This document shows, in pieces, positions 1 through 64,000 of a stretch of 64,000 nucleotides of DNA. The notes under the pieces are model-generated. The model searched no databases. It saw only the letters and a list, made by a program, of their open reading frames with translations, and was not told where the DNA came from. The stretch is from an uncultured Syntrophales bacterium (lineage in GTDB: Bacteria; Desulfobacterota; Syntrophia; Syntrophales; JADFWA01): positions 74-64,073 of the forward strand of contig CAYVXX010000003.1 of NCBI GenBank assembly GCA_964454305.1, written 5' to 3'. How positions within the stretch are numbered: the first letter of the stretch is position 1; every line of letters starts with the position of its first letter. Made by a program: the position numbers and the translations under genes.

Positions 1-28
1 ATGCAACATCTCTTTCTGATTCGAACAA

Positions 29-883
29 CTAATCAGTCACTTTTTCAAATATCTGTTTTATTCCTTCCGCACTGCCTAAGGGTATCCCTATATGTTGGGG
101 AGGAACCGAGTAATCTCGAGGGTTTATTCGAATCAGAGTGCCGCCGTTCGACTGGACTACGTGTTCGGATTTCATCCTGACGGTTGGGACGGATTCCCCT
201 GCGCCCATTTCAACCACCACTAAGTTCATTTTTTCATCGTATACTCTTTTCAACCATTTTCTCATTCGCCGGCTTTGTTCATCGGTTCTGTGGGGGAGCC
301 AATCCCAGTCGCCAAACATCAGGATATTGGGTCTGGCAACCATGCCGCAGTCTGCACATTTGGGCAATGGTTCTTCTGCCTTGAACGTATCTTCGTTTAC
401 TTCAACCTCTGTCCGGTTTGCATCCCATATTTTATGACTGCAAACGTTGCTGCATTGAAGATGATGGATTGAACCATGGCACTCTTCTATAAGGTCTTTT
501 TTATAACCGGCTTTCTGGAATTGTCCATCGACATTAGATGTGAAGACAAAATAACCCCCTATTTTCTGTTCAGCTATTTCCAGAAGCCGGGTAAAACCTT
601 TATGCGGTTCTGTTTTTCTGTAAAGATTTAACCGGTGCCCATAGAATGCCCAGGCTAATTGGGGGTCGTTGTGAAACCACCTTGGACTTGCCATCTCGAC
701 AAAAGATAGCCCAAGTTTGGCAATAGGCGGGTAAGCTTTCCAAAACCCTTTGTTTCCCCTGAAATCGGGCAGCCCTGAATCAACGCCTATGCCTGCTCCT
801 GCAGTGATCAGAACCGCATCTGCATGTTTAAGCGCCAATGCGGCTTTTTTTATATCTTCTTTTATTTTCATTGGAGTGAACAC
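29..883 (-). CDS. Sir2-family NAD-dependent protein deacylase
   Basis: 284-aa ORF. Sirtuin NAD-binding motif GAGIGVDSGLPDFRG, TSNVDG, catalytic-His region ECHGSIHHLQC, then Cys pairs (CSNVC ... CADC) of the Zn module. Confidence 0.85.
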   Translation of the reverse strand: MFTPMKIKEDIKKAALALKHADAVLITAGAGIGVDSGLPDFRGNKGFWKAYPPIAKLGLSFVEMASPRWFHNDPQLAWAFYGHRLNLYRKTEPHKGFTRLLEIAEQKIGGYFVFTSNVDGQFQKAGYKKDLIEECHGSIHHLQCSNVCSHKIWDANRTEVEVNEDTFKAEEPLPKCADCGMVARPNILMFGDWDWLPHRTDEQSRRMRKWLKRVYDEKMNLVVVEMGAGESVPTVRMKSEHVVQSNGGTLIRINPRDYSVPPQHIGIPLGSAEGIKQIFEKVTD

Positions 884-914
884 ACCCGTCCGTACAATCA
901 GGGCAGTTATATGC

Positions 915-1370
915 TTACTTCATTTTGTGTTTGTCAATCGTCTCTTTAAGATGAGCCACGTATCGTTCTGCTCCTCCTCTTCGGTAACCTGTTGTCCCTA
1001 CAAAATCTCCATCGGGGCTCAGTATGATGATGGTAGGAAAACCGCGAACTTTAAATTTTTCCATTAACTTTCCATTTTCTTCCTTGCGCTTTTTGCTCTG
1101 GTATTTTTTACTCGGGAAGTCAATCAACACATAAACCAGTTTTTCTTTTGCAAATGTTTTGAATGCCTCATTGCTCAATACTTCTTTCTCCAGTTTTATG
1201 CACCACGGACACCAATCTGATCCGCTGAAGTTGAGTAGAAGATACTTGCCTGAAGTTTTCGCTTCCGATGAAGCTTTTTCAAAATCTTCATTCCGGTTTT
1301 CGGCTTGTGCTGCGACGCCAAAGGATAAAATAATTGTAATCAGAAAACCTGTGATAAAAGCTTTTTTCAT
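915..1370 (-). CDS. secreted thioredoxin-fold protein (CxxC)
   Basis: N-terminal signal peptide (MKKAFITGFLITIILSFGVAAQA) and redox motif DWCPWC in a thioredoxin-like context. ATG at 1370 follows AAGGAG by 8 nt and is preferred over the GTG at 1379. Confidence 0.8.
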   Translation of the reverse strand: MKKAFITGFLITIILSFGVAAQAENRNEDFEKASSEAKTSGKYLLLNFSGSDWCPWCIKLEKEVLSNEAFKTFAKEKLVYVLIDFPSKKYQSKKRKEENGKLMEKFKVRGFPTIIILSPDGDFVGTTGYRRGGAERYVAHLKETIDKHKMK

Positions 1371-1421
1371 TGCGCACACTCCTTTAGTAATTTTACAGAT
1401 TGATATTATAATGCCATTTTT

Positions 1422-3053
1422 CTATTGTTCAGTTAAATCTTCAATTTCTTCCGGGCTGTAACCAAGGGATTTAAAATCCAGTCGCCCGCCTGCTTTTATA
1501 TGGCAATCTTTGCATGTTAAAGCGTCTTTAGCCGGGGCGATACTATGGAACTGCTGGAAGTACATGGGAGACTTTCTTATTATGGCAGAACCATAACGTC
1601 CGTTTTGCCATTGATGCAACTGTTTTAGCGTGGTGTCCTTTTTTCCTTTACCGCCGGCGCGTGCCACGAATGCTTTTGGGACAGGGTGGCCATTCAAATA
1701 TCCATGAGGATCATCCAGGACTTCAGTGGTGGTCCCGTCATCAAAAAGTATCGTTTCAACTACTGAAAATGGTGTAATACGGCTGTTGTTATCTTCACGA
1801 CTTCCTGTCGGGTGTGGAATCTCGGTACACAGGACATCAGGATTATACCAGGCATATACGGGCTTAAAACCGGCTTTTTTCATGATCTTGTAGCAGTCCA
1901 CCATATCGTTTATCTGCTGGTTCATCTTTTCAGGTGTCGCCATTCCAAAAAGCTTGGCAATCGGCATCATCCATTGATATTGCTTCATCATTTTTTCCAT
2001 ATCCATTCCCGGGAGCCAGTTGATCTGTTTTGCACCAGGGTATGTTTTCGGGATATGACAGACCTCGCACGTAATTCTATGCAAGTGTTCATTCAAAGCA
2101 TCTTTGTTTGTACCTTCATGTGGTTCATCGCCATGACATTCCATACAGGTTTTCATGGTTCCGCGTAATTCAGGTGTGCCTATTGCGTCGAGTATTTTAC
2201 CTTTTCCAATCTGATGATTTTTTGTAATGTGACATTCCTGACACCTTATTCCGGCGGCATAATGAACGTCAGTAGGACTACCCTTGAAAAGGCCGTATCG
2301 AGTACCCCGTTTGCCGTTTGTACGCCAATGGCAGAAATTACAATTGTCCGGAGTCGGCTTTCCGACACGAAGTTCCACCCCTTCCATAGCTTTTACTGCG
2401 ATATCGGACAGATCAAGCTTTTTCATGTTTCCACCCACTTTTGCCCCGGCCATCATTAAGGAGGAAAGACGCGCGCCGTTGCTCAATACCATTTTGCCAT
2501 GCTTATCTATACCCGCGGGTGACCTGCCCAAGCCCTGTCCGCCCTTGTAACCGCTCTTTTGGTGGCATATAAGGCAGTCAACGTCCATCCCGTACGGCTT
2601 TAATACTCCGCCTCCGGGATGGCACTGAGCGCAGAAAATAGCTTCCATCTGCCGCCAGTGTTTCTCAGGTTCAGCCGTCCGGTCAAGATTGGAGAGCGGG
2701 TACCATCGAGTATACATACCTGTATCTACAGCTTTTGAAGGATCGTAAGCAATTTTACCGTCTTTTGTGATTCGTCCCTGATGCACATGGTAACTGTTGC
2801 TTATTTCCCTGTATTCTTTCTGATGACAGGCGTAACAAGCCTCAGATCCCTTGTAACTACCGAGCTGTCTGAAAACGCGGCTGTGCATCTCTTCAATGCG
2901 AAGCTCTTCTTCGTTTGATTGAAAGGTGACGGGAGCGAGTCCCGGTATAGCAATCTGTTTTTTGGAAACACAAGTGACAATCAGGAAGAAGGAGAAAATA
3001 CAGAAAAACAGAAAAAAACTTGTTTTAGTTTGTTTCTTCATAGTCGTCCTCAT
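1422..3053 (-). CDS. octahaem c-type cytochrome, membrane-anchored or secreted
   Basis: Eight CxxCH motifs counted: CYACH, CAQCH, CLICH, CNFCH, CQECH, CMECH, CEVCH, CKDCH. Hydrophobic N-terminus. Start overlaps the upstream stop as ATGA. Confidence 0.85.
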   Translation of the reverse strand: MRTTMKKQTKTSFFLFFCIFSFFLIVTCVSKKQIAIPGLAPVTFQSNEEELRIEEMHSRVFRQLGSYKGSEACYACHQKEYREISNSYHVHQGRITKDGKIAYDPSKAVDTGMYTRWYPLSNLDRTAEPEKHWRQMEAIFCAQCHPGGGVLKPYGMDVDCLICHQKSGYKGGQGLGRSPAGIDKHGKMVLSNGARLSSLMMAGAKVGGNMKKLDLSDIAVKAMEGVELRVGKPTPDNCNFCHWRTNGKRGTRYGLFKGSPTDVHYAAGIRCQECHITKNHQIGKGKILDAIGTPELRGTMKTCMECHGDEPHEGTNKDALNEHLHRITCEVCHIPKTYPGAKQINWLPGMDMEKMMKQYQWMMPIAKLFGMATPEKMNQQINDMVDCYKIMKKAGFKPVYAWYNPDVLCTEIPHPTGSREDNNSRITPFSVVETILFDDGTTTEVLDDPHGYLNGHPVPKAFVARAGGKGKKDTTLKQLHQWQNGRYGSAIIRKSPMYFQQFHSIAPAKDALTCKDCHIKAGGRLDFKSLGYSPEEIEDLTEQ

Positions 3054-4198
3054 TTAGAAATGTTCGATGTTTCTCTCCGGGGATTCCATGATACATCTGC
3101 TTTAAGATTTAACGCCCCGGCAATCGATTCCCATGGTGTCACCAGGACGGGGCAACGGTTGCTGCCTTTCTGATCAGTGTGACAAACAAATAAACCTTTG
3201 GGAAACCTGCTGATACCGAGACAAACATTAGTCACATCGATTCCATCTGTATGTATCGCACCATCAATATGGAAGGTTCCAAGGAACGTATCTTCTTTTC
3301 CAAGTTGATAGACTTTAACGGAGTTTCGTGACTGATTTGAAACCATCAAATAACCTTCTTTAGCATGTGATTTATAAATAGCAAGACCTTCTACATCAGA
3401 CATCAAACCGTTCTTCCATGTTTTTATTATAAGTTCTCCCGGCGTTGGCTCACCCGGTTCAGCACCGACTTTCCAGACACCTGTATCTTCCTGGGCAATG
3501 TAAAGGGCACATGATTCATCGTCAGCAACGGCACCTTCACAGCCGGACAGATCCCACTGGCGAATTTTCCTTCCGGTTATCTTACCTTTGCCATCGTCGA
3601 ACAACTCAAACTGTTCAATCCCGTCTTTGCCTTTGGTCTCCGCGGTCTTGATAAAATAAAATTTATCTGTTTTCTGGCTGTGATACAACGTACCGCCGAC
3701 TCCTTTGCCCGTAAGAATCGAGTTGTCATCGACCCTTCTTAATAGGCGAGTTTTCGGTTCTACGGCAAAAACGATGATCCTATGTCCGTTTTTTCGCTGC
3801 AGATATGCCACTATATCTACTTTTCCACCTCCAAGCGGAAAACCGTACCTGACATCAATGTTTCCGGGTTTCGGCATTGATAATACCTGAAGAACTCTGC
3901 CCTCAAGATCATACACAAAAACCTTTTCCGCTTCCTTGTCCGCGGTGATGATGACACTTTTCGAAGGTTCTGCGGGATGAATCCAGACACACATATCATC
4001 CTGGTCGATGGAACCCTCGGCAAGCAGCTTCATCGTAGGCTTTACTGTGTTGATAGTTTCCGGGTGAAAGAGATACCATGTAAATGAGAGATGGGTGAGT
4101 GCAATAAAAAACAGGACAACCAGGAGACGTTTAACGTTTCTGGAACTGAAGAATTTTTTATAAATTACGTGATAACTGCCCATAACCTGTTCACTCAT
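3050..4198 (-). CDS. membrane-anchored beta-propeller protein (BPP / 3-phytase-like domain)
   Basis: N-terminal TM helix (LLVVLFFIALTHLSFTWYLF). The rest resembles beta-propeller phytase domains (DDMCVWIHP..., VFVYDLEGR..., NIDVRYGF). Enzymatic function not established. Confidence 0.55.
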   Translation of the reverse strand: MSEQVMGSYHVIYKKFFSSRNVKRLLVVLFFIALTHLSFTWYLFHPETINTVKPTMKLLAEGSIDQDDMCVWIHPAEPSKSVIITADKEAEKVFVYDLEGRVLQVLSMPKPGNIDVRYGFPLGGGKVDIVAYLQRKNGHRIIVFAVEPKTRLLRRVDDNSILTGKGVGGTLYHSQKTDKFYFIKTAETKGKDGIEQFELFDDGKGKITGRKIRQWDLSGCEGAVADDESCALYIAQEDTGVWKVGAEPGEPTPGELIIKTWKNGLMSDVEGLAIYKSHAKEGYLMVSNQSRNSVKVYQLGKEDTFLGTFHIDGAIHTDGIDVTNVCLGISRFPKGLFVCHTDQKGSNRCPVLVTPWESIAGALNLKADVSWNPRRETSNISK

Positions 4199-4700
4199 TC
4201 CGGGATAACTAAAACATTACCCGCAGCGACTCAGCAAAGCTGTACCGCTATCCACCGGAGTGAAAGTTGGATGAGAGGCAAGCAGTGTCAATGCCTCAAG
4301 ATATATCTGGTCATTATCATAACTCCCTCTTGTGCCTCAATAATATGCTCACAAACTCTTTAAAAATCTCTCATGCAAAACGTAATAAGTGTTGCGAGCC
4401 GTTTATCGCCACGAACAGTCTTTCGGGAAAAGCCGCGGTTTTTTTCGGAGGAGTTGTTGACCTGTTATTTGGCACATATGTTTTTAATATTGCATTTACA
4501 GGTAAAAATCTCAAACTATTCTTTAAAAACAAGGATTATGTCCCCACCATTTTCCAACAGAAAAATATTCGCGGTTTTTTACCGTTTCTGTTGATTTCTG
4601 AATGATCACGTAATTTAATTTTCATTGAAATTACGCTGATCTGCTGATAGACAATAATTTATTTAAAACATTTTTCTGATATTCCATATGGAGATATTTT

Positions 4701-5840
4701 ATGACGGGCAACATGAAGAAGATCGAAGTTGTTCCGATTCCGAACAGGAAAAAAGATATCAAGCAATTTGTCCTGTTTTCATGGAAAATATACAAAGATA
4801 ATTCATATTGGGTTCCGCCCATCATATCTGACCAGATGAAGTTCATCACCCAAGGCAGCTATCACGATACCGGTGTAATACAAGCTTTTATGGCCTATCG
4901 AAATGGAGACCCTGTAGGTCGCATTATCGCACATTATGACACACGATATAATGCATTATTTCAAAAAGCCCGGGGATGTATTGGTTTCTTCGAATGTGTC
5001 GATGACAAAGAGGTGTCAAGGGCGCTATTCGACACATCCCGAAAATGGCTGGTCGAAAAGGGAATGAATGAAATGTACGGGCCGCTGAATTTCACGAATT
5101 ATGACGCATCCGGGCTGTTAATGGACGACTATGAAAACGACACAGCCCTGGAATTGAATTATAACCTCCCCTATTATACCGAACTCTTTGAAGACTATGG
5201 TTTTCATAAGGTGATTGACTGGTATGCTTATAGATTTACTCGCGATCAGGATCTGCCGGATATAGCGTATAGATTAAAAGAAAGAATAATTAACAACAGA
5301 TCGGGAATCCGTTTTCGAAACGCAGATTTTAAAAATTATTGGGAAGAAGCCCGCAGTATGCTTGGAGTGTTTAACAAGGCATGGGAAGAAAACTGGGGGC
5401 ACCTGCCGCTGACGGAACGTCAATGGCACCATTATGCAAAGGAAGTAAAAACGGTGGCAAAACCCGAATTTGTCATGTTGGCTGAAAAAGAAGGTCAGGT
5501 CATAGGGTACATATTGGCCGTTCCCGATGTTAATCAGGTTCTAAAGCGCATAAACGGTCGACTATTTCCGTTTGGACTATTCAAAATAATATTGGGATTG
5601 AGGAAGATAAACAGGATTAAAATATATCATATGGGGGTCTTGCCAAAATTTCGAAAACAGGGTATTGAAACTTTGTTCATTCTCGAAATCTACGAACGGG
5701 CGAAAAAAAAGGGGTATAAAGAAGCCGATATATCACTCGTTGTAGAAAACAATACGAGCCTTATCCGACTTCTTGATAGATTCGGAGCGGAACGTTATAA
5801 AACTTACCGTCACTTCACCAAGTCTATTGCCGTGAGATAA
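4701..5840 (+). CDS. GNAT-fold N-acyltransferase-like protein
   Basis: 379 aa. C-terminal acyl-CoA N-acyltransferase core (GVLPKFRKQGIETLFILEIYERAKKKGY). GGAG RBS 7 nt before the ATG. Lies 140 nt upstream of the PKS on the same strand. Confidence 0.6.
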   Translation: MTGNMKKIEVVPIPNRKKDIKQFVLFSWKIYKDNSYWVPPIISDQMKFITQGSYHDTGVIQAFMAYRNGDPVGRIIAHYDTRYNALFQKARGCIGFFECVDDKEVSRALFDTSRKWLVEKGMNEMYGPLNFTNYDASGLLMDDYENDTALELNYNLPYYTELFEDYGFHKVIDWYAYRFTRDQDLPDIAYRLKERIINNRSGIRFRNADFKNYWEEARSMLGVFNKAWEENWGHLPLTERQWHHYAKEVKTVAKPEFVMLAEKEGQVIGYILAVPDVNQVLKRINGRLFPFGLFKIILGLRKINRIKIYHMGVLPKFRKQGIETLFILEIYERAKKKGYKEADISLVVENNTSLIRLLDRFGAERYKTYRHFTKSIAVR

Positions 5841-5980
5841 AAGAGCTTTATCGACAGACCGGAGAGTTTGTCTGATGAGATCCTTTTTATCGGGAAGGTA
5901 TTCCCTATATTTTTTGATTGAGCTTCGATCTTTTTCCTGACTCGTTTTTCCACTGCCCTTATTATGGGGAGAATTAAGAT

Positions 5981-8900
5981 ATGATATCTCATGAAGAAGT
6001 CACGCTAAAAGATACAACAGGGCACATCGCCATTGTCGGCATAGGGTGCCGTTTCCCCGGCGGGATTTCTTCACCGGCGTCTTTCTGGGACTTTCTGTGC
6101 AGCGGTGGAGACGGTATTTCCCATGTGCCCGCCGATCGTTGGGACATAAAAACTTTCTATCATCCTGACAGAGAGAAGAAGGGAAAGGTCTACACTCAAA
6201 AAGGCGGCTTCTTAAGCGAGATAGACCGGTTTGACCCTCAATTCTTCGGCATCTCGCCACGAGAGGCTTCCCATATGGATCCGCAGCAGCGGCTACTCCT
6301 GGAAGTTACATGGGAGGCTCTTGAAGACGGTGGAATGGTTCCTGAGAAACTGGCGGGGACAAACGTTGGCGTGTTTGTCGGACTTTTCATGCACGATTAC
6401 GAGAATATCCATACCGCCGCCACCGAACATGCACTGTATGATCCCCATTCGGTAACGGGAATGTCTACCACGATTGCCGCCAACCGTCTTTCCTATGTCT
6501 TCGACTTCAGAGGACCGAGCATGGTGATTGATACAGCCTGCTCTTCATCATTAGTTGCCGTTCATCTGGCATGCCGGAGCCTGCGGGAAAAGGAAACATC
6601 GCTTGCCGTGGCCGGCGGCGTAAACGTATTGATCAAACCGGAGATTGTCATGACCCTCTGTCAGGCTTCCATGCTCTCGCCGGACGGATACTGTAAAAGT
6701 TTTGACGCCCGGGCAAATGGATATGCCCGATCAGAGGGCGCAGGCGTCGTCGTTATGAAACGACTGACCGATGCACTGGCCGACGGTGACCCCATATATG
6801 CCGTTATTCGAGGGAGCGCGGTTAACCAGGACGGGCGCAGTGAAGGGATCACCGTGCCGAGTGGTGATGCACAGAAGGCAGTTGTTCAAGAGGCGCTCCG
6901 GACAGCCGGCGTTGCACCCCACACTGTAAGTTACGTCGAGGCCCACGGGACGGGCACCCCGGTGGGCGATCTTATCGAAGCGGAGGCCCTCGGTACGATC
7001 CTTTCGAAAGGACGATCCAACGAAAACCGCTGCATTGTCGGTTCCGTGAAGAGCAACATCGGTCATACCGAGTCCGCCGCGGGCGTCGCAAGTCTGATCA
7101 AGGTTGCCCTGATGCTGCGACATCACCGGATACCGCCGAACCTCCACTTTGAAACACCTAATCCCGAAATACAATTCGACCGGTTGAAACTGAGAGTGCC
7201 TACGTCACTGGAGACGTGGACAATTGAAGGTAACGCTCCACGGATTGCCGGTATCAACTCCTTCGGTTTCGGCGGGACAAATGCCCATGTCGTTCTCCAG
7301 GAGTTTGATGGTCCCGTAACTCCTGATACCGCAAAGTCGGACAGCTCTAAAAATGCCATATGCCTGGTGCCTCTCTCGGCAAACAGCCAAGAAGCCCTGC
7401 GTGAACTTGCACGCCGGCATTATGAAATGCTCGTGTCTGATACGTCCGGCAGTATGACCCTTTATGACCTCGGATTTACCGCATCACTGTGCAGGGGACA
7501 CCATTCGAAACGTATGACAATCGCGGCCCGTTCTCTGGAGGATTATCGGGAACATCTCGAAGCCTTTTTAAGAGGCGAGAGACGTCCCGGTTTATCTCTC
7601 GGTAGCGCGCGGCACGGTACGAAGCCGAAGATTGCCTTTGTGTTTTCGGGTATGGGGCAGCAGTGGTGGGCAATGGGTCGGCGGTTACTGGAAGAGGAGC
7701 CGGTATTCAGAAACATTATTGATGAGTGCGATGCCCTGTTCGGGCGACACACCGGGGAATGGTCGTTGATTGGTATCCTGACTGCCGACGAGGATCAATC
7801 GAATATTGATGAAACCATGTTTGCCCAGCCGTCTATCTTTTCCATTCAGGTAGCGCTCGCCGGTTTGTTACGTTCCCGGGGCATCGTGCCTGATGCGATC
7901 GTTGGGCACAGCGTGGGAGAGATCGCCGCGGCTTATACAGCGGGTGCGCTCACCCTTGAAGATGCCGTAAAAGTCTGTTATCACCGCAGTCGTCTGCAGC
8001 ATACACTTGCAGGGCGCGGCGCCATGCTCGCAGTAGGCCTTTCGGCGGAGGATGTCGAAAAGCGTTTCGATGTTTTGCTTCAGGATGTCTCCATGGCGGC
8101 GTTCAACAGCCCGAACTCTGTGACCCTTTCCGGCGATAAAAAGACTCTTGAAGAGATTGCGGCTGTACTGGAAGCCGAGAAGGTATTTGGCCGGTTTCTT
8201 AAGGTGGATGTGCCGTATCATAGTCCCTCAATGGATCCTGTCCTTCAGGATCTGGAGGATTCCCTCAGAACGATCACGCCCCATCCTGTTTCCGCGATTC
8301 TTGTCTCGACTGTTACGGGTAAGACCATTGATGGACAAGATATGAACGGTGGGTACTGGTGCCTTAACGCGAGGGAACCGATCCTGTTTCAAGAAGCGAT
8401 GGATGAACTGGTACGTCATGGATGTGATCTTTTTGTAGAGATCGGCGCCCACCCGGTTCTATCTGCCTCCATTATGGAATGTCTTGACAGTGCAGGGATC
8501 AAAGGAATTGTGGTTCCTACTCTTCGACGCGCGCATGATGAGGAGATTTCCATAGCAAGAGTTGCGGGAGAGCTCTACTGCAGCGGTTACCATCTCGACT
8601 GGAGAGAAAGATACGCCGGCGAAGGGAGATTCATAAAGCTTCCCACCTATCCATGGCAGAAAGAGCATTACTGGACGGAATCGGAGGAGTCGCGACAGGC
8701 ACGTACCGGGGAAGGGATGCTATCCGTCAGGATGGGGGTGGGGCCTAAAGCCCACCCGCTTCTCGGTGGCAGGCTGGCGGCGGCTCTGCCGACATGGAGT
8801 GCCTCCATCGATCTCGAAGACCTGAATTATCTAAGAGATCACATGATCCAGGGTTCTATGGTGTTCCCCGGTGCGGGATATGTGGAGATGGCCCTCGCAG

Positions 8901-11900
8901 GGGCCCGGCAAATCAACGGTTATGGTTCGTATGTCCTGGAATCCGTCTCATTTACAGCCCCCCTTATTTTACGGGGCGAGGCGTCACCCATTGTTCAGTT
9001 CGTCATGGAGGGTGATGAAACCTTCTCCGTTTACAGCAAGTCTGCCGATGACAAACAAAGCTGGGTTAAACATGCCGGCGGAAAACTGCGACCGAACGGA
9101 AGAGAAGAAACGCTTCAAACAATTTCCGTATCGGGGATCAGGAAACGATGCAGTGAAGAAATACCGGTTGAGACTTTCTATAATCGTTTTCGAAGCCTCG
9201 GTCTCGACTACGGGCCTGCATTTCGGAACATCAAAACCATATATACGGGTGAAAGGGAGTCTCTCGGTATGATCGAGACAAACACCGACACTGACGGAGA
9301 TGAAAAAACCTATTATCTCCATCCGGCTACCCTTGATGCCTGTTTCCAGCTCCTCGGAGTGCTCTCCCCCGGCGGGACCTTTCTTCCCGTGGGGATCGAC
9401 AGGATAAGCACCTGGTCACGTCCAAACGGACAGATATGGGGGCATGCCCGCCTCGTTGAACAGAGCGGACGCAGGATCAGGGGCGATATCTCCCTTCTTG
9501 ATGATTCGGGGAATATCCTTGTAGAAATTAAGGGGCTTCGCTGTCGCAATATAGAAGAGACGTCGGCGGAATTCCTCGACGACCTCCTGTATCAGTATGA
9601 ATGGCGTTTGACACCTCTGGGTGGTGGTGAGTCGTCATACCGTGACGCCCGCTATTTGCCGGCTCCGGGTCGAATAAAGGCGGGGCTTGAACCTGTCCTG
9701 AAGGAAATCCTCGAGATGTATTCCCGGAAGGAATACTACAGCGTCATCGAACCGAAGCTGAACGCTCTTTGCACGGCATATATTGTGGAAGGCATGCGAA
9801 CCCTCGGCTTTCAATTCGGCGGTCAGGAACCCTTCACCACTGAAGAGTTTTGCAGCCGTTTCGGCATTGCATTGCAACATGGAAAGCTGTGTGAACGATT
9901 ACTGTCCATGCTGGCGAAAGAGGGGTGGCTCAGCGGCAACGGCCGAGAATGGAAAGTTGGAAAGAAACGAAAAGCGACGTCGCCGCAGAAACTCTGGAAC
10001 GCTCTGATGACGGAACACCCCGAATGCCAGGCGGAGTTGATACTGATCGACCGGTGCGGATCGAAACTTGTCGAGGTCCTCCGCGGTGATGAAGATCCTC
10101 TGGGACTGATTTTTGAACCGGGATCGACCGTGGCGGAACACCTGTATTATCATTCACCGACAATGAGAATATACAACCGGCTGTTGCGGGAGCTGATGTT
10201 GACCGTACTTGATCATCTCCCGGAGGGACAGACAATCCGAATCCTGGAAGTTGGTGCAGGTACCGGTGCGGTAACCTCCTTTCTACTTCCCATCCTTCAT
10301 GGGCGACAGGCAGAATACGTGTTTACCGATATATCGAAAACACTCATCAACGCCGCCCAGGAAGCATTCAGGGAATACCCTTTCGTTGAGTTTCGGCAGC
10401 TCGATATCGAAAAGGACCCTGTTGAGCAGGGGTTCGACCCGCACTCGTTCGACCTTGTCATAGCATCCGATGTGGTTCATGCAACGGAGAACCTGCACAG
10501 GACGCTGGACAACATCAAGCCCCTTCTGGCATCGGACGGCCTCGTAATGATGCTGGAGCTCACCAATCCGTCCTACCTGTTTGACCTGATATTCGGTATG
10601 CTCGACGGGTGGTGGCTTTTCTCCGATTACGACCTGCGTCCCGATCACGCGACAATGCCCCGGGCAGGCTGGGAAAATGTTCTCACTCGATGCGGTTTTT
10701 CCGATATTGTCATGATAGACGATCACATTGATGATCACGCACCGACACAATCGATAATTGTTACAAGAGGACCATCGATTGAGCCGCCCCTCACGGAGGG
10801 AGAGATCGGGATTTCGAAAGAAACATCTTCTCAAACGAAGCGACCCTGGTTGATTCTTGCTGACGAGTCAGGTATTTATCAGCAGCTAACCGTAATACTT
10901 GAAGAAAAAGGCATTTTACCTTCAATTATTAAAAGGGGAGATTCGTTTAAAGAAGTCGCACCCCGGTGTTTTACAATTCGTCCCAATGAGCCGGATGACG
11001 TCGAGCAGGCCATAGGCGCTCTGTGTCCTGACGGGGAATCATCGCCCGTAATTATCAATCTATGGAACGCAGAACCAGGCGATACGGTAATGACCGGGCA
11101 ATTATTGGAAGATACAGTTACAAACGCCTGCATGGAGGTTGCCGGGTTCGTTCAGGCACTCAGCAAAAGACCATGGGAAACCGTTCCTGATTTCTGGCTT
11201 GTGACCGGAGGGACACACCCGATAGGAAGTAACAGCGATATCGCATTGAATCAGACACCTCTCTGGGGATTCGGCCGCGTGATCATCACCGAACATCCGA
11301 ATATACGCCTCCGTCTTGTCGATCTGAGCCGGGTTCCGTCTGAAAGAGAACTGGTGAATTTCTGCGAGGAACTCCTTTCCGATAATAGTGAGGACGAGAT
11401 TGCTCTTCGCGGGAGCGATAGATATGTGCACCGCCTTGTGCAGACAACCGGCTGCAGCCGTCCCGATCCTGATGACGACTCTTTTACTCTTCACAAGACC
11501 CGGGCCAAATCTTCAAAGGATTTTTTGGTTATCGAGGCACAGCGGCACGTGCCCGGACCCGGGGAGGTCGAGCTTAAGGTATATGCCACGGGGCTCAATT
11601 TTAAAGATGTGGCCAAGGTATCAGGGCTCCTTGATGATCTTGACGACGATACTCTCTTTTCGCTCGGGATGGAAGCCTCCGGTGTTATTCTCCGTGTCGG
11701 GGAAGGAGTAAAGAATATAAAAGCGGGCGACAGTGTAATGGGGCTTGTTCAAACAGGTTTTTCAAATTATATCGTCACCGACGCGTATGGTCTTGTTCCG
11801 AAACCCGATCATCTTACCTTTGAACAGGCGGCAGGGATTCCCCTTACTTTCATGACGGCATTTCATGCTCTGCATTCTCTGGCGCGGATTCGCGAAGGAG

Positions 11901-14900
11901 AACGTATACTTGTTCATACGGGTTCCGGAGGCCTTGGTCTCGCGATGATACAGGTCGCCCGTGCAGCAGGCGCAGAAGTATATGCGACGGCAGGCACACC
12001 GGAGAAACGTTCCTTTCTCAGGACAATGGGAATTCCTTACGTCGGCGACTCACGAGGCCTCGACTTTGCGAGAGAATTGCCGGAGATGACGAACAACGAA
12101 GGTGTCGATATCGTCGTAAACACGCTCCCCGCAACTGCCCTTGAAGCAAATATCTCCGTCCTGAAACCGGTCAGCGGACGCCTGATCGATCTTGCCGCCA
12201 TTCAATCCCCGGCTTCCCTGGAAATGAGGCTCTTGGGAAAAGGCATATCGATTGCAGCCTTCGATCTTGAAGCGATGAAAAGAAACACCCCCGAATACCT
12301 GGGGTCGTTGCTCCATCAGGTCGCTGATCGCTTCTGTGATAAAACCTTACACCCATTACCGCATCGGGTTTTCCCGGTTACCGATGTTGCGAGGGCCTTC
12401 AGGAATATGAGAAAGGCCAGCCATATCGGGAAACAAATTCTTTCAATGAGAGAAATAAATGTCATTCCTGTTCCCACACAGTCAACACTGTCCCTGAACC
12501 CGGATGCAACCTATCTCATTGCCGGCGGGTTGGGTGGGTTCGGTATGGCGGTTGCCCGCTGGATGGTATTGTTCGGCGCCCGTTACCTCGTACTCGTCGG
12601 ACGGCACAGCGACTCCTCACCCAAGGTGCATGAGGACTTAAAAATCCTTAAAAAATCCGGAGCGACGGTACGGGTCATCCAGGCAGACATTACAAGCGAA
12701 GAGCATCTTAAATCGGTCTTTGAAGAGATAGACCTGACAATGCCACCCTTGAGGGGTGTCGTACAGTCGGCTATGGTACTCGACGACGGTCCTGTAATGG
12801 AAATGACGTCTGACCGGATAAAACGCGTTGTAGCTCCAAAAGTGCAAGGAGCCTGGAATCTGCATATCCTCACGCTGAAAAAAGACCTTGATTTTTTCAT
12901 TTGTTTTTCATCCTTCGCATCTCTTATAGGAAACGCAAACCAGGCGAGCTATTCCGCGGGAAACGCGTTTCTGGATGCGCTGGCCGATTACCGGAAGGCA
13001 CGGGGACTGCCGGCGCTCACTATCTCCTGGGGCGCACTGGGGGAGACCGGGTATGTTGCGGAACATGAAGAAATCAAGGATGCGTTTCGCCGTCAGGGTG
13101 TGACCGGTTTGACACTGGATAAGGCATGGCAGGTTATAAGACATGGATTGAAGCGGGACGTGACACATATCGGCGCTATGTCGGCACACTGGCCGACTTT
13201 GAGCAGGTTTTCATATGCCGTTGCAAATTCTCCGAGATTTTCCGAACTTATCCAAAGAGAGTACGGGAAGGCTGTTGGTGGCGTTTCTGAAACTGAGGAT
13301 CGGATACGAACGACACTTCCCGCTTCCGGTGAAGAGCGCCATAAACTGTTGGAAGAAGTGCTAATACAAGTTGTCTCCCGTGTGCTTGGGTTGTCTCCGT
13401 CCGGAATGGATATCCACCAGCCGTTGAGTTCGATGGGCTTCGATTCTCTAATGGCTGTGGAACTGAGCCTTGCCGTCGAAAATGCCGTCGGGGTTGTCCT
13501 GCCGAAGGTTGAATATCTCAGACGGGATCTGACTGTTGCCGTGCTCGTGAAAGTCATTGAAAAGGGATTGCCGGAAAGCGGGTTCATTGTATACCATGGT
13601 GGCATACAGTCCCGGGTGAAAGATCAGACGGAGGATACGAACGGAGGGGCTGAATCGACCCGATTTATGACGCTGGGTCAAGATAGCTCTCTTTCCGGCG
13701 GCGGCGATCAGCGTCTCCGGGCGGAAGCCGGGAAAAGAGAGGATATTCTATCAAAAGGGAAGGGCAATGTATACGGCTTTGATGGTCAGTCGTTGCCTCG
13801 AGCTGAAGGATTCATATACCCGCCCGAATATCTCGCATTGAAAGAAAACTCTGAACAGCTGGAAACCGGCGGATACAAAAACTTCTATTTCAATATTTCC
13901 GACGGCATTAACAGCAACATTACGAGCATTGAAGGCAGGAAGCTCATCAATTATTCGAGTTACAACTACCTGGGCATGTCGGGAGACCCGGTAGTTGTGA
14001 AGGCGGCCAAGGACGCCATCGATCGCTATGGGACCTCGGTGTCCGCATCCCGTATCGCCTCGGGAGAAAGAATCTTCCACAGGGAACTTGAAAACGAACT
14101 CTCCGGTTTGATAGGCGCCGAGGATTGTATTGCCTTTGTCAGCGGATTCGGGACAAATGAAAACGTGATTGGACACGTATGTCGTCATGATGACCTCGTG
14201 CTCCACGATTCGCTTATCCACGCCAGTGTGCAGCAGGGTGCCACGCTTTCCGGCGCGCGGGTTCTGCCTTTTCCGCATAATAATTATGAGGCGCTGGACC
14301 GGATATTAAATGATCGTAGAGAAAATTATCGGCAGGTCCTCATTGTCATTGAGGGTGTGTATAGTATGGATGGAGATATACCCGATCTGCCGTGCTTCAT
14401 CGAGATCAAAAAGCACCACAAAGCCTTGCTGATGGTCGACGAAGCTCATTCCATAGGGGTGCTGGGAGAACATGGCAGGGGTATTGGTGAATATTACAGT
14501 GTCGATCCCGGTGAAGTGGACCTTTGGATGGGGACATTGAGCAAGGCATTCGCCAGTTGCGGCGGATACATTGCCGGCAGTAGGGATATGGTGGAATTTC
14601 TTAAGTACACCGCCCCCGGTTTTGTCTACAGCGTGGGAATGACACCACCAGACGCTGCGGCAGCTCTGGCGGCGTTGCGTTTACTGAAGAAGGAACCGGA
14701 ACGGGTCACCCGGCTGCAACAAAACATCTCTCTGTTTCGCGAGATGGCTAAAGAGCGCGGTTTCAATACGGGAAAGAGCAAGGATTCCGCCGTGATTCCG
14801 CTTATTCTCGGACAATCGCTGAAATCTATCAGGATGTACAAGCACCTCAAGGAACAGGACATATTCGCGCTGCCTATTGTCTATCCGGCGGTGCCGGAAA

Positions 14901-15007
14901 ATGCGGCGCGCATTCGCTTCTTTCTGAGCAGTCTACACACCGATGAGCAGATTGTAACGACAATCTCGGCAATCTCCGCTGCCCTTTCTGCCGATCCGGC
15001 GTCGTAG
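5981..15007 (+). CDS. type I polyketide synthase fused to an alpha-oxoamine synthase: KS-AT-DH-cMT-(psiKR)-ER-KR-ACP-AOS
   Basis: Uninterrupted 3008-aa ORF with all domain signatures present (see domain features). No loading domain and no thioesterase. GGGGAG RBS upstream of the ATG. Confidence 0.95.
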   Translation: MISHEEVTLKDTTGHIAIVGIGCRFPGGISSPASFWDFLCSGGDGISHVPADRWDIKTFYHPDREKKGKVYTQKGGFLSEIDRFDPQFFGISPREASHMDPQQRLLLEVTWEALEDGGMVPEKLAGTNVGVFVGLFMHDYENIHTAATEHALYDPHSVTGMSTTIAANRLSYVFDFRGPSMVIDTACSSSLVAVHLACRSLREKETSLAVAGGVNVLIKPEIVMTLCQASMLSPDGYCKSFDARANGYARSEGAGVVVMKRLTDALADGDPIYAVIRGSAVNQDGRSEGITVPSGDAQKAVVQEALRTAGVAPHTVSYVEAHGTGTPVGDLIEAEALGTILSKGRSNENRCIVGSVKSNIGHTESAAGVASLIKVALMLRHHRIPPNLHFETPNPEIQFDRLKLRVPTSLETWTIEGNAPRIAGINSFGFGGTNAHVVLQEFDGPVTPDTAKSDSSKNAICLVPLSANSQEALRELARRHYEMLVSDTSGSMTLYDLGFTASLCRGHHSKRMTIAARSLEDYREHLEAFLRGERRPGLSLGSARHGTKPKIAFVFSGMGQQWWAMGRRLLEEEPVFRNIIDECDALFGRHTGEWSLIGILTADEDQSNIDETMFAQPSIFSIQVALAGLLRSRGIVPDAIVGHSVGEIAAAYTAGALTLEDAVKVCYHRSRLQHTLAGRGAMLAVGLSAEDVEKRFDVLLQDVSMAAFNSPNSVTLSGDKKTLEEIAAVLEAEKVFGRFLKVDVPYHSPSMDPVLQDLEDSLRTITPHPVSAILVSTVTGKTIDGQDMNGGYWCLNAREPILFQEAMDELVRHGCDLFVEIGAHPVLSASIMECLDSAGIKGIVVPTLRRAHDEEISIARVAGELYCSGYHLDWRERYAGEGRFIKLPTYPWQKEHYWTESEESRQARTGEGMLSVRMGVGPKAHPLLGGRLAAALPTWSASIDLEDLNYLRDHMIQGSMVFPGAGYVEMALAGARQINGYGSYVLESVSFTAPLILRGEASPIVQFVMEGDETFSVYSKSADDKQSWVKHAGGKLRPNGREETLQTISVSGIRKRCSEEIPVETFYNRFRSLGLDYGPAFRNIKTIYTGERESLGMIETNTDTDGDEKTYYLHPATLDACFQLLGVLSPGGTFLPVGIDRISTWSRPNGQIWGHARLVEQSGRRIRGDISLLDDSGNILVEIKGLRCRNIEETSAEFLDDLLYQYEWRLTPLGGGESSYRDARYLPAPGRIKAGLEPVLKEILEMYSRKEYYSVIEPKLNALCTAYIVEGMRTLGFQFGGQEPFTTEEFCSRFGIALQHGKLCERLLSMLAKEGWLSGNGREWKVGKKRKATSPQKLWNALMTEHPECQAELILIDRCGSKLVEVLRGDEDPLGLIFEPGSTVAEHLYYHSPTMRIYNRLLRELMLTVLDHLPEGQTIRILEVGAGTGAVTSFLLPILHGRQAEYVFTDISKTLINAAQEAFREYPFVEFRQLDIEKDPVEQGFDPHSFDLVIASDVVHATENLHRTLDNIKPLLASDGLVMMLELTNPSYLFDLIFGMLDGWWLFSDYDLRPDHATMPRAGWENVLTRCGFSDIVMIDDHIDDHAPTQSIIVTRGPSIEPPLTEGEIGISKETSSQTKRPWLILADESGIYQQLTVILEEKGILPSIIKRGDSFKEVAPRCFTIRPNEPDDVEQAIGALCPDGESSPVIINLWNAEPGDTVMTGQLLEDTVTNACMEVAGFVQALSKRPWETVPDFWLVTGGTHPIGSNSDIALNQTPLWGFGRVIITEHPNIRLRLVDLSRVPSERELVNFCEELLSDNSEDEIALRGSDRYVHRLVQTTGCSRPDPDDDSFTLHKTRAKSSKDFLVIEAQRHVPGPGEVELKVYATGLNFKDVAKVSGLLDDLDDDTLFSLGMEASGVILRVGEGVKNIKAGDSVMGLVQTGFSNYIVTDAYGLVPKPDHLTFEQAAGIPLTFMTAFHALHSLARIREGERILVHTGSGGLGLAMIQVARAAGAEVYATAGTPEKRSFLRTMGIPYVGDSRGLDFARELPEMTNNEGVDIVVNTLPATALEANISVLKPVSGRLIDLAAIQSPASLEMRLLGKGISIAAFDLEAMKRNTPEYLGSLLHQVADRFCDKTLHPLPHRVFPVTDVARAFRNMRKASHIGKQILSMREINVIPVPTQSTLSLNPDATYLIAGGLGGFGMAVARWMVLFGARYLVLVGRHSDSSPKVHEDLKILKKSGATVRVIQADITSEEHLKSVFEEIDLTMPPLRGVVQSAMVLDDGPVMEMTSDRIKRVVAPKVQGAWNLHILTLKKDLDFFICFSSFASLIGNANQASYSAGNAFLDALADYRKARGLPALTISWGALGETGYVAEHEEIKDAFRRQGVTGLTLDKAWQVIRHGLKRDVTHIGAMSAHWPTLSRFSYAVANSPRFSELIQREYGKAVGGVSETEDRIRTTLPASGEERHKLLEEVLIQVVSRVLGLSPSGMDIHQPLSSMGFDSLMAVELSLAVENAVGVVLPKVEYLRRDLTVAVLVKVIEKGLPESGFIVYHGGIQSRVKDQTEDTNGGAESTRFMTLGQDSSLSGGGDQRLRAEAGKREDILSKGKGNVYGFDGQSLPRAEGFIYPPEYLALKENSEQLETGGYKNFYFNISDGINSNITSIEGRKLINYSSYNYLGMSGDPVVVKAAKDAIDRYGTSVSASRIASGERIFHRELENELSGLIGAEDCIAFVSGFGTNENVIGHVCRHDDLVLHDSLIHASVQQGATLSGARVLPFPHNNYEALDRILNDRRENYRQVLIVIEGVYSMDGDIPDLPCFIEIKKHHKALLMVDEAHSIGVLGEHGRGIGEYYSVDPGEVDLWMGTLSKAFASCGGYIAGSRDMVEFLKYTAPGFVYSVGMTPPDAAAALAALRLLKKEPERVTRLQQNISLFREMAKERGFNTGKSKDSAVIPLILGQSLKSIRMYKHLKEQDIFALPIVYPAVPENAARIRFFLSSLHTDEQIVTTISAISAALSADPAS
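6020..7306 (+). other. PKS domain: ketosynthase (approximate bounds)
   Basis: IAIVGIGCRFPGG, active-site Cys in DTACSSS, EAHGTGTPVGD, KSNIGHTESAAG, GGTNAHVVLQEF. Confidence 0.95.
7627..8560 (+). other. PKS domain: acyltransferase (approximate bounds)
   Basis: FVFSGMGQQW, active-site GHSVGEIAAAY, VDVPYHSPSM. Extender specificity not assignable by eye. Confidence 0.9.
8750..9560 (+). other. PKS domain: dehydratase (approximate bounds)
   Basis: HPLLGG ... HxxxGxxxxP motif as HMIQGSMVFPGAGYVEMAL; later LHPATLDACFQ. Confidence 0.85.
9990..10760 (+). other. PKS domain: SAM-dependent C-methyltransferase (approximate bounds)
   Basis: Motif I ILEVGAGTGAVTSFLL, then DLVIASDVVHAT and GLVMMLEL. Sits between DH and ER as in cMT-containing reducing PKSs. 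Confidence 0.8.
11523..12450 (+). other. PKS domain: enoylreductase (approximate bounds)
   Basis: MDR-type ER: GEVELKVYATGLNFKDV, NADPH site LVHTGSGGLGLAMIQVARAAGAEVYATAG. Confidence 0.85.
12500..13090 (+). other. PKS domain: ketoreductase (approximate bounds)
   Basis: TYLIAGGLGGFGMAVARWM Rossmann motif; catalytic region NQASYSAGNAFLDAL. Confidence 0.85.
13330..13560 (+). other. PKS domain: acyl carrier protein (approximate bounds)
   Basis: Phosphopantetheine attachment motif LSSMGFDSLMAVELS. Confidence 0.85.
13830..14990 (+). other. PKS C-terminal domain: alpha-oxoamine synthase (class II aminotransferase; SPT/BioF/KBL family) (approximate bounds)
   Basis: SSYNYLGMSGDP, GFGTNENV, VYSMDGDIPDL, VDEAHSIG, PLP-lysine motif MGTLSKAFASCGGYIAG. 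Confidence 0.9.
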
Positions 15008-15055
15008 GGTAAGATAGGCATTATTGCAGTACATAACAATTCGGAGAATGAACGT

Positions 15056-15838
15056 ATGTCTAAGGTAGCTGTTATAACCGGAGGTTCCCAGGGCCTGGGG
15101 TTTGCACTGGCCCGTTGTCTTGCACGGGACGGCTATATTCCCGTCCTTCTTGCCCGAACAACTTATATTCTGGAGAACGCGGTTAAAAGTCTTGAAGCGA
15201 TGGGCTATCAGGCTGATTCATATGTCGTGGACATCGCAGACGAGAATGCCATGAGTACGGTGGCCGGTTCGATACGTGACAGATTCGGGACCATTGACGT
15301 TCTCGTCAACAATGCCGGGATCGTTCATACGGAGACCCTCGAAGAGATGAATATCTGTGATATCCGCTACGACCTTGAAGTGAATCTTTTCGGGACGATA
15401 CTTTGCACAAGACAGTTTCTCCCCATGTTGGCAGAGGACGGGAAGATCCTTTTTGTTTCGTCGGGATTCGGTCTTATGGGGCCGGCCGGATATTCGGTGT
15501 ACGCGGCGGCCAAAGCGGGCGTGATCAACTTTGCCGAATCAATAAAAAGAGAGCTTCACAGGCGCAACATTGGTGTGTACGTTGCCGTTCCCTCGGATAT
15601 CGATACACCTGGCTTCCGTAAGGAGCTGGAAGGATTGCCCGAGTGGATGGCCGTTTCCAAGGCCAGGGGAAAGATCCAGTCCCCCAACGCCGTAGCCCGA
15701 GCTATCCTGAAGAAATGCCGGGGAGGCCGGTTCCTTATCTTTACCGACGCTGGTGTGCGGATGCTTCACATCCTCAACAGGGTTTTACCCCGCCGATGCA
15801 GAGACCTCATCCTCGACACCATGTTTCCCAGACCGTGA
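15056..15838 (+). CDS. short-chain dehydrogenase, 3-ketodihydrosphingosine reductase (KDSR/Tsc10)-like
   Basis: VITGGSQGLGFALA, catalytic YAAAKAG. VPSDIDTPGF matches the PPDTDTPGF signature I recall for KDSR-family enzymes. GGAGAA RBS. Lies 48 nt after the PKS stop. Confidence 0.75.
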   Translation: MSKVAVITGGSQGLGFALARCLARDGYIPVLLARTTYILENAVKSLEAMGYQADSYVVDIADENAMSTVAGSIRDRFGTIDVLVNNAGIVHTETLEEMNICDIRYDLEVNLFGTILCTRQFLPMLAEDGKILFVSSGFGLMGPAGYSVYAAAKAGVINFAESIKRELHRRNIGVYVAVPSDIDTPGFRKELEGLPEWMAVSKARGKIQSPNAVARAILKKCRGGRFLIFTDAGVRMLHILNRVLPRRCRDLILDTMFPRP

Positions 15839-15915
15839 CCTAAACGAAGACGTTTTTAAAATGACGTGGCGGAAAATGTCGGAGAGGCGATTCAGACCAT
15901 TTCATCTCATGATGC

Positions 15916-17631
15916 TCATTCACAGGGCACAGAGTACACGTGCTCGGGTGAAATAAATCTATGGCGGTATTTTAGAGATTCCAAAAGGTCAATCACCATT
16001 TTTGTGTTATATCCGAACTGCCTGATATCGGTTTCCCTTACCTGGAGCAGGAGATTCGGACGAAACCGTTTCAACGTTGCCGTTCCGCCCGTCAATATAT
16101 CGTATCCGGCTCCCCCGGCATGGATTTTTAAGAAATCCAGTTTTTGAATGTTCTGCTCGTTGACGAAATGATCAAGCGTATCAACAAACGTAGGTACTGA
16201 ACAAAAACTGCCGAACTTTGGTTCCTGTCCGTAAGTACTTAAAAAATATTGACCGCTTTCCGGCACGTTCAAAACCCGTTCACCCGACTCATTCAAAATG
16301 CCCGTATTGAATACCCTGACCCGGTTTTCAACATTGTTCAGTTTCAGATTTGATTTCAGGACATCGAAGAGCAGTTCGTGAGGTTCGAAAGCGTAGAAGG
16401 CAGACCCTTCCACGAATTTTGCAACCAGAGAAAAACAGCCCGTGCTTGCCCCGACATCGAAGACAACCGGTCGATCAAATTTTTTCAGCTCATCGTAAAA
16501 AAATCGGATAATTTCTTTGCCCCGCACATCCACTGCCTGAAAAGATGTCCATTCTTTCCCCTTTTTATCGTAGACCATCTCCTTTTCGAAGGCACCGATT
16601 CCGTTATCCCGGAAATCTATAATCACCCGTCTGTCATCCACGAGGGTATATTCCTGTCTCAGGCCCAGACCGGAAACTTCGACGAAGGGAACATTGCCCA
16701 TTACTGCCGCTTCGTAGGAAAAGGTGCTCTGTCTGGTGCCGATCAACTTCTGTGTGTTTGCCAGGAGATACATATCGATTAGTGCATCCTTGTGATCCTG
16801 GAGAGTGAAGCGATTCACCATGCCGTCTGTCGTTTCTTTGGGGTATGTAATTATCCTGTCTTTATATCTTTCAATAAATGTTCGGCACTCTGTGATATTA
16901 TCGGCGGCCAGGAATATCTTTACATCCGGGTTTTTTGTTATCTCCTCGTCTATCAGGGAGGAAAACAGGTCAAATCTCGTTTGTCCGATGGGGCCGTCGG
17001 GACTGCTGTCCCGCTCTTTTGTAAGCCGTTTATAGGTTTTTCGTGTCCTTATGTGCACACCGATGGTGTCATCATGAAAATGGCGGTCAATAAACCGTTC
17101 GTATTGCTCCCGGATATCCCGTGCAGGTACAAACCGCTGATAGATTCGGTGCCGTTTGTTATGAAAATCGATTCCATTTATGGGTTTCCCATGGAAAGAG
17201 TAATAGGATCTGATGACGATCAGGGGAAAGAAAAAGTTTACGTTCTTCGCGATCATGTCGCACAGTATGGTGTTGAATTGATGGTGTGGTGTCAATTCAT
17301 GTCTGATCCAATCGGTGAAACGGAGGATCCTGCGGCCTTCATAAAAGCAGAAAAAGCGCTGAATTCTGTTTAATGCGTCGCGATTCACCGGTGAGGAGGG
17401 CAATTCAGGCATTTCGAAAAGGTCCGAAAAATCACGAATTCCCGGAAGATCTATTAGGTCCCCCCAGTGAAGATAGAAGTCGCGGCTCTCCTCCTCCGCC
17501 ATGAGTATCGCCGAGATCAGACCGCGCAGTTGATTGGCCAATCCGCTGTATAAAGGGGCCTCAAACACGATTGCGTTGTCCAAACCGTCGACTGAAAAGA
17601 ATTTTTTTATAAATTTTCGATTAAACATCAA
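15916..17631 (-). CDS. two-domain protein: fucosyltransferase-superfamily-like glycosyltransferase (N) + FkbM-family methyltransferase (C)
   Basis: N-terminal half: YSGLANQLRGL, IGVHIRTRK, FLAADN, LIDMYLLANTQKLIGTRQSTFS (GT11/23/65-like motif pattern). C-terminal ~190 aa (about 15916-16480): FDVGASTGCFSLVA ... AFEPHELLFDVLKSNLKLN, FkbM type. Confidence 0.55.
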   Translation of the reverse strand: MMFNRKFIKKFFSVDGLDNAIVFEAPLYSGLANQLRGLISAILMAEEESRDFYLHWGDLIDLPGIRDFSDLFEMPELPSSPVNRDALNRIQRFFCFYEGRRILRFTDWIRHELTPHHQFNTILCDMIAKNVNFFFPLIVIRSYYSFHGKPINGIDFHNKRHRIYQRFVPARDIREQYERFIDRHFHDDTIGVHIRTRKTYKRLTKERDSSPDGPIGQTRFDLFSSLIDEEITKNPDVKIFLAADNITECRTFIERYKDRIITYPKETTDGMVNRFTLQDHKDALIDMYLLANTQKLIGTRQSTFSYEAAVMGNVPFVEVSGLGLRQEYTLVDDRRVIIDFRDNGIGAFEKEMVYDKKGKEWTSFQAVDVRGKEIIRFFYDELKKFDRPVVFDVGASTGCFSLVAKFVEGSAFYAFEPHELLFDVLKSNLKLNNVENRVRVFNTGILNESGERVLNVPESGQYFLSTYGQEPKFGSFCSVPTFVDTLDHFVNEQNIQKLDFLKIHAGGAGYDILTGGTATLKRFRPNLLLQVRETDIRQFGYNTKMVIDLLESLKYRHRFISPEHVYSVPCE

Positions 17632-17645
17632 ACCTGTCGTCCGGT

Positions 17646-19274
17646 TCAGGTGCTAACGATTTTTCCGTCATCGAGCCTGATCACTCGATCCGCAACGGAG
17701 AAATATCGGTCGTCATGCGTGATGACAAGTACCACCTTGTTTTTTCTTTTTAAGTCAATGAGAATTTTTTCGTAAAACTCTTTTTTGAATACGGGGTCCT
17801 GGCCGGCCGCCCATTCGTCGAATATGTAGACGGGCCGGTCTTCCAAGCATGAGGCCAAAAGAGCGAGGCGTTTCTGCTGACCGTAGGAAAGATCGACCGT
17901 TGAAAAGCCTCCGTTTCGAATATGCACCTTTTCATGTAAATTAAGCGTTTTCAGGTAATTTTCCGCGTGATTCTCAATTTCTTCCGGATCAATACCTATC
18001 AGGTATTTAAAAAGGTGATAATCCGAAAAAACGACAGAGAAATTTTGCAAGAATGTTTCTCTGTTGAAATTGTCGACAGGTTCATTATTCCATAAAATTC
18101 GACCTTCTTCCGGAAGATATAAGCCGCAGATGACCTTTGCCAGGGTGGTCTTTCCCGTACCGTTTCCCCCAACAATGAAGGTAAGTTCGCCGCTTTGCAC
18201 TTGAAAGTTTATGGGACCTACGACGAACCTGTCTCCATTCAGCTCATCTTTATACTCAAATTTAATATCTTCCAGCTTCAACTTATAAGAACCCCTTTGT
18301 GGACTTTCCTTTAACGGGGCGTTTTCGCTCCGTTCGGAGTCCGTATTAAACAAATCAAAGCCGTACGTCTGGATTTTTTCCAGAGCGACATTCACATTCA
18401 TCCACTGAGGGATAAAGGACAGAAGGGTTGCCAGAGGTGATAGCGAAAATAATGCGGCAAGGATAAACCCGGTCAGCAGGTGTGGTTTCACCTCAAAAAA
18501 TATTGGTACAAGGAATAATAAACATCCGATATTCGCCAGTATAAGAAGGTCTCCGAATCGCTGGGATATGACGTAAATGGATTTGGCACTGATATTCTGG
18601 TTCATAAGCGCTCGATCGGTAGCGTGAAGGTGGAGAGTTAAAAAATCCTGCCGCTTCCGGTGGTGAAGGAACAACTCTTTGAGACCCTCGGCTAAACTCC
18701 GGTATTGTTTTATCATGTCGTCCGTTATTTCCCTTGATTTCGCCAGGAATCTTTTTGCTAAATTGGAAGGTATTTTAAAAAGCAGGATCGCGACCATCAG
18801 AAAACAGATATTGAACAGGAAAAGGGGCGGCGATAACCATAACATGTATCCGTAACAACCAAAAACGATGGCTATATTGATAAAAGCATTCGGCAGTCTT
18901 CCGACAAAACTCGTTATGGACGTAATATCTTCTACGAGAATTGCGAAGAGGCGATGAGTCCCTATCTTTTCCAGTTCCCTGAGTTCTTTTGTAAAAATCT
19001 GATGGCTGAGGGCCAGTTTTAATTGAAAGGCAATTTTCTCGGAAAGACGTATCAGCAGGAATTCCGAAAGGATACAAAGGCCGCCATAAATGAGCCACAA
19101 CAAGACAAAGGCAAGGAGAAGCTTATAATAGTTGACGGTATCCGCATTCCCGTCAAGGGTCCTGTGAATTACCGCCATCATTCCGGACAACCCGAATCCC
19201 GAAACCAGGCCCACAATAACAGAATAAATGAGGGTCTTCTTTCCGTATTTAAGGATGAATTTGAAAAAGGACAT
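17646..19274 (-). CDS. fused permease/ATPase ABC exporter (cyclic-peptide/SyrD-PvdE-like family)
   Basis: Six predicted TM helices, then Walker A GGNGTGKTT, signature LSYGQQKRL and Walker B VYIFDEWAAGQD. Start placed at MSFFKF (19274); the ORF track extends to 19337. Confidence 0.8.
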   Translation of the reverse strand: MSFFKFILKYGKKTLIYSVIVGLVSGFGLSGMMAVIHRTLDGNADTVNYYKLLLAFVLLWLIYGGLCILSEFLLIRLSEKIAFQLKLALSHQIFTKELRELEKIGTHRLFAILVEDITSITSFVGRLPNAFINIAIVFGCYGYMLWLSPPLFLFNICFLMVAILLFKIPSNLAKRFLAKSREITDDMIKQYRSLAEGLKELFLHHRKRQDFLTLHLHATDRALMNQNISAKSIYVISQRFGDLLILANIGCLLFLVPIFFEVKPHLLTGFILAALFSLSPLATLLSFIPQWMNVNVALEKIQTYGFDLFNTDSERSENAPLKESPQRGSYKLKLEDIKFEYKDELNGDRFVVGPINFQVQSGELTFIVGGNGTGKTTLAKVICGLYLPEEGRILWNNEPVDNFNRETFLQNFSVVFSDYHLFKYLIGIDPEEIENHAENYLKTLNLHEKVHIRNGGFSTVDLSYGQQKRLALLASCLEDRPVYIFDEWAAGQDPVFKKEFYEKILIDLKRKNKVVLVITHDDRYFSVADRVIRLDDGKIVST

Positions 19275-19506
19275 ATCCGGTACCGCCTTGGTAGCTCCGT
19301 AAGTGAAAATCCTTAAACACCCGGACTTCCACGCCACGGTATTTTACTCGAAGTCATTAAAAATGTGCAAGAGATAATCGGAAGCATATGACGGCTTCAA
19401 AGCTATCCGTTCATATTTCCTCCCAGTTTAAGATAATGGGCTTGACCTGATTGCTATAGAGGGTTAAAAGAAAAAGTTAAATTATGGGACAACTTTTTCA
19501 TGTGAA

Positions 19507-20460
19507 ATGATGAAACTCTTTAACCCCGAAATGCCGGTCGATATCGTTTACACCTGGGTGGATGGCAACAGTGAGTCATACCGGTCACTTTATAAGCGAT
19601 ATGCCAAAAAAAACGAAGATCTGAATCCTGAACGCTATCGTGATGTCTACACCATGTTGAGGTATAGCCTGAGGTCTATTGAAAAATATATCCCATGGTA
19701 TCGGAATATCTATATAATAACTCAGCGTCCCCAAGTGCCGGATTGGCTGAAACTCCCTCATCCTCAAGTCAAGGTCATTCACCATGATGAGATTTTCGAT
19801 TCAGAATACCTGCCGACGTTCAATTCAAATGTCATTGAAAGCTACATTCACCGGATTCCCGATTTATCCGATTATTTCCTCTATCTCAATGACGATTTCC
19901 TCTTCGGCAGAGAGACCTTTAAGGGTGATTTTATTACGAATGAAGGGAAAATCAATATCTTTGGGACTCTTTTCGGGGAACGTTTGAAATTCAGGGTTTA
20001 CGATACCAGGTGGAATATCTTTTCTTACGGGTTTGTCGAGCATACACCGTTGTTCATCTGTAAAAAGGCCTGGGAATTGATGTTATCTGAGCAAAAAGAA
20101 GAAGTACATAAAACCCGGCTCAACAGGTTCCGTACAGATTATGATCTCGCCATGGATAAACTTTACCGGTATTATATGCTTTCAAAAATGAGAAATTACT
20201 CCCGGGCGGTTCCTGCACTCGAAGTTTTGAAATATCATCGCTTTCATAAGATTACAAACGGTGTGACCGGACAGAAAAAAGGGATTGACAGGCTGAAAAA
20301 GATGAGGCCCAAATTCTATTGTCTCAATGATGATCAGCGTCAAAATCCTAATGAAACCGTCGTCAGGCTTGTTAAAAATTTCTTGGACGAAAACTATCCT
20401 GAGCCGTCCTCATTTGAACTGAACAGCGAGCGCATTCCCCGCTGCTTGCGGCGGGGTTAG
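19507..20460 (+). CDS. Stealth-family hexose-1-phosphoryltransferase
   Basis: Stealth conserved regions: CR1 VDIVYTWVDGNSESY, CR2 LRYSLRSIEKYIPWYRNIYIITQ, CR3 YLNDDFLFG. The last ~16 codons lie inside a repeat element. Confidence 0.85.
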   Translation: MMKLFNPEMPVDIVYTWVDGNSESYRSLYKRYAKKNEDLNPERYRDVYTMLRYSLRSIEKYIPWYRNIYIITQRPQVPDWLKLPHPQVKVIHHDEIFDSEYLPTFNSNVIESYIHRIPDLSDYFLYLNDDFLFGRETFKGDFITNEGKINIFGTLFGERLKFRVYDTRWNIFSYGFVEHTPLFICKKAWELMLSEQKEEVHKTRLNRFRTDYDLAMDKLYRYYMLSKMRNYSRAVPALEVLKYHRFHKITNGVTGQKKGIDRLKKMRPKFYCLNDDQRQNPNETVVRLVKNFLDENYPEPSSFELNSERIPRCLRRG

Positions 20461-20530
20461 CGAGCGAATAAAAACAACAATCTTCCTTACCAGTCGGAGA
20501 TTTCCCGCAACTTGTTGCGGGGAGCTTCAA
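20413..20530 (+). repeat. composite copy of an intergenic repeat family (two hairpins with CTTG loops)
   Basis: TTTGAACTGAACAGCGAGCGCATTCCCCGCTGCTTGCGGCGGGG, then TAGCGAGCGAATAAAAAC...CCTTACCAGTCGGAGATTTCCCGCAACTTGTTGCGGGGAGCTTCAA. Related copies at 41072, 44918 and 45243. Confidence 0.8.
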
Positions 20531-20568
20531 AAGTAGGCGGCCTGTTGTTCCGGGTACTCATACTACGA

Positions 20569-21270
20569 TCATTCAACTTTTTTTGATTTTTTGGGGTGCC
20601 AGTATCCTGTTTCCTTGTCCTGCCAGGCATTTTCTCCTATATACCCGAACATGTGGACGAGATATGTCTCTAACTGGTTCGGCACGAACGTGCTTTCTCC
20701 CATAAAAGTTGTCTCTGTAAGAGGGTAGACGTAATCTTTGGGAAAGGGCTTCAAATCCCCCTGAACGGTGCTCGTGATGTAACACCGCAGTCGGGAAGAC
20801 AGGTCTTCGTAAAAATAGATATCAGCTTCCCATCCTTTGTAAGACACATAGAGTTTCGGGCCGGGATGTTTGTAACTGGTATCGTACATTGAAAATCCCC
20901 GGGGCAGCCTCCGCCGGTTCTCCCAGATTTTTTTATATTCCCTTTCATGTGCCCCGAAGTCGATATCGTAATCATGGCGCATTATTTGGCCCTCTCTGTA
21001 ATACCCCAGCAGTGTTCCGAATACCAGCCAGTATTCGACGTCGAGCTCCCGTAAAAAACGGTTGGTCACCTTGAAGAGTTCTTCCAATGCTTTTAGCTTG
21101 CCGGAGTTTTTAGCGTTCCAGGGACGGGAAAAACGGGCATGACGAATTAAAAGTCGAAAATTTCTCCGTATTGCGTCAAAGGCATGCATTGTGTTATATA
21201 CTTTATTCTGACTGAGCATCAAATATCCATTATCATTTATAGTGATGAAACCGGGCAAAGTGTAGCACAA
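20569..21270 (-). CDS. LicD-family phospho(no)-headgroup transferase
   Basis: LicD nucleotidyltransferase-fold core YWLVFGTLLGYYREGQIMRHDYDIDF. Start uncertain (internal Met codons at about 21219 and 21189). Confidence 0.75.
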   Translation of the reverse strand: MCYTLPGFITINDNGYLMLSQNKVYNTMHAFDAIRRNFRLLIRHARFSRPWNAKNSGKLKALEELFKVTNRFLRELDVEYWLVFGTLLGYYREGQIMRHDYDIDFGAHEREYKKIWENRRRLPRGFSMYDTSYKHPGPKLYVSYKGWEADIYFYEDLSSRLRCYITSTVQGDLKPFPKDYVYPLTETTFMGESTFVPNQLETYLVHMFGYIGENAWQDKETGYWHPKKSKKVE

Positions 21271-21317
21271 ATAGCCGGTTAAGCAAACTCTTCATGACAA
21301 TTTTGTGGAGTATGTAA

Positions 21318-22064
21318 ATGAAGGCCATTGTCCTGGCGGCGGGTTCCGGAAATCGATTAAGCAGCGCTTTTGATGATCCCAAATGTCTTATTCCAATCGG
21401 CGGTATCCCCCTTCTCAAAAGATATCTTGAAGGCTTTTACGCAGCAGGGATAGATCAAGTCGTACTCGTCGCGGGGTACCGCATGGAAAAGATCGTCGAG
21501 TATATTAAAAACCTTTCCGTCGAGTTTCCTATGCACATCCTTATGAACAAGGATTATGAGAAAGGGAGCATCGTGTCCCTATGGACCGCGGAGGAATGGC
21601 TCTCCGGCGATATACTCTTGATGGACGGTGATCTCTATTTCGAACGGGATTTTCTGTCGAGGGCTATGACGTCCATGAAACAGAATTTCTTTCTAATTGA
21701 TTCCACTGCTCGAAACGATGGCGAGGCCGTTATGGTAGGTTTCAGGGAGGGAAGAGCTGTAAATCTTGCACGGGGGCTCTACGGTGAATTCGATCTTGTA
21801 GGAGAATGGGCCGGGGGGATAAAACTCTCCCCCGAAGGGACATCGCTTCTCAGAGACGTTGTATGCCGTCAGATAGAAGAGGGAAATACCGAAAAAGGGT
21901 ACGAATTTATCGTTCCCCAACTGTTTGATATGATAGATCTTTCATATGAGCTGATCGACGGCTGCAACTGGATTGAAATCGATTTTCCCGGTGATATGGA
22001 ACAGGCTGAAAAAATGGATCAAGGTATCAGAAAGAAGGAAAAATCTCATGACAAAAGCGCGTAA
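21318..22064 (+). CDS. LicC/PntC-like nucleotidyl(cytidylyl)transferase
   Basis: N-terminal MKAIVLAAGSGNRL ... PKCLIPIGG NTP-transferase signature. 248 aa. Overlaps the next gene by 17 nt. Confidence 0.8.
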   Translation: MKAIVLAAGSGNRLSSAFDDPKCLIPIGGIPLLKRYLEGFYAAGIDQVVLVAGYRMEKIVEYIKNLSVEFPMHILMNKDYEKGSIVSLWTAEEWLSGDILLMDGDLYFERDFLSRAMTSMKQNFFLIDSTARNDGEAVMVGFREGRAVNLARGLYGEFDLVGEWAGGIKLSPEGTSLLRDVVCRQIEEGNTEKGYEFIVPQLFDMIDLSYELIDGCNWIEIDFPGDMEQAEKMDQGIRKKEKSHDKSA

Positions 22065-23709
22065 GTTACGAGAACTGATCGGAAGCCCTCACATTACCCG
22101 TGTCGCCGGGGCGCATAATCCTCTCGGCGCAAAACTAATAGAATCGGCCGGTTTCCCGGCCATCTGGTCCAGCGGGTTGGAAATTTCGGCGGCCCAGGCC
22201 CTCCCTGATGCGAATATTCTAACGATGACGGAATTCCTGGAAGCCGCCTCATCTATGAGCGATGCCGTGGATATTCCGGTTATAGCCGATTGCGATACAG
22301 GATTCGGGAATTCAAACAATGTCATCCATATGGTTAAGAGGTACGAAAAGGCCGGAATTGCCGCTGTCTGCATTGAGGATAAGCGTTTCCCCAAGATGAA
22401 CAGCTTTATTCCGGGCCGGCAGGAACTGGCAACCATAGCGGAGTTTGTCGGAAGGATCATGGCGGCCAAAAATGCCCAGTCCGATCCCGATTTCATGGTA
22501 ATCGCCCGGATTGAGGCCTTTATCGCGGGGCAGGGAATCGAAGAGGCTTTAAAAAGAGGCCACGCGTACGCCGATGCGGGCGCAGACGCGATTCTTATTC
22601 ATTCCAAATCACAAAACCCCGATGAAATATACGAATTTGCAGCGAGATGGGACAGGGAGCTTCCGCTGGTGGCAATTCCCACGACGTACTATAACGTTAC
22701 AACCGAGGAGTTGGAGAAAGCGGGATTTGCGGTTGTTATCTATGCCAACCAGGGAATGAGGGCAGCCCTTCGTGCCATGAGGGAGACCTTTGAAGAAATA
22801 TACCGGGCGGGTACCTCACGAACCGTGGAAACGGAGATAGCCTCTCTTCAGGAGATTTTTGAAATCCAGGATATACAGGGCATGAAGGATGCCGAGAAAC
22901 TCTATATGCACACTGGAAATCAGGAGGTTGTTGCCGTTATTCCTGCTGCGGGTGACCACCTGGAAGAATATTCCATGAAGGAAATTTCTTCGGATATTCC
23001 CATAGCTGCCCTCGATATCAACGGGAAAACGCTCCTTCAAAGACAGGTTGAAACGCTTAACAAGTCCGGGATACAGGAGATTCATGTGATCGGGGGATAC
23101 AAAAAGGATCGGATAGATGCAAAGAACGTTCATCTCCTCGAAAACATTGAATATGAAAATACGGGAATGCTTCATTCCATTATGTGTGCCCGTGACTTCA
23201 TTCAGGGAAAGGTTTTCGTAGTATATGGTGATATCCTTTTCGATCGGGTTCTCCTCGAAGAACTTCTCCAGGTGGAGGAGGATATCGTGATTCTGGTTGA
23301 TCCTAATTATGACGCAAAGAAGTATGGTTCGGAAAAGAAGATTGATCTTGTTATTTCTGAAGGGAGGCCGATAAAGACAAAACGGAGATTGAGAGAGACT
23401 CCCCTAAGTAAGGTTTTAAAAATCGGACTTGACGTCAATCCTTCGGAGGCCCATTATGAATTTCCCGGCTTGATGGCACTCTCGCCGAGGGGCAGTGAAA
23501 TCGTAAAGGAAGTTTACGAATCGGCCTCAAAGCGTTATGGGGGAAAGCCGTTTCACAGCGCCCCCAATTTTGAAAGAGCCGTGTTGGCCGACCTGCTACA
23601 GGAGATTGTCAACGCCGGGCATCCTGTCGTATGTATGGAAAGTGATTCCGGATGGCTGGAGGTTCATTCAATGGATGACTACAAACTGGCCTGTTCCATG
23701 ACCAGATAA
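22048..23709 (+). CDS. pepM: phosphoenolpyruvate mutase fused to a C-terminal nucleotidyltransferase domain
   Basis: N-terminal isocitrate-lyase/PEP-mutase fold: GAHNPLGAKLIE, ADCDTGFGN, CIEDKRFPKMNSF. From about 22926: VVAVIPAAGDH ... INGKTLLQRQV ... VIGGYKKD NTP-transferase fold. Start at MTKARKL (22048) preferred over 21973. Confidence 0.9.
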   Translation: MTKARKLRELIGSPHITRVAGAHNPLGAKLIESAGFPAIWSSGLEISAAQALPDANILTMTEFLEAASSMSDAVDIPVIADCDTGFGNSNNVIHMVKRYEKAGIAAVCIEDKRFPKMNSFIPGRQELATIAEFVGRIMAAKNAQSDPDFMVIARIEAFIAGQGIEEALKRGHAYADAGADAILIHSKSQNPDEIYEFAARWDRELPLVAIPTTYYNVTTEELEKAGFAVVIYANQGMRAALRAMRETFEEIYRAGTSRTVETEIASLQEIFEIQDIQGMKDAEKLYMHTGNQEVVAVIPAAGDHLEEYSMKEISSDIPIAALDINGKTLLQRQVETLNKSGIQEIHVIGGYKKDRIDAKNVHLLENIEYENTGMLHSIMCARDFIQGKVFVVYGDILFDRVLLEELLQVEEDIVILVDPNYDAKKYGSEKKIDLVISEGRPIKTKRRLRETPLSKVLKIGLDVNPSEAHYEFPGLMALSPRGSEIVKEVYESASKRYGGKPFHSAPNFERAVLADLLQEIVNAGHPVVCMESDSGWLEVHSMDDYKLACSMTR

Positions 23710-23712
23710 GGT

Positions 23713-24210
23713 TTGACCGCTATGATTTCCCCAGATTCGTTTTGGAGCTATTTAAAAAGTAAGAATTTTACGTTTTTCTCCGGGGTTCCCTGTTCCATCC
23801 TGAAAGGCATTCTCAATGCGGCCCTCTCGGACCCGGAAATCACCTATATTCCGGCAGTACGGGAAAACGCCGCTCTCGGTGTTGCGAGCGGGGCCTATCT
23901 TGCGGGACGGAAAAGCGGCATATTGATTCAAAATTCCGGACTGGGCAACAGTATAAACGGCCTGACCTCATTCAACCTGATCTACAGGATTCCGGTTCTC
24001 ATGTTCATAACCTGGCGCGGGTATGAGGGTAAGGATGCTCCGGAACACATCATAATGGGAGAGAAGACCACAGGGCTCCTCGAGATGTTAAACATTCCGC
24101 ATGTCGTGATGAGTGAACATTTTGAGGGGGAGATCGATTGGGCCGTCCGTGAGATGGAAGAGCGATCCTTACCCGTTGCCATCATTCTGAAGAAGGGACT
24201 CATCGAATGA
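23713..24210 (+). CDS. phosphonopyruvate decarboxylase, alpha (N-terminal ThDP) subunit
   Basis: 165 aa, ThDP-enzyme PYR domain (FFSGVPCSILKG, ENAALGVASGAYLAG). TTG start at 23713, or ATG at 23722. 4-nt overlap with the beta subunit gene. Confidence 0.8.
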   Translation: MTAMISPDSFWSYLKSKNFTFFSGVPCSILKGILNAALSDPEITYIPAVRENAALGVASGAYLAGRKSGILIQNSGLGNSINGLTSFNLIYRIPVLMFITWRGYEGKDAPEHIIMGEKTTGLLEMLNIPHVVMSEHFEGEIDWAVREMEERSLPVAIILKKGLIE

Positions 24211-24764
24211 CGCGATCCGAAGCCATCAAGACAATTCTGAATGTATTGAGAGACGAGGATATTGCCCTTTTCACCACCGGCATGATCAGCCGGGAAGCCT
24301 TCGATTATAACGACAGAACGTCCAATTTTTATATGATCGGATCCATGGGACTCGTCTCATCGGTAGGTCTCGGTATCGCCTTGAATACGGATAGAAGCGT
24401 CTTCATCTTCGACGGGGACGGCAGCGCCTTAATGGATCTCGGCACCATGGCGCTCATTGCCGCCGAGCGCCCTGCCAACCTATTTCATATCGTACTGGAC
24501 AACGAGTGTTACCAATCGACGGGAAACCAGCCCACTATCGCAGAAAAGGTCGATCTCGCCGCGGTGGCGGTGGCCGCGGGGTATGCAAGCGTCTCCACGG
24601 TTTCGGATACCGGTGGATTGAAGAATGAGTTTGAAAAGGTCGACGGGATTTCGGGCCCGTATTTTTTACTTGTCAAGGTGGAAAATGGACGTCCTGAAGA
24701 TGTATCCAGAGTGGAACATACACCCGACTATTTGACCCAACGGCTGAAGGAGGTATTGGAATGA
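24207..24764 (+). CDS. phosphonopyruvate decarboxylase, beta (C-terminal ThDP) subunit
   Basis: ThDP-binding motif GSMGLVSSVGLGIAL ... DGDGSALMDLG ... NECYQSTGNQ. 4-nt overlaps on both sides. Confidence 0.8.
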   Translation: MTRSEAIKTILNVLRDEDIALFTTGMISREAFDYNDRTSNFYMIGSMGLVSSVGLGIALNTDRSVFIFDGDGSALMDLGTMALIAAERPANLFHIVLDNECYQSTGNQPTIAEKVDLAAVAVAAGYASVSTVSDTGGLKNEFEKVDGISGPYFLLVKVENGRPEDVSRVEHTPDYLTQRLKEVLE

Positions 24765-25831
24765 TCATTTTGTCACCGGGACCTGCAAATATATCGGAGC
24801 GAGTGAGGAACGCAATGCTCCTTCCCGACATATGTCACCGCGATTCCGAGTTCAGGGAACTGCTCAAGGAAATAAGAAAAAACATACTGAAAGTATGCAA
24901 CGTAGGAGATGGCTTCAAGAATGCCGTCTTCAGCGGATCGGGGACTCTGGCCGTCGAGAGTGCCCTTTCCGCATTGACCGGATGGGACAAAAAGGTTTTG
25001 ATTATATCGAACGGGGCTTACGGAGAAAGGGCCTCGGCTATCTGCAGATTGCATGGGGTACCGAACGAAGAGATGCGGCTGCCCTGGGGTGAACTTCCCG
25101 ATCTCAATAAGGTAGAGGCCGAGCTGAAAAAAGATCATTTCGGGGCTGTCTACATTGTCCATCACGAAACCACAACGGGACTGCTCAATCCTCTTCCTGA
25201 CGTTGCTGAAATTGCGCGCCGAAAGGGAAAACTGATGCTGGTCGACGGCATCAGCAGCATCGCCGGTGAAGCGCTGGACCTTGAAGGCTGGGGTATCGAT
25301 ATGATCACGGGATCGGCCAACAAATGTATCCGGGGAGTTCCCGGCGCTTCTTTTGCGGTAGTCAGCGACAGGTTCATAAAGGAGATCGAAGTGTGCCGGA
25401 ACCCTATCTTTTATGGAGATCTCTTAAAATACATCGATGCTGAGGGTAACGGCGAGACCCCCTTCACGCCCGCCGTTCAGGTCTTCTATGCCTTCAGGGA
25501 AGCCCTCAGGGAGACCCTGGAAGAGGGGATCGATAACAGGATCAAGCGGTACCGTGTCGTAGCGAAACGGCTCAGAGACGGCCTCGTATCAATCGGTCTT
25601 GAATTTTATATTCCTGAAGCGGCAATGTCCAACACGATGACAGCCGTGTACCTGCCCGACGGGTTTGATTACAAGACACTCCATGATCGCTGTAAGCAGA
25701 GGGGATATGTGATTTATCCATCCCAGGGGGATCTGGCGAGGACGACATTTCGTTTGGGAACCGTGGGGATTATTGCGGAAAGAGATATCGATAATTTCCT
25801 GGACGTTTTCCGATCGATCATTCTGCCCTGA
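24761..25831 (+). CDS. phnW: 2-aminoethylphosphonate:pyruvate aminotransferase (class V)
   Basis: Class V aminotransferase with PLP-lysine motif GSANKCIRGVPG. Position directly after Ppm/Ppd matches the canonical AEP pathway order. Confidence 0.8.
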   Translation: MIILSPGPANISERVRNAMLLPDICHRDSEFRELLKEIRKNILKVCNVGDGFKNAVFSGSGTLAVESALSALTGWDKKVLIISNGAYGERASAICRLHGVPNEEMRLPWGELPDLNKVEAELKKDHFGAVYIVHHETTTGLLNPLPDVAEIARRKGKLMLVDGISSIAGEALDLEGWGIDMITGSANKCIRGVPGASFAVVSDRFIKEIEVCRNPIFYGDLLKYIDAEGNGETPFTPAVQVFYAFREALRETLEEGIDNRIKRYRVVAKRLRDGLVSIGLEFYIPEAAMSNTMTAVYLPDGFDYKTLHDRCKQRGYVIYPSQGDLARTTFRLGTVGIIAERDIDNFLDVFRSIILP

Positions 25832-26050
25832 TATACAAGTGGCAAGAATGAAGGCTTAAAAATACTTTTTTGGAAGGTCAAAGAAACACATTACACTTAC
25901 AACTGAAGGATTTTATAAAAGTCTCGAGTTTGAGTATTACGAAAAGAAAGAGAGCGAGCGGGTGTTTGCCGGTAAATGCCTAATTATCGACCACCCATGC
26001 AGTATCAACTATCACCCGTCAGGCGAAATGCCGCATGGCTGATTCAGCAT

Positions 26051-27214
26051 TCAAGCTTGCCCATCGAAGAAGCGGATTGTATTGCGCCCGCCTTCCTTCG
26101 CTTGATACATCGCTATATCGGCCCCCTTGATGATCTCTTCCTGGCTGGCTACATGATTGATAAACAGCACCACGCCGATACTCGATGTGCAATGATGTTC
26201 CACCGTGGTTTCTGCATCCCCTTCATGTTTGCACGTTAATAAATAAGGTTCCGCCAGAACGGTGCGGATTTTTTCGGCGACAACGCCTGCATGCGCAATA
26301 GATAGTTCTTTATTCTCGTCCAACTCGCTGAGCATCACCACGAACTCATCGCCACCAAAACGTGCGACGGTGTCCATTTCACGCACACAACGGGTGATGC
26401 GATGTGCCACTTCGATTAGCAGCAAATCACCCACATCATGTCCGTGCGTATCATTGAGCGGTTTGAAGTTATCCAAATCCAGAAATATCACCGTGCCATA
26501 ACGTCCGCTGCGTTTGCTGGCGGCCATCGCCTGCCCCAGGCGGTCGTTTAGCAGGCGGCGATTGGGAAGTCGTGTCAAGGTGTCATAGAAAGCAAGGTTG
26601 CGAACCTGTTCCTCGGCTTTCTTGCGCTCGGTGATGTCCTCCGTAATGCCAATCAGTTTTTCAACGCTGTCATTACTGTTCATGATGGGAACAAAGCAGG
26701 ATTTCCAAATCTGTCCCCGCGGTCCGCTGGCTATAAATTCGAAGTGGCTGGTTTCCCCGGCATACGCTTTGGCAAGCAATTTCCCTATGCGCTCCCGGTC
26801 GGCAGCGCTGACTCCGTCCAGATATAAAGAGCCTTGTATCTCGCCTTCCCCTTTGAATCCATGCATGAGAATACCTGCCCGGCTCATGGAGATTATCCTG
26901 CCATCCATGTCTATCTCGTGAATGCTCACGGGAGAGTTTTCGAGGAGCAGGCGGTGATTATTTTCTCTTTCACGCAAGGCACGGGTGATCTTCTCGGTTT
27001 CCAGACGAGCCTCCTCCAGTTCCACGGTTCGTTGACGCACCTGATCTTCAAGAGTAACTGCGGTCTGGAACAGGTTGAAGTCCGACCCCAGAATACTTGC
27101 GTTGCGTTCGGCGCGATTCATCAATGACTGAATGATCTTGTTAAGACGTGCGATCTCGGCCTGCAAGGCCTGTTCGTTCGCGCCGGATACCGGCGGCCCC
27201 ACTTGGTCAGGCAT
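26051..27214 (-). CDS. PAS-domain diguanylate cyclase (GGDEF)
   Basis: Coiled-coil, then PAS (NSPVSIHEIDMDGRIISMS), then GGDEF with intact RFGGDEFVV. Start placed at MPDQVG (ATG 27214), which overlaps the upstream stop (GATGCCTGA). Confidence 0.85.
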   Translation of the reverse strand: MPDQVGPPVSGANEQALQAEIARLNKIIQSLMNRAERNASILGSDFNLFQTAVTLEDQVRQRTVELEEARLETEKITRALRERENNHRLLLENSPVSIHEIDMDGRIISMSRAGILMHGFKGEGEIQGSLYLDGVSAADRERIGKLLAKAYAGETSHFEFIASGPRGQIWKSCFVPIMNSNDSVEKLIGITEDITERKKAEEQVRNLAFYDTLTRLPNRRLLNDRLGQAMAASKRSGRYGTVIFLDLDNFKPLNDTHGHDVGDLLLIEVAHRITRCVREMDTVARFGGDEFVVMLSELDENKELSIAHAGVVAEKIRTVLAEPYLLTCKHEGDAETTVEHHCTSSIGVVLFINHVASQEEIIKGADIAMYQAKEGGRNTIRFFDGQA

Positions 27215-28365
27215 CGCGCGGTTCCCTCGTTGATTCTGGGGCAGAGCCGATGGCAATCCCGGTGAGAGTCTGGTTGACATGTACACCGTGGAACTGTTCG
27301 CCGTAGGTGCTAAAACCTACGGTGTTGTTGCGACTAAAAATCTCCCCGACGCGATCTTTCAAACCATTCTGGGAAACTTCCAGATTCCGCAGGATGCAGT
27401 CGCAGCCAATAACGAGTTGGGGCGGCCCGATTTCCTCCCGGATTTTGTCGAAAGTCTGCTCCAGGTTCTCCATCAGATCCACGCCATGCGCCACCCTGAA
27501 CACCACCCCCTCCTCGATGGCGCAAAAGAAAGTCAGGCTGCCATCGGCATTCGCTTTCTGGATAGAACGCACATAGTCCGTGCCATCTATCATCACCACG
27601 ACGGGCGAAGTGGCGAAACGCTGGGGACTGAGCTCATGCATGCCAACACCCACCAGCCGGGCATACTCTCCGGCAGCGGGCAGTCCATTGATCTCCTTGA
27701 CGATGCGTCTGGTGGGATCGGCTTCCGTAACCACCAGACGTTTATCGGTGGGAACAAAATGCTGGGTCTTGAATATCCTGAAAGGCAAGGACGTGCTAAT
27801 CAGAATCAGTACGGCACTATCGGAACGAAAGCGGCCATCGCTATAAACACAGGTTTTGGCAAATTTCAGGTCGTCACCCGCCGAACCGCGGTATCTTGCC
27901 CAACGCATGCTGCAACGCATGCGCCACCGGCTCTTCACGAATGGACAAACCATCAATCAGCAGCAGTGCGAAGCTCTTATCCGGGCTTGCATCCGGGGCT
28001 TTGCTTTCAAGTCGCTGTAACAGGGCTTGGGCAAAATCATTCCCTCTGGCGATTTCGAATTGGCTCAAACGATCCAGCAGTCCACTGACGGCCACGCAAC
28101 TGCCCTTAGGGAAGCTCACTCCGGACAGGCTATGCTGATAATAACCGGCTGGCCCGATTTCCCCGGCCGTGGTGCATCCCACCACTTGAATCCCGGCAAA
28201 CAGGCGGTTAATTTCCGCAGCCAGCGCATCGAGGTCGTATTCGCTGGAGCAAAAGAAGATCACCAGTTCCATGTTCGGCTGCGCCACCGCTGCATGAAAT
28301 TCCTCTGCCACCTGGCGAGCCTCCGTTGCACACGATTGCGCCATGCGAATATTCAGAATGCTCAT
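27207..28365 (-). pseudogene. FIST-domain sensor protein, interrupted by a 1-nt frameshift
   Basis: ORF 27874-28365 (FIST_N-like) ends ...ALGKIPRFGG*. ORF 27207-27956 continues in another frame with ...GSAGDDLKFAKTCVY... (FIST core) and FIST_C. The frames join if one nt in CCGCGG (27886-27891) is removed. Confidence 0.6.
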
Positions 28366-28757
28366 ATTGGTCGCCTCCGGTTGAATACCGATACGCTACT
28401 CAATCAATTTGGAACTTATCGACGCGTTTTGGTAAAAATACCCCTTTATATAAAAAGAAATATATCAAAATCATTATCGTATGTCAATCAAGTCTTTGCC
28501 GCAAAATGTGGGGTGTGGTGCCGATGTTTGTCGGGTGTAAATTGTGTTTATTACGAATTGAAAGGTTGTATACTCAACAAGGATAACGATTTGTTTGTTT
28601 CAGGAAGCTATAAACGAACGGGGAAACAGGATAAAGTCGGCCTCTAAATTGAGTACAGGGAATTAATATCATAACTTCGTCCGAGATGAATGGTATGTTT
28701 TCCGTCTTTCCGGGAGATAGAATGAAGAGGGCGGTTGGGAAAAACTCGAAGCCGCCT

Positions 28758-29741
28758 TTATAAGATGGGGGCGCTGGAATAAATAGGATCGTCTTCTCCG
28801 AGAATCATGCTCCATTCCAGGGAGGGATTGAAGGCAAGTGAAATGTCCGAGAGACTCGACCTGTTTTTGATGAGGTAGTTACAGGACGATAAAAGGAGGC
28901 AATCGATGACGGCGGTTTCCCCCTTCAGGTACGGGGAAAATTCACGGCTCTTGTGAGCCCCGCCCCGGGTGGCAACCCGGTCCGCGGCCGAAAGACGGGG
29001 AGACTCATCATAGAATATTACATTGTCGGGATATCGATTTTTCGCCCATTCGAGAAATTCAATCTCGTCGGTCGCAATAAAGACCTTGAATCTATCCTGT
29101 TTGTAACGTTTGGAAACGAGACCTATCTGTTCTTCAAAAAGAGCGTATGACGGGCTTTTATACGGATAGAGCAGTTTCTTGTCCGTTCCCCGGTAATGGA
29201 TGCCGATTATAAACTCGCCTGCCATATTAAGTAATCTAAACGTCTCGACTTTCTCCCGTATCGGTTCCTTTACCCTGATATATTTTAAAACAAGCTCCCC
29301 GATGTTTTTCATTTCTCCAGCCGCATTGATGGGGTAGGGGCGGGTTTTCGGATAATCGGGAAGAATGACACTACTCCATGATCTGTTCCACGCCCAGGGA
29401 CCATAACGGTATATCCAACTGTTGAAATGAATTTCCGGAGGCCGTGGAATGTCGTCTCTTAGCGTCATCTTCGGTTCGAAGTAGTATGCCCACCAGTTCT
29501 CTCCCCGTTCGGGGTCTACGTAGATGTCCGTCTGGAAATTTACATACACTCCCGCTGCGCGGTGTTGTTCCGCATAACGGAGCGCGCCGATCACGGCAAA
29601 AAAATCAGCAAAGAGCCCCTGTTTCATGCTGAGCAATCCCCACAGTGTATCCCGCCTGTTGTAAATGACCATGAGCTTTCCCTGTACGCCCGGCTCCGGT
29701 AAGGGGTTGCGGAAAACAGATTTTTTTTTCGGTGATGTCAT
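28758..29741 (-). CDS. putative glycosyltransferase (fucosyltransferase-superfamily-like)
   Basis: 327 aa. HxRxxD-type motif GIHYRGTDK, then FIATDE and VIDCLLLSSCNYLIKNRSSLS, as in GT11/GT23/O-FucT motifs I-III. Same motif pattern as the N-terminal half of 15916-17631. Confidence 0.4.
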   Translation of the reverse strand: MTSPKKKSVFRNPLPEPGVQGKLMVIYNRRDTLWGLLSMKQGLFADFFAVIGALRYAEQHRAAGVYVNFQTDIYVDPERGENWWAYYFEPKMTLRDDIPRPPEIHFNSWIYRYGPWAWNRSWSSVILPDYPKTRPYPINAAGEMKNIGELVLKYIRVKEPIREKVETFRLLNMAGEFIIGIHYRGTDKKLLYPYKSPSYALFEEQIGLVSKRYKQDRFKVFIATDEIEFLEWAKNRYPDNVIFYDESPRLSAADRVATRGGAHKSREFSPYLKGETAVIDCLLLSSCNYLIKNRSSLSDISLAFNPSLEWSMILGEDDPIYSSAPIL

Positions 29742-29794
29742 GTGAAATTCCCTTGAGTGATCGTCATTTCAGTGAATGCATTTGTTTACATTAG

Positions 29795-31606
29795 CTATAA
29801 TTTCTCGGAGGCAAGTTCCTCAAGGACACTTATGAGCTTTTCGTTGTCCAGACCGCTTCGAGATGCGATACGCACATAGTTCTTTCCGGAGAGGCCGGTC
29901 TTATTGCTGCAGTCTTTTATCAGGATAGCGTGGTCCATAAAAAGCCGGTCTCTGAGACTTCTGCCGGTGAATGGTTCTGAAACTTTTGCAAAGACATAGT
30001 TTGCCGAAGGCCGGTATGGTTTCAAAAAAGAAATCTTTTCTAATTTCTTGTACAGTTCGTCCCGGTCACGCCTTATGAGGTCACACGACTCCCGATAATC
30101 CTTCTCGAACTTTGGCATTGCTTCAAGAAATTGTTCCGCCAGGGAATTGATGTTCCATATGGGAACCGTGTCCCGAAGCCGTCTGATGATTTGTGGATTT
30201 GAGCAGAGCGCGTATCCGAGCCGTAGGCCGGGAACCCCGAACTCCTTACTAATGCTTCGAACCAGGATGACATTCGGATAACGATCTATTGCCTGGTGTG
30301 CCGAATACTTTTTCTCGGGAGCGACAAAGTCCATGAATGATTCATCGATGATAAGGCAGGCCTTATCCTTCAGTTTTTCGAGGATGAACTCCATCTCTTT
30401 CTCCTCGACAGAGAGGGACGTCGGATTGTTGGGGTTGATTATAAGGGCCGCGTCGGAGCCCGATTGTATCACGGCGTTTACATACCTTTCGGGATCGAGA
30501 CGAAAACCGTCCCTTTCCGTGTCGAAATAATTGATCTGTTCCGGCCTGAGCGTGTTCTCGTACTCGTTGAATGTCGGAATGGGGATTGTTATTTTTTTTA
30601 CAAAATGATTGTTCAGGGCTCTTATAATTTCCGAGGCGCCGTTACCGGCAACCAGCTGGTCGGCCTTGAGCGTAAGCGCCCGGGCAATGAGCTGGGTGAT
30701 TTTAGTCATACCGCTGGGATAGTTCCGGATCAGGAGCGGGAAGGCCGATGTGAGCATGTTCATCAGGGCAGGGGAGGGATAATAGGGGTTGTAGAGATAG
30801 CAAAAATCGAGAAAATCGTACCGCCAGAATCCGCCGTGGAGTTGATCTATCTGTTCCAGTTTCTTCTCTTTTGATGAAAGGTGGTAACTTGCGCGGGCAA
30901 GGTCGGACTCGTCATCGATTTCAAACCACTTGATCCCGTCGACGACGGTACCGTAAATTTCAGGCTTCCCGTAATAGATCAGTGCGCCGAGAATAATCTC
31001 ATAGTATTCGGTGATTGATTGGGTTTTCACGTAGAGATCGAGGTGGGGCACAAAATATCTTTGCAGGAATTCTTTCGAGAAATAGTAAACATTTACGGTC
31101 TTGTATTTATCGGAGAAGTCGAAACCGGGGTGTTGATCGCGCGACGGGATCAGCCGTCGAATGATATTATCCGGCGACATTTCGACGACCGTTCCATCCA
31201 TGTGAGGTTGAAACCTGTCGAGGAGTACCGTGCACGACTCTCTTTCACTCAAAAGCTTATCGATCAGGGTTCCCTCGAAGTAGACATCGCTTTCGAGGAG
31301 GATCGTATCACGGTTCAAATGGTCTTTTGCAAACCAGAGCGAATAGACGTTATTAGTGGTATTGTATTCGAGATTTTCCACATACGATATCCTCATCTTT
31401 CCGAAACGATCGCCGACCGTTTCGTATACCTTTTCCCTCAGGTATCCGACAATCAGAATCGTCTCTTCAATACCGTAACTTTCGAGGATTTCCAGGGTAT
31501 TGACAAGAATTGGCTTGCCGTTTACCTCGACCAGGCACTTTGGAACAAAGTCGGTGAGCGGACGGAGCCGCTTCCCGATTCCGGCGGCAAGGATCACAGC
31601 TTGCAT
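29795..31606 (-). CDS. fusion protein: nucleotidyltransferase (N) + class I/II PLP enzyme of HisC/CobD type (C)
   Basis: N-terminus MQAVILAAGIGKRLRPLTDFVPKCLVEVNGKPIL. C-terminal ~330 aa has PLP-lysine motif VRSISKEFGVPGLRLGYA and NPNNPT. ATG at 31606 preferred over the TTG at 31642. Confidence 0.75.
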   Translation of the reverse strand: MQAVILAAGIGKRLRPLTDFVPKCLVEVNGKPILVNTLEILESYGIEETILIVGYLREKVYETVGDRFGKMRISYVENLEYNTTNNVYSLWFAKDHLNRDTILLESDVYFEGTLIDKLLSERESCTVLLDRFQPHMDGTVVEMSPDNIIRRLIPSRDQHPGFDFSDKYKTVNVYYFSKEFLQRYFVPHLDLYVKTQSITEYYEIILGALIYYGKPEIYGTVVDGIKWFEIDDESDLARASYHLSSKEKKLEQIDQLHGGFWRYDFLDFCYLYNPYYPSPALMNMLTSAFPLLIRNYPSGMTKITQLIARALTLKADQLVAGNGASEIIRALNNHFVKKITIPIPTFNEYENTLRPEQINYFDTERDGFRLDPERYVNAVIQSGSDAALIINPNNPTSLSVEEKEMEFILEKLKDKACLIIDESFMDFVAPEKKYSAHQAIDRYPNVILVRSISKEFGVPGLRLGYALCSNPQIIRRLRDTVPIWNINSLAEQFLEAMPKFEKDYRESCDLIRRDRDELYKKLEKISFLKPYRPSANYVFAKVSEPFTGRSLRDRLFMDHAILIKDCSNKTGLSGKNYVRIASRSGLDNEKLISVLEELASEKL

Positions 31607-31813
31607 GAGAGTTTGCCCTTTCTTTTTAAGATATGTCGTCAATATCCCGCTCAGATGGCTTTGTTTCGCCGGGTGATGCCGGGATATTTTTCGAACTCTT
31701 TCCGGTGCTGAAAGTTTTTACCCGTTATGTAGTTCTTGATATGCCTGGTGATGTATAGTAATCTCCAACATCGAATACCGAATTAAATTTTAACATATCA
31801 TATCTGCTGCCCT

Positions 31814-32875
31814 ATGAAAAGATTAGCGTTTATAGATCATTCCGTTCACCGCAAAACATTATCCTCCCAATTTTTTATCGATTTGTTAGAAAAGACGTTT
31901 GTCGTTGACGTCTTCTGGTGCGATTCATGGAAAACAGGAAAATTCGATCAGTTGGAAAAATTCGATCCCGCCGGATATGATGTGATCGTTTTCTTCCAGG
32001 TGATGTATCCTCTTGATAAGATAAAGGGGTTGAAGGACAAGTGTATTTTTGTGCCCATGTTTGACGGTGCACGCAATGACAGCGACCTTTTCTGGTTCAA
32101 ATACAGGGAGTTCAGGTTTATCAGTTTTTCAGAAACCCTGCATCGCCGGCTGAGAAGGCTGCGGATAAATTCACTCCATGTACGGTACTATCCCGCTTTT
32201 GAGCCGATGGATAGTGATGATTCTGATAGCAATCCTGAAGGTCTCACCGCTTTTTTTTTAGAAAGAACCCCGGAAATATCCTGGAATGTAGTAAAAAGAC
32301 TGGTTGAAGGAAGCGGGATTTCAACCATGTATTATCACAATCCCTTTGCTCGGGAAGAAGGAATGAATATCCCCGATAGAGAAAGTATTTCCCGTTATGG
32401 TATCACCTTTAGCGACTGGTTTGAGTCGAGGGAGGACTATCTTATGCTGGTAAAGTCTGCTCGCATCTATTTCGCGCCGAGGTTGTACGAAGGAATCGGC
32501 ATGACCTTTCTTGAGGCCATGGCGCTGGGCAGGTGTGTTGTTGCGCCGAACCACCCGACGATGAACGAGTATATAACCGATGGCATAAACGGTATTCTAT
32601 ATAATCCCAGATTCCCCAAGCCGATAAATTTTGATAATGTGGGGAAGATTTGCGAAGCGGCAGCCCGGTCTTCGAGAGAAGGTCTGGCCGAATGGCGAGA
32701 TAAGGAAAATGAAATTATCGGATTCATTAACGATGACAAACCGTACACCGATACCGGCACTGCTTATCTTTTTATAAGGAGTCTCCTGACCACGGCCGTC
32801 GTCAGGCCCTGGAGGTCCATGGGCAAACTGTTCGATCGATTCTGGTTTTATCTTATAAGGAAGGGTATCATTTGA
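31814..32875 (+). CDS. glycosyltransferase (GT-B, GT4-like C-terminal domain)
   Basis: C-terminal Glycos_transf_1-type motif EGIGMTFLEAMALGRCVVAPNHPTMNEYITDGINGILY. Confidence 0.7.
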   Translation: MKRLAFIDHSVHRKTLSSQFFIDLLEKTFVVDVFWCDSWKTGKFDQLEKFDPAGYDVIVFFQVMYPLDKIKGLKDKCIFVPMFDGARNDSDLFWFKYREFRFISFSETLHRRLRRLRINSLHVRYYPAFEPMDSDDSDSNPEGLTAFFLERTPEISWNVVKRLVEGSGISTMYYHNPFAREEGMNIPDRESISRYGITFSDWFESREDYLMLVKSARIYFAPRLYEGIGMTFLEAMALGRCVVAPNHPTMNEYITDGINGILYNPRFPKPINFDNVGKICEAAARSSREGLAEWRDKENEIIGFINDDKPYTDTGTAYLFIRSLLTTAVVRPWRSMGKLFDRFWFYLIRKGII

Positions 32876-33984
32876 GAAAAATCCTTTTGACCACACCATA
32901 TGACCTCGCCGTTGAGGGCGGAGTGAACAATCAGTTATGGGGACTGTACCGCTCGCTGAAAAAGGTAGCCGGATACGAGGTACGGGTGATCGGCCCCAGC
33001 TCGGATACTGCCAGCCACGACTGCCCCGACCTGATTGTGATGGGTGCGGTCTTTTCCATGCCCCTGAACAGGGCCATGTCCAACATAACCCCTGATATTC
33101 GAATCCTGTCCCGGGTTAAGGCCCTTCTGAAGGAATTCCGGCCCGATATTGTTCACCTTCAGGAGCCGCTCCTGCCGATATTGAATACCCTCGTTCTTTA
33201 TTACTCTCGTGGTGTTAATGTCGGTACATACCATACCTATTCCGAGACCAGCAGGGGTTATGACTATTGGAGGCCCGTATTGAAATGGCATCATAAGAGG
33301 GTTCACGTGAAGATCGCGGTCTCCGACGCCGCCGGCCGGTTCGTGGCACGGACGTTCCCCGATACCTATCACATCATTCCTAATGCGGTGGAGATGCCCG
33401 CCGCGCTGCCGTCAGATCTAAAACCCGTCCCGTTTGGAAAACGAAAAAAGACAATCCTTTTTGTAGGTCGGATGAATGAACCCCGTAAAGGCTTTTATCA
33501 CCTCCTTGATGCCCACCGATTGCTCGATATGGTTTTCCCGGGAGAATATCGCCTTGTTGTAGCGGGTCCGGGACGGGAAAGCCTGGAGATGGAGGACACA
33601 AAGGGGGAAATAAACTGGCTTGGCAGAATCTCGGAGGAAGAGCTTCGTCAAGCCTATGCCTCCTGCGACATTGTCTGTACCCCTTCACTGGGGGGCGAGA
33701 GCTTCGGTATAACCCTTCTGGAAGCGTTTGCCCACGGTAAACCGGTGGTTGCATCGGATATCGTAGGCTACCGTGAATTTGCCGGAGATTCCGGGGCTGC
33801 ATTGCTCGTTCAGCCGGGCAGTAGCCGGTCTCTGGCGAACGGCATTGTTCAGGTCCTGGGTAATGAAGGGAAATATCTTAAAATGTCGGCTGCTGCCCGG
33901 GCGCTGGCGCAAAGACACGAGTGGTCAACCGTGACAGCGCGTATCATTGCGCTCTACGATTCGGCACTCGCTGAAAGAAAGTGA
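32872..33984 (+). CDS. GT4 glycosyltransferase (PimA-like)
   Basis: GGVNNQLWGL near the N-terminus. GGESFGITLLEAFAHGKPVVASDIVGYREF E-x7-E region. TTG start overlaps the upstream stop (TTGA). Confidence 0.8.
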   Translation: MRKILLTTPYDLAVEGGVNNQLWGLYRSLKKVAGYEVRVIGPSSDTASHDCPDLIVMGAVFSMPLNRAMSNITPDIRILSRVKALLKEFRPDIVHLQEPLLPILNTLVLYYSRGVNVGTYHTYSETSRGYDYWRPVLKWHHKRVHVKIAVSDAAGRFVARTFPDTYHIIPNAVEMPAALPSDLKPVPFGKRKKTILFVGRMNEPRKGFYHLLDAHRLLDMVFPGEYRLVVAGPGRESLEMEDTKGEINWLGRISEEELRQAYASCDIVCTPSLGGESFGITLLEAFAHGKPVVASDIVGYREFAGDSGAALLVQPGSSRSLANGIVQVLGNEGKYLKMSAAARALAQRHEWSTVTARIIALYDSALAERK

Positions 33985-34027
33985 AACTTCCCTCACTTTT
34001 AACTATTATTGAGATGTGTGAGGTTTT

Positions 34028-34918
34028 GTGAAGACATTGATCCATTGCTGGAGAGAGCTTAAGCCCGTTGACCGTGCGCTGATTTCTTTTTTTCTCGTTC
34101 TTAACGGGTTGATCGTAATTTTTCACGGCAATCTGCCCCGCTGGCCCTGGCACCTAACAAAACACTTTCTTATCTGTTTTCTTATTCTGGTTTTGGTTCC
34201 ACTCATCCAGTCGCGAAAGACCCGATGTGCCCATTTTACCCGCCAGTGGTATCCCGTCGTTTCGATCCCGTTTATCTACTGGAATATGGCGTATTTTATA
34301 CACCTGGTCTTCCCCGGCGAATTCGATCCGCTGATAATTTCAGCGGAAACAGCCATTTTCGGCGTGCTGCCGAATATCCCTGTGCAGAAACTGGTCACGC
34401 CGGTTCTTACGGAAGTTATGCAGGTGTTCTATGCCACATACTGGTTTATGATACCGTCCGGTGCGGCGCTTCTCTATTTCGGCAATCGCGAGGATACATA
34501 TGATTCGTATCTCTATTACATGACGTTGACTTTTTTTGCTTCGTGCCTTGTATTTATTCTGTTTCCCGTTGCCGGCCCCCGATTTTTCATTGTTGACCAG
34601 ATTTTAGCGGAATACCGTGGACTCTTCATAACCGGATTCCTTCGCCGGTTCGTGGAGGATGCAGGCCTGCGGGGATGTGCATTTCCAAGCGCACACGTTG
34701 CCGTTGCCGTGGTAGTCATGAGCTTTGTCCGGATTGAGTACCCCCGGCTTGCCGGACGGGTCTTCCTGCCCCTTGTCGTGGGGCTTTCACTTGCAACGAT
34801 CTACGGGCAATACCATTATCTGACCGATGTAGCGGCGGGACTTGCTTTGGGTGTTGTCGTCAGCATGATCGGGGTAAGGAATGTACGGAAGATGTTACAA
34901 AGAGATGAAAAAGGGTGA
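34028..34918 (+). CDS. PAP2-superfamily polytopic membrane protein, sphingomyelin/IPC-synthase-like
   Basis: Multiple TM helices. PAP2 C2 motif FPSAHVAV and C3 motif YGQYHYLTDVAAGLALG (H-Y-x-x-D-V as in SMS/AUR1-type phosphosphingolipid synthases). GTG start. Confidence 0.6.
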   Translation: MKTLIHCWRELKPVDRALISFFLVLNGLIVIFHGNLPRWPWHLTKHFLICFLILVLVPLIQSRKTRCAHFTRQWYPVVSIPFIYWNMAYFIHLVFPGEFDPLIISAETAIFGVLPNIPVQKLVTPVLTEVMQVFYATYWFMIPSGAALLYFGNREDTYDSYLYYMTLTFFASCLVFILFPVAGPRFFIVDQILAEYRGLFITGFLRRFVEDAGLRGCAFPSAHVAVAVVVMSFVRIEYPRLAGRVFLPLVVGLSLATIYGQYHYLTDVAAGLALGVVVSMIGVRNVRKMLQRDEKG

Positions 34919-34929
34919 TTGATGTAGAT

Positions 34930-36069
34930 TCAGAAGAGCTCGGCAGGATCCGCTTTCATGACCTTTCTTACGGCCAGACCGCCGGCAAAGCCGCACATCA
35001 ATACGGTCAGAATACATATAAGGGCGATTCGTCCTGCCGTTAGAAACATATTGATCCTGGTGAAATGTTCTATAGTTGTATACAGAATCCATCCTCCTAA
35101 TAAGCCGGGGAAAAACCCGAGCAGAGAGAGCACGAGAGCAATTTTCATAACGATACTTATCACATAGAGGTTTGGAAACCCGATAGCTTTCAGGGTGGCG
35201 TATTGCGGCAAGTTGTCGGTTACTTCGTTAAAGAGGATTTGATAACAGATCATTACCCCGATGACGAATCCGATGACAAGGCCTGTTCCGAAGATAATTC
35301 CGAAAGGAGTTGCTTTGGTGAAGAAACGGACGTCGCGTTCTCTCAGTTCTCCCGGAGTCATGGCAATTATTTCTTCCGGATTCAGGGAGACTATTCGGGC
35401 CTTTAAATCTTTCAGATCAACGCCGGGTTTCACACGAATCAAGCCGAAAGAAATCTGATCGGATCTTGATGATGTATGAGTCAACCAGTTCGTATCACTC
35501 ATGATGATATAGCCGTTTCTGGCAAAGTTAGGCCCTAATTTGATAACTCCGCCTACCTTGTAAATACTGTCGGAGAGCTCAATGTCCATACCTTCCCTGA
35601 TATTTCCGTAAACCGATCGTGATCGGGAGTCATAGAGGACGGCATTTTTCTTCTTCAATATATCCTGATATAGCTTAAGCTCCGGTATGGTGAAGGGAGG
35701 GGTGCCGATGGGGAAGGCAATTATTGCGATTCGATGGACCATATCTGTTTCAGGGTTTCGGAGACGCAGATTACCTTCGTAAACAGGGATAACCTCCGTC
35801 ACCCCGTCAAAGGGAGCGACCTGGTAGAGATATGCCCGATTTATTCTATTGGATTTCATCATATTGACTTTGCTCTTGTGCATCATGACGAGATCCGCGT
35901 TATACAGGGGCGGCAAGTTGGCCTGACTGTCATTGAACCCGTTAAAAAACCCCAGTTCCAGAAACATGGTAATCACCGAAAAGGCAATCCCGGCTAACGA
36001 AAGTGCGAGTCGCCGCCTGTCGTGAGTCAGTATCTTCCATTCAATATGTATTTTTTTTACCTTTTCCAT
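34930..36069 (-). CDS. devC: DevC-family ABC exporter permease (FtsX/MacB-type), paralogue 2
   Basis: N-terminus ...RRLALSLAGIAFSVITMFLELGFFNGF, large periplasmic domain, C-terminal FtsX 4-TM region ending KADPAELF. Confidence 0.85.
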   Translation of the reverse strand: MEKVKKIHIEWKILTHDRRRLALSLAGIAFSVITMFLELGFFNGFNDSQANLPPLYNADLVMMHKSKVNMMKSNRINRAYLYQVAPFDGVTEVIPVYEGNLRLRNPETDMVHRIAIIAFPIGTPPFTIPELKLYQDILKKKNAVLYDSRSRSVYGNIREGMDIELSDSIYKVGGVIKLGPNFARNGYIIMSDTNWLTHTSSRSDQISFGLIRVKPGVDLKDLKARIVSLNPEEIIAMTPGELRERDVRFFTKATPFGIIFGTGLVIGFVIGVMICYQILFNEVTDNLPQYATLKAIGFPNLYVISIVMKIALVLSLLGFFPGLLGGWILYTTIEHFTRINMFLTAGRIALICILTVLMCGFAGGLAVRKVMKADPAELF

Positions 36070-36073
36070 ACGC

Positions 36074-37201
36074 TTAAAATAGCTCGGCAGGATCCGCCTT
36101 CCTTACTTTTTGGAGTGCCAGAAAACCCGGGATAATACACATCAGAAGGGTTATGAAGAAAACGAAACCCGCCAATCCGAGGGTAAACTCTGCCGGGAGT
36201 TTTGCCTTTATACGAAGAAAATGAAAAAGGCCGATAGTAATCGCCAATGCCGGCATGTATCCCATAAAGGCAAACAGAAAGGCCTGCGTGAATCCTATAT
36301 TATATATATTTTTGGTGGTAAAACCCATGGCCTTCAACGTCGCATACTCGTTCAGTTTGTTGGTAATTTCTGTGACCAGTACCTGAAACAGAATGACGGA
36401 ACCGATGATGAAAGCGATAATCACGCCCACCTGAAACATTATGCCGACCGGGAGGACGTAGATGAAATAATCCTGCTCATTGGTGATCAGTTTCTGTCGA
36501 TCAAAGATCAGCACGTCATCCGGAAGATTTTCCTTCAAATTCCTTTTAATCGTGGTAATGTCTGCCCCCGGCGCCACCCTGATCAAGCCGAAATTTACCA
36601 TTCTTGCGTCGCGACGGACAAGGCTTTGGAAAGTTTGATTGTTCACAAATACAGCGCCGTCATTATAGAAACGCATTCCCATGGTGAACAGAGATGTGAC
36701 GGTAATATCCACATCGTTGATTCTGGCCTCGCTATTTTTTTTCAGCGGACCGTATTCCTCGGTCGAGAGGGTATCAAGCATGACAGTCCTTGTTTTGGTG
36801 ATGGTATCGAGATTCGACTTTACCCCCGTATTGCGAATGAATGATGGGTTCGGGTCAATTCCTATGAGTATTACTCCCGAGGTAATCTCAGTTTCCGGAT
36901 TTTTCCATTCTCCTTCCCCGATATTTAGGGGCATGACGTCTTTTACGCCGGGGACGACCATGGCCTGAATTAAGCGGGCCTTGTCAAAGCTTCCGCTTGA
37001 TGTGAGAAATTCATATCTGTCAGAGGTCATGATCAGATCAAAGTCGAGATATTGATAGAGGAGTGTTGAGCCCCGTTTGCCTGTTTCAAGAAATCCCACT
37101 TGCATGAAAATCAGAAGGACGGAGAACGCAATCCCGGCTACGGCGGAAAAGGTTCGTTTCTTATTGTGGAAGGTATTGTTCCAGGCGTAAGGTACCCGCA
37201 T
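36074..37201 (-). CDS. devC: DevC-family ABC exporter permease (FtsX/MacB-type), paralogue 1
   Basis: N-terminus MRVPYAWNNTFHNKKRTFSAVAGIAFSVLLIFMQVGFLETG. Same architecture; also ends KADPAELF. 4-nt gap to paralogue 2. Confidence 0.85.
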   Translation of the reverse strand: MRVPYAWNNTFHNKKRTFSAVAGIAFSVLLIFMQVGFLETGKRGSTLLYQYLDFDLIMTSDRYEFLTSSGSFDKARLIQAMVVPGVKDVMPLNIGEGEWKNPETEITSGVILIGIDPNPSFIRNTGVKSNLDTITKTRTVMLDTLSTEEYGPLKKNSEARINDVDITVTSLFTMGMRFYNDGAVFVNNQTFQSLVRRDARMVNFGLIRVAPGADITTIKRNLKENLPDDVLIFDRQKLITNEQDYFIYVLPVGIMFQVGVIIAFIIGSVILFQVLVTEITNKLNEYATLKAMGFTTKNIYNIGFTQAFLFAFMGYMPALAITIGLFHFLRIKAKLPAEFTLGLAGFVFFITLLMCIIPGFLALQKVRKADPAELF

Positions 37202-37248
37202 AACGTTTCGACCTGTCGTATATTTTATTTATTTTATCAAGACCGCAC

Positions 37249-38349
37249 TTATAAAATGCCATCCCCGCTTTTTATCAAAGAGGGGCGCTTTATTATGTTT
37301 TTACGGAGATCCAGAAAGATAACAATACCTCCCAGAAAAGCCGCTAAAATGGTGGTAGAAAATCGCAACAGGATCGCGAATAATATCAGAATGTCCTGTG
37401 GTATTATATGTCCCAGAAGCCATACGGAAGAAACCTCTTCGATTCCTGACGCGCCGGGTGTCGGGGCAAAATAGTTCAGAAAATAGATTATGATCTGCAA
37501 TCCGATAATTGAACCGAGAGGGACATCCGGCAGGAATACCCGGGCAATTACGTAACCTATCAGAAATTTATTACAGAAAAGGACCGGCGTGATTATAAAG
37601 GTTGCGGCGATGACCGCTTTCTTTTCCTTCCGGAGACGGGCAAAGTCTTCCGTAAATCGGTGTGTACCCTTCTGCAAGAGCCCTAAGGAGAGGTCTTTTA
37701 ATCTTTCCAGCCCGCCAAAACTAAAGGGGATCAGTCTGAAAACGAATTTAACCGAGTTCTCTGCTATCGAAGGAAACAGGAGGATAGAAAAAAGCGCGGC
37801 AGAGAGCACTCCAAAGACAATAAACCCTCCGCGAATCAACTTTTCCATCTGGCTTCCAAAGAGACCTTCAGGGAAAACGTAAAGAACAGTAATACTGGCA
37901 ATTAAAAAAAAGAACAAAGTTGCAATAAAGGTTATTACGGAAACGAGCATACTCTGGGATATTTTCACCCCGCATCTCCAGAGGATATAGAGCTGTGCCG
38001 GACCGCCTCCTGTCCTGAAGGGGGTTACCGCTCCCATAAAACAGTTTGCCCAGTTTGAACGCATGCAGTTCCAAAGCGAGACACAGGGCAATATGGTCCC
38101 GTCAAAAAACAGCCGGAAACGAATGCCGCCGAGTATATAATCGACCACGACTAAAGGTATTACCAGTCCCACAAATGCCCAGTTTAGATTGTATTCCAGG
38201 ACCCGGGAATGGTCGGGTGTTTTCCACCAGAGAGCGATTCCAACCCCGACGACGGTAAATATGATGAACCACTGCATGCCCCGGAAAAGGATTTTACGTG
38301 AAGGTAACAAATCAGTTGTAAGAGAGTTATTCTGCATAACGACGAACAT
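37249..38349 (-). CDS. UPF0104 / lysyl-PG-synthase-TM-like (flippase-like) membrane protein
   Basis: 366 aa, about 8 TM helices. Family-typical motif FLNYFAPTPGASGIEE near the C-terminus. Confidence 0.55.
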   Translation of the reverse strand: MFVVMQNNSLTTDLLPSRKILFRGMQWFIIFTVVGVGIALWWKTPDHSRVLEYNLNWAFVGLVIPLVVVDYILGGIRFRLFFDGTILPCVSLWNCMRSNWANCFMGAVTPFRTGGGPAQLYILWRCGVKISQSMLVSVITFIATLFFFLIASITVLYVFPEGLFGSQMEKLIRGGFIVFGVLSAALFSILLFPSIAENSVKFVFRLIPFSFGGLERLKDLSLGLLQKGTHRFTEDFARLRKEKKAVIAATFIITPVLFCNKFLIGYVIARVFLPDVPLGSIIGLQIIIYFLNYFAPTPGASGIEEVSSVWLLGHIIPQDILILFAILLRFSTTILAAFLGGIVIFLDLRKNIIKRPSLIKSGDGIL

Positions 38350-38400
38350 AGTGTCTTTTTCAAGAAACCGGACTGTGTAATAAAAACCACCCGATATCCG

Positions 38401-39774
38401 CTATGAGACCTTATCCCCCCATAAATCGTACATTCTGCCTATCGCCTGTTCATCCGTTGCGACTCCCATGGGAATATATATAACATGGTCCTTCCCAGCC
38501 AGCTTATTCCGGAGGATCCGCCAGCAGTCAAATACAACAACCGGAGGATCTTTTGTGGGAAAATTTTCGGATCGCAATGCCCTGAATGCAGGATCCGGTG
38601 TGGTGATGATGACCACGTGGGCCTGGTTGAGACAGGATTCTACGTCGTCGAGAACGAGGGCCTTGTCACGAAAAATCTCTCTTGCTTCCGTTTTGGCCTG
38701 AGGGTCGTAGCTTATCACTCTTACCCCGGCGCTTGCGAGAGCCTTGGCTAAATAAATTCCCTGTGACTCTTCGACCACGTGGGAATGGGGTTTATATGCA
38801 AGGCCAAGCACGGCAACCGTTATTCCCGGCCTGAGGTAAGGTTTCAGACGGTCCACGATCTTATCAACGAGTTCACGGTTCATTCTGTCCGTCGTTTCGG
38901 CAAGCTCTGCCTTCACCCCAACTGCGTCTGAAAAGACCGTAAGGGCGACATTGTCCCTCGGAAAACAGGGGCCTCCATATCCTAACGCACCCTTAAGAAA
39001 TTTCGCCCCGATACGCATGTCCGTACCGATAGCATCGGTTACGATATCCACGTCGCCTCCCGGTATCTTCTCGCACAGTTCGACCAGCATGTTGGCATAG
39101 GTGATTTTAGTGGTAATGAACGTATTAAGCGCGATCTTTGTGAGTTCGGCATTTTCGATGCTCATCCGCTTGCAGGGGGGGCTGTTTTCCATGATCCGGG
39201 AATAGCAGGATTCGAGTTGACTGCCTGCCCGTTCGTCGAACTCACCGACAAGAGTAAAATCGGGGTTCAGGAAATCTTGAATAATACTGCCAAGGGCGAT
39301 GAACTCCGGGCTGTAACAGAGACCGAAATTCGAACCACAGGATTTGCCCGACTCCTTCTCCAGGATCGGCAGCAAGCCGTAACGCGTTGAACCAGGCAGA
39401 ACCGTACTCGTCAAAACCACATTATGGTATTCGTTTTTTGAGGCCAGTGCGCGGCCGATTTCTTTAAATGCCCATGCCGCATACTGGAGCGAGAAGACTC
39501 CGTTTCGGTCACTCGGGGTGGGGACGATAACAAAGGAGAGGTCTGTGTTGAGAATGGCATCCGTAGTATCCAGGGTGGCCCTGATCCTCTCTTTGTTAGC
39601 TTCAATCGTTTTCTGAAGATCAGTTTCTTTGACCGGTGCAATCCCACTGTTCACCTTGGCCACAACCTCCGGAATGATGTCAACTCCGACGACCTGAAAA
39701 CCTCTTTTGGCAATGGCTGCAGCCATGCTGCAGCCCAGTTTACCGAGCCCTATAATGGAATATCTGGTACTCAC
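38401..39774 (-). CDS. nucleotide-sugar 6-dehydrogenase (UDP-glucose/GDP-mannose dehydrogenase family)
   Basis: N-terminal Rossmann YSIIGLGKLGCSMAAAIA and catalytic-Cys motif YGGPCFPRD. 457 aa. Substrate not assignable. Confidence 0.85.
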   Translation of the reverse strand: MSTRYSIIGLGKLGCSMAAAIAKRGFQVVGVDIIPEVVAKVNSGIAPVKETDLQKTIEANKERIRATLDTTDAILNTDLSFVIVPTPSDRNGVFSLQYAAWAFKEIGRALASKNEYHNVVLTSTVLPGSTRYGLLPILEKESGKSCGSNFGLCYSPEFIALGSIIQDFLNPDFTLVGEFDERAGSQLESCYSRIMENSPPCKRMSIENAELTKIALNTFITTKITYANMLVELCEKIPGGDVDIVTDAIGTDMRIGAKFLKGALGYGGPCFPRDNVALTVFSDAVGVKAELAETTDRMNRELVDKIVDRLKPYLRPGITVAVLGLAYKPHSHVVEESQGIYLAKALASAGVRVISYDPQAKTEAREIFRDKALVLDDVESCLNQAHVVIITTPDPAFRALRSENFPTKDPPVVVFDCWRILRNKLAGKDHVIYIPMGVATDEQAIGRMYDLWGDKVS

Positions 39775-39866
39775 ACCTGTTGCTCCATTTATGCTTCTTC
39801 TTACTTTATGAAAATATGTCAGAATACCCCATGTTTTACACGGGGATGAAAGGCATCCTTATAGTT

Positions 39867-39985
39867 CCCTCTCTCCCGGTGGGAGAAGGTTAGGAAGAGG
39901 GGGTATTTGACAAATTTTTCACCCCCACCTTACTCCTCCCCCGTCACGTGCAGCGCAGGCGCTTGCGTCGCGTGAGGGGGAGGAG
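39867..39985. repeat. G/C-tract palindromic (REP-like) element pair
   Basis: CCCTCTCTCCCGGTGGGAGAAGGTTAGGAAGAGGGGG, then CTCCTCCCCCGTCACG (39933-39948) pairing with CGTGAGGGGGAGGAG (39971-39985). That is a 15-16 bp stem with one bulge and a 22-nt loop. Lies between two minus-strand genes. Confidence 0.7.
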
Positions 39986-40050
39986 GTTGATTATGGATGT
40001 TCCGCCTACAAGACGGGGCTTGCGGGTGTGTTCCCTGTCAATGTTCGTTC

Positions 40051-41028
40051 TCATGCCGTCTGATAGTTCTTGACCTGTGAATCGATCCAGCGGTATGTTT
40101 TTTCCAATCCAGCCCTCAGCGGCTGAGATGGTTTCCAGCCCAATTTTTCCTGAATAAGCCTGTTGTCCGAATTTCTGCCTCGAACGCCTAACGGTCCCTC
40201 GATGTGTCTAACGGTCAGGTCTTTTCCCGCAATGTCCGTGACCGTTTCTACCAAATGACCAATACTTACCATTTCCTCAGAGCCTATATTCACCGGACCC
40301 GTCCAATCAGATCGCATGAGCCGTGTGATTCCCTCCAGACATTCGTCGATATAGAGGAATGATCTTGTCTGTTTGCCGTCTCCCCAGATCTCTATTTCTC
40401 CCCCATCATTCGCTTCGGCAACTTTTCGGCAAATGGCGGCCGGGGCTTTTTCTCTTCCCCCGTTCCAGACGCCCTCGGGTCCAAATATGTTATGAAAACG
40501 GGCGATGCTCACATGCATTCCGTAATTTCTATGAAATGCAAGATACAGGCGCTCGCTGAACAGCTTCTCCCATCCATACTCACTATCGGGGTGCGCCGGA
40601 TAGACGCTGTCTTCCGAACAGATTGGATTCTCCGGGTCCATCTGATTGTATTGGGGATAGATACATGCCGATGAAGAGTAGAAAATTCGCCCGGTATTTT
40701 CATTTAAACATGCTTCAAGCATATTTAAATTAATCAGGGCCGAATTGTGCATGACATCAGCGTCATTTTCGCCTGTGAAGATGTATCCGGCTCCTCCCAT
40801 GTCGGCAGCCAGCTGGTAGACTTCATCAAACTGTGTGTCAAACAGAGACCTGCAAACCCGTGGATCACGCAAATCTCCCAATAGAAAGTCATCTGCTTCT
40901 GTAGGAGAGAATTCGGGATATTTAAGATCAACACCTCTGACCCAGAATCCTTCATTTTTTAATCTTTTGATCAAATGACTTCCTATGAACCCTCCCGCTC
41001 CGCAGACAAGGGCTCTCTTCTTTGACAT
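40051..41028 (-). CDS. NAD-dependent sugar-nucleotide epimerase, GDP-mannose 3,5-epimerase-like
   Basis: VCGAGGFIGSHL. YQLAADMGGAGYIFTGENDADVMHNSALINLNMLEA closely resembles the AADMGGMGFI...N..MI.FNM.EA block I recall from GME enzymes. Confidence 0.7.
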   Translation of the reverse strand: MSKKRALVCGAGGFIGSHLIKRLKNEGFWVRGVDLKYPEFSPTEADDFLLGDLRDPRVCRSLFDTQFDEVYQLAADMGGAGYIFTGENDADVMHNSALINLNMLEACLNENTGRIFYSSSACIYPQYNQMDPENPICSEDSVYPAHPDSEYGWEKLFSERLYLAFHRNYGMHVSIARFHNIFGPEGVWNGGREKAPAAICRKVAEANDGGEIEIWGDGKQTRSFLYIDECLEGITRLMRSDWTGPVNIGSEEMVSIGHLVETVTDIAGKDLTVRHIEGPLGVRGRNSDNRLIQEKLGWKPSQPLRAGLEKTYRWIDSQVKNYQTA

Positions 41029-41071
41029 GTTATTTACTCCTTACGTATTTTTCAGCTATGCTGAAAAAAAG

Positions 41072-41091
41072 TTGAACTGAACAGCGAGCGC
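41072..41091 (+). repeat. partial copy of the TTGAACTGAACAGCGAGCG repeat family
   Basis: TTGAACTGAACAGCGAGCGC is identical to the left end of the copies at 20414 and, in reverse complement, 44968. Confidence 0.7.
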
Positions 41092-41137
41092 TTTTTCATT
41101 TTCAATACCGGGGATTCTATGTAAAATAGGCATATTG

Positions 41138-42307
41138 TTATTTGCTGAAATACACCTTTTTCAACTGTTCATCCAAGGTGGGACTCGCTTCAACAATTTC
41201 AGTGAATAGTTCCCTGGAAAGGGTAAGAAGTTCCACTTCTTCTATCGCTCTGACCGTAGCGGCGCGCGGTTCCTTTCTTAAGAGAGCGAGTTCCCCGAAG
41301 AAATCGCCGGGGCCAAGTTCGATAAGAAACTCCTCCTTGCCATCCGTTTCCTTAATAACTTTCACACGACCCGTCCGTATGATGTAAAATTTCTCTCCTT
41401 CATCGCCCTGCCTTATAATGACGGTTCCCGCAGGGTGGGTTTCCTGGAGCAGCTTGTTTGCAATATCGGCAAGCAGAGTCGGGTTGGAATCTTTAAAGAT
41501 AGGACACTTTATGAGAAATGTTGCTATTGTCAGAGATTCGGCGACGTCAATATCGGAGTCCACATATCCATCTACCATCCTGACGATACGGTCTGCCACA
41601 TCGAGAATTCGATTGTCATGAGTAACGATAAGGACCGTGCAGTCCTCTGACTTTGCCATTTTTTTGAGGATATTTACAACGAGCCTTCCCGTATTCTTGT
41701 CGAGAGCTGCCGTTGGTTCGTCGGCAAGAATCAGTTTGGGACGGTTTACGAGGGCCCTCCCGATGGCTACCCTCTGTCGCTGTCCGCCCGAAAGTTTTTG
41801 CGGTTTTTTAGAGAGGTGTTCCCCAAGCTCCAGCTCCTTCAAAATCTCTTCAGAGAAGTTTTGGGCATCTTCATTTGTATAGTCAGAAAGCTCAGTGGCA
41901 AGTTTTACATTCTGATATGTGGTCAATGCCTCGAAAAGGTTGTGGGCTTGAAATATAAAGCCTATGTTACGGCGGATCTTAGCTTGTTCCAGAGAACTCA
42001 GCCCATAGAGTTCATTTCCGAAGATTTTCAGACTGCCCTCTTGAACTGCCCGCAAAGCACCGATAAGCGTCAACAGAGTCGTCTTCCCCGAACCGGATGG
42101 ACCTGTCATTATGACAATTTCTCCGGGATACATGGTCAGGTTGTTGTCGAAAAGAACCTGGATTTTATTTTCACCATCGCCGTATGAATAGTTGATATTT
42201 TTTATTTCTATCGAGGGTGCTGCCTTTTTTTTGGTGGAAAAGGTGTGACCGGCCTCTATAGTTTCACGGATTTTTTCTGTGATAGGGTTAAATTCCTGCT
42301 CGGTCAT
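41138..42307 (-). CDS. devA: DevA-family ABC exporter ATPase fused to a C-terminal cyclic-nucleotide-binding domain
   Basis: Walker A GPSGSGKTT, GFIFQAHNL, signature LSGGQRQR, Walker B LILADEPT. The C-terminal ~125 aa (about 41138-41515) carry the CAP/cNMP motif FFGELALLRKEPRAATVRA. Confidence 0.85.
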   Translation of the reverse strand: MTEQEFNPITEKIRETIEAGHTFSTKKKAAPSIEIKNINYSYGDGENKIQVLFDNNLTMYPGEIVIMTGPSGSGKTTLLTLIGALRAVQEGSLKIFGNELYGLSSLEQAKIRRNIGFIFQAHNLFEALTTYQNVKLATELSDYTNEDAQNFSEEILKELELGEHLSKKPQKLSGGQRQRVAIGRALVNRPKLILADEPTAALDKNTGRLVVNILKKMAKSEDCTVLIVTHDNRILDVADRIVRMVDGYVDSDIDVAESLTIATFLIKCPIFKDSNPTLLADIANKLLQETHPAGTVIIRQGDEGEKFYIIRTGRVKVIKETDGKEEFLIELGPGDFFGELALLRKEPRAATVRAIEEVELLTLSRELFTEIVEASPTLDEQLKKVYFSK

Positions 42308-42403
42308 AGTGTACTGTTCTCCGGCTGAAAGCGAAACCTGCCTGTTATTGATGCCTTGTGGGGACAGACTGAAAGGCTTTTTTCAAACATATTTTCATGG
42401 AAG

Positions 42404-43285
42404 TTATAAATTGATGGAGACATTAACTTCCATATTAATCAATTTGTCTGCTACTTCGGAGTGATTAAGGCGAATCTTGACTTTGGCAACTTTCGATTTT
42501 TCGGAAATTACTCTGCCGATGGATTCGATCTGTCCTGTTAATGCTTTGGGCAGAGAATTGCTGGTAATCGTAACACTCTGACCGAGCGACAGTTTCAGGA
42601 GGTCACTCTCGAAAATATCTGCAATTACATATATCTGCCTGAGATCCGCCATCGTTATGATTGTTCCGCTTCCGGTACTTTCCCCAACGTTCTGAAGGAT
42701 CTCGATTATGGTTCCATCACATGGTGCTTTGATGACCGCATTTTGCAATTTTTCTCTGGCTACGTGTAGTTGGTCAATTGCTCTCTTTACCTTGATATCG
42801 CGATCCAATACGAGGCGCTGCAGTTCCTGACCTGCCAGGTCAAGATTGAGTTGAGCAGTCTTTACATGGCTTTCACGGAGCTGTGTCTCCTGTTTGGAAA
42901 CCGAGTCACCACCAATTCTTTCAAATCTGCTGAGTCTTTTTGAGGCTAATTCGTGATCCTCTTTTGCAACCTTCACCTTCAGTTTTTGAATCGCAATGGC
43001 CTTCTTGCCCAGCTTATCTGCCTCCTCTACTGCCAGTTCGGCCAATGCGACTTCAAGCGACTGAGTGGCTTTGCTGCGTAAAATGACGAGCTGTGTCCCT
43101 TTTTCAACAAAATCGCCCTCTTTAACCATAATGTCAGCGATGATATCTCCGGATTGTCCTACCAGATTAACGATACCGCCGGCCGGCTTAATGCGGCCTA
43201 ACGCGCCTACTTTTTCTCCGGCCATGAGTTCCGAATTAACTGCAAACATAGCCAGAACAAGAATGACAACTAATTTCTTTTTCAT
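42404..43285 (-). CDS. devB: DevB-family membrane fusion (HlyD-like) protein
   Basis: Signal/anchor, then GALGRIKPAGGIVNL ... VKEGDFVEKGTQLVIL, a coiled-coil hairpin and a beta-barrel domain. Confidence 0.85.
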   Translation of the reverse strand: MKKKLVVILVLAMFAVNSELMAGEKVGALGRIKPAGGIVNLVGQSGDIIADIMVKEGDFVEKGTQLVILRSKATQSLEVALAELAVEEADKLGKKAIAIQKLKVKVAKEDHELASKRLSRFERIGGDSVSKQETQLRESHVKTAQLNLDLAGQELQRLVLDRDIKVKRAIDQLHVAREKLQNAVIKAPCDGTIIEILQNVGESTGSGTIITMADLRQIYVIADIFESDLLKLSLGQSVTITSNSLPKALTGQIESIGRVISEKSKVAKVKIRLNHSEVADKLINMEVNVSINL

Positions 43286-43321
43286 TTATCACGTCCCAGA
43301 TACATGTTTTTTAAGGTTATT

Positions 43322-44896
43322 TTAAAAGGGCAGCTCCATCAGGCTTTTCAGCCTGAAACGAACTTTCTCGTCTTTTCCGTCTTCTTCAAAAACAGTGCCG
43401 GTAACATAACGGAGTTCGGCCAAAGCTACGATATATTTGCTCATCGCATTATTTTCTGCGACCCTGGCTTCGGAGTAACGGTCCTCTATATCAATGACCG
43501 AGGTCAAAGTGGTTTCATTTTCTTTGAGCTTGGCGTTTTCATGGATTACCGCTTTACGATAATCTTCCGTTGACTTTCGGGAGAGATTGTATTCATGAAT
43601 GGTACGCCGCAGTGTTTCCATGGCAACAAGTACCTGTGAAGCAATATTGTTAGATAATTCAGCCGCAGTAAACGCCTTCTCTTTCACAAGAGCTTTCCTG
43701 CGAAGCATTTCGCCTCGAGCTGCGTTGTTTTCGATTGGTAGTTCGAGGTTGAGCGCCCCGAAGACATTGCCCCCCGTCAGGTTGTTGGAAAACCCTTCGT
43801 AATAGCGGTGTGCATTCGAGCTTTCATCCAGCCCGGCATATCCGACTCTGAAACTGAAATCGAGACGAGGCTTTATATCATTTTCTGCCTTGTGTAAGAG
43901 AATTTCTTCTGTATTAATGTCGACTTTGGATGAGAGATAATCGGCCCTGTGCCTCAACGCTTCGTTGATGTACTTATCACGAGCAAGGGTTTCAAAAACA
44001 TCCGGATTAATCACTTCAGGATATGTTCCCTCTACACGCGGAGCTGTGGATAATTCCTGCGGGGTGAGGCCAATGGCAACGGCAAGGGCCTGTTTGCTTT
44101 TATAAAGCTCAAGCCGGGCATCTGAAAGGCTGCTTTGCCTAATGAGAAGCTTGGCTCTTGCCTGATTCAAAAGAAACGGCTCAATTTCTCCTCCTTGTAC
44201 GAGAAGCTCAACGAGTTTGAATATCTCAAAAGAACGTTTTTCCGAATCTTCAAGGATTTCCACGTTCTTTCCGGCAGCGAGACACTTCCAGTAAGCCGAT
44301 GCTGTGGAGAAAACACTTTTGGAAATATTGTGCTTTGATAATAATTCTGAGGTATTAAGGTTGGAACGTGCAGCCAATTCATTGGCGCCGGTGTTTTTTA
44401 CGCCAAGTCCTCTTAACAGGGGAATGACGATTTCAACGTTGACATCGGAACGATTTACTGATTTGTACTGAGAAGAATTGTCATATGAATCCAACGCCGA
44501 TACAGTTGGCGAAACCGTTATTCCTGTGCGCGACTTTTTTGAAACCCCGATGGATAAAGCTGTATCTTCTCCCTTGAGTTTGTCCGTAACGGAACCGCCA
44601 CTTGAAGCGGCGGCGGCTTCTGCCGCTCGTTTCTGTAATTCCGTCAGGGGCAGCTTTTGAAGCTCTCTGGAAATGGTGCCGGTTCCTGTCCAATCGAATG
44701 TTCCTGAAGCTTTTTGCAGCGCACCTTCACTTTGACGAACTTTTTCTTTCTGTATTTTAACTCCGAGATTAGATTCAAGGGTCTTTAAAATTGCATCCTC
44801 TAAGGAAATGGTACGCTCTGCAGCTTCGAGTTGCTGGAAGGGGATGGAGATGCAAACCAAAAAAAGGAAGATACTGTGTATGAACGTTTTCTTCAT
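43322..44896 (-). CDS. TolC-like outer-membrane efflux channel
   Basis: Signal peptide. Two OEP repeats with long coiled-coil heptads. Position directly upstream of devB. Confidence 0.8.
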   Translation of the reverse strand: MKKTFIHSIFLFLVCISIPFQQLEAAERTISLEDAILKTLESNLGVKIQKEKVRQSEGALQKASGTFDWTGTGTISRELQKLPLTELQKRAAEAAAASSGGSVTDKLKGEDTALSIGVSKKSRTGITVSPTVSALDSYDNSSQYKSVNRSDVNVEIVIPLLRGLGVKNTGANELAARSNLNTSELLSKHNISKSVFSTASAYWKCLAAGKNVEILEDSEKRSFEIFKLVELLVQGGEIEPFLLNQARAKLLIRQSSLSDARLELYKSKQALAVAIGLTPQELSTAPRVEGTYPEVINPDVFETLARDKYINEALRHRADYLSSKVDINTEEILLHKAENDIKPRLDFSFRVGYAGLDESSNAHRYYEGFSNNLTGGNVFGALNLELPIENNAARGEMLRRKALVKEKAFTAAELSNNIASQVLVAMETLRRTIHEYNLSRKSTEDYRKAVIHENAKLKENETTLTSVIDIEDRYSEARVAENNAMSKYIVALAELRYVTGTVFEEDGKDEKVRFRLKSLMELPF

Positions 44897-44917
44897 TGGC
44901 TTTTTCTGTTTTTAACA

Positions 44918-44968
44918 TTGAAGCTCCCCGCTGCAAGCAACGGGGAATGCGCTCGCTGTTCAGTTCAA
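44918..44968 (-). repeat. compact 51-nt copy of the repeat family (single CTTG-loop hairpin)
   Basis: Reverse complement reads TTGAACTGAACAGCGAGCGCATTCCCCGTTGCTTGCAGCGGGGAGCTTCAA. Terminal TTGAA/TTCAA inverted ends. 22 nt upstream of the tolC-like start. Confidence 0.8.
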
Positions 44969-45242
44969 AAGATACTTTGCCAGATTACATTGTTCAGTTA
45001 GTCTTCGATCTGTTTTTGCAGGATCGCATATATAATCCTGAAACCGGCTTTCTTTTACTTTAAGAACCTGTACGTCATATATGCATACATTTGAAAAAAA
45101 ATGCTACACTACTTGTCACGTCACTGTCAAAGAAAAATTAATTTTCACCTGATTTTTACGAATGAGTCAAGTATCAAGTTTGTATTGAAGTTGTTTTACT
45201 ATTATGAAAAATAATGCCGTGGGTTCGTGGTGGAGAAATCTT

Positions 45243-45329
45243 CGGGGAATCTCAGACTGTTAAGGAAAATTACTGACGTTATTTTTCTTCGAAGAATTAT
45301 TGGTTTTATTCGCTCGCTGTTCAGTTCAA
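45243..45329 (-). repeat. long variant copy of the repeat family
   Basis: Reverse complement reads TTGAACTGAACAGCGAGCGAATAAAACCAATAATTCTTCG...CCTTAACAGTCTGAGATTCCCCG. It parallels the second half of the 20413-20530 copy (AGCGAGCGAATAAAAACAACAATCTTCCTTACCAGTCGGAGATTTCCCG). Confidence 0.7.
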
Positions 45330-45379
45330 GGTGTAAAACTTTTCGAACAGTTACTGTGACGAACCCAATTAATTTCTTG

Positions 45380-45408
45380 TTGCATTTTCTATTGTTACGA
45401 TTTATATT
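45380..45408 (+). promoter_or_regulatory. putative sigma70-type promoter for the ACP-FAAL operon
   Basis: TTGCAT (45380-45385), 17-nt spacer, TATATT (45403-45408), about 65 nt upstream of the ACP start. Sequence-pattern call only. Confidence 0.3.
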
Positions 45409-45473
45409 GAGCGGCAGATTTAGACCCTTTAATCATGGCAGGTGTTCACACGGATAAGGCAATTTAAAAAAGA

Positions 45474-45731
45474 ATGAAAGAGGCGGCAAAAGAAGACATT
45501 CTAACAGATTTGAAGCTTATAGCCGTGAAAGAATTAGAACTTGCTCCGGAAGAGCTTTCCCGGCTTCAGCCTGATTCTCCCATAATAGAAACTCTCAACC
45601 TCGATTCCCTTGCCCAGACGGCGTTTATATTCGCGATTGAAGATCATTATGGAATTGCATTTGAGCTGGAAGATACGGCAAAAATAGAAACCTTACAGGA
45701 TATAATTAATCTAATCAAAAAAAAGATATAG
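45474..45731 (+). CDS. stand-alone acyl carrier protein
   Basis: 85 aa, four-helix ACP pattern with attachment motif LNLDSLAQTAFIFAIE. Confidence 0.8.
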   Translation: MKEAAKEDILTDLKLIAVKELELAPEELSRLQPDSPIIETLNLDSLAQTAFIFAIEDHYGIAFELEDTAKIETLQDIINLIKKKI

Positions 45732-45760
45732 CACCGGTTTACCGGGTAGAGGCTTTTATA

Positions 45761-47548
45761 ATGGTCCAGCACAAAGTGCCATTTTTAACTATCGTGGAAG
45801 CGCTCTCTACGAGAGAAGAATGTACGTCATTTGGTGTGCGGTTCATCTCTCGCTCCGGTGAAGCTACCTTTTACCCATACTGCGATATCCTGAAAAGGGC
45901 AAAGTCAGTGGCTGGCACACTTCAGTCCACGGGCCTTGTGCCGGGAGATCGTGTGGGCGTGATCCTTCCTACCTCGATTCACTTCTTTGACGTGTTTCTC
46001 GGTGTTATACTCGCCGGGGGAATTCCTTGCGCGCTATATCCGCCATTTCGGCTTGGCCGGTTGCCCGAATACTACGATCGAACCCGGAGGATGTTGTCAA
46101 AAATCGGAACGAGGTTTCTCGTTGTGGATGGGCGAATAGGAAAGATCTTAGGCCCGGTCGTGGAAGGCGTGGATACTGTCGAAACCGTTTTCAATCCCAA
46201 GAGTCTTCTCGGTTCTGCCGTATGGACCCCGGTTTACCCCGATCCGGACAGTCCCGCCTTTCTGCAATTTTCATCCGGTACTACCGTTGATCCGAAGGCA
46301 GTTATAGTGTCGCACGTAAATCTTATCAGCAATCTGGAGATGATGGGCAAGATATTCCGGATGTATTCTCCGGAAGAGCTGTCCCTGGAGACTGTGTGCT
46401 GGCTTCCCCTTTATCACGACATGGGTTTGGTCGGATGTATGTTCAATGGGCTTTATTATCCCGCAACAATGAATTATATCGAGCCCGACGTTTTTGTCGC
46501 AAAGCCTGCTATCTGGTTACAGACAATCTCCCGCTACAGAGCGGGAATTTCTCCGGCCCCTCACTTTGCATACAATTTCTGCACAGAAAAAATCAGAGAT
46601 GATGAAATGGCCGGGGTGGACCTCTCATGCTGGAAAGTTGCGATGAACGGGTCGGAACAGATCGATGTGCCTGGGATAAAAAAATTTGTACAGCGTTTCG
46701 CGAAGTGGGGTTTCAGTGACGCCGCGATGACCCCCGTCTATGGGCTCGCGGAAACGGTATTAGCCGTCACATTTTCTGATTTTATGGAGCCGCCGGTGGT
46801 AAAGGAGTTTGATCGTGCGAGTATCTCCGAACAGGGGAGGGCCGATCCGGGAGACGGACATGAGGTTGTCTCCGTCGGCCGGCCTCTTTGCGGAATCGAT
46901 GTTCGGATTTGCGATGAGCGGGATACACCGATGAAAGATAATCGCGTTGGCAAGATCATGGTAAAGGGACCCTCTGTGTCGCCCGGCTACTATGGCGATC
47001 CGGAAACGACCTCAACGACGATCCGCAACGGCTGGCTCGATACCGGAGATTTGGGATTCATCTGCGATAAAGAGCTATACATTACCGGAAGGACAAAGGA
47101 CATTATAATAATTCGCGGCCAAAACATTGCCCCTCAGGCAATCGAAACACTGGTGTGCGATGTAAAGGATGTTCGTGCCGGATGTGTTGCTGCGGTCAGT
47201 ACATTTGTGAAAGGGAAGGGCGAGCAGCTCATCATTCTTGCCGAGAGGGACAGGCGCGCCACACGATCGGAAGAAGTATTAGTCGGAATGATAAGGGAAT
47301 GTGTTATTGCAGGCACAGGGTTGAGTCCGCACCTCGTGCAAATACTTGAACCCGGTACCCTCCCGCGTACCTCATCGGGAAAGATACGACGCCTCGATGC
47401 GCTGAGAATGTTTCTTGCCGGAGAACTTGTACCGCCTGAAAAAATGGGCGCCCTGAAGATAATCATAGGGCTTGCGAAGTCTTGTCTTGCCTGGGGTCGA
47501 TTCCGGCTTAAACGGTACAGACAGTATGGAAAAGTTGAAAATTTGTAG
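45761..47548 (+). CDS. fatty acyl-AMP ligase (FAAL-type adenylating enzyme)
   Basis: AMP-binding motifs LQFSSGTTVDPKAV, YHDMGL, TGDLGF, SSGKIRR. The overall N-terminal pattern (FLT..EAL...) is typical of FAALs that load ACPs rather than CoA. Confidence 0.8.
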   Translation: MVQHKVPFLTIVEALSTREECTSFGVRFISRSGEATFYPYCDILKRAKSVAGTLQSTGLVPGDRVGVILPTSIHFFDVFLGVILAGGIPCALYPPFRLGRLPEYYDRTRRMLSKIGTRFLVVDGRIGKILGPVVEGVDTVETVFNPKSLLGSAVWTPVYPDPDSPAFLQFSSGTTVDPKAVIVSHVNLISNLEMMGKIFRMYSPEELSLETVCWLPLYHDMGLVGCMFNGLYYPATMNYIEPDVFVAKPAIWLQTISRYRAGISPAPHFAYNFCTEKIRDDEMAGVDLSCWKVAMNGSEQIDVPGIKKFVQRFAKWGFSDAAMTPVYGLAETVLAVTFSDFMEPPVVKEFDRASISEQGRADPGDGHEVVSVGRPLCGIDVRICDERDTPMKDNRVGKIMVKGPSVSPGYYGDPETTSTTIRNGWLDTGDLGFICDKELYITGRTKDIIIIRGQNIAPQAIETLVCDVKDVRAGCVAAVSTFVKGKGEQLIILAERDRRATRSEEVLVGMIRECVIAGTGLSPHLVQILEPGTLPRTSSGKIRRLDALRMFLAGELVPPEKMGALKIIIGLAKSCLAWGRFRLKRYRQYGKVENL

Positions 47549-47610
47549 ATTTCTCAAGTTCAATGGATACCAGGCGGAATGCCCCCAATTTTAGATGAAA
47601 AGAGGTAATC

Positions 47611-49035
47611 ATGCATTGTAGATTTAGTTTGTACTTTGGAATTATTCTATTTTTCATTTTTTCTTCTCTTTTCTTTCCGTCAGATTCAATCAGGGCCGCA
47701 GATCCTTCAGACAGTCCGGTATCGGAATCCAGCGATAAGGCAAACAAGAAGGCTGTTGAAAAGCTCCGCACGATGACCCCGGAGGAGATTAAAGCCCTGG
47801 ATGAAAAACTCGCCGAGGCGATGACCCTCTATTACGACAGAAAGTTTGGGCAAGCCCTGACCATCTTCAAGGAGATAGCCGGCGATGTGGAGACGATGGA
47901 CGTCATGTGGTGGCTCGGCACAAGCGCCATGAATGCCGGAGAGATCCAGCTTGCCATCGAAAAGTTTAAGAGGATGCTGGAGATAGATCCCCAACTGCAC
48001 AGGGTCAGGCTGGAACTTGCGATGAGCTATTTCAAGCTGGGAAAATACGATGAAGCGCGCCGGGAGATCGAAATAGTCCGGGCGGCAAAACCACCTGAAG
48101 CCGTTCAGAAAAATATGGATAAGCTCCTTGCCGCTATAGAACAGGAGACGAAGAAGCTATTCTGGAATGTCAGGTTTTCCCAGGGCATCATGTATGACAC
48201 CAATGTCAGCGCGGGCCCGAATGAGCGGGAACTGAAGGTATCAGGAGGAACCCTGACAATCGATACTGATTCCAAAAAGATTCGAGACGAGGCACTGGTA
48301 ACCAGTCTACAGGGCAATGTTCTCTATGATTTTGGCCGGAAACAGAATTTCATGTGGAATACGGAAGTTATATTTTACAACAGCGCTTATCAAACTTACT
48401 CCAAGTACAACTTTATGATGGTTGATATAAATACGGGTCCCTGGTGGGTTGGCAGACGCGATATCATCAAGGCGCCTGTCGGATACCGTGAGCAGTATTA
48501 CGGAAGTGAGCGCCTGTCTAATATTATTCATATTGATCCCAGTTATGAGCATTACTTCTCCCAGTATTTCAGTCTGCGCGCATTATACTCCTACAACAAA
48601 GAATTCTTCTATAATGAGGACAATTCATCCCTTGAAAATAACACCCAGGTTTATGAACTCAGTCCGAGTATTTATCTGGGGAATCGTCGTCATATTATTT
48701 CGGGGGCTTTAGGGCACGAGAATCGTGATGCCGATGCACGCAGATTCTGTTACAGTGCATGGTACTATGCGCTATCGTATTTTACACGGTTTTCCACCAA
48801 CACGGAGATTTTCTTCAGGTACAAATGGATTGAGAAGAATTACAGGGATAAGCCCCTTCTGTATACACAGGATCGTGAAGACAGACGTCATACCATCACG
48901 GCAGTTGTAAACCAGGAGTTTTACAAGGATTTTTTCGCATCGCTTGCATTTTACTATACAGACAATCATTCAAATGCTTCACTTTACGAGTTTGACAAAG
49001 CCACCTACACGATTAATGTGGGGTTTAAGTTTTAA
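47611..49035 (+). CDS. TPR + C-terminal beta-barrel outer-membrane protein, Slam (DUF560)-like
   Basis: Signal peptide (...SIRA/AD). N-terminal TPR-like helices. Alternating-hydrophobic beta strands to a terminal ...YTINVGFKF. Size and layout match the surface-lipoprotein assembly modulator family. Assignment by architecture and neighbour. Confidence 0.55.
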   Translation: MHCRFSLYFGIILFFIFSSLFFPSDSIRAADPSDSPVSESSDKANKKAVEKLRTMTPEEIKALDEKLAEAMTLYYDRKFGQALTIFKEIAGDVETMDVMWWLGTSAMNAGEIQLAIEKFKRMLEIDPQLHRVRLELAMSYFKLGKYDEARREIEIVRAAKPPEAVQKNMDKLLAAIEQETKKLFWNVRFSQGIMYDTNVSAGPNERELKVSGGTLTIDTDSKKIRDEALVTSLQGNVLYDFGRKQNFMWNTEVIFYNSAYQTYSKYNFMMVDINTGPWWVGRRDIIKAPVGYREQYYGSERLSNIIHIDPSYEHYFSQYFSLRALYSYNKEFFYNEDNSSLENNTQVYELSPSIYLGNRRHIISGALGHENRDADARRFCYSAWYYALSYFTRFSTNTEIFFRYKWIEKNYRDKPLLYTQDREDRRHTITAVVNQEFYKDFFASLAFYYTDNHSNASLYEFDKATYTINVGFKF

Positions 49036-49069
49036 CTGTCAAGGTACAGCTTAAACAGGGGGAATAACC

Positions 49070-51631
49070 ATGAAACGGCATATTTTTATAATGTTAATTG
49101 TCGCGGCCTTTCTGTTAGGGTGGTCGCAGATTTTGTTGTGCCAGGAGGGCAGGGGAAATGCGGTGCCGGCAGACATGCTCCAGGAGGAGCTGCGGGGCCT
49201 TGATATAAAAGATTATTTTATCAGCTCCGACGCTGAAGAAGTGGGGTTTGTGAGGACTTTAGCCGGTCATATGGTTGTAAGACACGGGGATTCGGGTGAG
49301 GCCTACTTTGCGGTGCCCGGTGACAAGCTTTTTAAAAAGGACATCATTTTTACGCTGGAAAAATCCCGCTGTCGCCTGAAGTTCCTTGACGATAATGTGG
49401 TCACACTGGGTGAAAAGACCATGCTTGCCATAAAGGAATTTGCAGCCGACCTCAAACTGAAGGAAAAGAAATCGGTTTATAAAGTGACCAGGGGCAAGGC
49501 GATGTTCTATGCCCTGAAATTACTTCGGTACAGAAAGGCGTCGATGTCGGTTGAGACCCCGACCGCCGTAGCGGGGGTGAGGGGGACCAAGTTCGGTGTG
49601 GAAGTCAAGGAGACGAAGGAAAAATCGACTGCCCTGCGCCCTGTATACCTTGCCGATGCCTCGGAGACGGGATGGATCAGGCTTGCTCAGAGTGGTCCCG
49701 AGGGCTACATAACCGCTACGATAGTTTACAATTTTGATGGAACAGTGACTGTCACTTCAACGGTAACCGGGCAGAGCGTGACATTGCTTCCCGGACAGAT
49801 GATCAATATGTTCGTTACGGGTCCCGGCAATGTGGTCTTTATTCCGCCCAATGTATGGCAGCAGTTTCTGGATGATACATCAGCGCCGGGTGGAGGCGGT
49901 GGAACAGGCGGTGGAACAGGTGGTGGAACAGGCGGCGGAACAGGTGGTGGCGGGACTAATGGCTCAACTACGTCTACCGATCTTACACAGACGCTGACAG
50001 GTAAAGGATCAGAAGAGGGAGTATCCGATACTGTTACCGATCCTGAGACGAATGCAACGGGAACTCAAGTGGGGTACTTCGCGGGGATGCTTACAAATCA
50101 ATCCGGTTCCAGTCTGGAGGAAGTGTTTGCCAGCAAGACTCGTCAGAATTTCAATGGTGACAATATTTGGGCGAGGGGCAGCAAGAACACATCATCCGAT
50201 TATCTAAGAGCTGGCCCTGGATATACCCTGGATAATCCTTATGCGAAGTGGGCGATGTTCGATTCCGGATCGAAAAACTCGGGAGATCTTGGAGACAACC
50301 ATGCGATAAATCATAGCGAACTGGGTCATATCAGTGGCGAAGCTAGTGATTACCTGCTCGAATGGGGTTACTGGATCATACCTACGAAATTTACCGTAGA
50401 TAGCGTGGATTATCTCGTGGATAACAGGGGATATTACATCTTCGGTGATGACACATCATCGATGCCCGGTACGGGATCGGCTTCCTATAGCGGAGATGCA
50501 TACGGCACTTACTGGTCATCGGGTAGTGGTACCGATATGGATGGGTCTTTCAGCTGCAGTGTTAATTTTAGTACTGCCGCGATAAGCGATTTTGACTTGA
50601 GTGTTTTGTCCAGCGACGAGTCAACGTCGGCCTCAATCACAGACGCCACAGGGTCTTTTTCGGGTAGCAGTTACTTCCAGATCACAGGGGGCACATGGAA
50701 TCTCAATGGTGTGACCCCTGATGACAAGATGTGTTACGGGTCGTTTTACGGGAGTGCTGCGGATTACATCGGTGGCGCCTGGGGGATGTATAATACAAGT
50801 TCCAACACGGGGGCCGTCGGTATATTCAAGGGTGATAAAGGAAGTATCGCTCCGTCGACCCATTACGGCTATATGACAGGGATGCTTGAACATTCGTCTG
50901 GAACGAGGACGTACGCCACAACTTACATAAGCCAGACGCTGACAAATTTTGATGCCGGCAGTGTCAAGGTTGCAGAAGCAGGAAAAGATGTTGCTACGTA
51001 TTATATCAAGCTGAACGGGAGTGTAAGTCCGAGAACACTTGATGAGTGGACCCGCTTTTATGAGTATCCTGTTACCTGGTCCGGCTCCGAAGGGATCAGC
51101 CGAACGGAGACCGGTCACAGCGAATATATGGAGTGGGGGCACTGGACACAAACGACCGCAATGCCAAGCGATGGACACGATTATTATTTTGCGAACCGCG
51201 GTTATTACGTCTGGGGTGATTATACACAGGATATGCCGACGGGCACGGCGACATACAGCGGTGACGCCTATGGGACATTCTGGAAGAGTGACGCTGTGGG
51301 CGATAATATGACGGGAACATTCGATTCCACTGTGAATTTCGCTACAGCCGAAATCAGTGACTTTAATATGACTGTTACCGGAACCAGCCATTCGGCTATC
51401 ATAGAAAATGCTTCAGGTTCAATAAGTGACAGTAAGTTCAGTCTGAGCGAAGGTACGTGGAAACTGGGCACAACGGGTACTGAAATAAGTGCTACCTCGT
51501 ACTCGGGACACGGTTCTTTTTACGGCACCAATGCCGCGGCGATAGGCGGTGTATGGCAGATGGATCATAGCTGTTGTGACTATCACGCTGTCGGGTCATT
51601 TGCCGGCACTAAACAGGCTGTAGAGGATTAG
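49070..51631 (+). CDS. secreted FecR-domain protein with Gly/Thr linker and two TbpB/Slam-substrate-like handle-barrel repeats
   Basis: Signal peptide. FecR-like region (TPTAVAGVRGTKFGVEV). (GGGT)n linker. Two ~256-aa repeats, each with EWG[YH]W, then [AT]SYSGDAYGT[YF]W ... VNF[SA]TA[AE]ISDF ... GSFYG..A..IGG.W, the pattern of TbpB/fHbp-type 8-strand barrels. Confidence 0.6.
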   Translation: MKRHIFIMLIVAAFLLGWSQILLCQEGRGNAVPADMLQEELRGLDIKDYFISSDAEEVGFVRTLAGHMVVRHGDSGEAYFAVPGDKLFKKDIIFTLEKSRCRLKFLDDNVVTLGEKTMLAIKEFAADLKLKEKKSVYKVTRGKAMFYALKLLRYRKASMSVETPTAVAGVRGTKFGVEVKETKEKSTALRPVYLADASETGWIRLAQSGPEGYITATIVYNFDGTVTVTSTVTGQSVTLLPGQMINMFVTGPGNVVFIPPNVWQQFLDDTSAPGGGGGTGGGTGGGTGGGTGGGGTNGSTTSTDLTQTLTGKGSEEGVSDTVTDPETNATGTQVGYFAGMLTNQSGSSLEEVFASKTRQNFNGDNIWARGSKNTSSDYLRAGPGYTLDNPYAKWAMFDSGSKNSGDLGDNHAINHSELGHISGEASDYLLEWGYWIIPTKFTVDSVDYLVDNRGYYIFGDDTSSMPGTGSASYSGDAYGTYWSSGSGTDMDGSFSCSVNFSTAAISDFDLSVLSSDESTSASITDATGSFSGSSYFQITGGTWNLNGVTPDDKMCYGSFYGSAADYIGGAWGMYNTSSNTGAVGIFKGDKGSIAPSTHYGYMTGMLEHSSGTRTYATTYISQTLTNFDAGSVKVAEAGKDVATYYIKLNGSVSPRTLDEWTRFYEYPVTWSGSEGISRTETGHSEYMEWGHWTQTTAMPSDGHDYYFANRGYYVWGDYTQDMPTGTATYSGDAYGTFWKSDAVGDNMTGTFDSTVNFATAEISDFNMTVTGTSHSAIIENASGSISDSKFSLSEGTWKLGTTGTEISATSYSGHGSFYGTNAAAIGGVWQMDHSCCDYHAVGSFAGTKQAVED
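49889..49954 (+). repeat. 12-nt in-frame tandem repeat (GGTGGAACAGGC x about 4, with flanking GGN runs)
   Basis: ggtggaggc ggtggaacaggc ggtggaacaggt ggtggaacaggc ggcggaacaggt ggtggcggg, encoding GGGGGTGGGTGGGTGGGTGGGG. Confidence 0.9.
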
Positions 51632-51669
51632 AGTAAGTGATTTTAAAAAGATCGTCAATATATATTAAG

Positions 51670-51702
51670 GGGCCTTGTCTTTTTGAGGCAAGGCCCTCTT
51701 TT
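51670..51702 (+). terminator. rho-independent terminator
   Basis: GGGCCTTG (51670-51677), 11-nt loop, CAAGGCCC (51689-51696), then TCTTTT. Lies 39 nt after the stop of 49070-51631. Confidence 0.7.
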
Positions 51703-51728
51703 AACAGTCCGGATCATGCCGGGGGAGA

Positions 51729-53621
51729 ATGGCACCTATTCGGAACAGCAGAGTAGCAGTAACATTATCGCTTCTTTTTATTGCCCTTTTTACCTTCCTT
51801 GTCTTTTCCAACACCCTCGACAATGAATTCGTCAACTACGACGATGATAAATTAGTCTATAATAACAACACCATAAAAACCATATCGTGGAAAAATGCGA
51901 AAAAGATTTTTACCTCTTTTCCAACGGCAATGTATCTTCCCCTGGTACAATGCTCATATAGTGTTGAATACGCAATTGCCGGTTTAAACCCCGCAACGTA
52001 TCATTTTACAAACCTTGTTTTGCATATTTCCAATACCCTTCTTGTCTTCTGTCTCATCTATCTTTTAAGCGGGAGTTTATCCGCGTCTATTGTGGGTGCG
52101 CTCCTCTTCGGCGTACATCCCCTCCATGCAGAGTCGGTCGCCTGGATATCGGAAAGAAAGGACCAGTTGTCAACCATTTTCTTTTTGGGGGCTCTTATTG
52201 CTTATTGTTTTTATCTGGTAAGATCGAAGGGGAAATATTACTTTGTCACCCTTTTTGCCTTTGTTCTTTCTCTCTTATCCAAACCAATGGGGGTTACTCT
52301 TCCCTTAGTTTTGCTGCTTTTTGATTACCGATATCGCAGGCAGTTTGAAAGAAAGATGTTAATTGAAAAAATCCCTTTTTTTATTATCAGCATTATCTTC
52401 GGTCTGTTGGCAATTTTAGGCCGGGATCTGAAAAGCGGAGCGGGTGCAAAGGAACTTATTCCTGTTTTTGAAAGGCTTCTTCTGGCCGGAAAATCAATCA
52501 TTTTCTATCTCGGCAAGATTGTATGGCCCACCGGCCTTTCTCTAATATACCCTTACCCGGAAAAGATTCATCTGCTCACGCCATCTGTTTTTCTTTCCTT
52601 CTTCCTTCTTGTGGTCATTATGACCGGCATCTTTTATTCAAGAAAATATACACGGGAAATAATCTTTGGGACTCTTTTCCTTTTTATAACTTTGCTTCCC
52701 GTTCTCGATATCATACCAAGGGCGGGAATAGACTTCGCCGCGGACAGGTATATGTATATTCCTTCCTTCGGGTTGTTCTATCTGATCGGTCTGGGCTGGG
52801 ATAAAGTCTACAGGTGGCACGTACCCCGGGAAAAGGCAAAAAAAGTGATCCTGGTTTTCCTTTTAATTGTATCGATTGGATCCTGTTCTTATTTAGCATA
52901 TAAGAGAAATAATGTCTGGCAGAACAGCGGAACCCTCTGGCTGGACGTCATAGACAAGTATCCGGGGATTGCCAGAGCCCATAATAATCTCGGGGCTTAT
53001 TATCAGGCGACGGGAAAAACCGGCGCGGCTTTACGGGAATTCGAAAAAGCCGTGGAATTGGATCCCCGCTATCCGGATGCATATAATAATCTGGGACTCT
53101 GGCATGGTCAAAAGGGAGAATATGAAAAGGCAATTGTTGAGTTGAAGAAGGCAATCGCATTACGTCCCGATTATAGTGAGGCACGCAACAATCTTGGCAT
53201 GTGCTATAATGGATCAGGGATGTTTCAAGAGGCTATTAACCAGTACAGAGAGGCTTTGAACGTGGAACCCGATGCCGAGATTCATTATAATCTTGGAAAT
53301 TCATACTTTACTGTCGGAAAGACAGATAAAGCAGTGAATGAATACGGGAGGGCCTTAGCAATAGATCCGGGATTTACAAAAGCCCACGAAAATCTTGGCA
53401 TCCTCTATGGTAAAATGAAAATGTTTGAAAAGGCCATTGCCGAGCATACGATTGCGTTATCATTAGAACCGGACAACGCAAGAGTGTACTACCTTATAGC
53501 TGTTGAGTACTATTTAGACGAACAGTATGATCAGGCAAAACAGCACCTTGATAAAGCCGTTAAACTTGGTTATAAAAATATTGATCCCGCTTTTATGGAA
53601 CTACTCGGGTCTCACAGATGA
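51729..53621 (+). CDS. polytopic membrane protein with C-terminal TPR array (TMTC / PMT_2-like glycosyltransferase-C fold candidate)
   Basis: N-terminus ...NTLDNEFVNYDDDKLV, followed by about 10 TM helices. The C-terminal ~230 aa are canonical TPRs (AHNNLGAYY..., AYNNLGLWH..., ARNNLGMCY...). Confidence 0.65.
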   Translation: MAPIRNSRVAVTLSLLFIALFTFLVFSNTLDNEFVNYDDDKLVYNNNTIKTISWKNAKKIFTSFPTAMYLPLVQCSYSVEYAIAGLNPATYHFTNLVLHISNTLLVFCLIYLLSGSLSASIVGALLFGVHPLHAESVAWISERKDQLSTIFFLGALIAYCFYLVRSKGKYYFVTLFAFVLSLLSKPMGVTLPLVLLLFDYRYRRQFERKMLIEKIPFFIISIIFGLLAILGRDLKSGAGAKELIPVFERLLLAGKSIIFYLGKIVWPTGLSLIYPYPEKIHLLTPSVFLSFFLLVVIMTGIFYSRKYTREIIFGTLFLFITLLPVLDIIPRAGIDFAADRYMYIPSFGLFYLIGLGWDKVYRWHVPREKAKKVILVFLLIVSIGSCSYLAYKRNNVWQNSGTLWLDVIDKYPGIARAHNNLGAYYQATGKTGAALREFEKAVELDPRYPDAYNNLGLWHGQKGEYEKAIVELKKAIALRPDYSEARNNLGMCYNGSGMFQEAINQYREALNVEPDAEIHYNLGNSYFTVGKTDKAVNEYGRALAIDPGFTKAHENLGILYGKMKMFEKAIAEHTIALSLEPDNARVYYLIAVEYYLDEQYDQAKQHLDKAVKLGYKNIDPAFMELLGSHR

Positions 53622-53661
53622 AACTTTCCGTTATTATCTCTGCCTTCAATAAAATCCGGGG

Positions 53662-54774
53662 TTAATCTTCTCGTTTCCCATTGATAAAGTCTTCCGTCAA
53701 CTGATGCGCCTCATTATCAGAAAATTGTCTGGGCGGATGCTTCATAAAATATGCGGACGGCGAATAGAGGACTCCGCCTTTCCCCCTGTCCAAAGCCAGC
53801 TTGCAACACCTAATAGCGTCTATCACTACCCCTCCTGAGTTTGGAGAATCCTCAACAGAGAGCCTCATTTCGAGGTCTATCGGCACATCGCCGAAAATTT
53901 TGCCCTCCATTCTGAGGAAACAGATTTTGTTGTCTTTCTGCCATGCTACCCAGTCACTGGGGCCAATGTATATGTTATCGTCCTCCAGCCGTTTTTTGAT
54001 TTGACTCTGTACGGCCTCTGTTTTGGATTCCCGTTTGGAGATAAGGCGGGTTCTGTCAAGCATATTGAGGAAATCCGTATTTCCCCCCGTGTTTATCTGA
54101 TACGTGCGTTCAAGTTTGACACCCCTTTTTTCGAAAAGATTTGTTAACATTCTGTGCACAACCGTGGCGCCAAGCTGGGATTTTATGTCATCACCGATAA
54201 TCGGTATACCCGCTTTTTTGAATCTTTCACTCCATTCGGGATTGCTGGCAATGAAGACAGGCATGTTGTTGATTAATCCAACACCGGCTTCCAGGGCACA
54301 CTCCGCATAAAATCGGGCAGCCTCTTCAGAACCGACGGGAAGGTAATTTAACAGAATTTCAGCGCCCGATTCTTTCAGTTCTCTGATCACGTTTTCTTTG
54401 TTTGTTTCTTGTAGATCGGATAAAAGGATGGTGTGTTTATCATTGTAATTGCGCATATGGTCAGCATAACTATCCAGAACTCTTCCCATTCGAACGATGG
54501 TTCCCGTCTTCGGAATATCTTTGCAGAAAATCGTAGTACAGTTTGGAAGCTCAAAAATGGCTTCGGATACGTCCTTCCCGACTTTTCTTTGATCGATGTC
54601 GAAAGCGGCTACAACTTCTAAATCGAATGGCCTGTAACCGCCGATGTCCCAGTGCATCAGACCGATAGCATCCTCACTGTTTTTGTTTCTGTAGTATTCG
54701 ACACCCTGAAGCAATGAGCTTGCACAATTACCTATTCCTATAATACCTGTTTTGATCTTGCCCATAAGTGACAA
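53662..54774 (-). CDS. ino1: myo-inositol-1-phosphate synthase
   Basis: 370 aa. N-terminal Rossmann GIIGIGNCASSLLQG, NTGGNTDFLN, and overall similarity to the bacterial/archaeal MIPS family. Confidence 0.85.
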   Translation of the reverse strand: MSLMGKIKTGIIGIGNCASSLLQGVEYYRNKNSEDAIGLMHWDIGGYRPFDLEVVAAFDIDQRKVGKDVSEAIFELPNCTTIFCKDIPKTGTIVRMGRVLDSYADHMRNYNDKHTILLSDLQETNKENVIRELKESGAEILLNYLPVGSEEAARFYAECALEAGVGLINNMPVFIASNPEWSERFKKAGIPIIGDDIKSQLGATVVHRMLTNLFEKRGVKLERTYQINTGGNTDFLNMLDRTRLISKRESKTEAVQSQIKKRLEDDNIYIGPSDWVAWQKDNKICFLRMEGKIFGDVPIDLEMRLSVEDSPNSGGVVIDAIRCCKLALDRGKGGVLYSPSAYFMKHPPRQFSDNEAHQLTEDFINGKRED

Positions 54775-55048
54775 ATTCCCTGCTTCTGTACCTATGTTTT
54801 GAAAGCTTTGAAAACATAAATTTTCAGCTTTTCAAAGGTCTAGTTTTATAGGCACAATAAATACAATTAGAGGATATTATTTCTTGTTAATCTCAATATA
54901 CACCATATCGGAAAGTGTCAATAGAAATGAGATGCTTTATTGTATCACATAATCGCCTTTATTAGGTGATGGTCTATTAATCCAGGCTGTTTTTAGCAAT
55001 GCCTTCGGTTTAAGTGTTTTCCCTTTGAACAGTAATTCTGAATAGGGG

Positions 55049-55675
55049 TTACTCGGGATGAACGAGGTCTTTTTTCCCCGCAAGAAGTCGATGAAGAACA
55101 GTTATATTTGTTAAAAAAACGAGTAATATCAATGTTCCAATAAAGATACATTCCGGATATTCTGGGAAATATCGCCCTATTGGGCCGTTTAAGAGTGAGC
55201 CGGAGGCCAGCAGAAAAAATCGTTCGGGTCTCTGCATAAGACCGACAACCCTTGTCCGCCCTAATGACTCGGCACGGGCCTTTACATAACTGACCATTAT
55301 CGATCCCATCAGGGCAAGCATGACCACATAGAAAATAAATCGATCATGGTAATATACCATTAGGCCGAAATATATGAAAAATTCAGCGTAACGATCCAGT
55401 GTTGAATCGAGTAAGGCGCCAAATTTGGTCGATTGTCCTGTAAGACGCGCGATAGCACCGTCAAGCGTATCTGTGAATCCAGATAATAAAAGAAAAATTC
55501 CTCCCGCAAAAAACAATCCAAAAGCGTAAAAACACCCCGAAAAAAATGATAGACCCAATGATATTATAGAGATTGTATTGGGCGAAACGCCTTTGTCCGC
55601 CAGCGGTCTTACACATCTTTGGAGGAGATCGTAATATTTTGTAATCAGCCGGCTGCGCGCTTCAGTGAAGTTCAT
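55049..55675 (-). CDS. CDP-alcohol phosphatidyltransferase (phosphatidylinositol-phosphate-synthase-like)
   Basis: Complete signature D-x2-D-G-x2-A-R-x8-G-x3-D-x3-D in DTLDGAIARLTGQSTKFGALLDSTLDRYAE. 208 aa, about 6 TM helices. Neighbour of MIPS. Confidence 0.85.
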   Translation of the reverse strand: MNFTEARSRLITKYYDLLQRCVRPLADKGVSPNTISIISLGLSFFSGCFYAFGLFFAGGIFLLLSGFTDTLDGAIARLTGQSTKFGALLDSTLDRYAEFFIYFGLMVYYHDRFIFYVVMLALMGSIMVSYVKARAESLGRTRVVGLMQRPERFFLLASGSLLNGPIGRYFPEYPECIFIGTLILLVFLTNITVLHRLLAGKKDLVHPE

Positions 55676-55813
55676 GGGTCAATTTATCTATGTTTTTAAT
55701 AGTGGTTATTATTTGTGTCGATATACAGATTTTATGACACTTCAATATCGAATATTATCCATCTTATGTCAAATCATTGTTGATCTATGTTTCAAGATTG
55801 CACAATGCTTTGA

Positions 55814-56041
55814 TTACTTTTCAAGATCTTTTGCCTTTTCCTCGAATTCTGTTTTATCTATTTCTCCTTTAGCGTAGCGGCGTTTGAGAATATCCATAGG
55901 GTCGTCTCTTTTTTCAACCCGTTCACTTGATTGAGATACAAGCCATTTCACTAAAACAACGACTAATACGATAAGAATTATCCAGAAAAAGAACATTCCG
56001 ATGCCTCCTCCCCATCCCATCATGTCAGGATACCAATGCAT
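55814..56041 (-). CDS. small membrane protein with SHOCT domain
   Basis: One TM helix (FFWIILIVLVVVLVKWL), then ILKRRYAKGEIDKTEFEEK, a SHOCT motif. Confidence 0.6.
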   Translation of the reverse strand: MHWYPDMMGWGGGIGMFFFWIILIVLVVVLVKWLVSQSSERVEKRDDPMDILKRRYAKGEIDKTEFEEKAKDLEK

Positions 56042-56111
56042 TATCTCTATCCTCCTTTGTCTATTTTTAAATATAGGGCCAGTCTTTATGCCGTTGCCGG
56101 AGCGTTTTTCC

Positions 56112-56264
56112 TCACGCTGATAGCTTCTTTGCTATTCTGGCAACATGTTCGCCCTGGAAACGCGCCCCGGCAAGTTCGTTATCACTGGGCGACCGGCTGC
56201 CATCTGCACCGGCAATGGTCGAGGCGCCATATGGCGAACAGCCGCTGATCTCTTCCGTTATCAT
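56112..56264 (-). CDS. hypothetical 50-aa protein
   Basis: GAGGAG RBS 6 nt before the ATG at 56264, which lies 9 nt after the stop of the upstream membrane-protein gene. No recognisable family. Confidence 0.25.
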
Positions 56265-56275
56265 AGCATTCTCCT

Positions 56276-56686
56276 CTATAGCCTGAACAGGTGCCTGAAC
56301 AGAGGGAAGCCTGTACCGTTTGGATCGGAGCCTTGAATGGCCTCCATCTGGAGGAACCACGCCGTTGCGCACGCTATTATGATGTACGAATACGTGGAGA
56401 TGTAGAAAACCGGCTTGTTCGTTATCTGCGTTGTACCCTCAAACGTGGCCTTAGCCATTACATCAAGTGAGTATTTATTGAGCGCAAGCCAGAGGAAGAA
56501 AAGTACGTATGGTACGTAGTGAAGCCACGCCATGAAGACTCCGGCCAGGAGACCGACGATGATCATAATTGGTAGTTTCAGCCAGCTGTTACGGGTTGCG
56601 GCATTGATAATCGGGGGAAGGGCGAAGTGGAAGATCGCAAGTATTGAAAGACTTTTCAGCAACCACAGACCCAGGTTCAGCAACAT
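56276..56686 (-). CDS. hypothetical integral membrane protein
   Basis: 136 aa with about 4 hydrophobic helices. No recognisable motif. Confidence 0.4.
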
Positions 56687-56764
56687 AGGTCCTCCATTCT
56701 TATTAAAACGAAGCGCTGCCGGTCATCTGTGGCAAAAGTTGTGAAGCTCCCCGCTTTTACCTAT

Positions 56765-57115
56765 TTATAATTCCGGAATGCCCGATGGAATAAGACAGAC
56801 AAAGACCAGCAAATCTTTCCCTGAATTTCTTATCTGATGTTCTTCACCTTCAGGCATAAAGATAACTGTGCCGCTTTGTATAGCTTTCCATTGGTCATTG
56901 ATAAGTATTTCGCCTTTCCCGGAGTGAACAAATATTTCATGCTCCCATTCGTGGGAATGTGCCGGCGTATGTCCTCCGGGAGCGATCTCAAAAATACGCA
57001 TACAGAAATTTTTCGCGCCATCATTTTTTCCGATGGCGACGCGTCCAGTGACACCTTTCATTTTATCGTTGTCAAAATAGGTTGATTCAACTTCGGTATA
57101 TGGCATTACTTTCAT
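56765..57115 (-). CDS. cupin-domain protein
   Basis: Cupin motifs GGHTPAHSHEWEHEIFVHSGKG ... GTVIFMPEGEEHQIRN. GGAGG RBS 6 nt before the ATG at 57115, preferred over the long form from 57199. Confidence 0.8.
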   Translation of the reverse strand: MKVMPYTEVESTYFDNDKMKGVTGRVAIGKNDGAKNFCMRIFEIAPGGHTPAHSHEWEHEIFVHSGKGEILINDQWKAIQSGTVIFMPEGEEHQIRNSGKDLLVFVCLIPSGIPEL

Positions 57116-57223
57116 GGTATCCTCCAAAAATAATCTATCATCTGCTGTGAAGTTCGGTGCTGCTGACAAGCAGAAAAATAAAAATTCCATTGAGAGCACA
57201 ATTACCAGGCGATTCGAGGAGGC

Positions 57224-57736
57224 CTATTCTTCGCTGATTGTTACTTTCTTCATCTTATCGCCCTCCCGGATTGTATCCACAACATCTAAGCCCTGTATTA
57301 CTTTCCCAAAGACTGTATGATTCCCATTCAAATGTGGCTGAGGCGAATGTGTTATAAAAAATTGACTGCCATTCGTGTTCGGACCGGAATTTGCCATAGA
57401 GATAACACCCCGCTTATGGATAAGGGGATTGCCTTTTACCTCATCTTCAAAGTTATAACCCGGGCCGCCACGGCCGGTCCCTGTCGGGTCACCTCCCTGG
57501 ATAACAAAATTACTGATCACTCGATGGAAGGACACGCCATTATAAAACCCCTCCCTGGATAAAAAGACAAAATTATTGACTGTTTTGGGCGCATGCTCCG
57601 GATAGAGCTCAAGTTCGATCATCCCTTTGCCAGTCTCGATTTGTGCTTTATATTTCTTGTCTTGATCTATTTGCATCTCCGGCGGACTGCCCCATTTTAT
57701 ATAAGACATATTCGATTCCTCCATTCCATTTGTCAT
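57224..57736 (-). CDS. cyclophilin-type peptidyl-prolyl cis-trans isomerase
   Basis: [25 protein letters not shown] ... [20 protein letters not shown]. Confidence 0.9.
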
Positions 57737-57852
57737 TAGTTTTTATGACCTCAATCAGGTTAGCAAATGTTATTAGGAGTTGCAACCTAATACAACGGCT
57801 CACAAGTCGCCGGGAATCATCGATAACAGAAAGTCCGAAGCGCGCGGAGGCA

Positions 57853-58650
57853 TCATATTGTGGGTCTGTTGGTGGCCATGTGGCGGCCGCCGTCGACGTT
57901 TAGCAGTGTGCCGGTAATCCAGGAGCTCTGTTCGGATGCAAAGAAAAGGGCGGCGTCCGCGATGTCGTGGGGTTTTCCACTTCTCCCCATCGGATGCAGG
58001 GGGCGTAACGTTTTCCAGAACTCCCGAACGTTCTCTTCGCCCACGGCAGGAGCGGCCAATTCCGTATCTTCGACAAGTGCCGGAAGAATACAGTTAACCC
58101 GGATATTATCCAGCGCATTCTCCATAGCCGCTGTCTGAGATATCACCTGCAGTGCCGCCTTGGAAGCACAGTAGATGCCCGAACCCGGAAACGCCTTGAT
58201 CCCGGCGATTGAGGAGATATTGATAATAGAGCCTCCTCCGGCCTTTTTCATGTAGGGCAAGACATGGACTATAAGCCGCCACGGCCCCCACGTATTAGTT
58301 TTCATCATCAAGTCCCAATCGGACATCGTTGTTTCCCCGAGCATTCCGAACCGCATAACCCCGGCATTATTTACGAGAATATCGATCCTGCCCATTTTTT
58401 CGGCGGCAGAAGAAAGCAGGTTTCTGATATCCTCTTCAACCGTCATGTCGGCCGAAACGCTCAAAATGCGTTCGCCGTGGGGCGAGATCGCCTTAGAACT
58501 CTCAATAAGTTTTTCGTTACGTCTGCCCGTAATCATTACGAACGCACCTTCATCGTGGAAACGTTTTGCTATGGCGCGGCCGATTCCCGTGCCGCCCCCC
58601 GTGATTACCGCTGTTTTATTCTCAAGTTGTCCCATTTTTGCCATCCTCAT
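57853..58650 (-). CDS. SDR-family oxidoreductase (FabG-like)
   Basis: VITGGGTGIGRAIA, NNAG, catalytic YCASKAAL. Confidence 0.85.
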   Translation of the reverse strand: MRMAKMGQLENKTAVITGGGTGIGRAIAKRFHDEGAFVMITGRRNEKLIESSKAISPHGERILSVSADMTVEEDIRNLLSSAAEKMGRIDILVNNAGVMRFGMLGETTMSDWDLMMKTNTWGPWRLIVHVLPYMKKAGGGSIINISSIAGIKAFPGSGIYCASKAALQVISQTAAMENALDNIRVNCILPALVEDTELAAPAVGEENVREFWKTLRPLHPMGRSGKPHDIADAALFFASEQSSWITGTLLNVDGGRHMATNRPTI

Positions 58651-58935
58651 CTAAGCTCGAGTGTGGTGGACATCTCGAGCCACTTATCATATACGGTTAT
58701 GAAACTGATAAATCGGGTCCGCGTGGAGATTCGAAAGAGGCATTATTTAATTCGTCCGAAAGATGTGTATGTGAGCTGGATAGAACGCTATATGTTTTTT
58801 ATAAGAAACGACATCCGCAGTATATGGAACAAAAATAAATTTCGCAATATCTTTCTTACCTTGTTGGATTATCTATCCTTTCCTCAAATTATTCATTGAT
58901 TACATTTTAACCTTCATGTTATATCTTTAGCCGTA

Positions 58936-60015
58936 ATGGCGCAGACTACGATGATAAAGAGAAAGAAGACAAAACCCGTTTACGTTGGCAATGTCCAGGT
59001 GGGTGGTGATGCACCCGTTGTTGTTCAGTCGATGACGTGTACCGATACCAGGGATGTCAAGGCGACCGTTGACCAGATCAAGAGACTTGAGGATGCGGGC
59101 TGTGAAATAATAAGGGTGGCCGTTCCCGACAGGGAGGCGGCGGAGGCACTGGCGGATATTAGAAAAGCTATGAGTGTTCCACTGATAGCGGACATTCATT
59201 TCAATCACCTGCTTGCTCTGGAAGCGATTAAAAACGGGGTTGACGGAATCAGGATAAATCCAGGCAATATCAGCAAGGATAAAATAAAAGAAGTCATCTC
59301 AGAAGCCGGTAAGAGAGATATAGTCATCCGCATAGGCATCAATGCGGGGTCTCTTGAGAAAGAAGTACTGTCAAAATACGGCGGTCCGACTTCTGCAGCC
59401 CTGGTGGAAAGCGCCCTCAATAATATCGCTCTCTTTGAGGATATGGGCTTTACTTCCATCAAGGTATCACTGAAGTCATCGGACGTTCCCACGATGGTGG
59501 AGTCCTATCGTTTAATATCGGAAAAGACAGATTATCCTCTCCATCTTGGTGTGACCGAGGCTGGGAGCATCGTCAATTCCAGTGTCAAATCATCCATAGG
59601 TATCGGGCTCCTTTTATATGAGGGAATTGGAGATACCATCAGGGTTTCCATCACCGGCGATCCTGTCGCTGAGGTGGACGTCGCCTACAGGATTTTAAGA
59701 GCCTTGAATATCAGAAGGGTAGGGCCGGACATTATATCCTGTCCGACCTGCGGGCGTTGCGAGATTGATCTTTTCAAGCTGGTTGAAGAGGTGGAAGACA
59801 AACTGGTCGGCATGAAGGAGTATCTGAAGATCGCCATCATGGGGTGTGTGGTTAATGGGCCCGGGGAGGCGGCTGAAGCCGACATAGGTATTGCCGGGGG
59901 TCGTGGTTTCGGCATGCTTTTTAGAAAGGGCGAGGCTGTAAGGAAAATAAGAGAAGAAGAGTTAGTTGATGTATTACTCGATGAGATAAAGAGGGAAGTT
60001 TTGAAGCAGGGCTGA
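58936..60015 (+). CDS. ispG: 4-hydroxy-3-methylbut-2-enyl diphosphate synthase (MEP pathway)
   Basis: Full-length GcpE pattern: [20 protein letters not shown] and GCVVNGPGE Fe-S cysteines. Confidence 0.95.
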
Positions 60016-60055
60016 AGTCCTGTGCTACATCTATTGTTCAGTTGAAGGAGAAGCG

Positions 60056-61786
60056 ATGCGTTATTCCGAGATGTTCTTGCCGACGGAAAGGGAAACACCT
60101 TCCGATGCAGAGGTTGTCAGCCACAGGCTTATGTTAAGATCAGGAATGATAAGAAAGTTGACCAGCGGGATTTATTCTTATCTTCCTCTGGGGTACAGGG
60201 TAATTAGAAAGGTGGAGCAGATTGTACGGGAAGAGATGAACAGATTTGGTGCGCAGGAGCTGTTCCTTCCCGCCGTACAGCCGGCTGAACTCTGGCAGGA
60301 ATCCGGCCGCTGGCAGCAGTACGGCAAAGAGCTTTTACGTTTCAGGGATCGCAACGACAGAGAATTCTGTATCGGTCCGACCCATGAGGAGGTAATAACC
60401 GATCTTGTGCGCAACGAGCTGAAGACCTACCGCCAGCTTCCCAAAAATCTATATCAGATACAGACAAAATTTCGTGATGAGATAAGACCGAGGTTCGGGG
60501 TCATGCGGTGCCGGGAATTCGAGATGAAGGATGCCTACAGCTTCGATGCGGACGAAGAAGGCGCCGAGATAAGTTATAATAAAATGTTTGAAGCCTACAA
60601 CAGAATTTTCAGCCGGTGTGGCCTTAAGTTCAGGGCGGTGGAGGCGGATACCGGAAACATAGGGGGCAGTTTTTCTCATGAGTTTATGGTGATTGCCGAT
60701 TCGGGGGAGGATGGCCTGGTTTTTTGCAGTTCCTGTCCCTATGCGGCAAATATGGAGAAAGCTGAAGTCGCCATGCCGGAAAAAAAGGCAGTTGAAAAAT
60801 CAGATTTTTTACTCATTGAAGAGGTGTATACCCCTGAGGTGCGAACGATTGAGGAAGTTTCCGCTTTTCTCGATGTTGTTCCGCGGGAAATTGTAAAGAC
60901 ATTGATATTTCTGGTTGATGGATGGCCGATTGCCGTTCTTATAAGGGGAGATGAGGATGTAAACGAGGCAAAGCTTAGAAATTATCTTAAGTGTGATACT
61001 CTTGAACTGGCTACTGACGATATTATTAAAGAAGTCACCGGTTCTCCCAGGGGATTTGCCGGACCTATCAACATAAAATCGAAGATTATCGCCGACTATT
61101 CTTTTATAAATATGACTAATTGTGTCGTTGGAGCAAACAGAGAAAATTATCATATAAAGAATGCCAATATCGGCAGGGATTTTGAGGTGAAGGAATTTGC
61201 CGATTTGAGGCTTGTCAAGGAGACGGACAGATGCCCCCGCTGTGAGAGCCCGCTCAAGTTTGTGAGGGGTATCGAGGTGGGTCATGTCTTCAAATTGGGG
61301 ACAAAATACAGCGAGGCAATGAGGGCTACCTATCTCGATAAAGACGGTAAAGAGAAGTATATGATTATGGGGTGTTATGGAATAGGTATTGGAAGGACGG
61401 CTGCGGCAAGCATCGAGCAGAATTACGATGATAACGGAATTATATGGCCTGTCTCGATAGCCCCCTTTCAGGTTATTATAACGCCCGTAAATATGAAAAA
61501 TGAGGAGCTTTTAAAGACAGCCGAGAAACTATATGAAAATCTCAAGGGGAAGGGAATTGAAGTTATCCTCGATGATAGAGACGAAAGGCCGGGAGTGAAA
61601 TTCAACGATGCCGATCTGATAGGGATTCCACTCAGAATTACCATTGGTCCAAAGAGGCTCGCGGAGGGAAGGGTAGAGGTTAAGATAAGAAAGACCGGTG
61701 AGGTCAAAATATTTTTACTGGATGAAGTCGAAGCATTCGTCGTCGATTGGGTGCATTCGGAAATGGCAGGGCAGGAATCGGAATAA
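60056..61786 (+). CDS. proS: prolyl-tRNA synthetase (bacterial type with editing insertion)
   Basis: Class II motifs ([34 protein letters not shown]) and a C-terminal anticodon-binding domain. 576 aa. Confidence 0.95.
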
Positions 61787-61788
61787 AA

Positions 61789-63969
61789 ATGATGGTCCGT
61801 ATAACCGATATTACAGATAAGGCTCAAAGATATCTCTTTCCAGCTGATCTGGAGATAATAGAGAAGGCGTATATTTTTTGCGCTTCTGTTCACAAGGGAC
61901 AGGTTCGCCTCTCAGGAGAACCTTATCTGAGACACCCTCTGGAAGTGGCGGGAATACTGGTCGATCTGAACCTGGATTTGTCATCCATAGTGACCGGTTT
62001 GCTCCATGACACGGTGGAGGATACTCTGGTGACCCTTGAGCAGGTGGAGGAGGCATTTGGCAAGGAAGTTGCCTTTCTCGTGGACGGTCTGACCAAGATA
62101 AGCAAAATAACTTTTGGAAGCAGAGAGGAACAGCAGGCAGAAAATTTCAGGAAGATGATTCTGGCGATGTCTTCCGATATCAGGGTACTTCTCATTAAAT
62201 TAGCGGACAGGATTCACAATATGAGGACCCTTGAGTTTCAGACTCCGGAAAAGCAGCAGTTTATCGCCAGGGAGACTCTTGAGTTGTATGCGCCGCTGGC
62301 CAATCGCCTTGGCATTAACTGGATGAAAACGGAGATGGAGGATCTTTCATTCAGATACCTCTATCCCGAAGATTACCACGATCTGGCAAAGCTGGTCGTA
62401 AAAGGAAAAGACAAAAGGAAAAAGTATACTGAAGAGGTAAAAAACATAATACTAAAAGAGATGTCAAGTTTCGGGCTGAAATGTAAGGTCGAGGGCAGGG
62501 CAAAGCATTTTTACGGTATATTCAAAAAGATGGAGGAGCAGCATATAAGTTTTGATGAGGTCTATGATCTTACAGCCTTCAGGATAATACTTGATTCCAA
62601 TAGAGAAAAGGAATGTTATGAGGTGCTGAGTGTCGTTCATTCCCTCTGGAAACCGGTCCCGGGGCGCTTTAAGGATTATATAGCTATGCCCAAGGGGAAC
62701 AATTATCAATCTCTGCACACGACAGTCATAGGTCCATACGGCGAAAGGGTGGAGATCCAGATCAGGACGATGGCAATGCACGAGTGGGCTGAAAAGGGCA
62801 TAGCGGCTCACTGGAGATATAAGGAGGGGGTACTCCCTAAAGAGGACGAGGGAGAGCAGATCGGGAAGATACGAGAACTGCTTGAGGTTCAGCAGGAACT
62901 CAAGGATCCCCGGGAGTTTATGACGAATCTGAGACTTGCCCTTTTCCCGGATGATGTCTATGTCTTCACTCCTCGTGGTGATGTAAGGTCTTTCCCCAAA
63001 GGAGCCACCCCCATAGATTTTGCTTACAGCATTCATACAGATGTTGGTAATCAGTGTACGGGAGCCAAGGTCAACAGAAGCATTGTTCCCCTGAGATATA
63101 AACTTCAGAATGGTGATACCGTAGAGATTATAACCCAGCAGGGTCATCATCCGAGTAAGGATTGGTTGAAATATGTTGCTACATCACGAGCAATATCGAA
63201 GATAAAGGAATGGATAAAGATTGAGGAGCGTAAAAGAAGCGTCGAGATTGGTAAAGATATCCTTGAAAAAGAGCTCAAAAAACATAAGCTTAAGTTAAGC
63301 CAGGTTCTCAAATCTGATGAGCTTAAGAAAGTTTATAAGGAATATTCGATAAATTCAGCCGATGATCTGATGGCGAGCGTCGGTTACGGAAAAATATCTG
63401 CCAAACATATAGCTAACCGTTACCTGCCTGAGGAGGAAAGAAAAACTGTTGATGTCGACCAGGAAAAGATAAAGAAAAAACCGAAACAGCCCTCTGCTGC
63501 AGGAGTTTCAATTACCGGGATCGATGATGTGATGGTGAGGTTTGCCAGGTGCTGTGATCCCTTGCCCGGTGATAATATTGTGGGTTACATTTCCAGGGGG
63601 AGGGGAATTTCCGTTCACATAGTAAATTGTCCCATGGTGCAGGAGATAGATCCTGAGAGATTGATTGATGTTCAATGGAGCATCAAGGAGAAACATGCAT
63701 ACCCGGTTCATATAAAAGTCAACTGCGGTGACAAGAAGGGACTCCTGGCCGAAATCAGTTCCGTTATATCATCTAAAGATGTTAATATAAATAACGCTCA
63801 TATTGATACGACTCCGGAAAAGACTGCAACCTGCGATTTTGAAATAGAGGTGAATGATCTGAAACACTTCAAGGAATTGGTTTCAGAGCTCAAAAAACTG
63901 AAGAGTGTATTGTCTGTTGAGAGGGTGGGGGGGACGTTTATTAAGCCGGAAAAGAAAAGAATTCATTAA
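61789..63969 (+). CDS. rel: bifunctional (p)ppGpp synthetase/hydrolase (long RSH)
   Basis: HD hydrolase (RHPLEVAGIL, LHDTVEDT), synthetase (YQSLHTTV), TGS (VFTPRGDV) and C-terminal ACT domain. ATG at 61789 lies 2 nt after the proS stop and is preferred over 61747. Confidence 0.95.
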   Translation: MMVRITDITDKAQRYLFPADLEIIEKAYIFCASVHKGQVRLSGEPYLRHPLEVAGILVDLNLDLSSIVTGLLHDTVEDTLVTLEQVEEAFGKEVAFLVDGLTKISKITFGSREEQQAENFRKMILAMSSDIRVLLIKLADRIHNMRTLEFQTPEKQQFIARETLELYAPLANRLGINWMKTEMEDLSFRYLYPEDYHDLAKLVVKGKDKRKKYTEEVKNIILKEMSSFGLKCKVEGRAKHFYGIFKKMEEQHISFDEVYDLTAFRIILDSNREKECYEVLSVVHSLWKPVPGRFKDYIAMPKGNNYQSLHTTVIGPYGERVEIQIRTMAMHEWAEKGIAAHWRYKEGVLPKEDEGEQIGKIRELLEVQQELKDPREFMTNLRLALFPDDVYVFTPRGDVRSFPKGATPIDFAYSIHTDVGNQCTGAKVNRSIVPLRYKLQNGDTVEIITQQGHHPSKDWLKYVATSRAISKIKEWIKIEERKRSVEIGKDILEKELKKHKLKLSQVLKSDELKKVYKEYSINSADDLMASVGYGKISAKHIANRYLPEEERKTVDVDQEKIKKKPKQPSAAGVSITGIDDVMVRFARCCDPLPGDNIVGYISRGRGISVHIVNCPMVQEIDPERLIDVQWSIKEKHAYPVHIKVNCGDKKGLLAEISSVISSKDVNINNAHIDTTPEKTATCDFEIEVNDLKHFKELVSELKKLKSVLSVERVGGTFIKPEKKRIH

Positions 63970-64000
63970 ACCCGAATCTCTCACTACGATACCTGCCGAA

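Follow-up and report, generated by a model that had tools for sequence, protein, structure and literature searches.

Three ORFs on the plus strand of a 64,000-nucleotide stretch of DNA from an uncultured Syntrophales bacterium (the window) encode, in order, a GNAT-like protein, a highly reducing type I PKS fused to an alpha-oxoamine synthase (AOS), and a classical SDR, with intergenic gaps, by ORF coordinates, of 140 nt between the GNAT and PKS genes and 48 nt between the PKS and SDR genes (Table 1). The positions given for these ORFs in a preliminary description of the locus (4701-15838) are exact, and all catalytic motifs of the large ORF are intact. The KS, AT, DH, C-methyltransferase (cMT), ER, KR and ACP signatures that it had placed in one 9-kb ORF were all recovered by Pfam, with E-values that across an uninterrupted ORF of this length are far beyond chance, and the Pfam scan found no thioesterase domain in the 3,008-aa ORF.

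Table 1 Features of the locus and of its neighbourhood, with positions in the window.
Feature	Position	Strand	Basis
Tandem-GNAT N-acyltransferase-like protein (predicted), 379 aa	4701..5840	+	Pfam GNAT; AF2/Foldseek
Fused highly reducing type I PKS-AOS, 3,008 aa	5981..15007	+	KS-AT-DH-cMT-ER-KR-ACP-linker-AOS
KS domain	6023..7306	+	PF00109/PF02801, 4e-97; DTAC187SS, H322GTGT, NIGH362
AT domain	7637..8542	+	PF00698, 2e-73; GHS644VG
DH domain	8753..9562	+	PF21089/PF14765, 8e-41 and 9e-19; H954xxxGxxxxP, D1119xxxQ
cMT domain	9701..10699	+	PF18558 (HTH_51) and PF08242 (Methyltransf_12), 5e-20; ILEVGAGTG, DVVH1500AT
ER domain	11555..12442	+	PF08240 (ADH_N), PF00107 (ADH_zinc_N), PF13602; HTGSGGLG
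KR domain, B-type	12506..13042	+	PF08659, 3e-64; GGLGGFG, LDD2267, K/S/Y2324xxxN
ACP domain	13358..13552	+	PF00550 (PP-binding), 4e-10; GFDS2489L
Low-complexity ACP-AOS linker	13568..13810	+	replaces docking-like tails of split relatives
SgaB-type alpha-oxoamine synthase domain	13811..15007	+	Aminotran_1_2, 8e-43, at aa 2654-2997; PLP Lys2855
Classical SDR, 260 aa, proposed 3-keto reductase (KDSR-like)	15056..15838	+	PF00106
FkbM-family methyltransferase, candidate tailoring enzyme	15916..17631	-	PF05050, TIGR01444
ABC exporter (fused TMD+NBD), possible product exporter/flippase by adjacency	17646..19337	-	TIGR01194
Fatty acyl-AMP ligase (FAAL)-like enzyme, 595 aa	45761..47548	+	best NCBIfam match FAAL PRK09192, 398 bits, below cutoff

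In Pseudomonas fluorescens MYb115, sphinganines are made by the iterative PKS PfSgaA, the AOS PfSgaB and the SDR PfSgaC (Peters et al. 2025, PMC12134224), and PfSgaB is, biochemically, a strict L-serine palmitoyltransferase (PMC12134224). The terminal domain of the Syntrophales protein, whose PLP-lysine motif had been read correctly as TLSKAF (GTLSK2855AF, with H2746, D2819 and H2822 as further motif residues), is a sphingoid-base-type AOS and not BioF, as the preliminary description held. It is 53% identical to PfSgaB (378 bits), with more than 100 invariant alignment columns that include GTSVSASR, DEAHS and GTLSK; among solved structures its best match is the Sphingobacterium SPT (3A2B, 254 bits), with E. 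coli BioF at 174 bits, and for PfSgaB itself no solved AOS gives more than 193 bits. Although bioF is the top NCBIfam model by score, the 347 bits obtained lie under its equivalog cutoff of 426, and no biotin-synthesis gene is present among the ORFs annotated in the window; on the latter observation, and on the difference between the PfSgaB and E. coli BioF scores, a BioF or KBL without a lipid link was rejected. In the AOS tree the fused AOS, PfSgaB and all ACP-linked AOSs form one family (52-74% identity) that is 31-37% identical to canonical SPT, and the fused domain groups in the clade whose AOSs have cMT-PKSs as partners. Within the family the prevailing architecture is FAAL-ACP-AOS. Assembly lines that end in an AOS are not in themselves new: embedded Aminotran_1_2 domains in PKS/FAAL assembly lines were catalogued in 2013 (PMC3870968), and synthases ending in an SgaB-type AOS are common in sequence space, hardly any of them characterised.

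Gene calls on three separate assemblies give an identical 3,008-aa product, and the flanking genes are the same in three diverged fused homologs (P0122-P0124), 55-63% identical to it. Among the four fused proteins the ACP-AOS linker differs in length and sequence but always keeps the reading frame, and GC3 stays uniform through the junction. We conclude therefore that the fusion is genuine; an assembly chimera at the ACP-AOS junction, a concern raised in the preliminary description, is effectively ruled out. In split relatives the end of the PKS gene and the beginning of the AOS gene overlap by 8 nt, the PKSs end in '..EVDSLLxSLLxEK' and the AOSs begin with '..KRQLLKQLLR..', docking-like tails that are missing from the fused proteins. 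This arrangement fits a direct hand-over from ACP to AOS.

The colinearity of PKS, AOS and SDR proved to be that of a conserved unit, kept in fused (P0123/L001 and P0124) and split (L002, L013, L035 and P0180) relatives; the cluster itself is spread patchily across phyla. Auto-annotation at JGI labels homologs '8-amino-7-oxononanoate synthase'. The PKS portion is not specifically related to Sga-type PKSs, its KS-AT region being 41% identical to that of the Bordetella PKS L089 and 46-48% identical to those of myxobacterial modular PKSs. The AT specificity motif VPYHS is non-canonical and common to the cMT clade, throughout which the cMT motif is also kept. The cMT domain is apparently active; cMT motifs are absent from the Sga-type Bordetella PKSs L089 and L083, and L089, the only one of the two run through Pfam, has no MT match.

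In every cMT-clade relative an SDR comes immediately after the AOS. That of the Syntrophales locus carries TGGSQGLG, NNAG, S135 and Y149xxxK, and is 30% identical to human KDSR over 228 aligned aa and 23% identical to PfSgaC. The segment DIDTPGF, previously taken as a KDSR signature, is present and aligns with the human enzyme (PSDIDTPGF with PPDTDTPGF), and the P-x-D-x-(D/E)-T-P segment is kept in all AOS-adjacent SDRs, but by overall score, with 89-91 bits against KDSR and 100-107 bits against FabG-type SDRs, the protein is not nearer to the former. In Microcystis and Nostoc the AOS-adjacent SDRs are clearly orthologous to KDSR (228 and 200 bits, respectively).

In the GNAT-like protein the Pfam match (7e-11) is confined to aa 223-362, and the AlphaFold (AF2) model (pLDDT 93.5) has a tandem GNAT fold with the tandem GNATs 7Q3A, 2WPW, 5KF1 and MshD as top Foldseek matches; the protein is thus predicted to be a tandem GNAT resembling MshD or GlcN N-acetyltransferase. 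Orthologs (52-67% identity) directly adjoin PKS-AOS genes of both the fused (L001 and the P0124 locus) and the split (L012/L013) kind, and homologs with 31% identity adjoin FAAL-ACP-AOS genes in L022 and L057; the GNAT is thus found with the AOS whether or not a PKS is present. Of 80 related genome loci, just 4 have the GNAT within 10 kb.

The FkbM protein, the N-terminal ~370 aa of which have no PDB or Pfam match, has an ortholog (64% identity) in the corresponding place behind the SDR of L001, the closest fused relative, where a 78% identical ortholog of the FAAL-like enzyme also lies, divergently, beside the GNAT gene; the FAAL-like enzyme may be a partner that provides the starter or a second acyl chain. 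The ABC exporter scores 433 bits (cutoff 286) against the TIGR01194 'cyclic peptide export' subfamily. Genes for aminoethylphosphonate head groups adjoin the cluster and are not conserved with it, and the neighbourhood is rich in genes for the envelope and for lipid head groups (GTs, PAP2_3, LicD, MIPS and a CDP-alcohol transferase).

We think it probable that the locus encodes a form of the PfSgaABC-type, PKS-dependent sphingoid-base pathway that is fused and C-methylating. Domain content and intact motifs suggest that a saturated and methyl-branched acyl chain grows on the ACP (Ser2489) of the single module, which most likely acts iteratively, as PfSgaA does; iteration and chain length are points that we infer. 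The terminal PLP enzyme (Lys2855) would take the acyl-S-ACP in cis and condense it, with decarboxylation, with an amino acid; the precedent of PfSgaB makes L-serine the most likely one. The 53% identity to that enzyme, together with the active-site motifs that the two have in common, points to release of a 2-amino-3-keto long-chain base. Conserved synteny and the KDSR-like motif suggest that the SDR reduces the 3-ketone to the amino-alcohol, and fold and co-occurrence suggest that the tandem GNAT N-acylates or N-acetylates the amine. The FkbM methyltransferase and ABC exporter, from their adjacency, may tailor and export the product.

The same core chemistry could instead yield a secreted sphinganine-analogue natural product and not a membrane ceramide, with the GNAT N-acetylating, the FkbM enzyme methylating and the ABC transporter exporting it, a possibility that we regard as real if not favoured. 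In fumonisin synthesis Fum1 is an HR-PKS with the order KS-AT-DH-cMT-ER-KR-ACP, the order found here, and Fum8, an AOS that uses alanine, and Fum13 (KDSR-like) are further counterparts. The TIGR01194 subfamily is typical of NRPS/PKS product export, the nearest GNAT folds are acetyl-CoA-using N-acetyltransferases, the distribution is patchy, and Peters et al. class Sga sphingolipids as secondary metabolites (PMC12134224). Set against this are the many envelope and head-group genes nearby, the compact lipid-like set that AOS, GNAT, PAP2 and GT4 genes form in L057, and the occurrence of PfSga products in cells as phosphoglycerol sphingolipids (PMC12134224). It is unlikely that the PKS is non-iterative, with a FAAL loading a ready fatty acid, the module adding one or a few methyl-branched reduced C2 units and the AOS releasing a 4-methyl-branched base: PfSgaA, which is monomodular, reportedly works iteratively (PMC12134224), the PKS opens with a KS, without an N-terminal ACP that a FAAL could load, the FAAL of the window is 30 kb off, and none lies within 10 kb in the split relatives L013 and L035. 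Such priming would nonetheless accord with the FAAL genes here and in L001, with the dominance of FAAL-ACP-AOS in the family and with the Nostocaceae locus L030, where a cMT-PKS lies beside a FAAL-ACP-AOS.

SxtA has the architecture MT-GNAT-ACP-AONS, in which GNAT and AONS co-occur, and the GNAT gene here is immediately upstream of the PKS; even so, a chain-initiation decarboxylase (of the CurA/SxtA GNAT loading-domain type) that primes the PKS and does not acylate the product is very improbable, given that the tandem fold is nearest amine N-acetyltransferases and not a single GNAT_L domain, and that the homologs in L022 and L057 have no PKS to prime. Use of alanine or glycine in place of serine, which would give 1-deoxy-sphingoid-type bases without capacity for a C1 head group, seems quite unlikely to us: the AOS sequence does not reveal amino-acid specificity, the domain is just 53% identical to PfSgaB and in a different clade, and fungal Fum8 employs alanine, but all active-site motifs are among the columns invariant with PfSgaB. 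Anoxic waters are rich in 1-deoxyceramides (PMC11334938), whereas the sole characterised family member is strictly serine-specific (PMC12134224). The top-scoring bioF model, the auto-annotation of homologs and the metagenomic origin of the contig could prompt a reading of the terminal domain as a BioF of the biotin pathway or a KBL, without a lipid link, or of the fusion as an assembly artefact; the sub-cutoff score, the nearness to PfSgaB, the lack of biotin-synthesis genes among the window's annotated ORFs, the three assemblies, the diverged fused homologs with shared neighbours and the uniform junction composition effectively refute it.

The preliminary description had been aware of no characterised bacterial lipid made in this way, but PfSgaABC is such a route: PfSgaAB(C) experimentally gives C24-C28 sphinganines (PMC12134224). 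Its products, sphinganines and phosphoglycerol sphingolipids, are unbranched, and the paper makes no mention of a methyltransferase (PMC12134224). Alike in the two systems are a monomodular reducing type I PKS leading to an SgaB-type AOS and a cluster SDR as proposed 3-keto reductase. What is new relative to Sga is the covalent fusion of PKS and AOS in one polypeptide, the apparently active cMT, which contrasts with L089, an SDR of another lineage (not a PfSgaC ortholog, and adjacent where that of Sga is five genes away) and a tandem GNAT that, with the FkbM methyltransferase, is a conserved partner of the Syntrophales-type cluster; the PKS lineage also differs. The route was thus already known as separate enzymes in Pseudomonas (2025), of which the locus would be a fused, methylating form.

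By description, the fungal fumonisin (Fum1/Fum8/Fum13), sphingofungin and myriocin pathways likewise pass a methyl-branched chain from an HR-PKS to an AOS and then to a KDSR-like reductase, but they are eukaryotic and use separate proteins. KDSR homologs occur in fumonisin and sphingofungin clusters (PMC12134224). FAAL-ACP-AOS proteins (Planctomycetota, Cyanobacteria; Synechococcus B1XHP8), among which our search found none that is characterised, share the AOS family (54-62% identity), the logic of an ACP-tethered substrate and, occasionally, tandem-GNAT neighbours, but their chain is an activated free fatty acid and not a PKS product. In PigH, RedL and SxtA (prodiginine, saxitoxin) a C-terminal AOS also acts in cis on an ACP-bound acyl group, but the modules are non-reducing or minimal and their short or medium chains are turned into pyrroles or the saxitoxin core and not into long-chain bases; L079-type KS-AT-AOS proteins are nearer to these than the Syntrophales PKS-AOS is. 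The Caulobacter Spt/bCerS/CerR route has AOS condensation, N-acylation and 3-keto reduction in common with the locus (PMC11087976), but there fatty-acid synthesis supplies the acyl donor (acyl-CoA or acyl-ACP), Spt is stand-alone and just ~31-37% identical, and CerR is NDUFA9-like, periplasmic and acts after acylation, whereas the Syntrophales SDR is of the classical cytoplasmic type.

Pseudomonas fluorescens MYb115 combines an iterative type I PKS, PfSgaA, with PfSgaB, a stand-alone alpha-oxoamine synthase (AOS) that has serine palmitoyltransferase (SPT) activity, and with PfSgaC, a proposed KDSR-like SDR, to make phosphoglycerol sphingolipids and sphinganines of C24-C28 (Peters et al. 2025, PMC12134224). 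The same paper counts 6,101 sgaAB-like clusters, chiefly in Burkholderia, describes unbranched products, and nowhere mentions a methyltransferase (PMC12134224). AOS-type domains within PKS and FAAL assembly lines had been listed in a bioinformatic catalogue in 2013 (PMC3870968). We find that the cluster in the window probably encodes a variant of the SgaABC-type PKS route to sphingoid bases. Since PfSgaABC has been characterised as making sphinganines by a PKS route, the preliminary description, which was aware of no characterised bacterial lipid from such a route, is out of date on this point; the chemistry it proposed was largely right and the novelty it claimed was overstated.

The cluster comprises genes for a GNAT-like protein, a PKS fused to an AOS, and an SDR, separated by 140 nt (GNAT-PKS) and 48 nt (PKS-SDR), and the account of its domain content, motifs, homology and synteny is one of direct observation. 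Pfam identifies KS, AT, DH, HTH_51 together with C-methyltransferase (cMT), ER, KR, ACP, and a C-terminal Aminotran_1_2 domain in the 3,008-aa ORF and detects no thioesterase domain in it; by Pfam and motifs this is a single-module reducing type I PKS without a thioesterase. All of the catalytic signatures that we sought are intact: C187, H322 and H362 in the KS; GHS644VG in the AT; HxxxGxxxxP and DxxxQ in the DH; the SAM motif ILEVGAGTG and DVVH1500AT in the cMT; GGLG in the ER; LDD and the K/S/Y/N residues in the KR, which is of the B type; and GFDS2489L in the ACP. In the AOS, H2746, D2819, H2822 and K2855 (GTLSKAF) align with SPT 3A2B and represent the cofactor-holding His, Asp and His and the PLP-binding Lys of alpha-oxoamine synthases (PLP fold type I, class II aminotransferase). 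ORF calls, Pfam and motifs thereby bear out the three ORFs, their coordinates and the domain order originally described, and both of the strings singled out there, TLSKAF in the AOS and DIDTPGF in the SDR, are present. The AT specificity motif is VPYHS (V[PI][YF]HS in the cMT clade, i.e. the relatives, fused or split, whose PKS has a cMT) rather than the canonical HAFH or YASH, and is YAFHS in Sga-type Bordetella; because it is non-canonical in the window and the cMT clade, the choice of extender unit cannot be read from it. Scans for promoters and terminators around the trio gave counts within shuffle expectation. No Pfam family matches the small ORF that precedes the GNAT gene; on other contigs its predicted length is 86 or 104 aa, so its start varies between assemblies of the same population.

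Features of the window and its PKS-AOS cluster (positions in nt; L001, related locus carrying the fused protein P0123)
Feature	Position	Strand	Remarks
Small ORF	4267-4605		112 aa from TTG start
GNAT-like gene	4701-5840	+	379 aa
Fused PKS-AOS	5981-15007	+	3,008 aa; Pfam architecture
AT region with specificity motif	7637-8542		VPYHS
SDR	15056-15838	+	260 aa
FkbM-family methyltransferase	15916-17631	-	64% ortholog at same position in L001
ABC exporter	17646-19337		TIGR01194, subfamily typical of NRPS/PKS product export
AEP phosphonyl-tailoring (pnt) set	19507-25831		next six rows
Stealth protein	19507-20460		
LicD	20569-21270	-	PF04991
NTP transferase	21318-22064		
PEP mutase fused to PF12804 cytidylyltransferase	~22048-23709		EDKRFPKMNS (EDKxxxxxNS); TIGR02320 333 bits, cutoff 319.55
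Phosphonopyruvate decarboxylase (Ppd), split	23713-24764		136 + 193 bits
AEP aminotransferase	24761-25831		PhnW-AepZ 348 bits, cutoff 360.8
NTP transferase-aminotransferase fusion	29795-31642	-	start of stretch 29795-34918
PAP2_3 protein	34028-34918		end of stretch 29795-34918
Envelope/export run	34930-44896	-	
FAAL-like ligase	45761-47548		595 aa; 78% ortholog divergent from GNAT gene in L001
Slam	47611-49035		
TbpB-like beta-barrel + FecR protein	49070-51631		853 aa
myo-Inositol-1-phosphate synthase	53662-54774	-	
CDP-alcohol phosphatidyltransferase	55049-55675	-	

The AOS domain belongs with PfSgaB. Using as query the PfSgaB sequence printed in the supplement of PMC12134224, we found 53% identity over 390 aa (378 bits), and the domain is nearer to PfSgaB than to canonical SPT, KBL or BioF both by bit score and in the family tree. 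Its top match among solved structures is the Sphingobacterium SPT (254 bits), compared with 226 bits for a Thermus KBL/BioF enzyme (7POA), 225 for human SPTLC2 and 174 for E. coli BioF; PfSgaB reaches just 193 bits with its own top solved-structure match. In a neighbour-joining tree of 28 sequences, the window AOS, PfSgaB and every AOS linked to a carrier protein form one family (52-74% pairwise identity), which is separated by a long branch from canonical SPT (31-37% identity). Within it, the window AOS and that of the fused relative L001 are sister to the AOSs that partner split cMT-PKSs in L002 (Latescibacterota), L013 (Acidobacteriota) and L035, and PfSgaB groups with the AOS of the Bordetella locus L089 (74% identity). 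The preliminary description had asked for such a phylogeny, with a position inside biotin-pathway BioF clades as the outcome that would count against it; because of its placement in the family tree, the AOS lies outside those clades. Its score against the NCBIfam bioF model TIGR00858 (347 bits) is under the equivalog cutoff of 426, and there are no biotin-synthesis genes among the ORFs annotated in the window, so that scores and gene context together rule out a BioF or KBL identity. A paper reporting that Npun_R3567 is not an SPT concerns a stand-alone BioF-type protein outside the window's AOS family. The active-site motifs are invariant with those of PfSgaB, which suggests that the amino-acid substrate is most likely L-serine.

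That the fusion might be an assembly chimera at the ACP-AOS junction had also been raised. The window corresponds to ENA contig ERZ27248953:k141_686174, and two other contigs from separate assemblies, ERZ27248939 (118 kb) and JGI 3300028156 (72 kb), encode an identical 3,008-aa product; the neighbouring GNAT gene is found on at least 20 contigs. There are three diverged full-length fused homologs (P0122, P0123 and P0124, with 63%, 60% and 55% identity), and the linker between ACP and AOS, about 45-95 aa and variable in both length and sequence, is in frame in all four fused proteins. GC3 is uniform across the junction (ACP 0.54, linker 0.52, AOS 0.59) and inside the range of the surrounding genes. 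Recurrence in three assemblies and in diverged homologs, in-frame linkers and even GC3 exclude a chimera for practical purposes; the fusion is real. A horizontally transferred or compositional island was likewise rejected: the GC content of the PKS (0.53) is above that of its flanks, yet its GC3 of 0.555 lies inside the window range of 0.39-0.61.

In split relatives the start of the AOS gene overlaps the stop of the PKS gene by 8 nt (P0184/P0018 and P0218/P0019; positions 17811-17818 in L002), the PKS ends in a short conserved tail, EVDSLLxSLLxEK, and the AOS begins with another, KRQLLKQLLR. These tails look like docking helices or domains. Both are missing from the fused proteins, which have the flexible linker instead. 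The split arrangement, with its tails and overlap, and the fused arrangement, with its linker, together imply direct hand-over from ACP to AOS. The joining of a chain-releasing AOS to its synthase has happened repeatedly in evolution.

The PKS portion has a less specific relationship to the Sga system; in this comparison L089 served as a stand-in for PfSgaA. The KS-AT region is 41% identical to that of L089, 53-58% to those of split cMT-clade PKSs, and 46-48% to those of myxobacterial modular PKSs; by this measure the window PKS appears to be as near or nearer to modular myxobacterial PKSs than to the Bordetella proxy. The L089 PKS gives no methyltransferase match in Pfam and lacks the SAM motif, and the cMT motifs are likewise missing from L083. 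The window's cMT clade keeps motif I, with the DV[LV]HAT histidine kept in most members. A cMT that seems to be active therefore genuinely distinguishes the window PKS from the Sga-type PKS of Bordetella, and methyl-branched chains are predicted from it.

The SDR gene directly follows the AOS in every cMT-clade relative, fused or split, and its product has intact classical SDR catalytic residues (TGGSQGLG, NNAG85, S135 and Y149AAAK). It is 30% identical to human KDSR over 228 aa (E=4e-31), and its PSDIDTPGF aligns with PPDTDTPGF of the human enzyme in the segment after strand beta-6; the pattern P-x-D-x-[DE]-T-P is kept in all of the AOS-adjacent SDRs that we examined and is missing from PfSgaC. 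With only 23% identity to PfSgaC, the window SDR is not its ortholog. On a common phmmer scale with human KDSR as query, fungal TSC10 (8JAT) scores 104 bits, the window SDR 89-91 and PfSgaC 40. The recognition of DIDTPGF as a KDSR signature therefore stands as regards alignment and conservation, whereas by score the window SDR is no closer to KDSR than to FabG-like PDB enzymes (100-107 bits). Gene context and motif nonetheless make the predicted KDSR function well supported. On the same scale, the SDRs encoded directly downstream of the AOS in Microcystis sp. LSC13-02 (L016, 11281-12030) and Nostoc minutum NIES-26 (L034, 11193-11915) score 228 and 200 bits, twice the 8JAT score, so that some cyanobacteria have clear eukaryote-type KDSR orthologs in AOS clusters.

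The GNAT-like protein belongs to a family of uncharacterised proteins of about 372-376 aa, with 3,461 matches in MAGs of Latescibacterota, KSB1, Spirochaetes and Eisenbacteria. Its Pfam GNAT match is confined to the C-terminal half and its sequence matches in the PDB are weak. An AlphaFold model based on 43 aligned sequences has high confidence (pLDDT 93.5, pTM 0.90), and Foldseek matched it to 7Q3A (E=3e-15, TM 0.63-0.70), 2WPW, 5KF1 and MshD; the top fold matches, namely MAB_4324, the clavulanate tandem GNAT, glucosamine N-acetyltransferase and mycothiol synthase MshD, are all amine N-acyltransferases. According to the model, the protein is a tandem GNAT with two folds per chain and the acyl-CoA motif in the C-terminal repeat. 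Orthologs (52-67% identity) adjoin the fused clusters in L001 and at the P0124 locus and, in divergent orientation, the split cluster L012/L013. More distant homologs (31% identity) adjoin FAAL-ACP-AOS genes in Pirellulales (L022) and Gemmatimonadaceae (L057), the latter locus also encoding a PPTase, a PAP2 homolog and a GT4 and containing no PKS. This occurrence beside FAAL-ACP-AOS genes speaks for a GNAT that acts together with the AOS, or on the amine that the AOS produces, and against a PKS-priming GNAT. Only 4 of the best 80 of at least 595 related genome loci have the GNAT gene within 10 kb.

In the pathway that we propose, the module would build a saturated, methyl-branched acyl-ACP, the terminal AOS would join the acyl chain to an amino acid (most likely L-serine) in a decarboxylating condensation that releases a 2-amino-3-ketone, the SDR would reduce C3, and the tandem GNAT would acylate the amine. 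Iteration, chain length, number of methyl groups, choice of amino acid, order of reduction and acylation, GNAT donor, and the product and its role are all matters that we infer. If the prediction is true, the PKS route to sphingoid bases, shown once in Pseudomonas, would extend past host-associated Proteobacteria to uncultured environmental lineages and to methyl-branched backbones. The distinguishing features would be the covalent fusion, a predicted active cMT, a conserved tandem GNAT, and a large uncharacterised family of ACP-dependent AOSs. Such clusters could aid the assignment of producers to unusual environmental sphingolipids and might offer compact one-protein catalysts for sphingoid-base analogues.

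Directly beside the PKS cluster lies a complete pnt set, with a Ppm-PF12804 fusion, Ppd, AEP transaminase and a LicD-like transferase. Clusters of this type have been described for surface phosphonoglycans and phosphonolipids (Rice et al. 2019, PMC6697681). It is conceivable, and in our judgement improbable, that the PKS-AOS and AEP genes form one pathway to a polyketide-derived sphingophosphonolipid. The methyl-branched base would then be reduced, N-acylated by the GNAT, given an AEP head group from CMP-AEP and flipped by the exporter, a series of steps that we doubt strongly; transfer of the head group by LicD, Stealth or PAP2-type transferases is a similarly unlikely part of it. Were the two sets of genes to act together, bacterial phosphonosphingolipids would, to our knowledge, have their first proposed genetic route, and pnt clusters their first identified acceptor. 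Among the 101 loci compared, PepM, Ppd and other AEP genes occur on the window's own contig alone, and conservation of the AEP genes with the cluster is therefore not supported.

Relatives of the AOS are widespread. A scan of one genome per species gave at least 595; the best 80 of these, at no more than 63% identity, come from Planctomycetota, Cyanobacteria, Acidobacteriota, Myxococcales, Nocardia, Bordetella and Thiomargarita. These 80 include split PKS and AOS pairs with or without a cMT, ACP-AOS didomains in cyanobacteria, and single FAAL-ACP-AOS proteins, which are the dominant form in Pirellulales. Other fused forms are KS-AT-DH-ER-KR-ACP-AOS (L080), KS-AT-KR-DH-AOS (L021) and KS-AT-AOS (L079). 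Single FAAL-ACP-AOS ORFs of about 1,150 aa, the main form of the family in Planctomycetota, occur in L014, L015, L019, L022, L024-L026, L028, L029, L032, L036 and many more; no characterised member was found in the literature searched, and searches for FAAL with oxoamine synthase, or for "oxoamine synthase domain" with PKS, found no papers. With HMMER, the ACP-linker-AOS region matched 4,736 of 1.84 billion cluster representatives at E<=1e-30, and about 44 of the best 150 are at least 2,000 aa long and carry the AOS at their C-terminus or close to it. A PKS that ends in this type of AOS is thus common yet uncharacterised. The cMT was missing from all four long representatives scanned with Pfam, and a search of 5.8 billion proteins yielded four fused proteins with a cMT; the cMT-bearing fused form is the rarer sub-variant. 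A metagenome scan with the window AOS found just 9 loci, none of them above 56% identity. The pool of SgaB-type ACP-dependent AOSs comprises thousands of matches and one characterised member, and PKS-AOS or FAAL-ACP-AOS fusions make up dozens of its clusters at 50% identity, from Planctomycetota, Cyanobacteria, Acidobacteriota, Myxococcota and Actinomycetota.

Several further features of the window concern lipids or the envelope. The N-terminus of the FkbM protein gave no useful PDB match. One ORF unusually joins an NTP transferase to a class I/II aminotransferase-fold domain; after it come two GT1/GT4 glycosyltransferases together with a PAP2_3 protein, a member of the family that contains sphingomyelin and IPC synthases. 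In L057, a PAP2 homolog (31% identity) lies between the AOS and the GNAT. The adjacent myo-inositol-1-phosphate synthase and CDP-alcohol phosphatidyltransferase genes (53662-55675) suggest a capacity for inositol phospholipids or inositol-phospho-lipid head groups. The envelope/export run encodes two FtsX/MacB-type permeases, an LPG_synthase_TM protein, UDP-glucose dehydrogenase, an epimerase, an ABC ATPase fused to a cyclic-nucleotide-binding domain, HlyD, and an outer-membrane efflux protein. Directly downstream of the FAAL gene, the Slam (surface lipoprotein assembly modulator) gene and the gene for the protein with TbpB-like beta-barrel and FecR domains (47611-51631) look like a Slam and its substrate lipoprotein.

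Follow-up and report, generated by a model that had tools for sequence, protein, structure and literature searches.

A PKS-dependent route to sphingolipids was first described in Pseudomonas in 2025 (Peters et al., PMC12134224). In the SgaABC system of Pseudomonas fluorescens MYb115 (Nat Commun 2025, PMC12134224), an SPT-like AOS is supplied by a highly reducing PKS of type I, an SDR reduces the ketone, and head-group and glycan genes lie nearby. PfSgaB, the AOS, was proven biochemically to be a serine-specific SPT, with a strong preference in vitro for L-serine over alanine and glycine (PMC12134224). The Caulobacter ceramide pathway comprises five genes, Spt, ACP, ACP-synthetase, bCerS and CerR (PMC9393093).

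The fungal clusters for sphinganine analogues (fumonisin Fum1/Fum8/Fum13, sphingofungin, myriocin) employ a highly reducing PKS of the order KS-AT-DH-cMT-ER-KR-ACP, an AOS that joins its product to an amino acid, and a reduction of the KDSR type. The heterocyst glycolipid system of Anabaena combines the Hgl PKS with a glycosyltransferase and DevBCA-HgdD/TolC, and its lipid is a fatty alcohol. In the Pnt clusters for 2-aminoethylphosphonate (AEP), Ppm is fused to a PF12804 cytidylyltransferase and accompanied by a second PntC, Ppd and an AEP transaminase, with LicD-like transferases as typical neighbours (Rice et al. 2019, PMC6697681; Li and Horsman 2022, PMC8942020). The Bacteriovorax stolpii phosphonosphingolipid belongs with these clusters among the closest known systems.

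The window, the whole stretch of 64,000 nucleotides analysed here, comes from an uncultured Syntrophales bacterium and resembles each of these systems in part (Table 1). There are solid grounds in its sequence to predict a sphingolipid-like lipid pathway of the fused PKS/serine-palmitoyltransferase type. The surrounding phosphonate, sugar and exporter genes may decorate and export the same lipid, for which the support is partial, and the product is plausibly a glyco/phosphono-sphingolipid. We consider it reasonably probable that an SgaABC-type PKS-dependent sphingoid-base pathway lies here inside a lineage-specific envelope-lipid island.

Table 1. Features of the window discussed in the text
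Feature	Position	Strand	Basis
Tandem-repeat GNAT, candidate N-acyltransferase, 379 aa	4701-5840	+	Pfam Acetyltransf_1
Megasynthase KS-AT-DH-cMT-ER-KR-ACP-AOS, 3008 aa, fused SgaA-SgaB type	5981-15007	+	Pfam domains
Classical SDR	15056-15838	+	Pfam adh_short
571-aa protein, C-terminal FkbM methyltransferase	15916-17631	-	Pfam Methyltransf_21, residues 392-556
Half-size ABC exporter (TMD + NBD), cyclic-peptide/SyrD-YojI type	17646-19337	-	TIGR01194, 432.8 bits (cut-off 286.2)
Stealth family protein	19507-20460	+	Pfam Stealth CR1-CR4, all matched
LicD-family phosphotransferase	20569-21270	-	PF04991, 42.4 bits (cut-off 22.6)
AEP cassette: PntC-like NT (NT1), Ppm-NT fusion, split Ppd, AEP transaminase	21318-25831	+	Pfam, NCBIfam
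PAS-GGDEF diguanylate cyclase	26051-27286	-	Pfam
FIST sensor gene, split into two overlapping ORFs	27207-28365	-	Pfam
Weakly FUT8-like putative glycosyltransferase	28758-29741	-	FUT8_N_cat, E 1.8e-5, below Pfam cut-off
Nucleotidyltransferase + CobD-like PLP decarboxylase fusion	29795-31642	-	Pfam NTP_transferase + Aminotran_1_2
Two GT4 (GT4a, GT4b)	31814-33984	+	
PAP2_3	34028-34918	+	PF14378, 66 bits (cut-off 27)
Putative operon: TolC-like, DevB, DevA, epimerase, UDP-sugar dehydrogenase, MprF-TM flippase-like, DevC, DevC	34930-44896	-	
UGDH + epimerase, within dev operon	38401-41028	-	
Stand-alone ACP, 85 aa, DSL motif	45474-45731	+	
Fatty acyl-AMP ligase (FAAL), 595 aa	45761-47548	+	
Myo-inositol-1-phosphate synthase + PIP/AIP-synthase-like CDP-alcohol phosphatidyltransferase	53662-55675	-	Pfam, NCBIfam

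Gene content of the locus

Nearly all gene families named in the original prediction were recovered with Pfam and NCBIfam, at or near the expected positions. The segment 5056-25838 of the window was found again in six independent metagenome contigs with 99.1–100% nucleotide identity; thus the gene arrangement is not an assembly artefact. The GNAT, SDR, IspG and ProRS genes all lie on one 118.6-kb contig.

The head-group and export block is placed between two halves of the core lipid pathway. The original prediction assigned both ends, the GNAT, PKS-AOS and SDR on one side and the ACP and FAAL on the other, to a single sphingoid-base/ceramide-type pathway, and the identity to PfSgaB, the synteny and the FAAL-GNAT adjacency bear this out. 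The PAS-GGDEF gene and the FIST gene preceding it lie inside the block, where they possibly fit only as regulators; the loci of relatives gave no support for a link between these two and the lipid genes.

The PKS-AOS megasynthase

The catalytic motifs of the megasynthase are all intact, and its AOS is a C-terminal class-I/II aminotransferase domain (Pfam). This domain is 53% identical to PfSgaB over 390 aa (E 6e-133, sequence from Fig. S6 of Peters et al.), compared with about E 1e-74 for canonical SPT structures, and it shares with PfSgaB the motifs YNYLG.SG, YGTSVSASR and GTLSK..ASCGGYIAG. We assign it to the SgaB clade. As a stand-in for PfSgaA, we used the PKS preceding the AOS on a plasmid of Pseudomonas sp. 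TMW 2.1634 (locus L179), where the gene spacing is the same as in the MYb115 sga locus. Residues 15-1573 and 1711-2526 of the window PKS align to this SgaA-like PKS with E = 0, the cMT region included, and we classify the window PKS as a single-module highly reducing type I PKS, a predicted SgaA homologue beside the AOS.

That a PKS fusion replaces Spt, as had been proposed, is right on the evidence of the AOS identity and the collinear PKS; the replacement is no novelty, having been published already (Peters et al. 2025, PMC12134224). Unlike SgaABC, the window has PKS and AOS fused in one protein, a FAAL and ACP starter pair, the tandem GNAT, and a DevBCA-TolC exporter. Its head-group genes also differ (PAP2_3, AEP cassette, LicD, Stealth and GT4s in the window, LtaS-like and KpsC/S-Kdo genes in Pseudomonas). 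Head-group and glycan genes near such a core nevertheless have a precedent in the Pseudomonas sga-like locus L179, with an LtaS-like gene, GNAT, SDR, three KpsC/S-like Kdo transferases, KpsF and KdsB. Fused PKS-AOS orthologues of 3000 aa and 2969 aa occur in relatives, and, as a further precedent, a PKS-AOS fusion of Planktothrix has FAAL and glycosyltransferases as neighbours.

The AOS might use alanine, glycine or cysteate in place of serine, yielding a 1-deoxy or other amino lipid. A 1-deoxy-type lipid has no C1-OH, and therefore no phospho or phosphono head group would be possible at C1. The NCBIfam models for SPT, BioF and KBL all score below cut-off for the window AOS, and 1-deoxyceramides in anoxic waters have been attributed in the literature to Desulfobacterota, both of which agree with such a lipid. 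However, the AOS shares more than half of its residues with an enzyme that strongly prefers L-serine, and a non-serine substrate seems to us quite improbable. L-serine is retained in the preferred pathway.

Reduction, N-acylation and chain initiation

SDRs with 49–52% identity to that of the window always stand directly after the AOS in L007, L009, L091, L093, L172 and other loci, and we infer that the enzyme is a 3-ketosphinganine reductase. It had been called KDSR-like, yet it is a generic classical SDR that is not demonstrably of that kind. Its identity to the OCR-derived PfSgaC sequence is 25% over 106 aa, its match to the L179 SDR has E 4e-8, and in the PDB it comes closest to structures of the FabG type. 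By sequence it seems to lie outside the PfSgaC subfamily. Both the SDR and the GNAT belong to subfamilies other than those of the Pseudomonas locus, a difference which counts against the favoured explanation.

In its AlphaFold model (pLDDT 90.9) the GNAT folds as a tandem GNAT, similar to MshD and GlcN N-acetyltransferase. Homologues adjoin the AOS in L011/L091, L021, L061, L093, L172, L178 and JGI 3300075153, and the protein is a candidate for acylating or acetylating the sphingoid amine. The ACP and the FAAL are a predicted chain-initiation pair. In L172 the GNAT has a divergently oriented FAAL orthologue (79% nucleotide identity) as its immediate neighbour. Of the 84 loci in the AOS clade of the window, 58 are FAAL-positive, most of them with FAAL-ACP-AOS fusions.

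As predicted, the window holds counterparts of all five Caulobacter ceramide gene types (Spt-like, ACP, ACP-loading synthetase, N-acyltransferase and reductase). Another likeness is seen in L178, from a spirochaete-like genome, where a relative of the window GNAT is encoded on one strand with an AMP-ligase (FAAL-like), ACP and AOS, beside a divergent SDR; L178 has all five Caulobacter-type functions. Unlike in Caulobacter, a PKS module is placed between ACP and AOS in the window, and the reductase is a classical SDR, not CerR, which is a member of the NAD-dependent epimerase/dehydratase family.

Head-group genes

In the AEP cassette, PF12804 (NTP_transf_3) is fused to Ppm and a second copy lies upstream. 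Ppm carries the motif EDKRFPKMNS at residue 135 (consensus EDKxxxxxNS) and reaches 333.4 bits with TIGR02320 (cut-off 319.55), pointing to a true Ppm. Ppd is split over two ORFs, TPP_enzyme_N and TPP_enzyme_C (Pfam), and the AEP transaminase falls just under the cut-off of the PhnW-AepZ model TIGR03301 (348.3 against 360.8). The five-gene cassette also occurs in L173, L174 and L176. The window matches the Pnt clusters in these genes and in its LicD-like transferase; unlike them, it places the cassette near a PKS-AOS and a PAP2_3 protein.

The Stealth family are hexose-1-phosphate transferases. The best NCBIfam match of the NT-PLP fusion is threonine-phosphate decarboxylase CobD (189 bits, cut-off 290), and we infer that the fusion supplies a CDP-aminoalcohol. 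Two proteins had been described as FucT-like. Both calls are weak: one protein matches FUT8_N_cat below the cut-off (Table 1), and the N-terminus of the FkbM protein, a domain with no family assignment, is similar to that protein with E 1e-4.

The genes GT4a, GT4b and PAP2_3, with gaps of -4 and 43 bp, form a putative operon (31814-34918). The PAP2_3 protein has PSAH at residue 220 and HYLTDV at 263; these S-x-H and H-Y-x-x-D-V motifs are presumably of the SMS/Aur1 (IPC-synthase) type. The C1 motif K-x6-R-P is absent from the protein, no PDB sequence match or NCBIfam match was found for it, and its single-sequence structure model has a pLDDT of 50, too low for the fold to be read. Its counterpart next to the AEP cassette of L173 shares 51% identity with it; for the PAP2 that separates FAAL-ACP-AOS from GNAT in L061 the figure is 32%. 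A tentative and rather doubtful proposal is that PAP2_3 attaches AEP, from CMP-AEP or an AEP-glycerolipid, to the C1-OH of the ceramide-like lipid. A literature search for an enzyme joining AEP to ceramide turned up none. If the proposal is true, PAP2_3 would be the missing bacterial enzyme for this attachment. The window would then encode the whole route to a glycosylated phosphonosphingolipid derived from a PKS, which lipid DevBCA-TolC would put on the surface of an anaerobic Syntrophales cell.

Export genes

DevB (130.7 bits, cut-off 129) and DevA (330.1, cut-off 295.8) pass their NCBIfam thresholds, and the two DevC, at 276.2 and 252.2, lie slightly under theirs of 290. The NDP-sugar dehydrogenase model gives 318.6 bits against a cut-off of 189.8. 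DevA carries a cNMP-binding domain, and the TolC-like protein an OEP domain (Pfam). Intergenic gaps in the dev operon are short, with the sugar-nucleotide and flippase-like genes embedded within it; a predicted MFP (DevB), ATPase (DevA), permease (DevC) and TolC-like OMP are thus found together in one putative operon. As in the heterocyst glycolipid system, a PKS-made long-chain lipid would go together with glycosyltransferases and DevB/DevC/DevA plus TolC. Unlike that system, the predicted lipid is an AOS-made amino alcohol, the host is not a cyanobacterium, and there are two DevC paralogues and a cNMP-binding DevA.

The product could also be a secreted sphinganine-analogue secondary metabolite following fumonisin/sphingofungin/MYb115 logic, N-acetylated by the GNAT and expelled by the SyrD-type ABC exporter. 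Sga products have been described as secondary metabolites (Peters et al., PMC12134224), the ABC exporter belongs to a cyclic-peptide/secondary-metabolite exporter family, and by structure the tandem GNAT comes closest to N-acetyltransferases. The GNAT family, however, occurs in plain runs of AMP-ligase, ACP, AOS and GNAT which resemble primary sphingolipid loci, and the presence of PAP2, flippase-like and Dev genes speaks for a lipid of the membrane or the surface. We regard a secreted metabolite as unlikely and favour a structural lipid of the envelope. The fungal clusters share the domain order and the AOS and reduction steps with the window; in contrast to them, it belongs to a bacterium and joins PKS and AOS in one protein, and the neighbouring genes suggest envelope targeting, not a toxin.

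Conservation in relatives

Synteny of GNAT, PKS, AOS and SDR extends over several phyla and is seen in Acidobacteriota, Deltaproteobacteria and near relatives. L172 holds this core with a FAAL and, after the SDR, a 590-aa Methyltransf_21 gene with the position and strand of the window FkbM gene. L026 holds PKS, FAAL-ACP-AOS and SDR, and JGI 3300075153 the core with unrelated GTs. The AEP cassette adjoins a PAP2 orthologue in L173 and is followed by epimerase and UGDH orthologues in L174. Each pairwise link between modules is seen in one or two loci. GC content differs among L172 (55%), L173 (66%) and L174 (46%); therefore these links stem from different organisms.

No relative was found to carry all modules together, and the nearest ones hold them on separate contigs. 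Within 10 kb on either side of the AOS in the 84 loci of its clade, Ppm and the AEP transaminase occur once each, and Stealth, LicD, FkbM, FUT8-like, NT-CobD, DevC, flippase, DevB and TolC genes were absent. The original prediction had treated the 43 kb as one system. Its modules do recur in pairs, and the block does lie between the core halves, but with no relative holding all modules the claim stands in part; co-conservation of all of the roughly 30 genes as a system finds no support in the 84 loci or in the separate modules of the nearest relatives. Conserved synteny, which it put forward as a check, is found for the core, for PAP2 with the AEP cassette (L173) and for PAP2 with AOS and GNAT (L061), but not for devB or devC near the AOS in the 84 loci.

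The separate modules suit a possible reading, though not one that we think likely, in which the window is a mosaic of independent neighbouring envelope loci: an Sga-type sphingolipid cluster, a locus for decoration of the phosphonoglycan or teichoic-like kind, and DevBCA-TolC with an unrelated substrate. The decoration locus would consist of the Pnt cassette, LicD, Stealth, NT-CobD and GTs, and its acceptor glycan would be primed elsewhere in the genome. The 84 loci without these neighbours agree with a mosaic, as does the cyclase in the middle of the block, c-di-GMP being typical of exopolysaccharide control. The next-closest, more distant Ppm-NT homologues belong to glycan loci of the ordinary kind, which contain Wzy/Wzx or GT2/GT9 genes, and most Pnt clusters are thought in the literature to decorate glycans. 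Against this, the block separates halves of one pathway that are adjacent in L172, PAP2 is tied to both AEP (L173) and AOS/GNAT (L061), and the dev operon encloses sugar-nucleotide genes. Furthermore, no priming transferase (WbaP/WecA or other polyprenol priming), Wzx, Wzy, Wza/Wzc or Kps gene (KpsMT) was found among the scanned ORFs of the window.

Proposed pathway

For the favoured sphingoid-base pathway within an envelope-lipid island, the following steps are read from homology and synteny, the family assignments being the observed part. The FAAL would adenylate a fatty acid and load it onto the free-standing ACP. The KS-AT-DH-cMT-ER-KR-ACP part would extend the chain by at least one fully reduced, possibly alpha-methylated, C2 unit. 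The SgaB-like AOS domain would then condense the acyl chain carried by the ACP with L-serine, releasing a 3-ketosphinganine analogue, whose ketone would be reduced by the adjacent SDR and whose amine would be acylated or acetylated by the tandem GNAT.

It is less certain that this lipid is also the target of the genes between the core halves. PAP2_3, which lacks C1, and the two GT4s of its putative operon might build a head group of the phospho(no) or glyco type, UGDH and the epimerase might supply a uronic acid, and the Pnt cassette might provide CMP-AEP for transfer by LicD or PAP2. Transport of the product to the cell surface might fall to DevBCA-TolC together with the flippase-like protein and the ABC exporter of the SyrD type.

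Two inositol genes (Table 1) fall outside the range 4701-47548 covered by the original prediction. They possibly supply an inositol-lipid donor, which could conceivably serve the PAP2_3 protein.

Gene content of the cluster

The original prediction read positions 4701-47548 as one system of about 43 kb for a sphingoid lipid with phosphono or glyco head groups and dedicated export. Its gene list was recovered nearly gene for gene by an ORF map with Pfam and NCBIfam scans. The core genes lie in two halves, and the block between them holds the head-group and export genes. DevB and DevA score above their NCBIfam cut-offs and both DevC just below theirs. The Ppm of the 2-aminoethylphosphonate (AEP) cassette exceeds the TIGR02320 cut-off and carries the EDKRFPKMNS motif. 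The "FucT-like" assignments are weak, for the FUT8-like and the FkbM protein alike. The housekeeping genes IspG, ProRS and RelA occupy the end of the window.

Features of the window, with positions and strand
Feature	Position	Strand	Remarks
Beta-propeller phytase, 543-aa multihaem cytochrome c, thioredoxin-like protein, Sir2 deacetylase	29-4198	-	upstream of cluster; phytase E 9e-71
GNAT, 379 aa	4701-5840	+	
PKS-AOS, 3008 aa	5981-15007	+	KS, AT, DH, cMT, ER, KR, ACP, C-terminal class-I/II aminotransferase (AOS)
SDR	15056-15838	+	
AEP cassette, five genes	21318-25831		PntC-like nucleotidyltransferase (NT), Ppm-NT fusion, split Ppd, AEP transaminase
FkbM-methyltransferase fusion	middle of block		
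Half-size ABC exporter	middle of block		TIGR01194 (cyclic-peptide-exporter), 432.8 bits vs cut-off 286
Stealth and LicD genes	middle of block		
PAS-GGDEF gene	middle of block		
FIST gene, split over two ORFs	27207-28365	-	middle of block; FIST-N 27874-28365, FIST-C 27207-27956
Weakly FUT8-like protein	middle of block		
NT fused to CobD-like PLP enzyme	middle of block		
GT4, GT4, PAP2_3	middle of block; PAP2 34028-34918		tight spacing, look like one operon
Operon: tolC-like, devB, devA, epimerase, UDP-sugar dehydrogenase (UGDH), MprF-TM flippase-like, devC, devC	devA 41138-42307	-	cNMP-binding domain in DevA
ACP and FAAL	45474-47548		right end of block
Slam homologue, 853-aa FecR/TbpB-beta-barrel protein, TPR protein	47611-53621	+	directly 3' of FAAL, gaps 34-97 bp
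Myo-inositol-1-phosphate synthase, 208-aa CDP-alcohol phosphatidyltransferase	53662-55675	-	6 kb past the predicted boundary

The segment 5056-25838 was found again in six independent metagenome contigs at 99.1-100% nucleotide identity, and because of this recurrence the gene arrangement is no assembly artefact. GNAT, SDR, IspG and ProRS occur together on one 118.6-kb contig, and the ProRS of a MAG annotated as Syntrophales falls in the same 90% cluster. By per-gene GC and GC3 the PKS is somewhat richer (53%) than the housekeeping genes (44-49%); the change across the block is gradual, and no insertion boundaries could be defined from it.

A PKS-AOS core related to SgaABC

In Pseudomonas fluorescens MYb115, the iterative type I PKS SgaA, the oxoamine synthase (AOS) SgaB and the KDSR-like SDR SgaC yield C24-C28 sphinganines and phosphoglycerol sphingolipids; SgaB has proven, serine-specific SPT activity, and 6101 homologous clusters were counted (Peters et al. 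2025, PMC12134224). As a demonstrated route, PKS-dependent sphingolipid synthesis dates from 2025 and from that one Pseudomonas only. The use of a PKS in place of Spt's fatty-acyl supply, the central idea here, had already been published there (PMC12134224).

When compared with PfSgaB, whose sequence is given in that paper's supplement (PMC12134224), the AOS domain of the window shows 53% identity over 390 residues (E 6e-133). It is much more distant from the canonical SPT, KBL and BioF structures (about E 1e-74 or weaker) and falls below every NCBIfam cut-off for these three families. A tblastn search of plasmids led to the sga-like locus L179 of Pseudomonas sp. TMW 2.1634, in which the genes are spaced as in the MYb115 locus. 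The PKS of the window aligns to the L179 PKS over residues 15-1573 and 1711-2526, cMT region included. Because the AOS resembles PfSgaB and the PKS aligns with that of L179, the PKS-AOS protein is, by homology, a fused SgaA-SgaB. Its catalytic motifs are all intact: DTACSS, HGTGT and NIGH in the KS, and also GHSVGE, HxxxGxxxxP, ILEVGAGTG, HTGSGGLG, YSAGN, GFDSL and TLSK.

The core thus shares with SgaABC a PKS feeding a SgaB-type AOS and the presence of an SDR; it differs in that PKS and AOS are fused, with their own FAAL/ACP starter and a conserved tandem GNAT. This fusion with FAAL/ACP and tandem GNAT partners is new in an anaerobic Syntrophales lineage, and extends the PKS-dependent sphingolipid route from Pseudomonas to an uncultured anaerobe.

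The family assignments are what is observed, and from them we infer every step of the following route. The FAAL would put a fatty acid onto the free ACP, and the PKS would add one or more C2 units, fully reduced and possibly methylated. The SgaB-like AOS would join the chain to serine and release a 3-keto base, which the SDR would reduce and the GNAT would N-acylate. The core very probably makes a serine-derived long-chain amino alcohol. A rival reading is that the AOS uses an amino acid other than serine; its position below the SPT family cut-offs leaves room for this, and its closeness to the serine-specific PfSgaB speaks for serine. A KDSR identity of the SDR, as originally proposed, could not be demonstrated by sequence, and its role as the reductase is retained on synteny alone.

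In the AT domain (PKS residues ~640-760, with the GHSVGE motif), VPYHS stands where HAFH (malonyl) or YASH (methylmalonyl) is usual, so that the choice of extender unit is unreadable from the motif. The cMT motifs being intact, a methyl branch could derive from SAM.

Conservation of the core among AOS-clade loci

Species-representative genomes were scanned with an AOS-clade alignment, giving 80 loci, to which four earlier loci were added. All window proteins were then searched against six-frame ORFs within 10 kb of the AOS. FAAL homologues were found in 58 of the 84 loci, where most form part of a tri-domain FAAL-ACP-AOS protein of ~1150 aa, followed by PKS (19 loci), SDR (13) and GNAT (4) homologues; PAP2, Ppm and AEP transaminase homologues were found in one locus each. 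Within the same 10 kb, homologues of Stealth, LicD, FkbM, FUT8-like, NT-CobD, DevB, DevC, TolC and flippase proteins were found in 0/84 loci.

The SgaB-type AOS clade is far commoner as a FAAL-ACP-AOS fusion, such single proteins occurring mainly in Pirellulales/Planctomycetota, Cyanobacteriota and Deltaproteobacteria (loci L012-L090, e.g. L021, L027, L013, L016, L050). Searching the full-text literature for fatty acyl-AMP ligases together with oxoamine synthases brought up no paper on these fusions. If they make sphingoid bases, bacterial sphingolipid producers and routes are broader than Spt-based surveys suggest.

Several loci from other genomes and metagenome contigs combine the core genes. 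The Nostocaceae locus L026 holds PKS, FAAL-ACP-AOS and SDR together. The nearest relative from the GNAT search is L172 (GNAT 67% identical). It carries a divergent FAAL, next to it the GNAT, a PKS-AOS fusion of 3000 aa and the SDR, and after these, on the other strand, an FkbM gene of 590 aa. At the nucleotide level the FAAL of L172 shares 79% identity with that of the window. In the relative JGI 3300075153 (GNAT 62%), GT2, AsnB-like and GT4-GT4 genes are divergent from the GNAT, and a 2969-aa PKS-AOS, SDR and KS are present. L091 and L093 carry GNAT (divergent), PKS, AOS and SDR, and a metagenome scan with the SDR alignment gave at least three true orthologues (L092-L094), with no close relative among the matches listed. 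On a 4.8-Mb spirochaete-like contig (L178, GNAT 54%), a FAAL-like AMP-ligase, ACP, AOS and GNAT share one strand beside a divergent SDR. This set corresponds to the five Caulobacter-type functions (PMC9393093), which L178 thus holds in common with the window, without a PKS.

From the neighbour survey and these loci, it is well supported that FAAL, ACP, PKS-AOS, SDR and GNAT form one pathway, and the predicted logic of chain initiation, condensation, reduction and N-acylation is borne out by the synteny of the core genes. The FkbM gene probably belongs to the same pathway. In its structural model (pLDDT 90.9) the GNAT is of the tandem type, similar to MshD and to glucosamine N-acetyltransferases; its predicted fold fits N-modification of an amine and leaves the acyl chain length unfixed.

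FAAL and ACP might instead serve the downstream Slam/lipoprotein genes, which lie on the same strand after a 62-bp gap. This reading was rejected, because the FAAL orthologue of L172 adjoins GNAT-PKS-AOS without Slam. The FecR/TbpB-beta-barrel protein is likely the surface-lipoprotein cargo of Slam, which is unusual for a Syntrophales-like genome.

Head-group genes

The AEP cassette and DevBCA are of known kinds. The cassette matches the published phosphonyl-tailoring (Pnt) logic, where a Ppm-PF12804 fusion works with a second PntC and with LicD-like transferases, and the usual targets of decoration are glycans or lipids (PMC6697681; PMC8942020).

Relatives of the block were found by searching from the Ppm-NT fusion. 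In L173 (Ppm-NT 64% identical, 66% GC), the same five-gene cassette is followed directly, after 10 bp, by a PAP2_3 gene (8453-9295, minus strand) with no glycosyltransferase near; its product is 51% identical to the PAP2 of the window (E 7e-71). Such a compact pairing is a candidate for a minimal module of phosphonolipid synthesis, and the PAP2_3-AEP association is new. In L174 (71% identical, 46% GC), the contig nearest the window in composition, the genes after the cassette are orthologous to the window's epimerase (E 1e-169) and UGDH. L175, L176 and L177 (57-61% identical) are glycan-type loci with GT2/GT4/GT9, Wzy_C, Polysacc_synt or CDP-alcohol transferase genes, and no PKS was found in them.

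The PAP2 of the window is 32% identical to one lying between FAAL-ACP-AOS and GNAT in a Gemmatimonadaceae locus (L061). It lacks the phosphatase C1 motif and has PSAH and HYLTDV, a catalytic pattern typical of sphingomyelin and IPC synthases. A single-sequence AlphaFold model reached a pLDDT of 50, too low for fold comparison. As a testable reading, PAP2_3 is a candidate ceramide-AEP synthase; a literature search for such a synthase brought up no paper on the enzymatic joining of AEP to ceramide. The locus gives concrete candidates for the enzyme by which sphingolipids would receive phosphonate head groups.

The CDP-alcohol phosphatidyltransferase beside the myo-inositol-1-phosphate synthase best matches archaetidylinositol-phosphate/PIP synthases (160.6 bits vs cut-off 180). 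The pair could supply a PI donor, should PAP2_3 act as an IPC synthase. The phytase near inositol-lipid and phosphonate genes may relate to phosphorus economy.

Export and regulation

The DevA-family ATPase ends in a cyclic-nucleotide-binding domain (E 4.8e-27), which suggests that cNMP may control the exporter directly. A diguanylate cyclase gene lies 14 kb from the devA gene. The GGDEF and FIST genes fit in the block solely as regulators. The FIST-N and FIST-C parts, just upstream of PAS-GGDEF, are in different frames with an 83-bp overlap; a frameshift, pseudogene formation or an error in sequencing may explain the split. An Rfam scan of the window detected neither riboswitches nor members of any other RNA family, so that RNA offers no regulatory connection between the operons.

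The export genes are candidates for the route carrying such lipids to the outer surface. The product might alternatively be a secreted sphinganine analogue; the half-size ABC exporter would suit it, and the PAP2, flippase-like and Dev genes speak rather for a lipid of the membrane or cell surface.

One system or several loci

The juxtaposition of a PKS-AOS core with Pnt, PAP2_3 and DevBCA genes is new. The single integrated system of the original prediction is upheld in part: its modules are paired across relatives, but no genome was found uniting them all. PAP2 is paired with the AEP cassette and also with AOS and GNAT, the AEP cassette with epimerase and UGDH, these two with DevBCA and the flippase-like gene, and the FkbM gene with the SDR. 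Each association comes from one or two loci of different organisms (GC 46-66%). A rival reading is that the block consists of independent neighbouring loci. Integration is favoured by the position of the block between two core halves that adjoin in L172, and by the lack of polyprenol-phosphate priming transferase, Wzx, Wzy, Wza/Wzc and KpsMT genes among the window ORFs scanned. That the GT4s, PAP2 and exporters act on the lipid of the core is a little short of an even bet, and that AEP ends on the same molecule is rather unlikely.

L179 (NZ_CP016850.1, 11213-31779 of the record) encodes, beside PKS and AOS, a phytanoyl-CoA dioxygenase, three KpsC/KpsS-type Capsule_synth proteins, GNAT, an LtaS-like sulfatase-family protein, SDR, an APH-type kinase, KpsF and KdsB. 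By analogy with the lyso-PG-Kdo capsule anchor, the phosphoglycerol sphingolipid of such a locus may be extended with Kdo, which is not discussed in the sections consulted of Peters et al. (PMC12134224). A Planktothrix plasmid carries a PKS-AOS fusion beside FAAL, two GT39 genes and another GT. From these two loci, a Sga-type core with lineage-specific head-group or glycan genes looks like a recurrent pattern, which again favours integration.

Follow-up and report, generated by a model that had tools for sequence, protein, structure and literature searches.

The window, a 64,000-nucleotide stretch of a contig from an uncultured Syntrophales bacterium, carries a translationally coupled operon of five genes at positions 21318-25831 of the + strand: a stand-alone nucleotidyltransferase (NT1), a PEP mutase fused to a nucleotidyltransferase-like domain (Ppm-NT), a phosphonopyruvate decarboxylase (Ppd) divided between two genes, and a 2-aminoethylphosphonate (AEP) transaminase. 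A LicD-family gene lies divergently upstream. The original prediction had named these elements, and all of them were recovered in place by coordinate checks and by Pfam and NCBIfam matches, whose E-values are far beyond chance. Direct reading of the sequence also verified the claimed overlaps: 4-nt ATGA overlaps at 24207 and 24761, and a 17-nt overlap at 22048-22064, where the 3' end of NT1 runs into the start of ppm. The same five-gene unit is kept in the closest relatives (loci L004, L169 and L170) at 51-76% identity, and its flanks differ between them, with LicD, an AUR1-like PAP2_3 transferase or epimerase/UGDH, all genes of one island. Judged by its gene content, the region 21318-25831 is a standard phosphonyl-tailoring (Pnt) cassette. 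The cassette itself is a known pattern; its interest lies in the context, a membrane-glycolipid gene island in an uncultured Syntrophales bacterium.

The Ppm-NT gene (22048-23709, + strand, ATG start) encodes 553 aa comprising a Ppm domain (22048-22929) and a C-terminal PF12804 domain. The Ppm domain, predicted to form the C-P bond, scores 333.4 bits against TIGR02320 (PEP_mutase; cutoff 319.55) and matches PDB 5UNC with an E-value of 1e-111. Its CIEDKRFPKMNSF stretch fits the EDKxxxxxNS motif (EDKRFPKMNS), the published Ppm discriminator (PMC6697681), and the residues aligned to the Mg and catalytic positions of Mytilus Ppm (1M1B) are conserved. The N-terminal, ThDP pyrimidine-binding subunit of Ppd is encoded at 23722-24210 (+; alternative start 23713; PF02776), and the C-terminal, ThDP diphosphate-binding subunit at 24207-24764 (+; PF02775). 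TIGR03297 is the best match of both halves, with 136 and 193 bits. For the N-terminal subunit, the sulfopyruvate decarboxylase alpha model falls below its cutoff. The class V aminotransferase of the AepZ/PhnW type (24761-25831, +; PF00266) has the SANKC lysine motif and scores 348.3 bits against TIGR03301 over residues 2-352, slightly below the cutoff of 360.8. Homology at or near equivalog level shows that the Ppm domain turns PEP into phosphonopyruvate, that the two-subunit ThDP decarboxylase converts this into phosphonoacetaldehyde, drawing the unfavourable Ppm equilibrium forward, and that the aminotransferase produces AEP. The complete route from PEP to AEP is encoded as had been claimed, and an activating enzyme resembling LicC/PntC and a LicD neighbour accompany it.

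NT1 (21318-22064, +; PF12804, E 2e-13) is a PntC/LicC-like nucleotidyltransferase and a predicted CTP:AEP cytidylyltransferase. Its best PDB match is the PntC of Tde1415 (6PD1; E 1e-10, residues 2-232), followed by IPCT and LicC. The catalytic signature is intact (G9-S-G-N-R13...P21-K22) and aligned to R15/K25 of Tde-PntC. Orthologues of NT1 form the first gene of the operon in L004, L169 and L170, and one is paired with LicD in L171. The homology to Tde-PntC, the intact signature and the conservation of the operon suggest that NT1, first in order and translationally coupled to ppm, would join AEP and CTP into CMP-AEP. Since the published determinants of PntC substrate preference are steric, and an Asp replaces Glu104 of Tde-PntC, the substrate preference of NT1 is unreadable from sequence.

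The fused domain (22930-23709, +; PF12804, E 2.7e-13) is homologous to PntC, and hhalign aligns it to the NT1 family with a probability of 100% (E 1e-51, 222 columns). It lacks the GXG(T/S)R...PK signature and has AAGDHLEE...IPI instead, invariant in 26 homologues, with Ser opposite R13 and Ile opposite K22 of NT1. Mutation of the corresponding residues of Tde-PntC (R15A or K25A) leaves <10% of the wild-type activity (PMC6697681). On these alignments the fused domain is a diverged PntC paralogue, its signature Arg and Lys lost in this clade, and because of this loss it is probably not a CMP-AEP synthase. NT1 has the signature, and is therefore the likely CMP-AEP synthase; the role of the fused domain could be regulatory, scaffolding or non-canonically catalytic. 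The presence of two cytidylyltransferase-like modules, which the original prediction considered unusual, turned out to be common: a separate NT1 homologue occurs in 45-47 of the 65 well-flanked Ppm-NT loci over which neighbourhoods were counted. In the published Pnt pattern, ∼33% of PEP mutases carry a fused PF12804 domain, and the clusters of the type described by Rice et al. combine a ppm-fused NT with a separate one (PMC6697681).

The Pnt clusters of Treponema denticola, Olsenella uli and Atopobium rimae (PMC6697681) share with the window the Ppm-PF12804 fusion, a second, separate PntC, Ppd, an AEP transaminase, a nearby LicD-like transferase and CMP-AEP as the activated intermediate. The operon for AEP synthesis and CTP activation is confirmed as real and matches the published logic of CMP-AEP activation and LicD-type transfer (Rice et al. 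2019, PMC6697681). The differences are that PntC of Tde1415 is fused to the transaminase, whereas in the window it stands alone as the first gene and is only a distant relative (45 bits); that Ppd of the window is divided into two subunits; and that the published clusters lie among Gram-positive or spirochaete glycan genes, whereas the operon of the window is surrounded by a lipid/glycolipid island.

The LicD-family phosphotransferase gene (20569-21189, - strand; 206 aa by the gene caller with the start at 21189, the ORF reaching 21270) matches PF04991 with 42.4 bits (cutoff 22.6), covering profile positions 3-55 only, and its GTLLGYYREGQIMRHDYDIDFG motif aligns to FKRP (6KAJ, E 2e-5). We consider it a candidate phospho(no)-head-group transferase acting from a CMP or CDP donor on a sugar or lipid hydroxyl. 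L167, L171, L173 and the P0126 contig carry homologues with 63-67% identity, again within this island context. A conserved LicD neighbour is the Stealth-family (hexose-1-phosphoryl) transferase with CR1-CR4 domains (19507-20460, +), which also adjoins LicD in L171 (72% identity) and in the P0126 contig. Locus L171 retains the divergent pair of NT1 (62%) and LicD (67%), but no Ppm is visible in its 7.4-kb contig, which counts against a tie of the pair to AEP; in L173, a different type of Ppm-NT operon converges on and abuts LicD. LicD is an atypical partner of this Ppm-NT family, found in only one of the 65 well-flanked loci.

At 29795-31642 (- strand) lies a nucleotidyltransferase fused to a CobD-like PLP decarboxylase (PF00483/PF12804 + PF00155), a module absent from the list of the original prediction. 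The fusion scores 189 bits against TIGR01140, under the cutoff; its decarboxylase domain comes nearest to PDB 6OUX (E 5e-45) and its nucleotidyltransferase domain to LicC 1JYK (E 9e-19). It has the same two-domain architecture as FrbH of FR-900098 biosynthesis (NT + PLP decarboxylase, phosphonate amino acid), and a split version in L173 is co-operonic with a Ppm-NT fusion. In contrast to FrbH, a phosphate substrate rather than a phosphonate appears at least as likely, because 6OUX, its closest solved decarboxylase, was deposited as a 'threonine phosphate decarboxylase-like enzyme'. The suggestion that the two nucleotidyltransferase modules of the operon may indicate two head groups is not supported, since the fused domain is without the Arg/Lys signature. 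If a second head group is activated, an amino-alcohol phosph(on)ate such as CDP-ethanolamine, the module at 29795-31642 is a better candidate for its source.

The island extends over ∼50 kb around the operon. Besides LicD and Stealth, it contains GT4 and NodZ-like glycosyltransferases, inositol-phosphate lipid genes including MIPS and PIP synthase, an LPG-synthase-type flippase-like protein and a DevBCA/MacAB-type tripartite exporter. A GGDEF/FIST regulatory block stands between the AEP operon and the rest of the island and counts against a link. Candidate genes for a sphingoid-type scaffold are a GNAT-like acyltransferase (4701-5840, +) and a megasynthase (5981-15007, +) with the Pfam domain order KS-AT-DH-MT-ER-KR-ACP-oxoamine synthase, whose AONS domain matches BioF/Kbl/Spt models. 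An AUR1/sphingomyelin-synthase-like membrane transferase, PAP2_3 (34028-34918, +; PF14378, 66 bits), has H223, H263 and D267 invariant. It is a possible transferase of lipid head groups, and in relatives it is linked to AEP genes. In L004, the AEP operon lies directly beside a PAP2_3 51% identical to that of the window; in L169, its neighbours are an epimerase with 74% identity to the one at window 40051-41028 and, beyond that, UGDH. In seven Acidobacteriota loci, Ppm-NT/Ppd/AEPT/PntC directly follow a set of FAAL, AONS, a GNAT homologue and PAP2_3, the last of these immediately before Ppm-NT; the window GNAT is 31% identical to its homologue there (E 2e-62), and AONS 32% (E 9e-60).

CMP-AEP would then be used by the surrounding island to make a surface lipid bearing AEP, of the glycolipid or sphingoid type, with LicD moving AEP onto a sugar hydroxyl or PAP2_3 onto a lipid hydroxyl; we infer this final step from the gene neighbourhood, which supports a phosphono-(glyco)lipid, possibly sphingoid-based. 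Two points weigh against this: characterised PAP2_3 enzymes take phospholipids rather than CMP compounds as donors, and no CMP-AEP:diacylglycerol transferase adjoins the operon. A Pnt cassette in which NT1 makes CMP-AEP, with AEP placed on a surface (glyco)lipid of the island, is in our judgement the best explanation overall and a reasonably probable one. LicD might instead receive a CDP-amino-alcohol phosphate (e.g. CDP-ethanolamine) from the 29795-31642 fusion, and AEP be installed by PAP2_3 or by an unlinked CDP-alcohol phosphotransferase. The steadiest supply-gene partners of LicD, an NT and a CobD-like decarboxylase, fused or split, accompany it in L171, L173 and the window, and close LicD homologues share their island with such genes; this may indicate a phosphate rather than a phosphonate head group, counting against a LicD-AEP link. 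The near absence of LicD from other Ppm-NT neighbourhoods, the similarity of the fusion to 6OUX and LicC, and the operon of L004, flanked by PAP2_3 alone, point the same way. However, the NT1-LicD order is common to the window and L171, AEP operons begin with NT1 orthologues, and the NT and CobD-like genes of L173, being co-operonic with Ppm-NT, may likewise encode FrbH-type phosphonate enzymes. This assignment of the LicD donor is possible, if doubtful. We regard as improbable that the fused domain is the true AEP cytidylyltransferase by way of non-canonical residues (the invariant His304 or the conserved Lys of an SMK motif), with NT1 activating another head group, such as inositol-1-phosphate, to give two activated head groups. 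In favour, the fused domain is strongly conserved from end to end and has invariant His, Glu and Gly positions, which speaks for a function under selection; inositol-1-phosphate cytidylyltransferases are the second-best PDB and best NCBIfam match of NT1, and MIPS is present. Yet the NCBIfam match reaches 77 bits against a cutoff of 580, Tde-PntC is the top PDB match, NT1 accompanies Ppm in 45-47 of 65 loci without MIPS, and Tde-PntC, FrbH and YgbP all require the Arg and Lys that the fused domain has replaced.

Alternatively, the product could be a phosphonoglycan of the kind suggested for PS B of Bacteroides fragilis and for the Treponema, Olsenella and Atopobium clusters, with LicD transferring AEP from CMP-AEP to a capsular, EPS or LPS-type polysaccharide and the PKS and lipid genes being unrelated neighbours. 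PntC clusters in the literature are glycan-associated, and typical polysaccharide genes lie near the operon (LicD, Stealth, several glycosyltransferases, UDP-glucose dehydrogenase, epimerase). The 64 kb, however, contain no Und-P polysaccharide machinery, with neither an initiating phosphoglycosyltransferase nor a Wzx/Wzy or Wzm/Wzt-type system; FtsX/MacB-type permeases, HlyD, OEP and the flippase-like LPG_synthase_TM protein are found instead. Other phyla again show PAP2_3, GNAT and AONS modules next to Ppm, and a CDP-alcohol phosphotransferase, a lipid head-group enzyme, occurs in 33 of the 65 well-flanked Ppm-NT loci (51%). A phosphonoglycan is thus rather unlikely, and the lipid or glycolipid destination of the original prediction is favoured by comparative genomics of the relatives' loci. 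Far less credible is a free or secreted small-molecule phosphonate, or a catabolic AEP locus, with no tie to the cell surface: PhnW-type aminotransferases also work in catabolism and the TIGR03301 score is a little under its cutoff, but Ppm and Ppd belong to biosynthesis, the presence of LicD and PAP2_3 around an activating NT points to conjugation, and the locus has no PhnX, PhnA or C-P lyase genes and no tailoring enzymes of the phosphonate-antibiotic type.

Among known lipid systems, the 'Burkholderiales_CDP-OH' Group 1 phosphonolipid family (Li & Horsman 2022, PMC8942020), whose product is predicted and uncharacterised, shares the AEP core, two PntCs, one of them Ppm-fused, and phospholipid-type head-group genes. 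In the window, by contrast, a CDP-alcohol phosphotransferase does not adjoin the operon, an alpha-ketoglutarate dioxygenase for 1-hydroxy-AEP is missing from it, and the candidate transferases are LicD and the AUR1-like PAP2_3. The latter shares the FPSxH and HYxxD motifs of the yeast AUR1 inositol phosphorylceramide synthase / sphingomyelin synthase family (PF14378); AUR1 is the best solved-structure match of its profile, yet a very distant one (E 0.003). Given MIPS and PIP synthase in the island, PAP2_3 could instead be a genuine inositol-phosphoryl transferase. A likeness in product, AEP on a sphingoid-type lipid, is possible to the sphingophosphonolipids of Bacteriovorax (Bdellovibrio) stolpii and the ceramide-AEP of marine invertebrates: both the window and the Acidobacteriota loci bring together AEP genes, an oxoamine synthase and a GNAT resembling N-acyltransferases. 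The cluster of B. stolpii falls in a different gene cluster family (GCF 761), and in the window the long-chain base would come from the PKS-AONS megasynthase.

The operon for 2-aminoethylphosphonate (AEP) synthesis occupies positions 21318-25831 of the forward strand and comprises five genes. The first encodes a stand-alone nucleotidyltransferase of 248 aa (NT1; 21318-22064, PF12804), and the second a fusion of 553 aa (Ppm-NT; 22048-23709), in which residues 1-295 form a PEP mutase (Ppm) and the C-terminal 260 residues match PF12804. The ThDP-dependent phosphonopyruvate decarboxylase (Ppd) is split between two genes (23722-24210 and 24207-24764), both with TIGR03297 as the top match, and the last gene (24761-25831) encodes a probable class V AEP aminotransferase (AEPT; TIGR03301) with the SANKC lysine motif. 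The ORF listing and profile searches confirmed all genes named in the original prediction, and direct reading of the sequence gives ATGA overlaps at positions 24207 and 24761 and one of 17 nt at 22048. The window belongs to a 75-kb metagenome contig (ENA ERZ27248953); its prolyl-tRNA synthetase falls into one cluster, at 90% identity or more, with a protein from a Syntrophales MAG.

[quoted passage not shown] The domain scores 333.4 bits against TIGR02320, exceeding the curated equivalog cutoff of 319.55, and it matches PDB 5UNC (E 1e-111). The segments ADCDTGFGN, EDK, KMNS, ARIEA and IHSK align with Mytilus Ppm (1M1B), and the Mg/catalytic positions are conserved. The adjacent, overlapping Ppd genes encode the N- and C-terminal ThDP-binding domains (PF02776 and PF02775). 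Their TIGR03297 scores of 136 and 193 bits sum to more than the cutoff of 312.5, summing over two polypeptides being an approximation, and the sulfopyruvate decarboxylase models ComD/ComE score under their own cutoffs. AEPT matches TIGR03301 over its full length with 348.3 bits, just below the cutoff of 360.8; the SANKC lysine is present, and the operon context supports the assignment. By homology, the operon is predicted to encode the route from PEP through phosphonopyruvate and phosphonoacetaldehyde to AEP. The core of the original interpretation, AEP synthesis followed by nucleotidyl activation and transfer, corresponds to published logic and is supported; the AEP operon core itself is an ordinary sequence finding. 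A promoter and terminator scan of 20300-26300 was uninformative, shuffled sequence giving counts at least as high, and searching the full window for Rfam families and tRNAs gave no matches.

Approximately 60% of true PEP mutases carry a nucleotidyltransferase domain as a fusion, and 33% carry PF12804 (Rice et al. 2019, PMC6697681). The type clusters, those of T. denticola, O. uli and A. rimae, contain a ppm-fused NT and a separate NT, plus LicD-like or glycosyl transferases, and the separate enzymes (PntC) are the makers of CMP-AEP (PMC6697681). The original prediction had called the presence of two NT modules unusual. This is wrong, because a separate NT1 homologue is found in 45 (BLAST) or 47 (HMM) of 65 well-flanked Ppm-NT loci, which makes it the commonest arrangement; the 65 are those with at least 5 kb on both sides among 163 related loci fetched.

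The two modules differ in the catalytic signature of PntC, GXG(T/S)RX4-8PK (PMC6697681). Replacement of Arg15 or Lys25 of Tde-PntC by Ala leaves <10% of wild-type activity, and mutation of the corresponding Lys in FrbH and YgbP abolishes cytidylyltransferase activity (PMC6697681). NT1 carries the signature as AAGSGNRLSSAFDDPK, in which Arg13 and Lys22 fall on R15 and K25 of Tde-PntC in the alignment and Asn takes the place of Thr/Ser. Among stand-alone NT1 homologues the full signature occurs in 65 of 72, and the other seven keep R...PK. The Ppm-fused domain reads AAGDHLEEYSMKEISSDIPI and lacks the signature. Profile-profile alignment with hhalign relates the fused-domain family to the NT1 family unambiguously (probability 100%, E 1e-51, 222 columns), so that Ser stands where NT1 has Arg13 and Ile where it has Lys22, and three residues are inserted after AAG. 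All of 26 homologues, at 53-71% identity, show this replacement of Arg and Lys, and G302, H304, L305, E307 and P318 do not vary among them. Across the 163 related fusions, a regular-expression search of BLAST-anchored segments found 84 domains lacking both residues, 58 with only PK and 16 with both.

The intact signature of NT1 and its replacement in the fused domain point strongly to NT1 as the CMP-AEP synthase. A minor rival, that NT1 is an inositol-1-phosphate cytidylyltransferase, draws on the corresponding model being its top NCBIfam match; however, the score is only 77 bits, with a cutoff of 580, and the best solved relative of NT1 is Tde-PntC instead (E 1e-10, residues 2-232). The published substrate determinants of PntC (AEP versus phosphocholine or further phospho-alcohols) are a matter of steric pocket volume, and the residues of NT1 at the Glu104 and Glu196 positions of Tde-PntC, Asp and Glu, respectively, are not diagnostic of substrate. 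The fused domain appears to be a conserved but non-canonical PntC paralogue, its strong conservation arguing against simple decay; a literature search found no paper testing the Ppm-fused NT-like domain. Retention of the signature in one module and its loss from the Ppm-fused one in many lineages suggests a reason why two NT modules are so frequent. A degenerate fused domain does not predict a stand-alone NT1, as the test for an inverse link gave NT1 in 24/30 loci lacking both residues, 12/24 with PK only and 7/7 keeping both.

Divergently from NT1 lies a LicD-family gene (20569-21270, reverse strand; the gene caller places the start at 21189, for a product of 206 aa). It matches PF04991 with 42.4 bits (cutoff 22.6), the match covering only profile positions 3-55 of 227. 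The N-terminal GxLLGxxR...DxDxD motif of the nucleotidyltransferase fold is present, and GTLLGYYREGQIMRHDYDIDFG aligns with FKRP. A further NT module, absent from the original list of genes, is encoded at 29795-31642 (reverse strand) as a fusion of a LicC-like NT with a CobD-like PLP decarboxylase (603-615 aa). Its NT part matches 1JYK (E 9e-19), its decarboxylase part is closest, among solved structures, to 6OUX (E 5e-45), whose deposited name is threonine phosphate decarboxylase-like enzyme, and FrbH has the same two-domain architecture. As the source of a second activated head group, for instance CDP-ethanolamine or its phosphonate counterpart, this fusion is the better candidate.

The gene context in the window and in two related loci, L171 and L173, hints that LicD may use CMP-AEP. 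In L171, GT4, an NT/CobD-like fusion (72% identity) and NodZ-like genes are followed by an NT1 orthologue (62%) divergent from LicD, and by Stealth; this divergence is the same as in the window, so that two genomes share the NT1-LicD pair, and no Ppm was seen within the 7.4 kb of L171. The donor could instead be supplied by the NT/CobD-like fusion: such NT and decarboxylase genes regularly accompany LicD, with fused or split homologues in both L171 and L173. In L173, the order PAP2_3 (an AUR1-like membrane transferase), GT4, NodZ-like, CHGN, LicD is met by a convergent operon (5180-8512, reverse strand) of a partial Ppm-NT fusion that has the EDKxxxxxNS motif (CIEDKVFPKTNSF), an unfused NT and a CobD-like PLP enzyme. 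By its gene content, this operon is a putative split FrbH-like phosphonate route beside the glycolipid island.

The five-gene unit of NT1, Ppm-NT, both Ppd genes and AEPT is kept in the closest relatives L170, L169 and L004, with Ppm domain identities to the window of 73%, 76% and 67%, respectively. The genes beside the unit vary by locus, and all are drawn from one island repertoire. The unit adjoins LicD in the window, a PAP2_3 gene 51% identical to window 34028-34918 in L004, and an epimerase (74% identical to window 40051-41028) followed by UGDH in L169. Together with L173, these neighbourhoods show that Ppm genes are attached repeatedly to the island, at differing positions. LicD homologues of 63-67% identity sit in the same island context in relatives, L171 and L173 among them. 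One such locus, L167, runs epimerase, UGDH, LPG_synthase_TM, two FtsX, PAP2_3 (88%), GT4 (85%), NodZ-like, CHGN and LicD, where its contig stops; the P0126 contig, also from a relative, carries ABC exporter, Stealth, LicD, GT2, OEP, MIPS, CDP-alcohol transferase, CdsA, HlyD-like and ABC-cNMP genes. The idea that the AEP operon was inserted here and that relatives lack it had to be softened, as L169 and L173 have Ppm elsewhere in the island and the contigs of several relatives break off at the decisive position. In the locus L168, a 961-aa GT2-sulfatase-domain fusion (1-3500, forward strand) overlaps the start of a LicD homologue, with GT4, GT92, PAP2_3, ACP and KS genes nearby.

The island around the operon contains several genes for lipid synthesis. 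At 4701-15838 (forward strand), a GNAT-like gene (∼375-379 aa) lies directly upstream of a 3008-aa single-module polyketide synthase (PKS) with the domain order KS-AT-DH-MT-ER-KR-ACP-AONS, ending in an alpha-oxoamine synthase (AONS) domain, followed by a generic FabG-like SDR (15056-15838). In domain content, the stretch resembles a megasynthase route to an amino-ketone of sphingoid type with methyl branching. The AONS domain reaches none of the Spt, BioF and Kbl equivalog cutoffs, and most of its homologues, which come from many phyla, stand alone or are fused to ACP or FAAL. The window PAP2_3 protein (34028-34918) matches PF14378 with 66 bits (cutoff 27), and its His-His-Asp triad (H223, H263, D267) is invariant across five homologues. 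The best PDB match of its profile is yeast AUR1 inositol-phosphorylceramide synthase, a weak match (E 0.003) spanning 214 positions and including the FPSxH and HYxxD motifs. A myo-inositol-1-phosphate synthase (MIPS) and a PIP-synthase-like CDP-alcohol phosphatidyltransferase (53662-55675, reverse strand) place inositol phospholipid synthesis inside the island; the P0126 contig has this pair too, next to LicD and Stealth. Two FtsX/MacB-type permeases, an ABC ATPase-cyclic-nucleotide-binding fusion (conserved in P0126), HlyD and an outer-membrane efflux protein (34930-37201 and 41138-44896, reverse strand) make up a predicted DevBCA/MacAB-like tripartite exporter. No Und-P polysaccharide machinery was found within the 64-kb window.

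Related lipid genes accompany Ppm in distant genomes. We examined seven loci from Acidobacteriota MAGs (L059, L060, L064, L067, L142, L152 and L053), several on contigs that end early. In L059 (1564-14566) and L067 (3979-13633), Pfam searches reveal a compact cluster in the order FAAL-type AMP-binding ligase, stand-alone oxoamine synthase, GNAT, PAP2_3, Ppm-NT, Ppd, AEPT, PntC, which also includes an amine-oxidase-like gene; by BLAST and HMM the other five loci contain subsets of this set. PAP2_3 precedes Ppm-NT in 7/7 loci, and the GNAT homologue occurs in 6/7. The oxoamine synthase shares 32% identity with the C-terminal domain of the window PKS (E 9e-60), and the ∼373-aa GNAT homologue is 31% identical over its full length to the product of window 4701-5840 (E 2e-62). 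A Gemmatimonadota locus (L029) combines GNAT, a FAAL-AONS fusion, CDP-alcohol transferase, Ppm-NT and AEPT. The window has the same families, GNAT, AONS, PAP2_3 and AMP-binding ligase among them, and also an ACP, GT4 enzymes and a flippase-like protein. On gene content, the Acidobacteriota cluster is a candidate phosphonosphingolipid gene cluster. Our literature search found no account of it, and no paper that joins Ppm with genes for Spt, GNAT or PAP2, an earlier description being possible. The window locus and its relatives tie phosphonate synthesis to lipid genes of the oxoamine-synthase (sphingoid) type in two phyla that are far apart.

Cell-surface decoration is the presumed role of about half of bacterial phosphonate gene clusters. 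The steps beyond CTP activation are still called "enigmatic" in the literature consulted, and predicted phosphonolipids are uncharacterised; the locus and its relatives offer LicD and the AUR1-like PAP2_3 as concrete candidates for the post-activation step. AEP might be attached to the island product by LicD on a sugar hydroxyl, by PAP2_3 on a lipid hydroxyl, or by both, and the tripartite pump might export the AEP-bearing product. PAP2_3 enzymes of known function use phospholipid donors; the PAP2_3 route would therefore depend on a CMP-AEP:diacylglycerol step yet to be seen, or on the enzyme accepting a new kind of donor. The phylogenetic placing of Ppm among lipid- or glycan-associated clades, proposed originally, is roughly answered by the neighbourhood census of the wider family: CDP-alcohol phosphotransferase occurs in 33 of the 65 well-flanked loci and LicD in just one, which groups the Ppm of the window with neighbourhoods of lipid type. 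The lipid destination of AEP suggested at the outset is favoured by such neighbourhoods and is unproven.

A more specific proposal, which we regard as possible but rather unlikely, is a phosphono-sphingoid lipid or glycolipid of an undescribed class, whose head group would be attached by an AUR1-like transferase, the Ppm-fused NT being non-catalytic or regulatory. An oxoamine synthase would build the long-chain amino-alcohol base, by way of the KS-AT-DH-MT-ER-KR-ACP-AONS megasynthase in the window and of FAAL and stand-alone AONS in Acidobacteriota. The dedicated GNAT-like enzyme would then N-acylate the base, and PAP2_3, with or without LicD, would attach AEP. If true, the Acidobacteriota cluster would represent the first genetic blueprint for the attachment of a bacterial phosphonosphingolipid head group.

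Other genes of the window are of separate note. Between the AEP operon and the NodZ-like glycosyltransferase stands a block with a PAS-GGDEF diguanylate cyclase (26051-27286) and, upstream of it, a FIST sensor whose FIST_N and FIST_C parts are split over two overlapping ORFs (27207-27956 and 27874-28365, reverse strand), either by a frameshift or as a genuine split. At the left edge, a beta-propeller phytase lies beside a multihaem cytochrome c (1422-4198, reverse strand). At 47611-51631 (forward strand), a Slam-like outer-membrane protein (PF04575 and TPR_Slam) adjoins an 853-aa protein that combines FecR with beta-barrel domains of the TbpB/fHbp type, a surface-lipoprotein export pair unexpected in a Syntrophales MAG.
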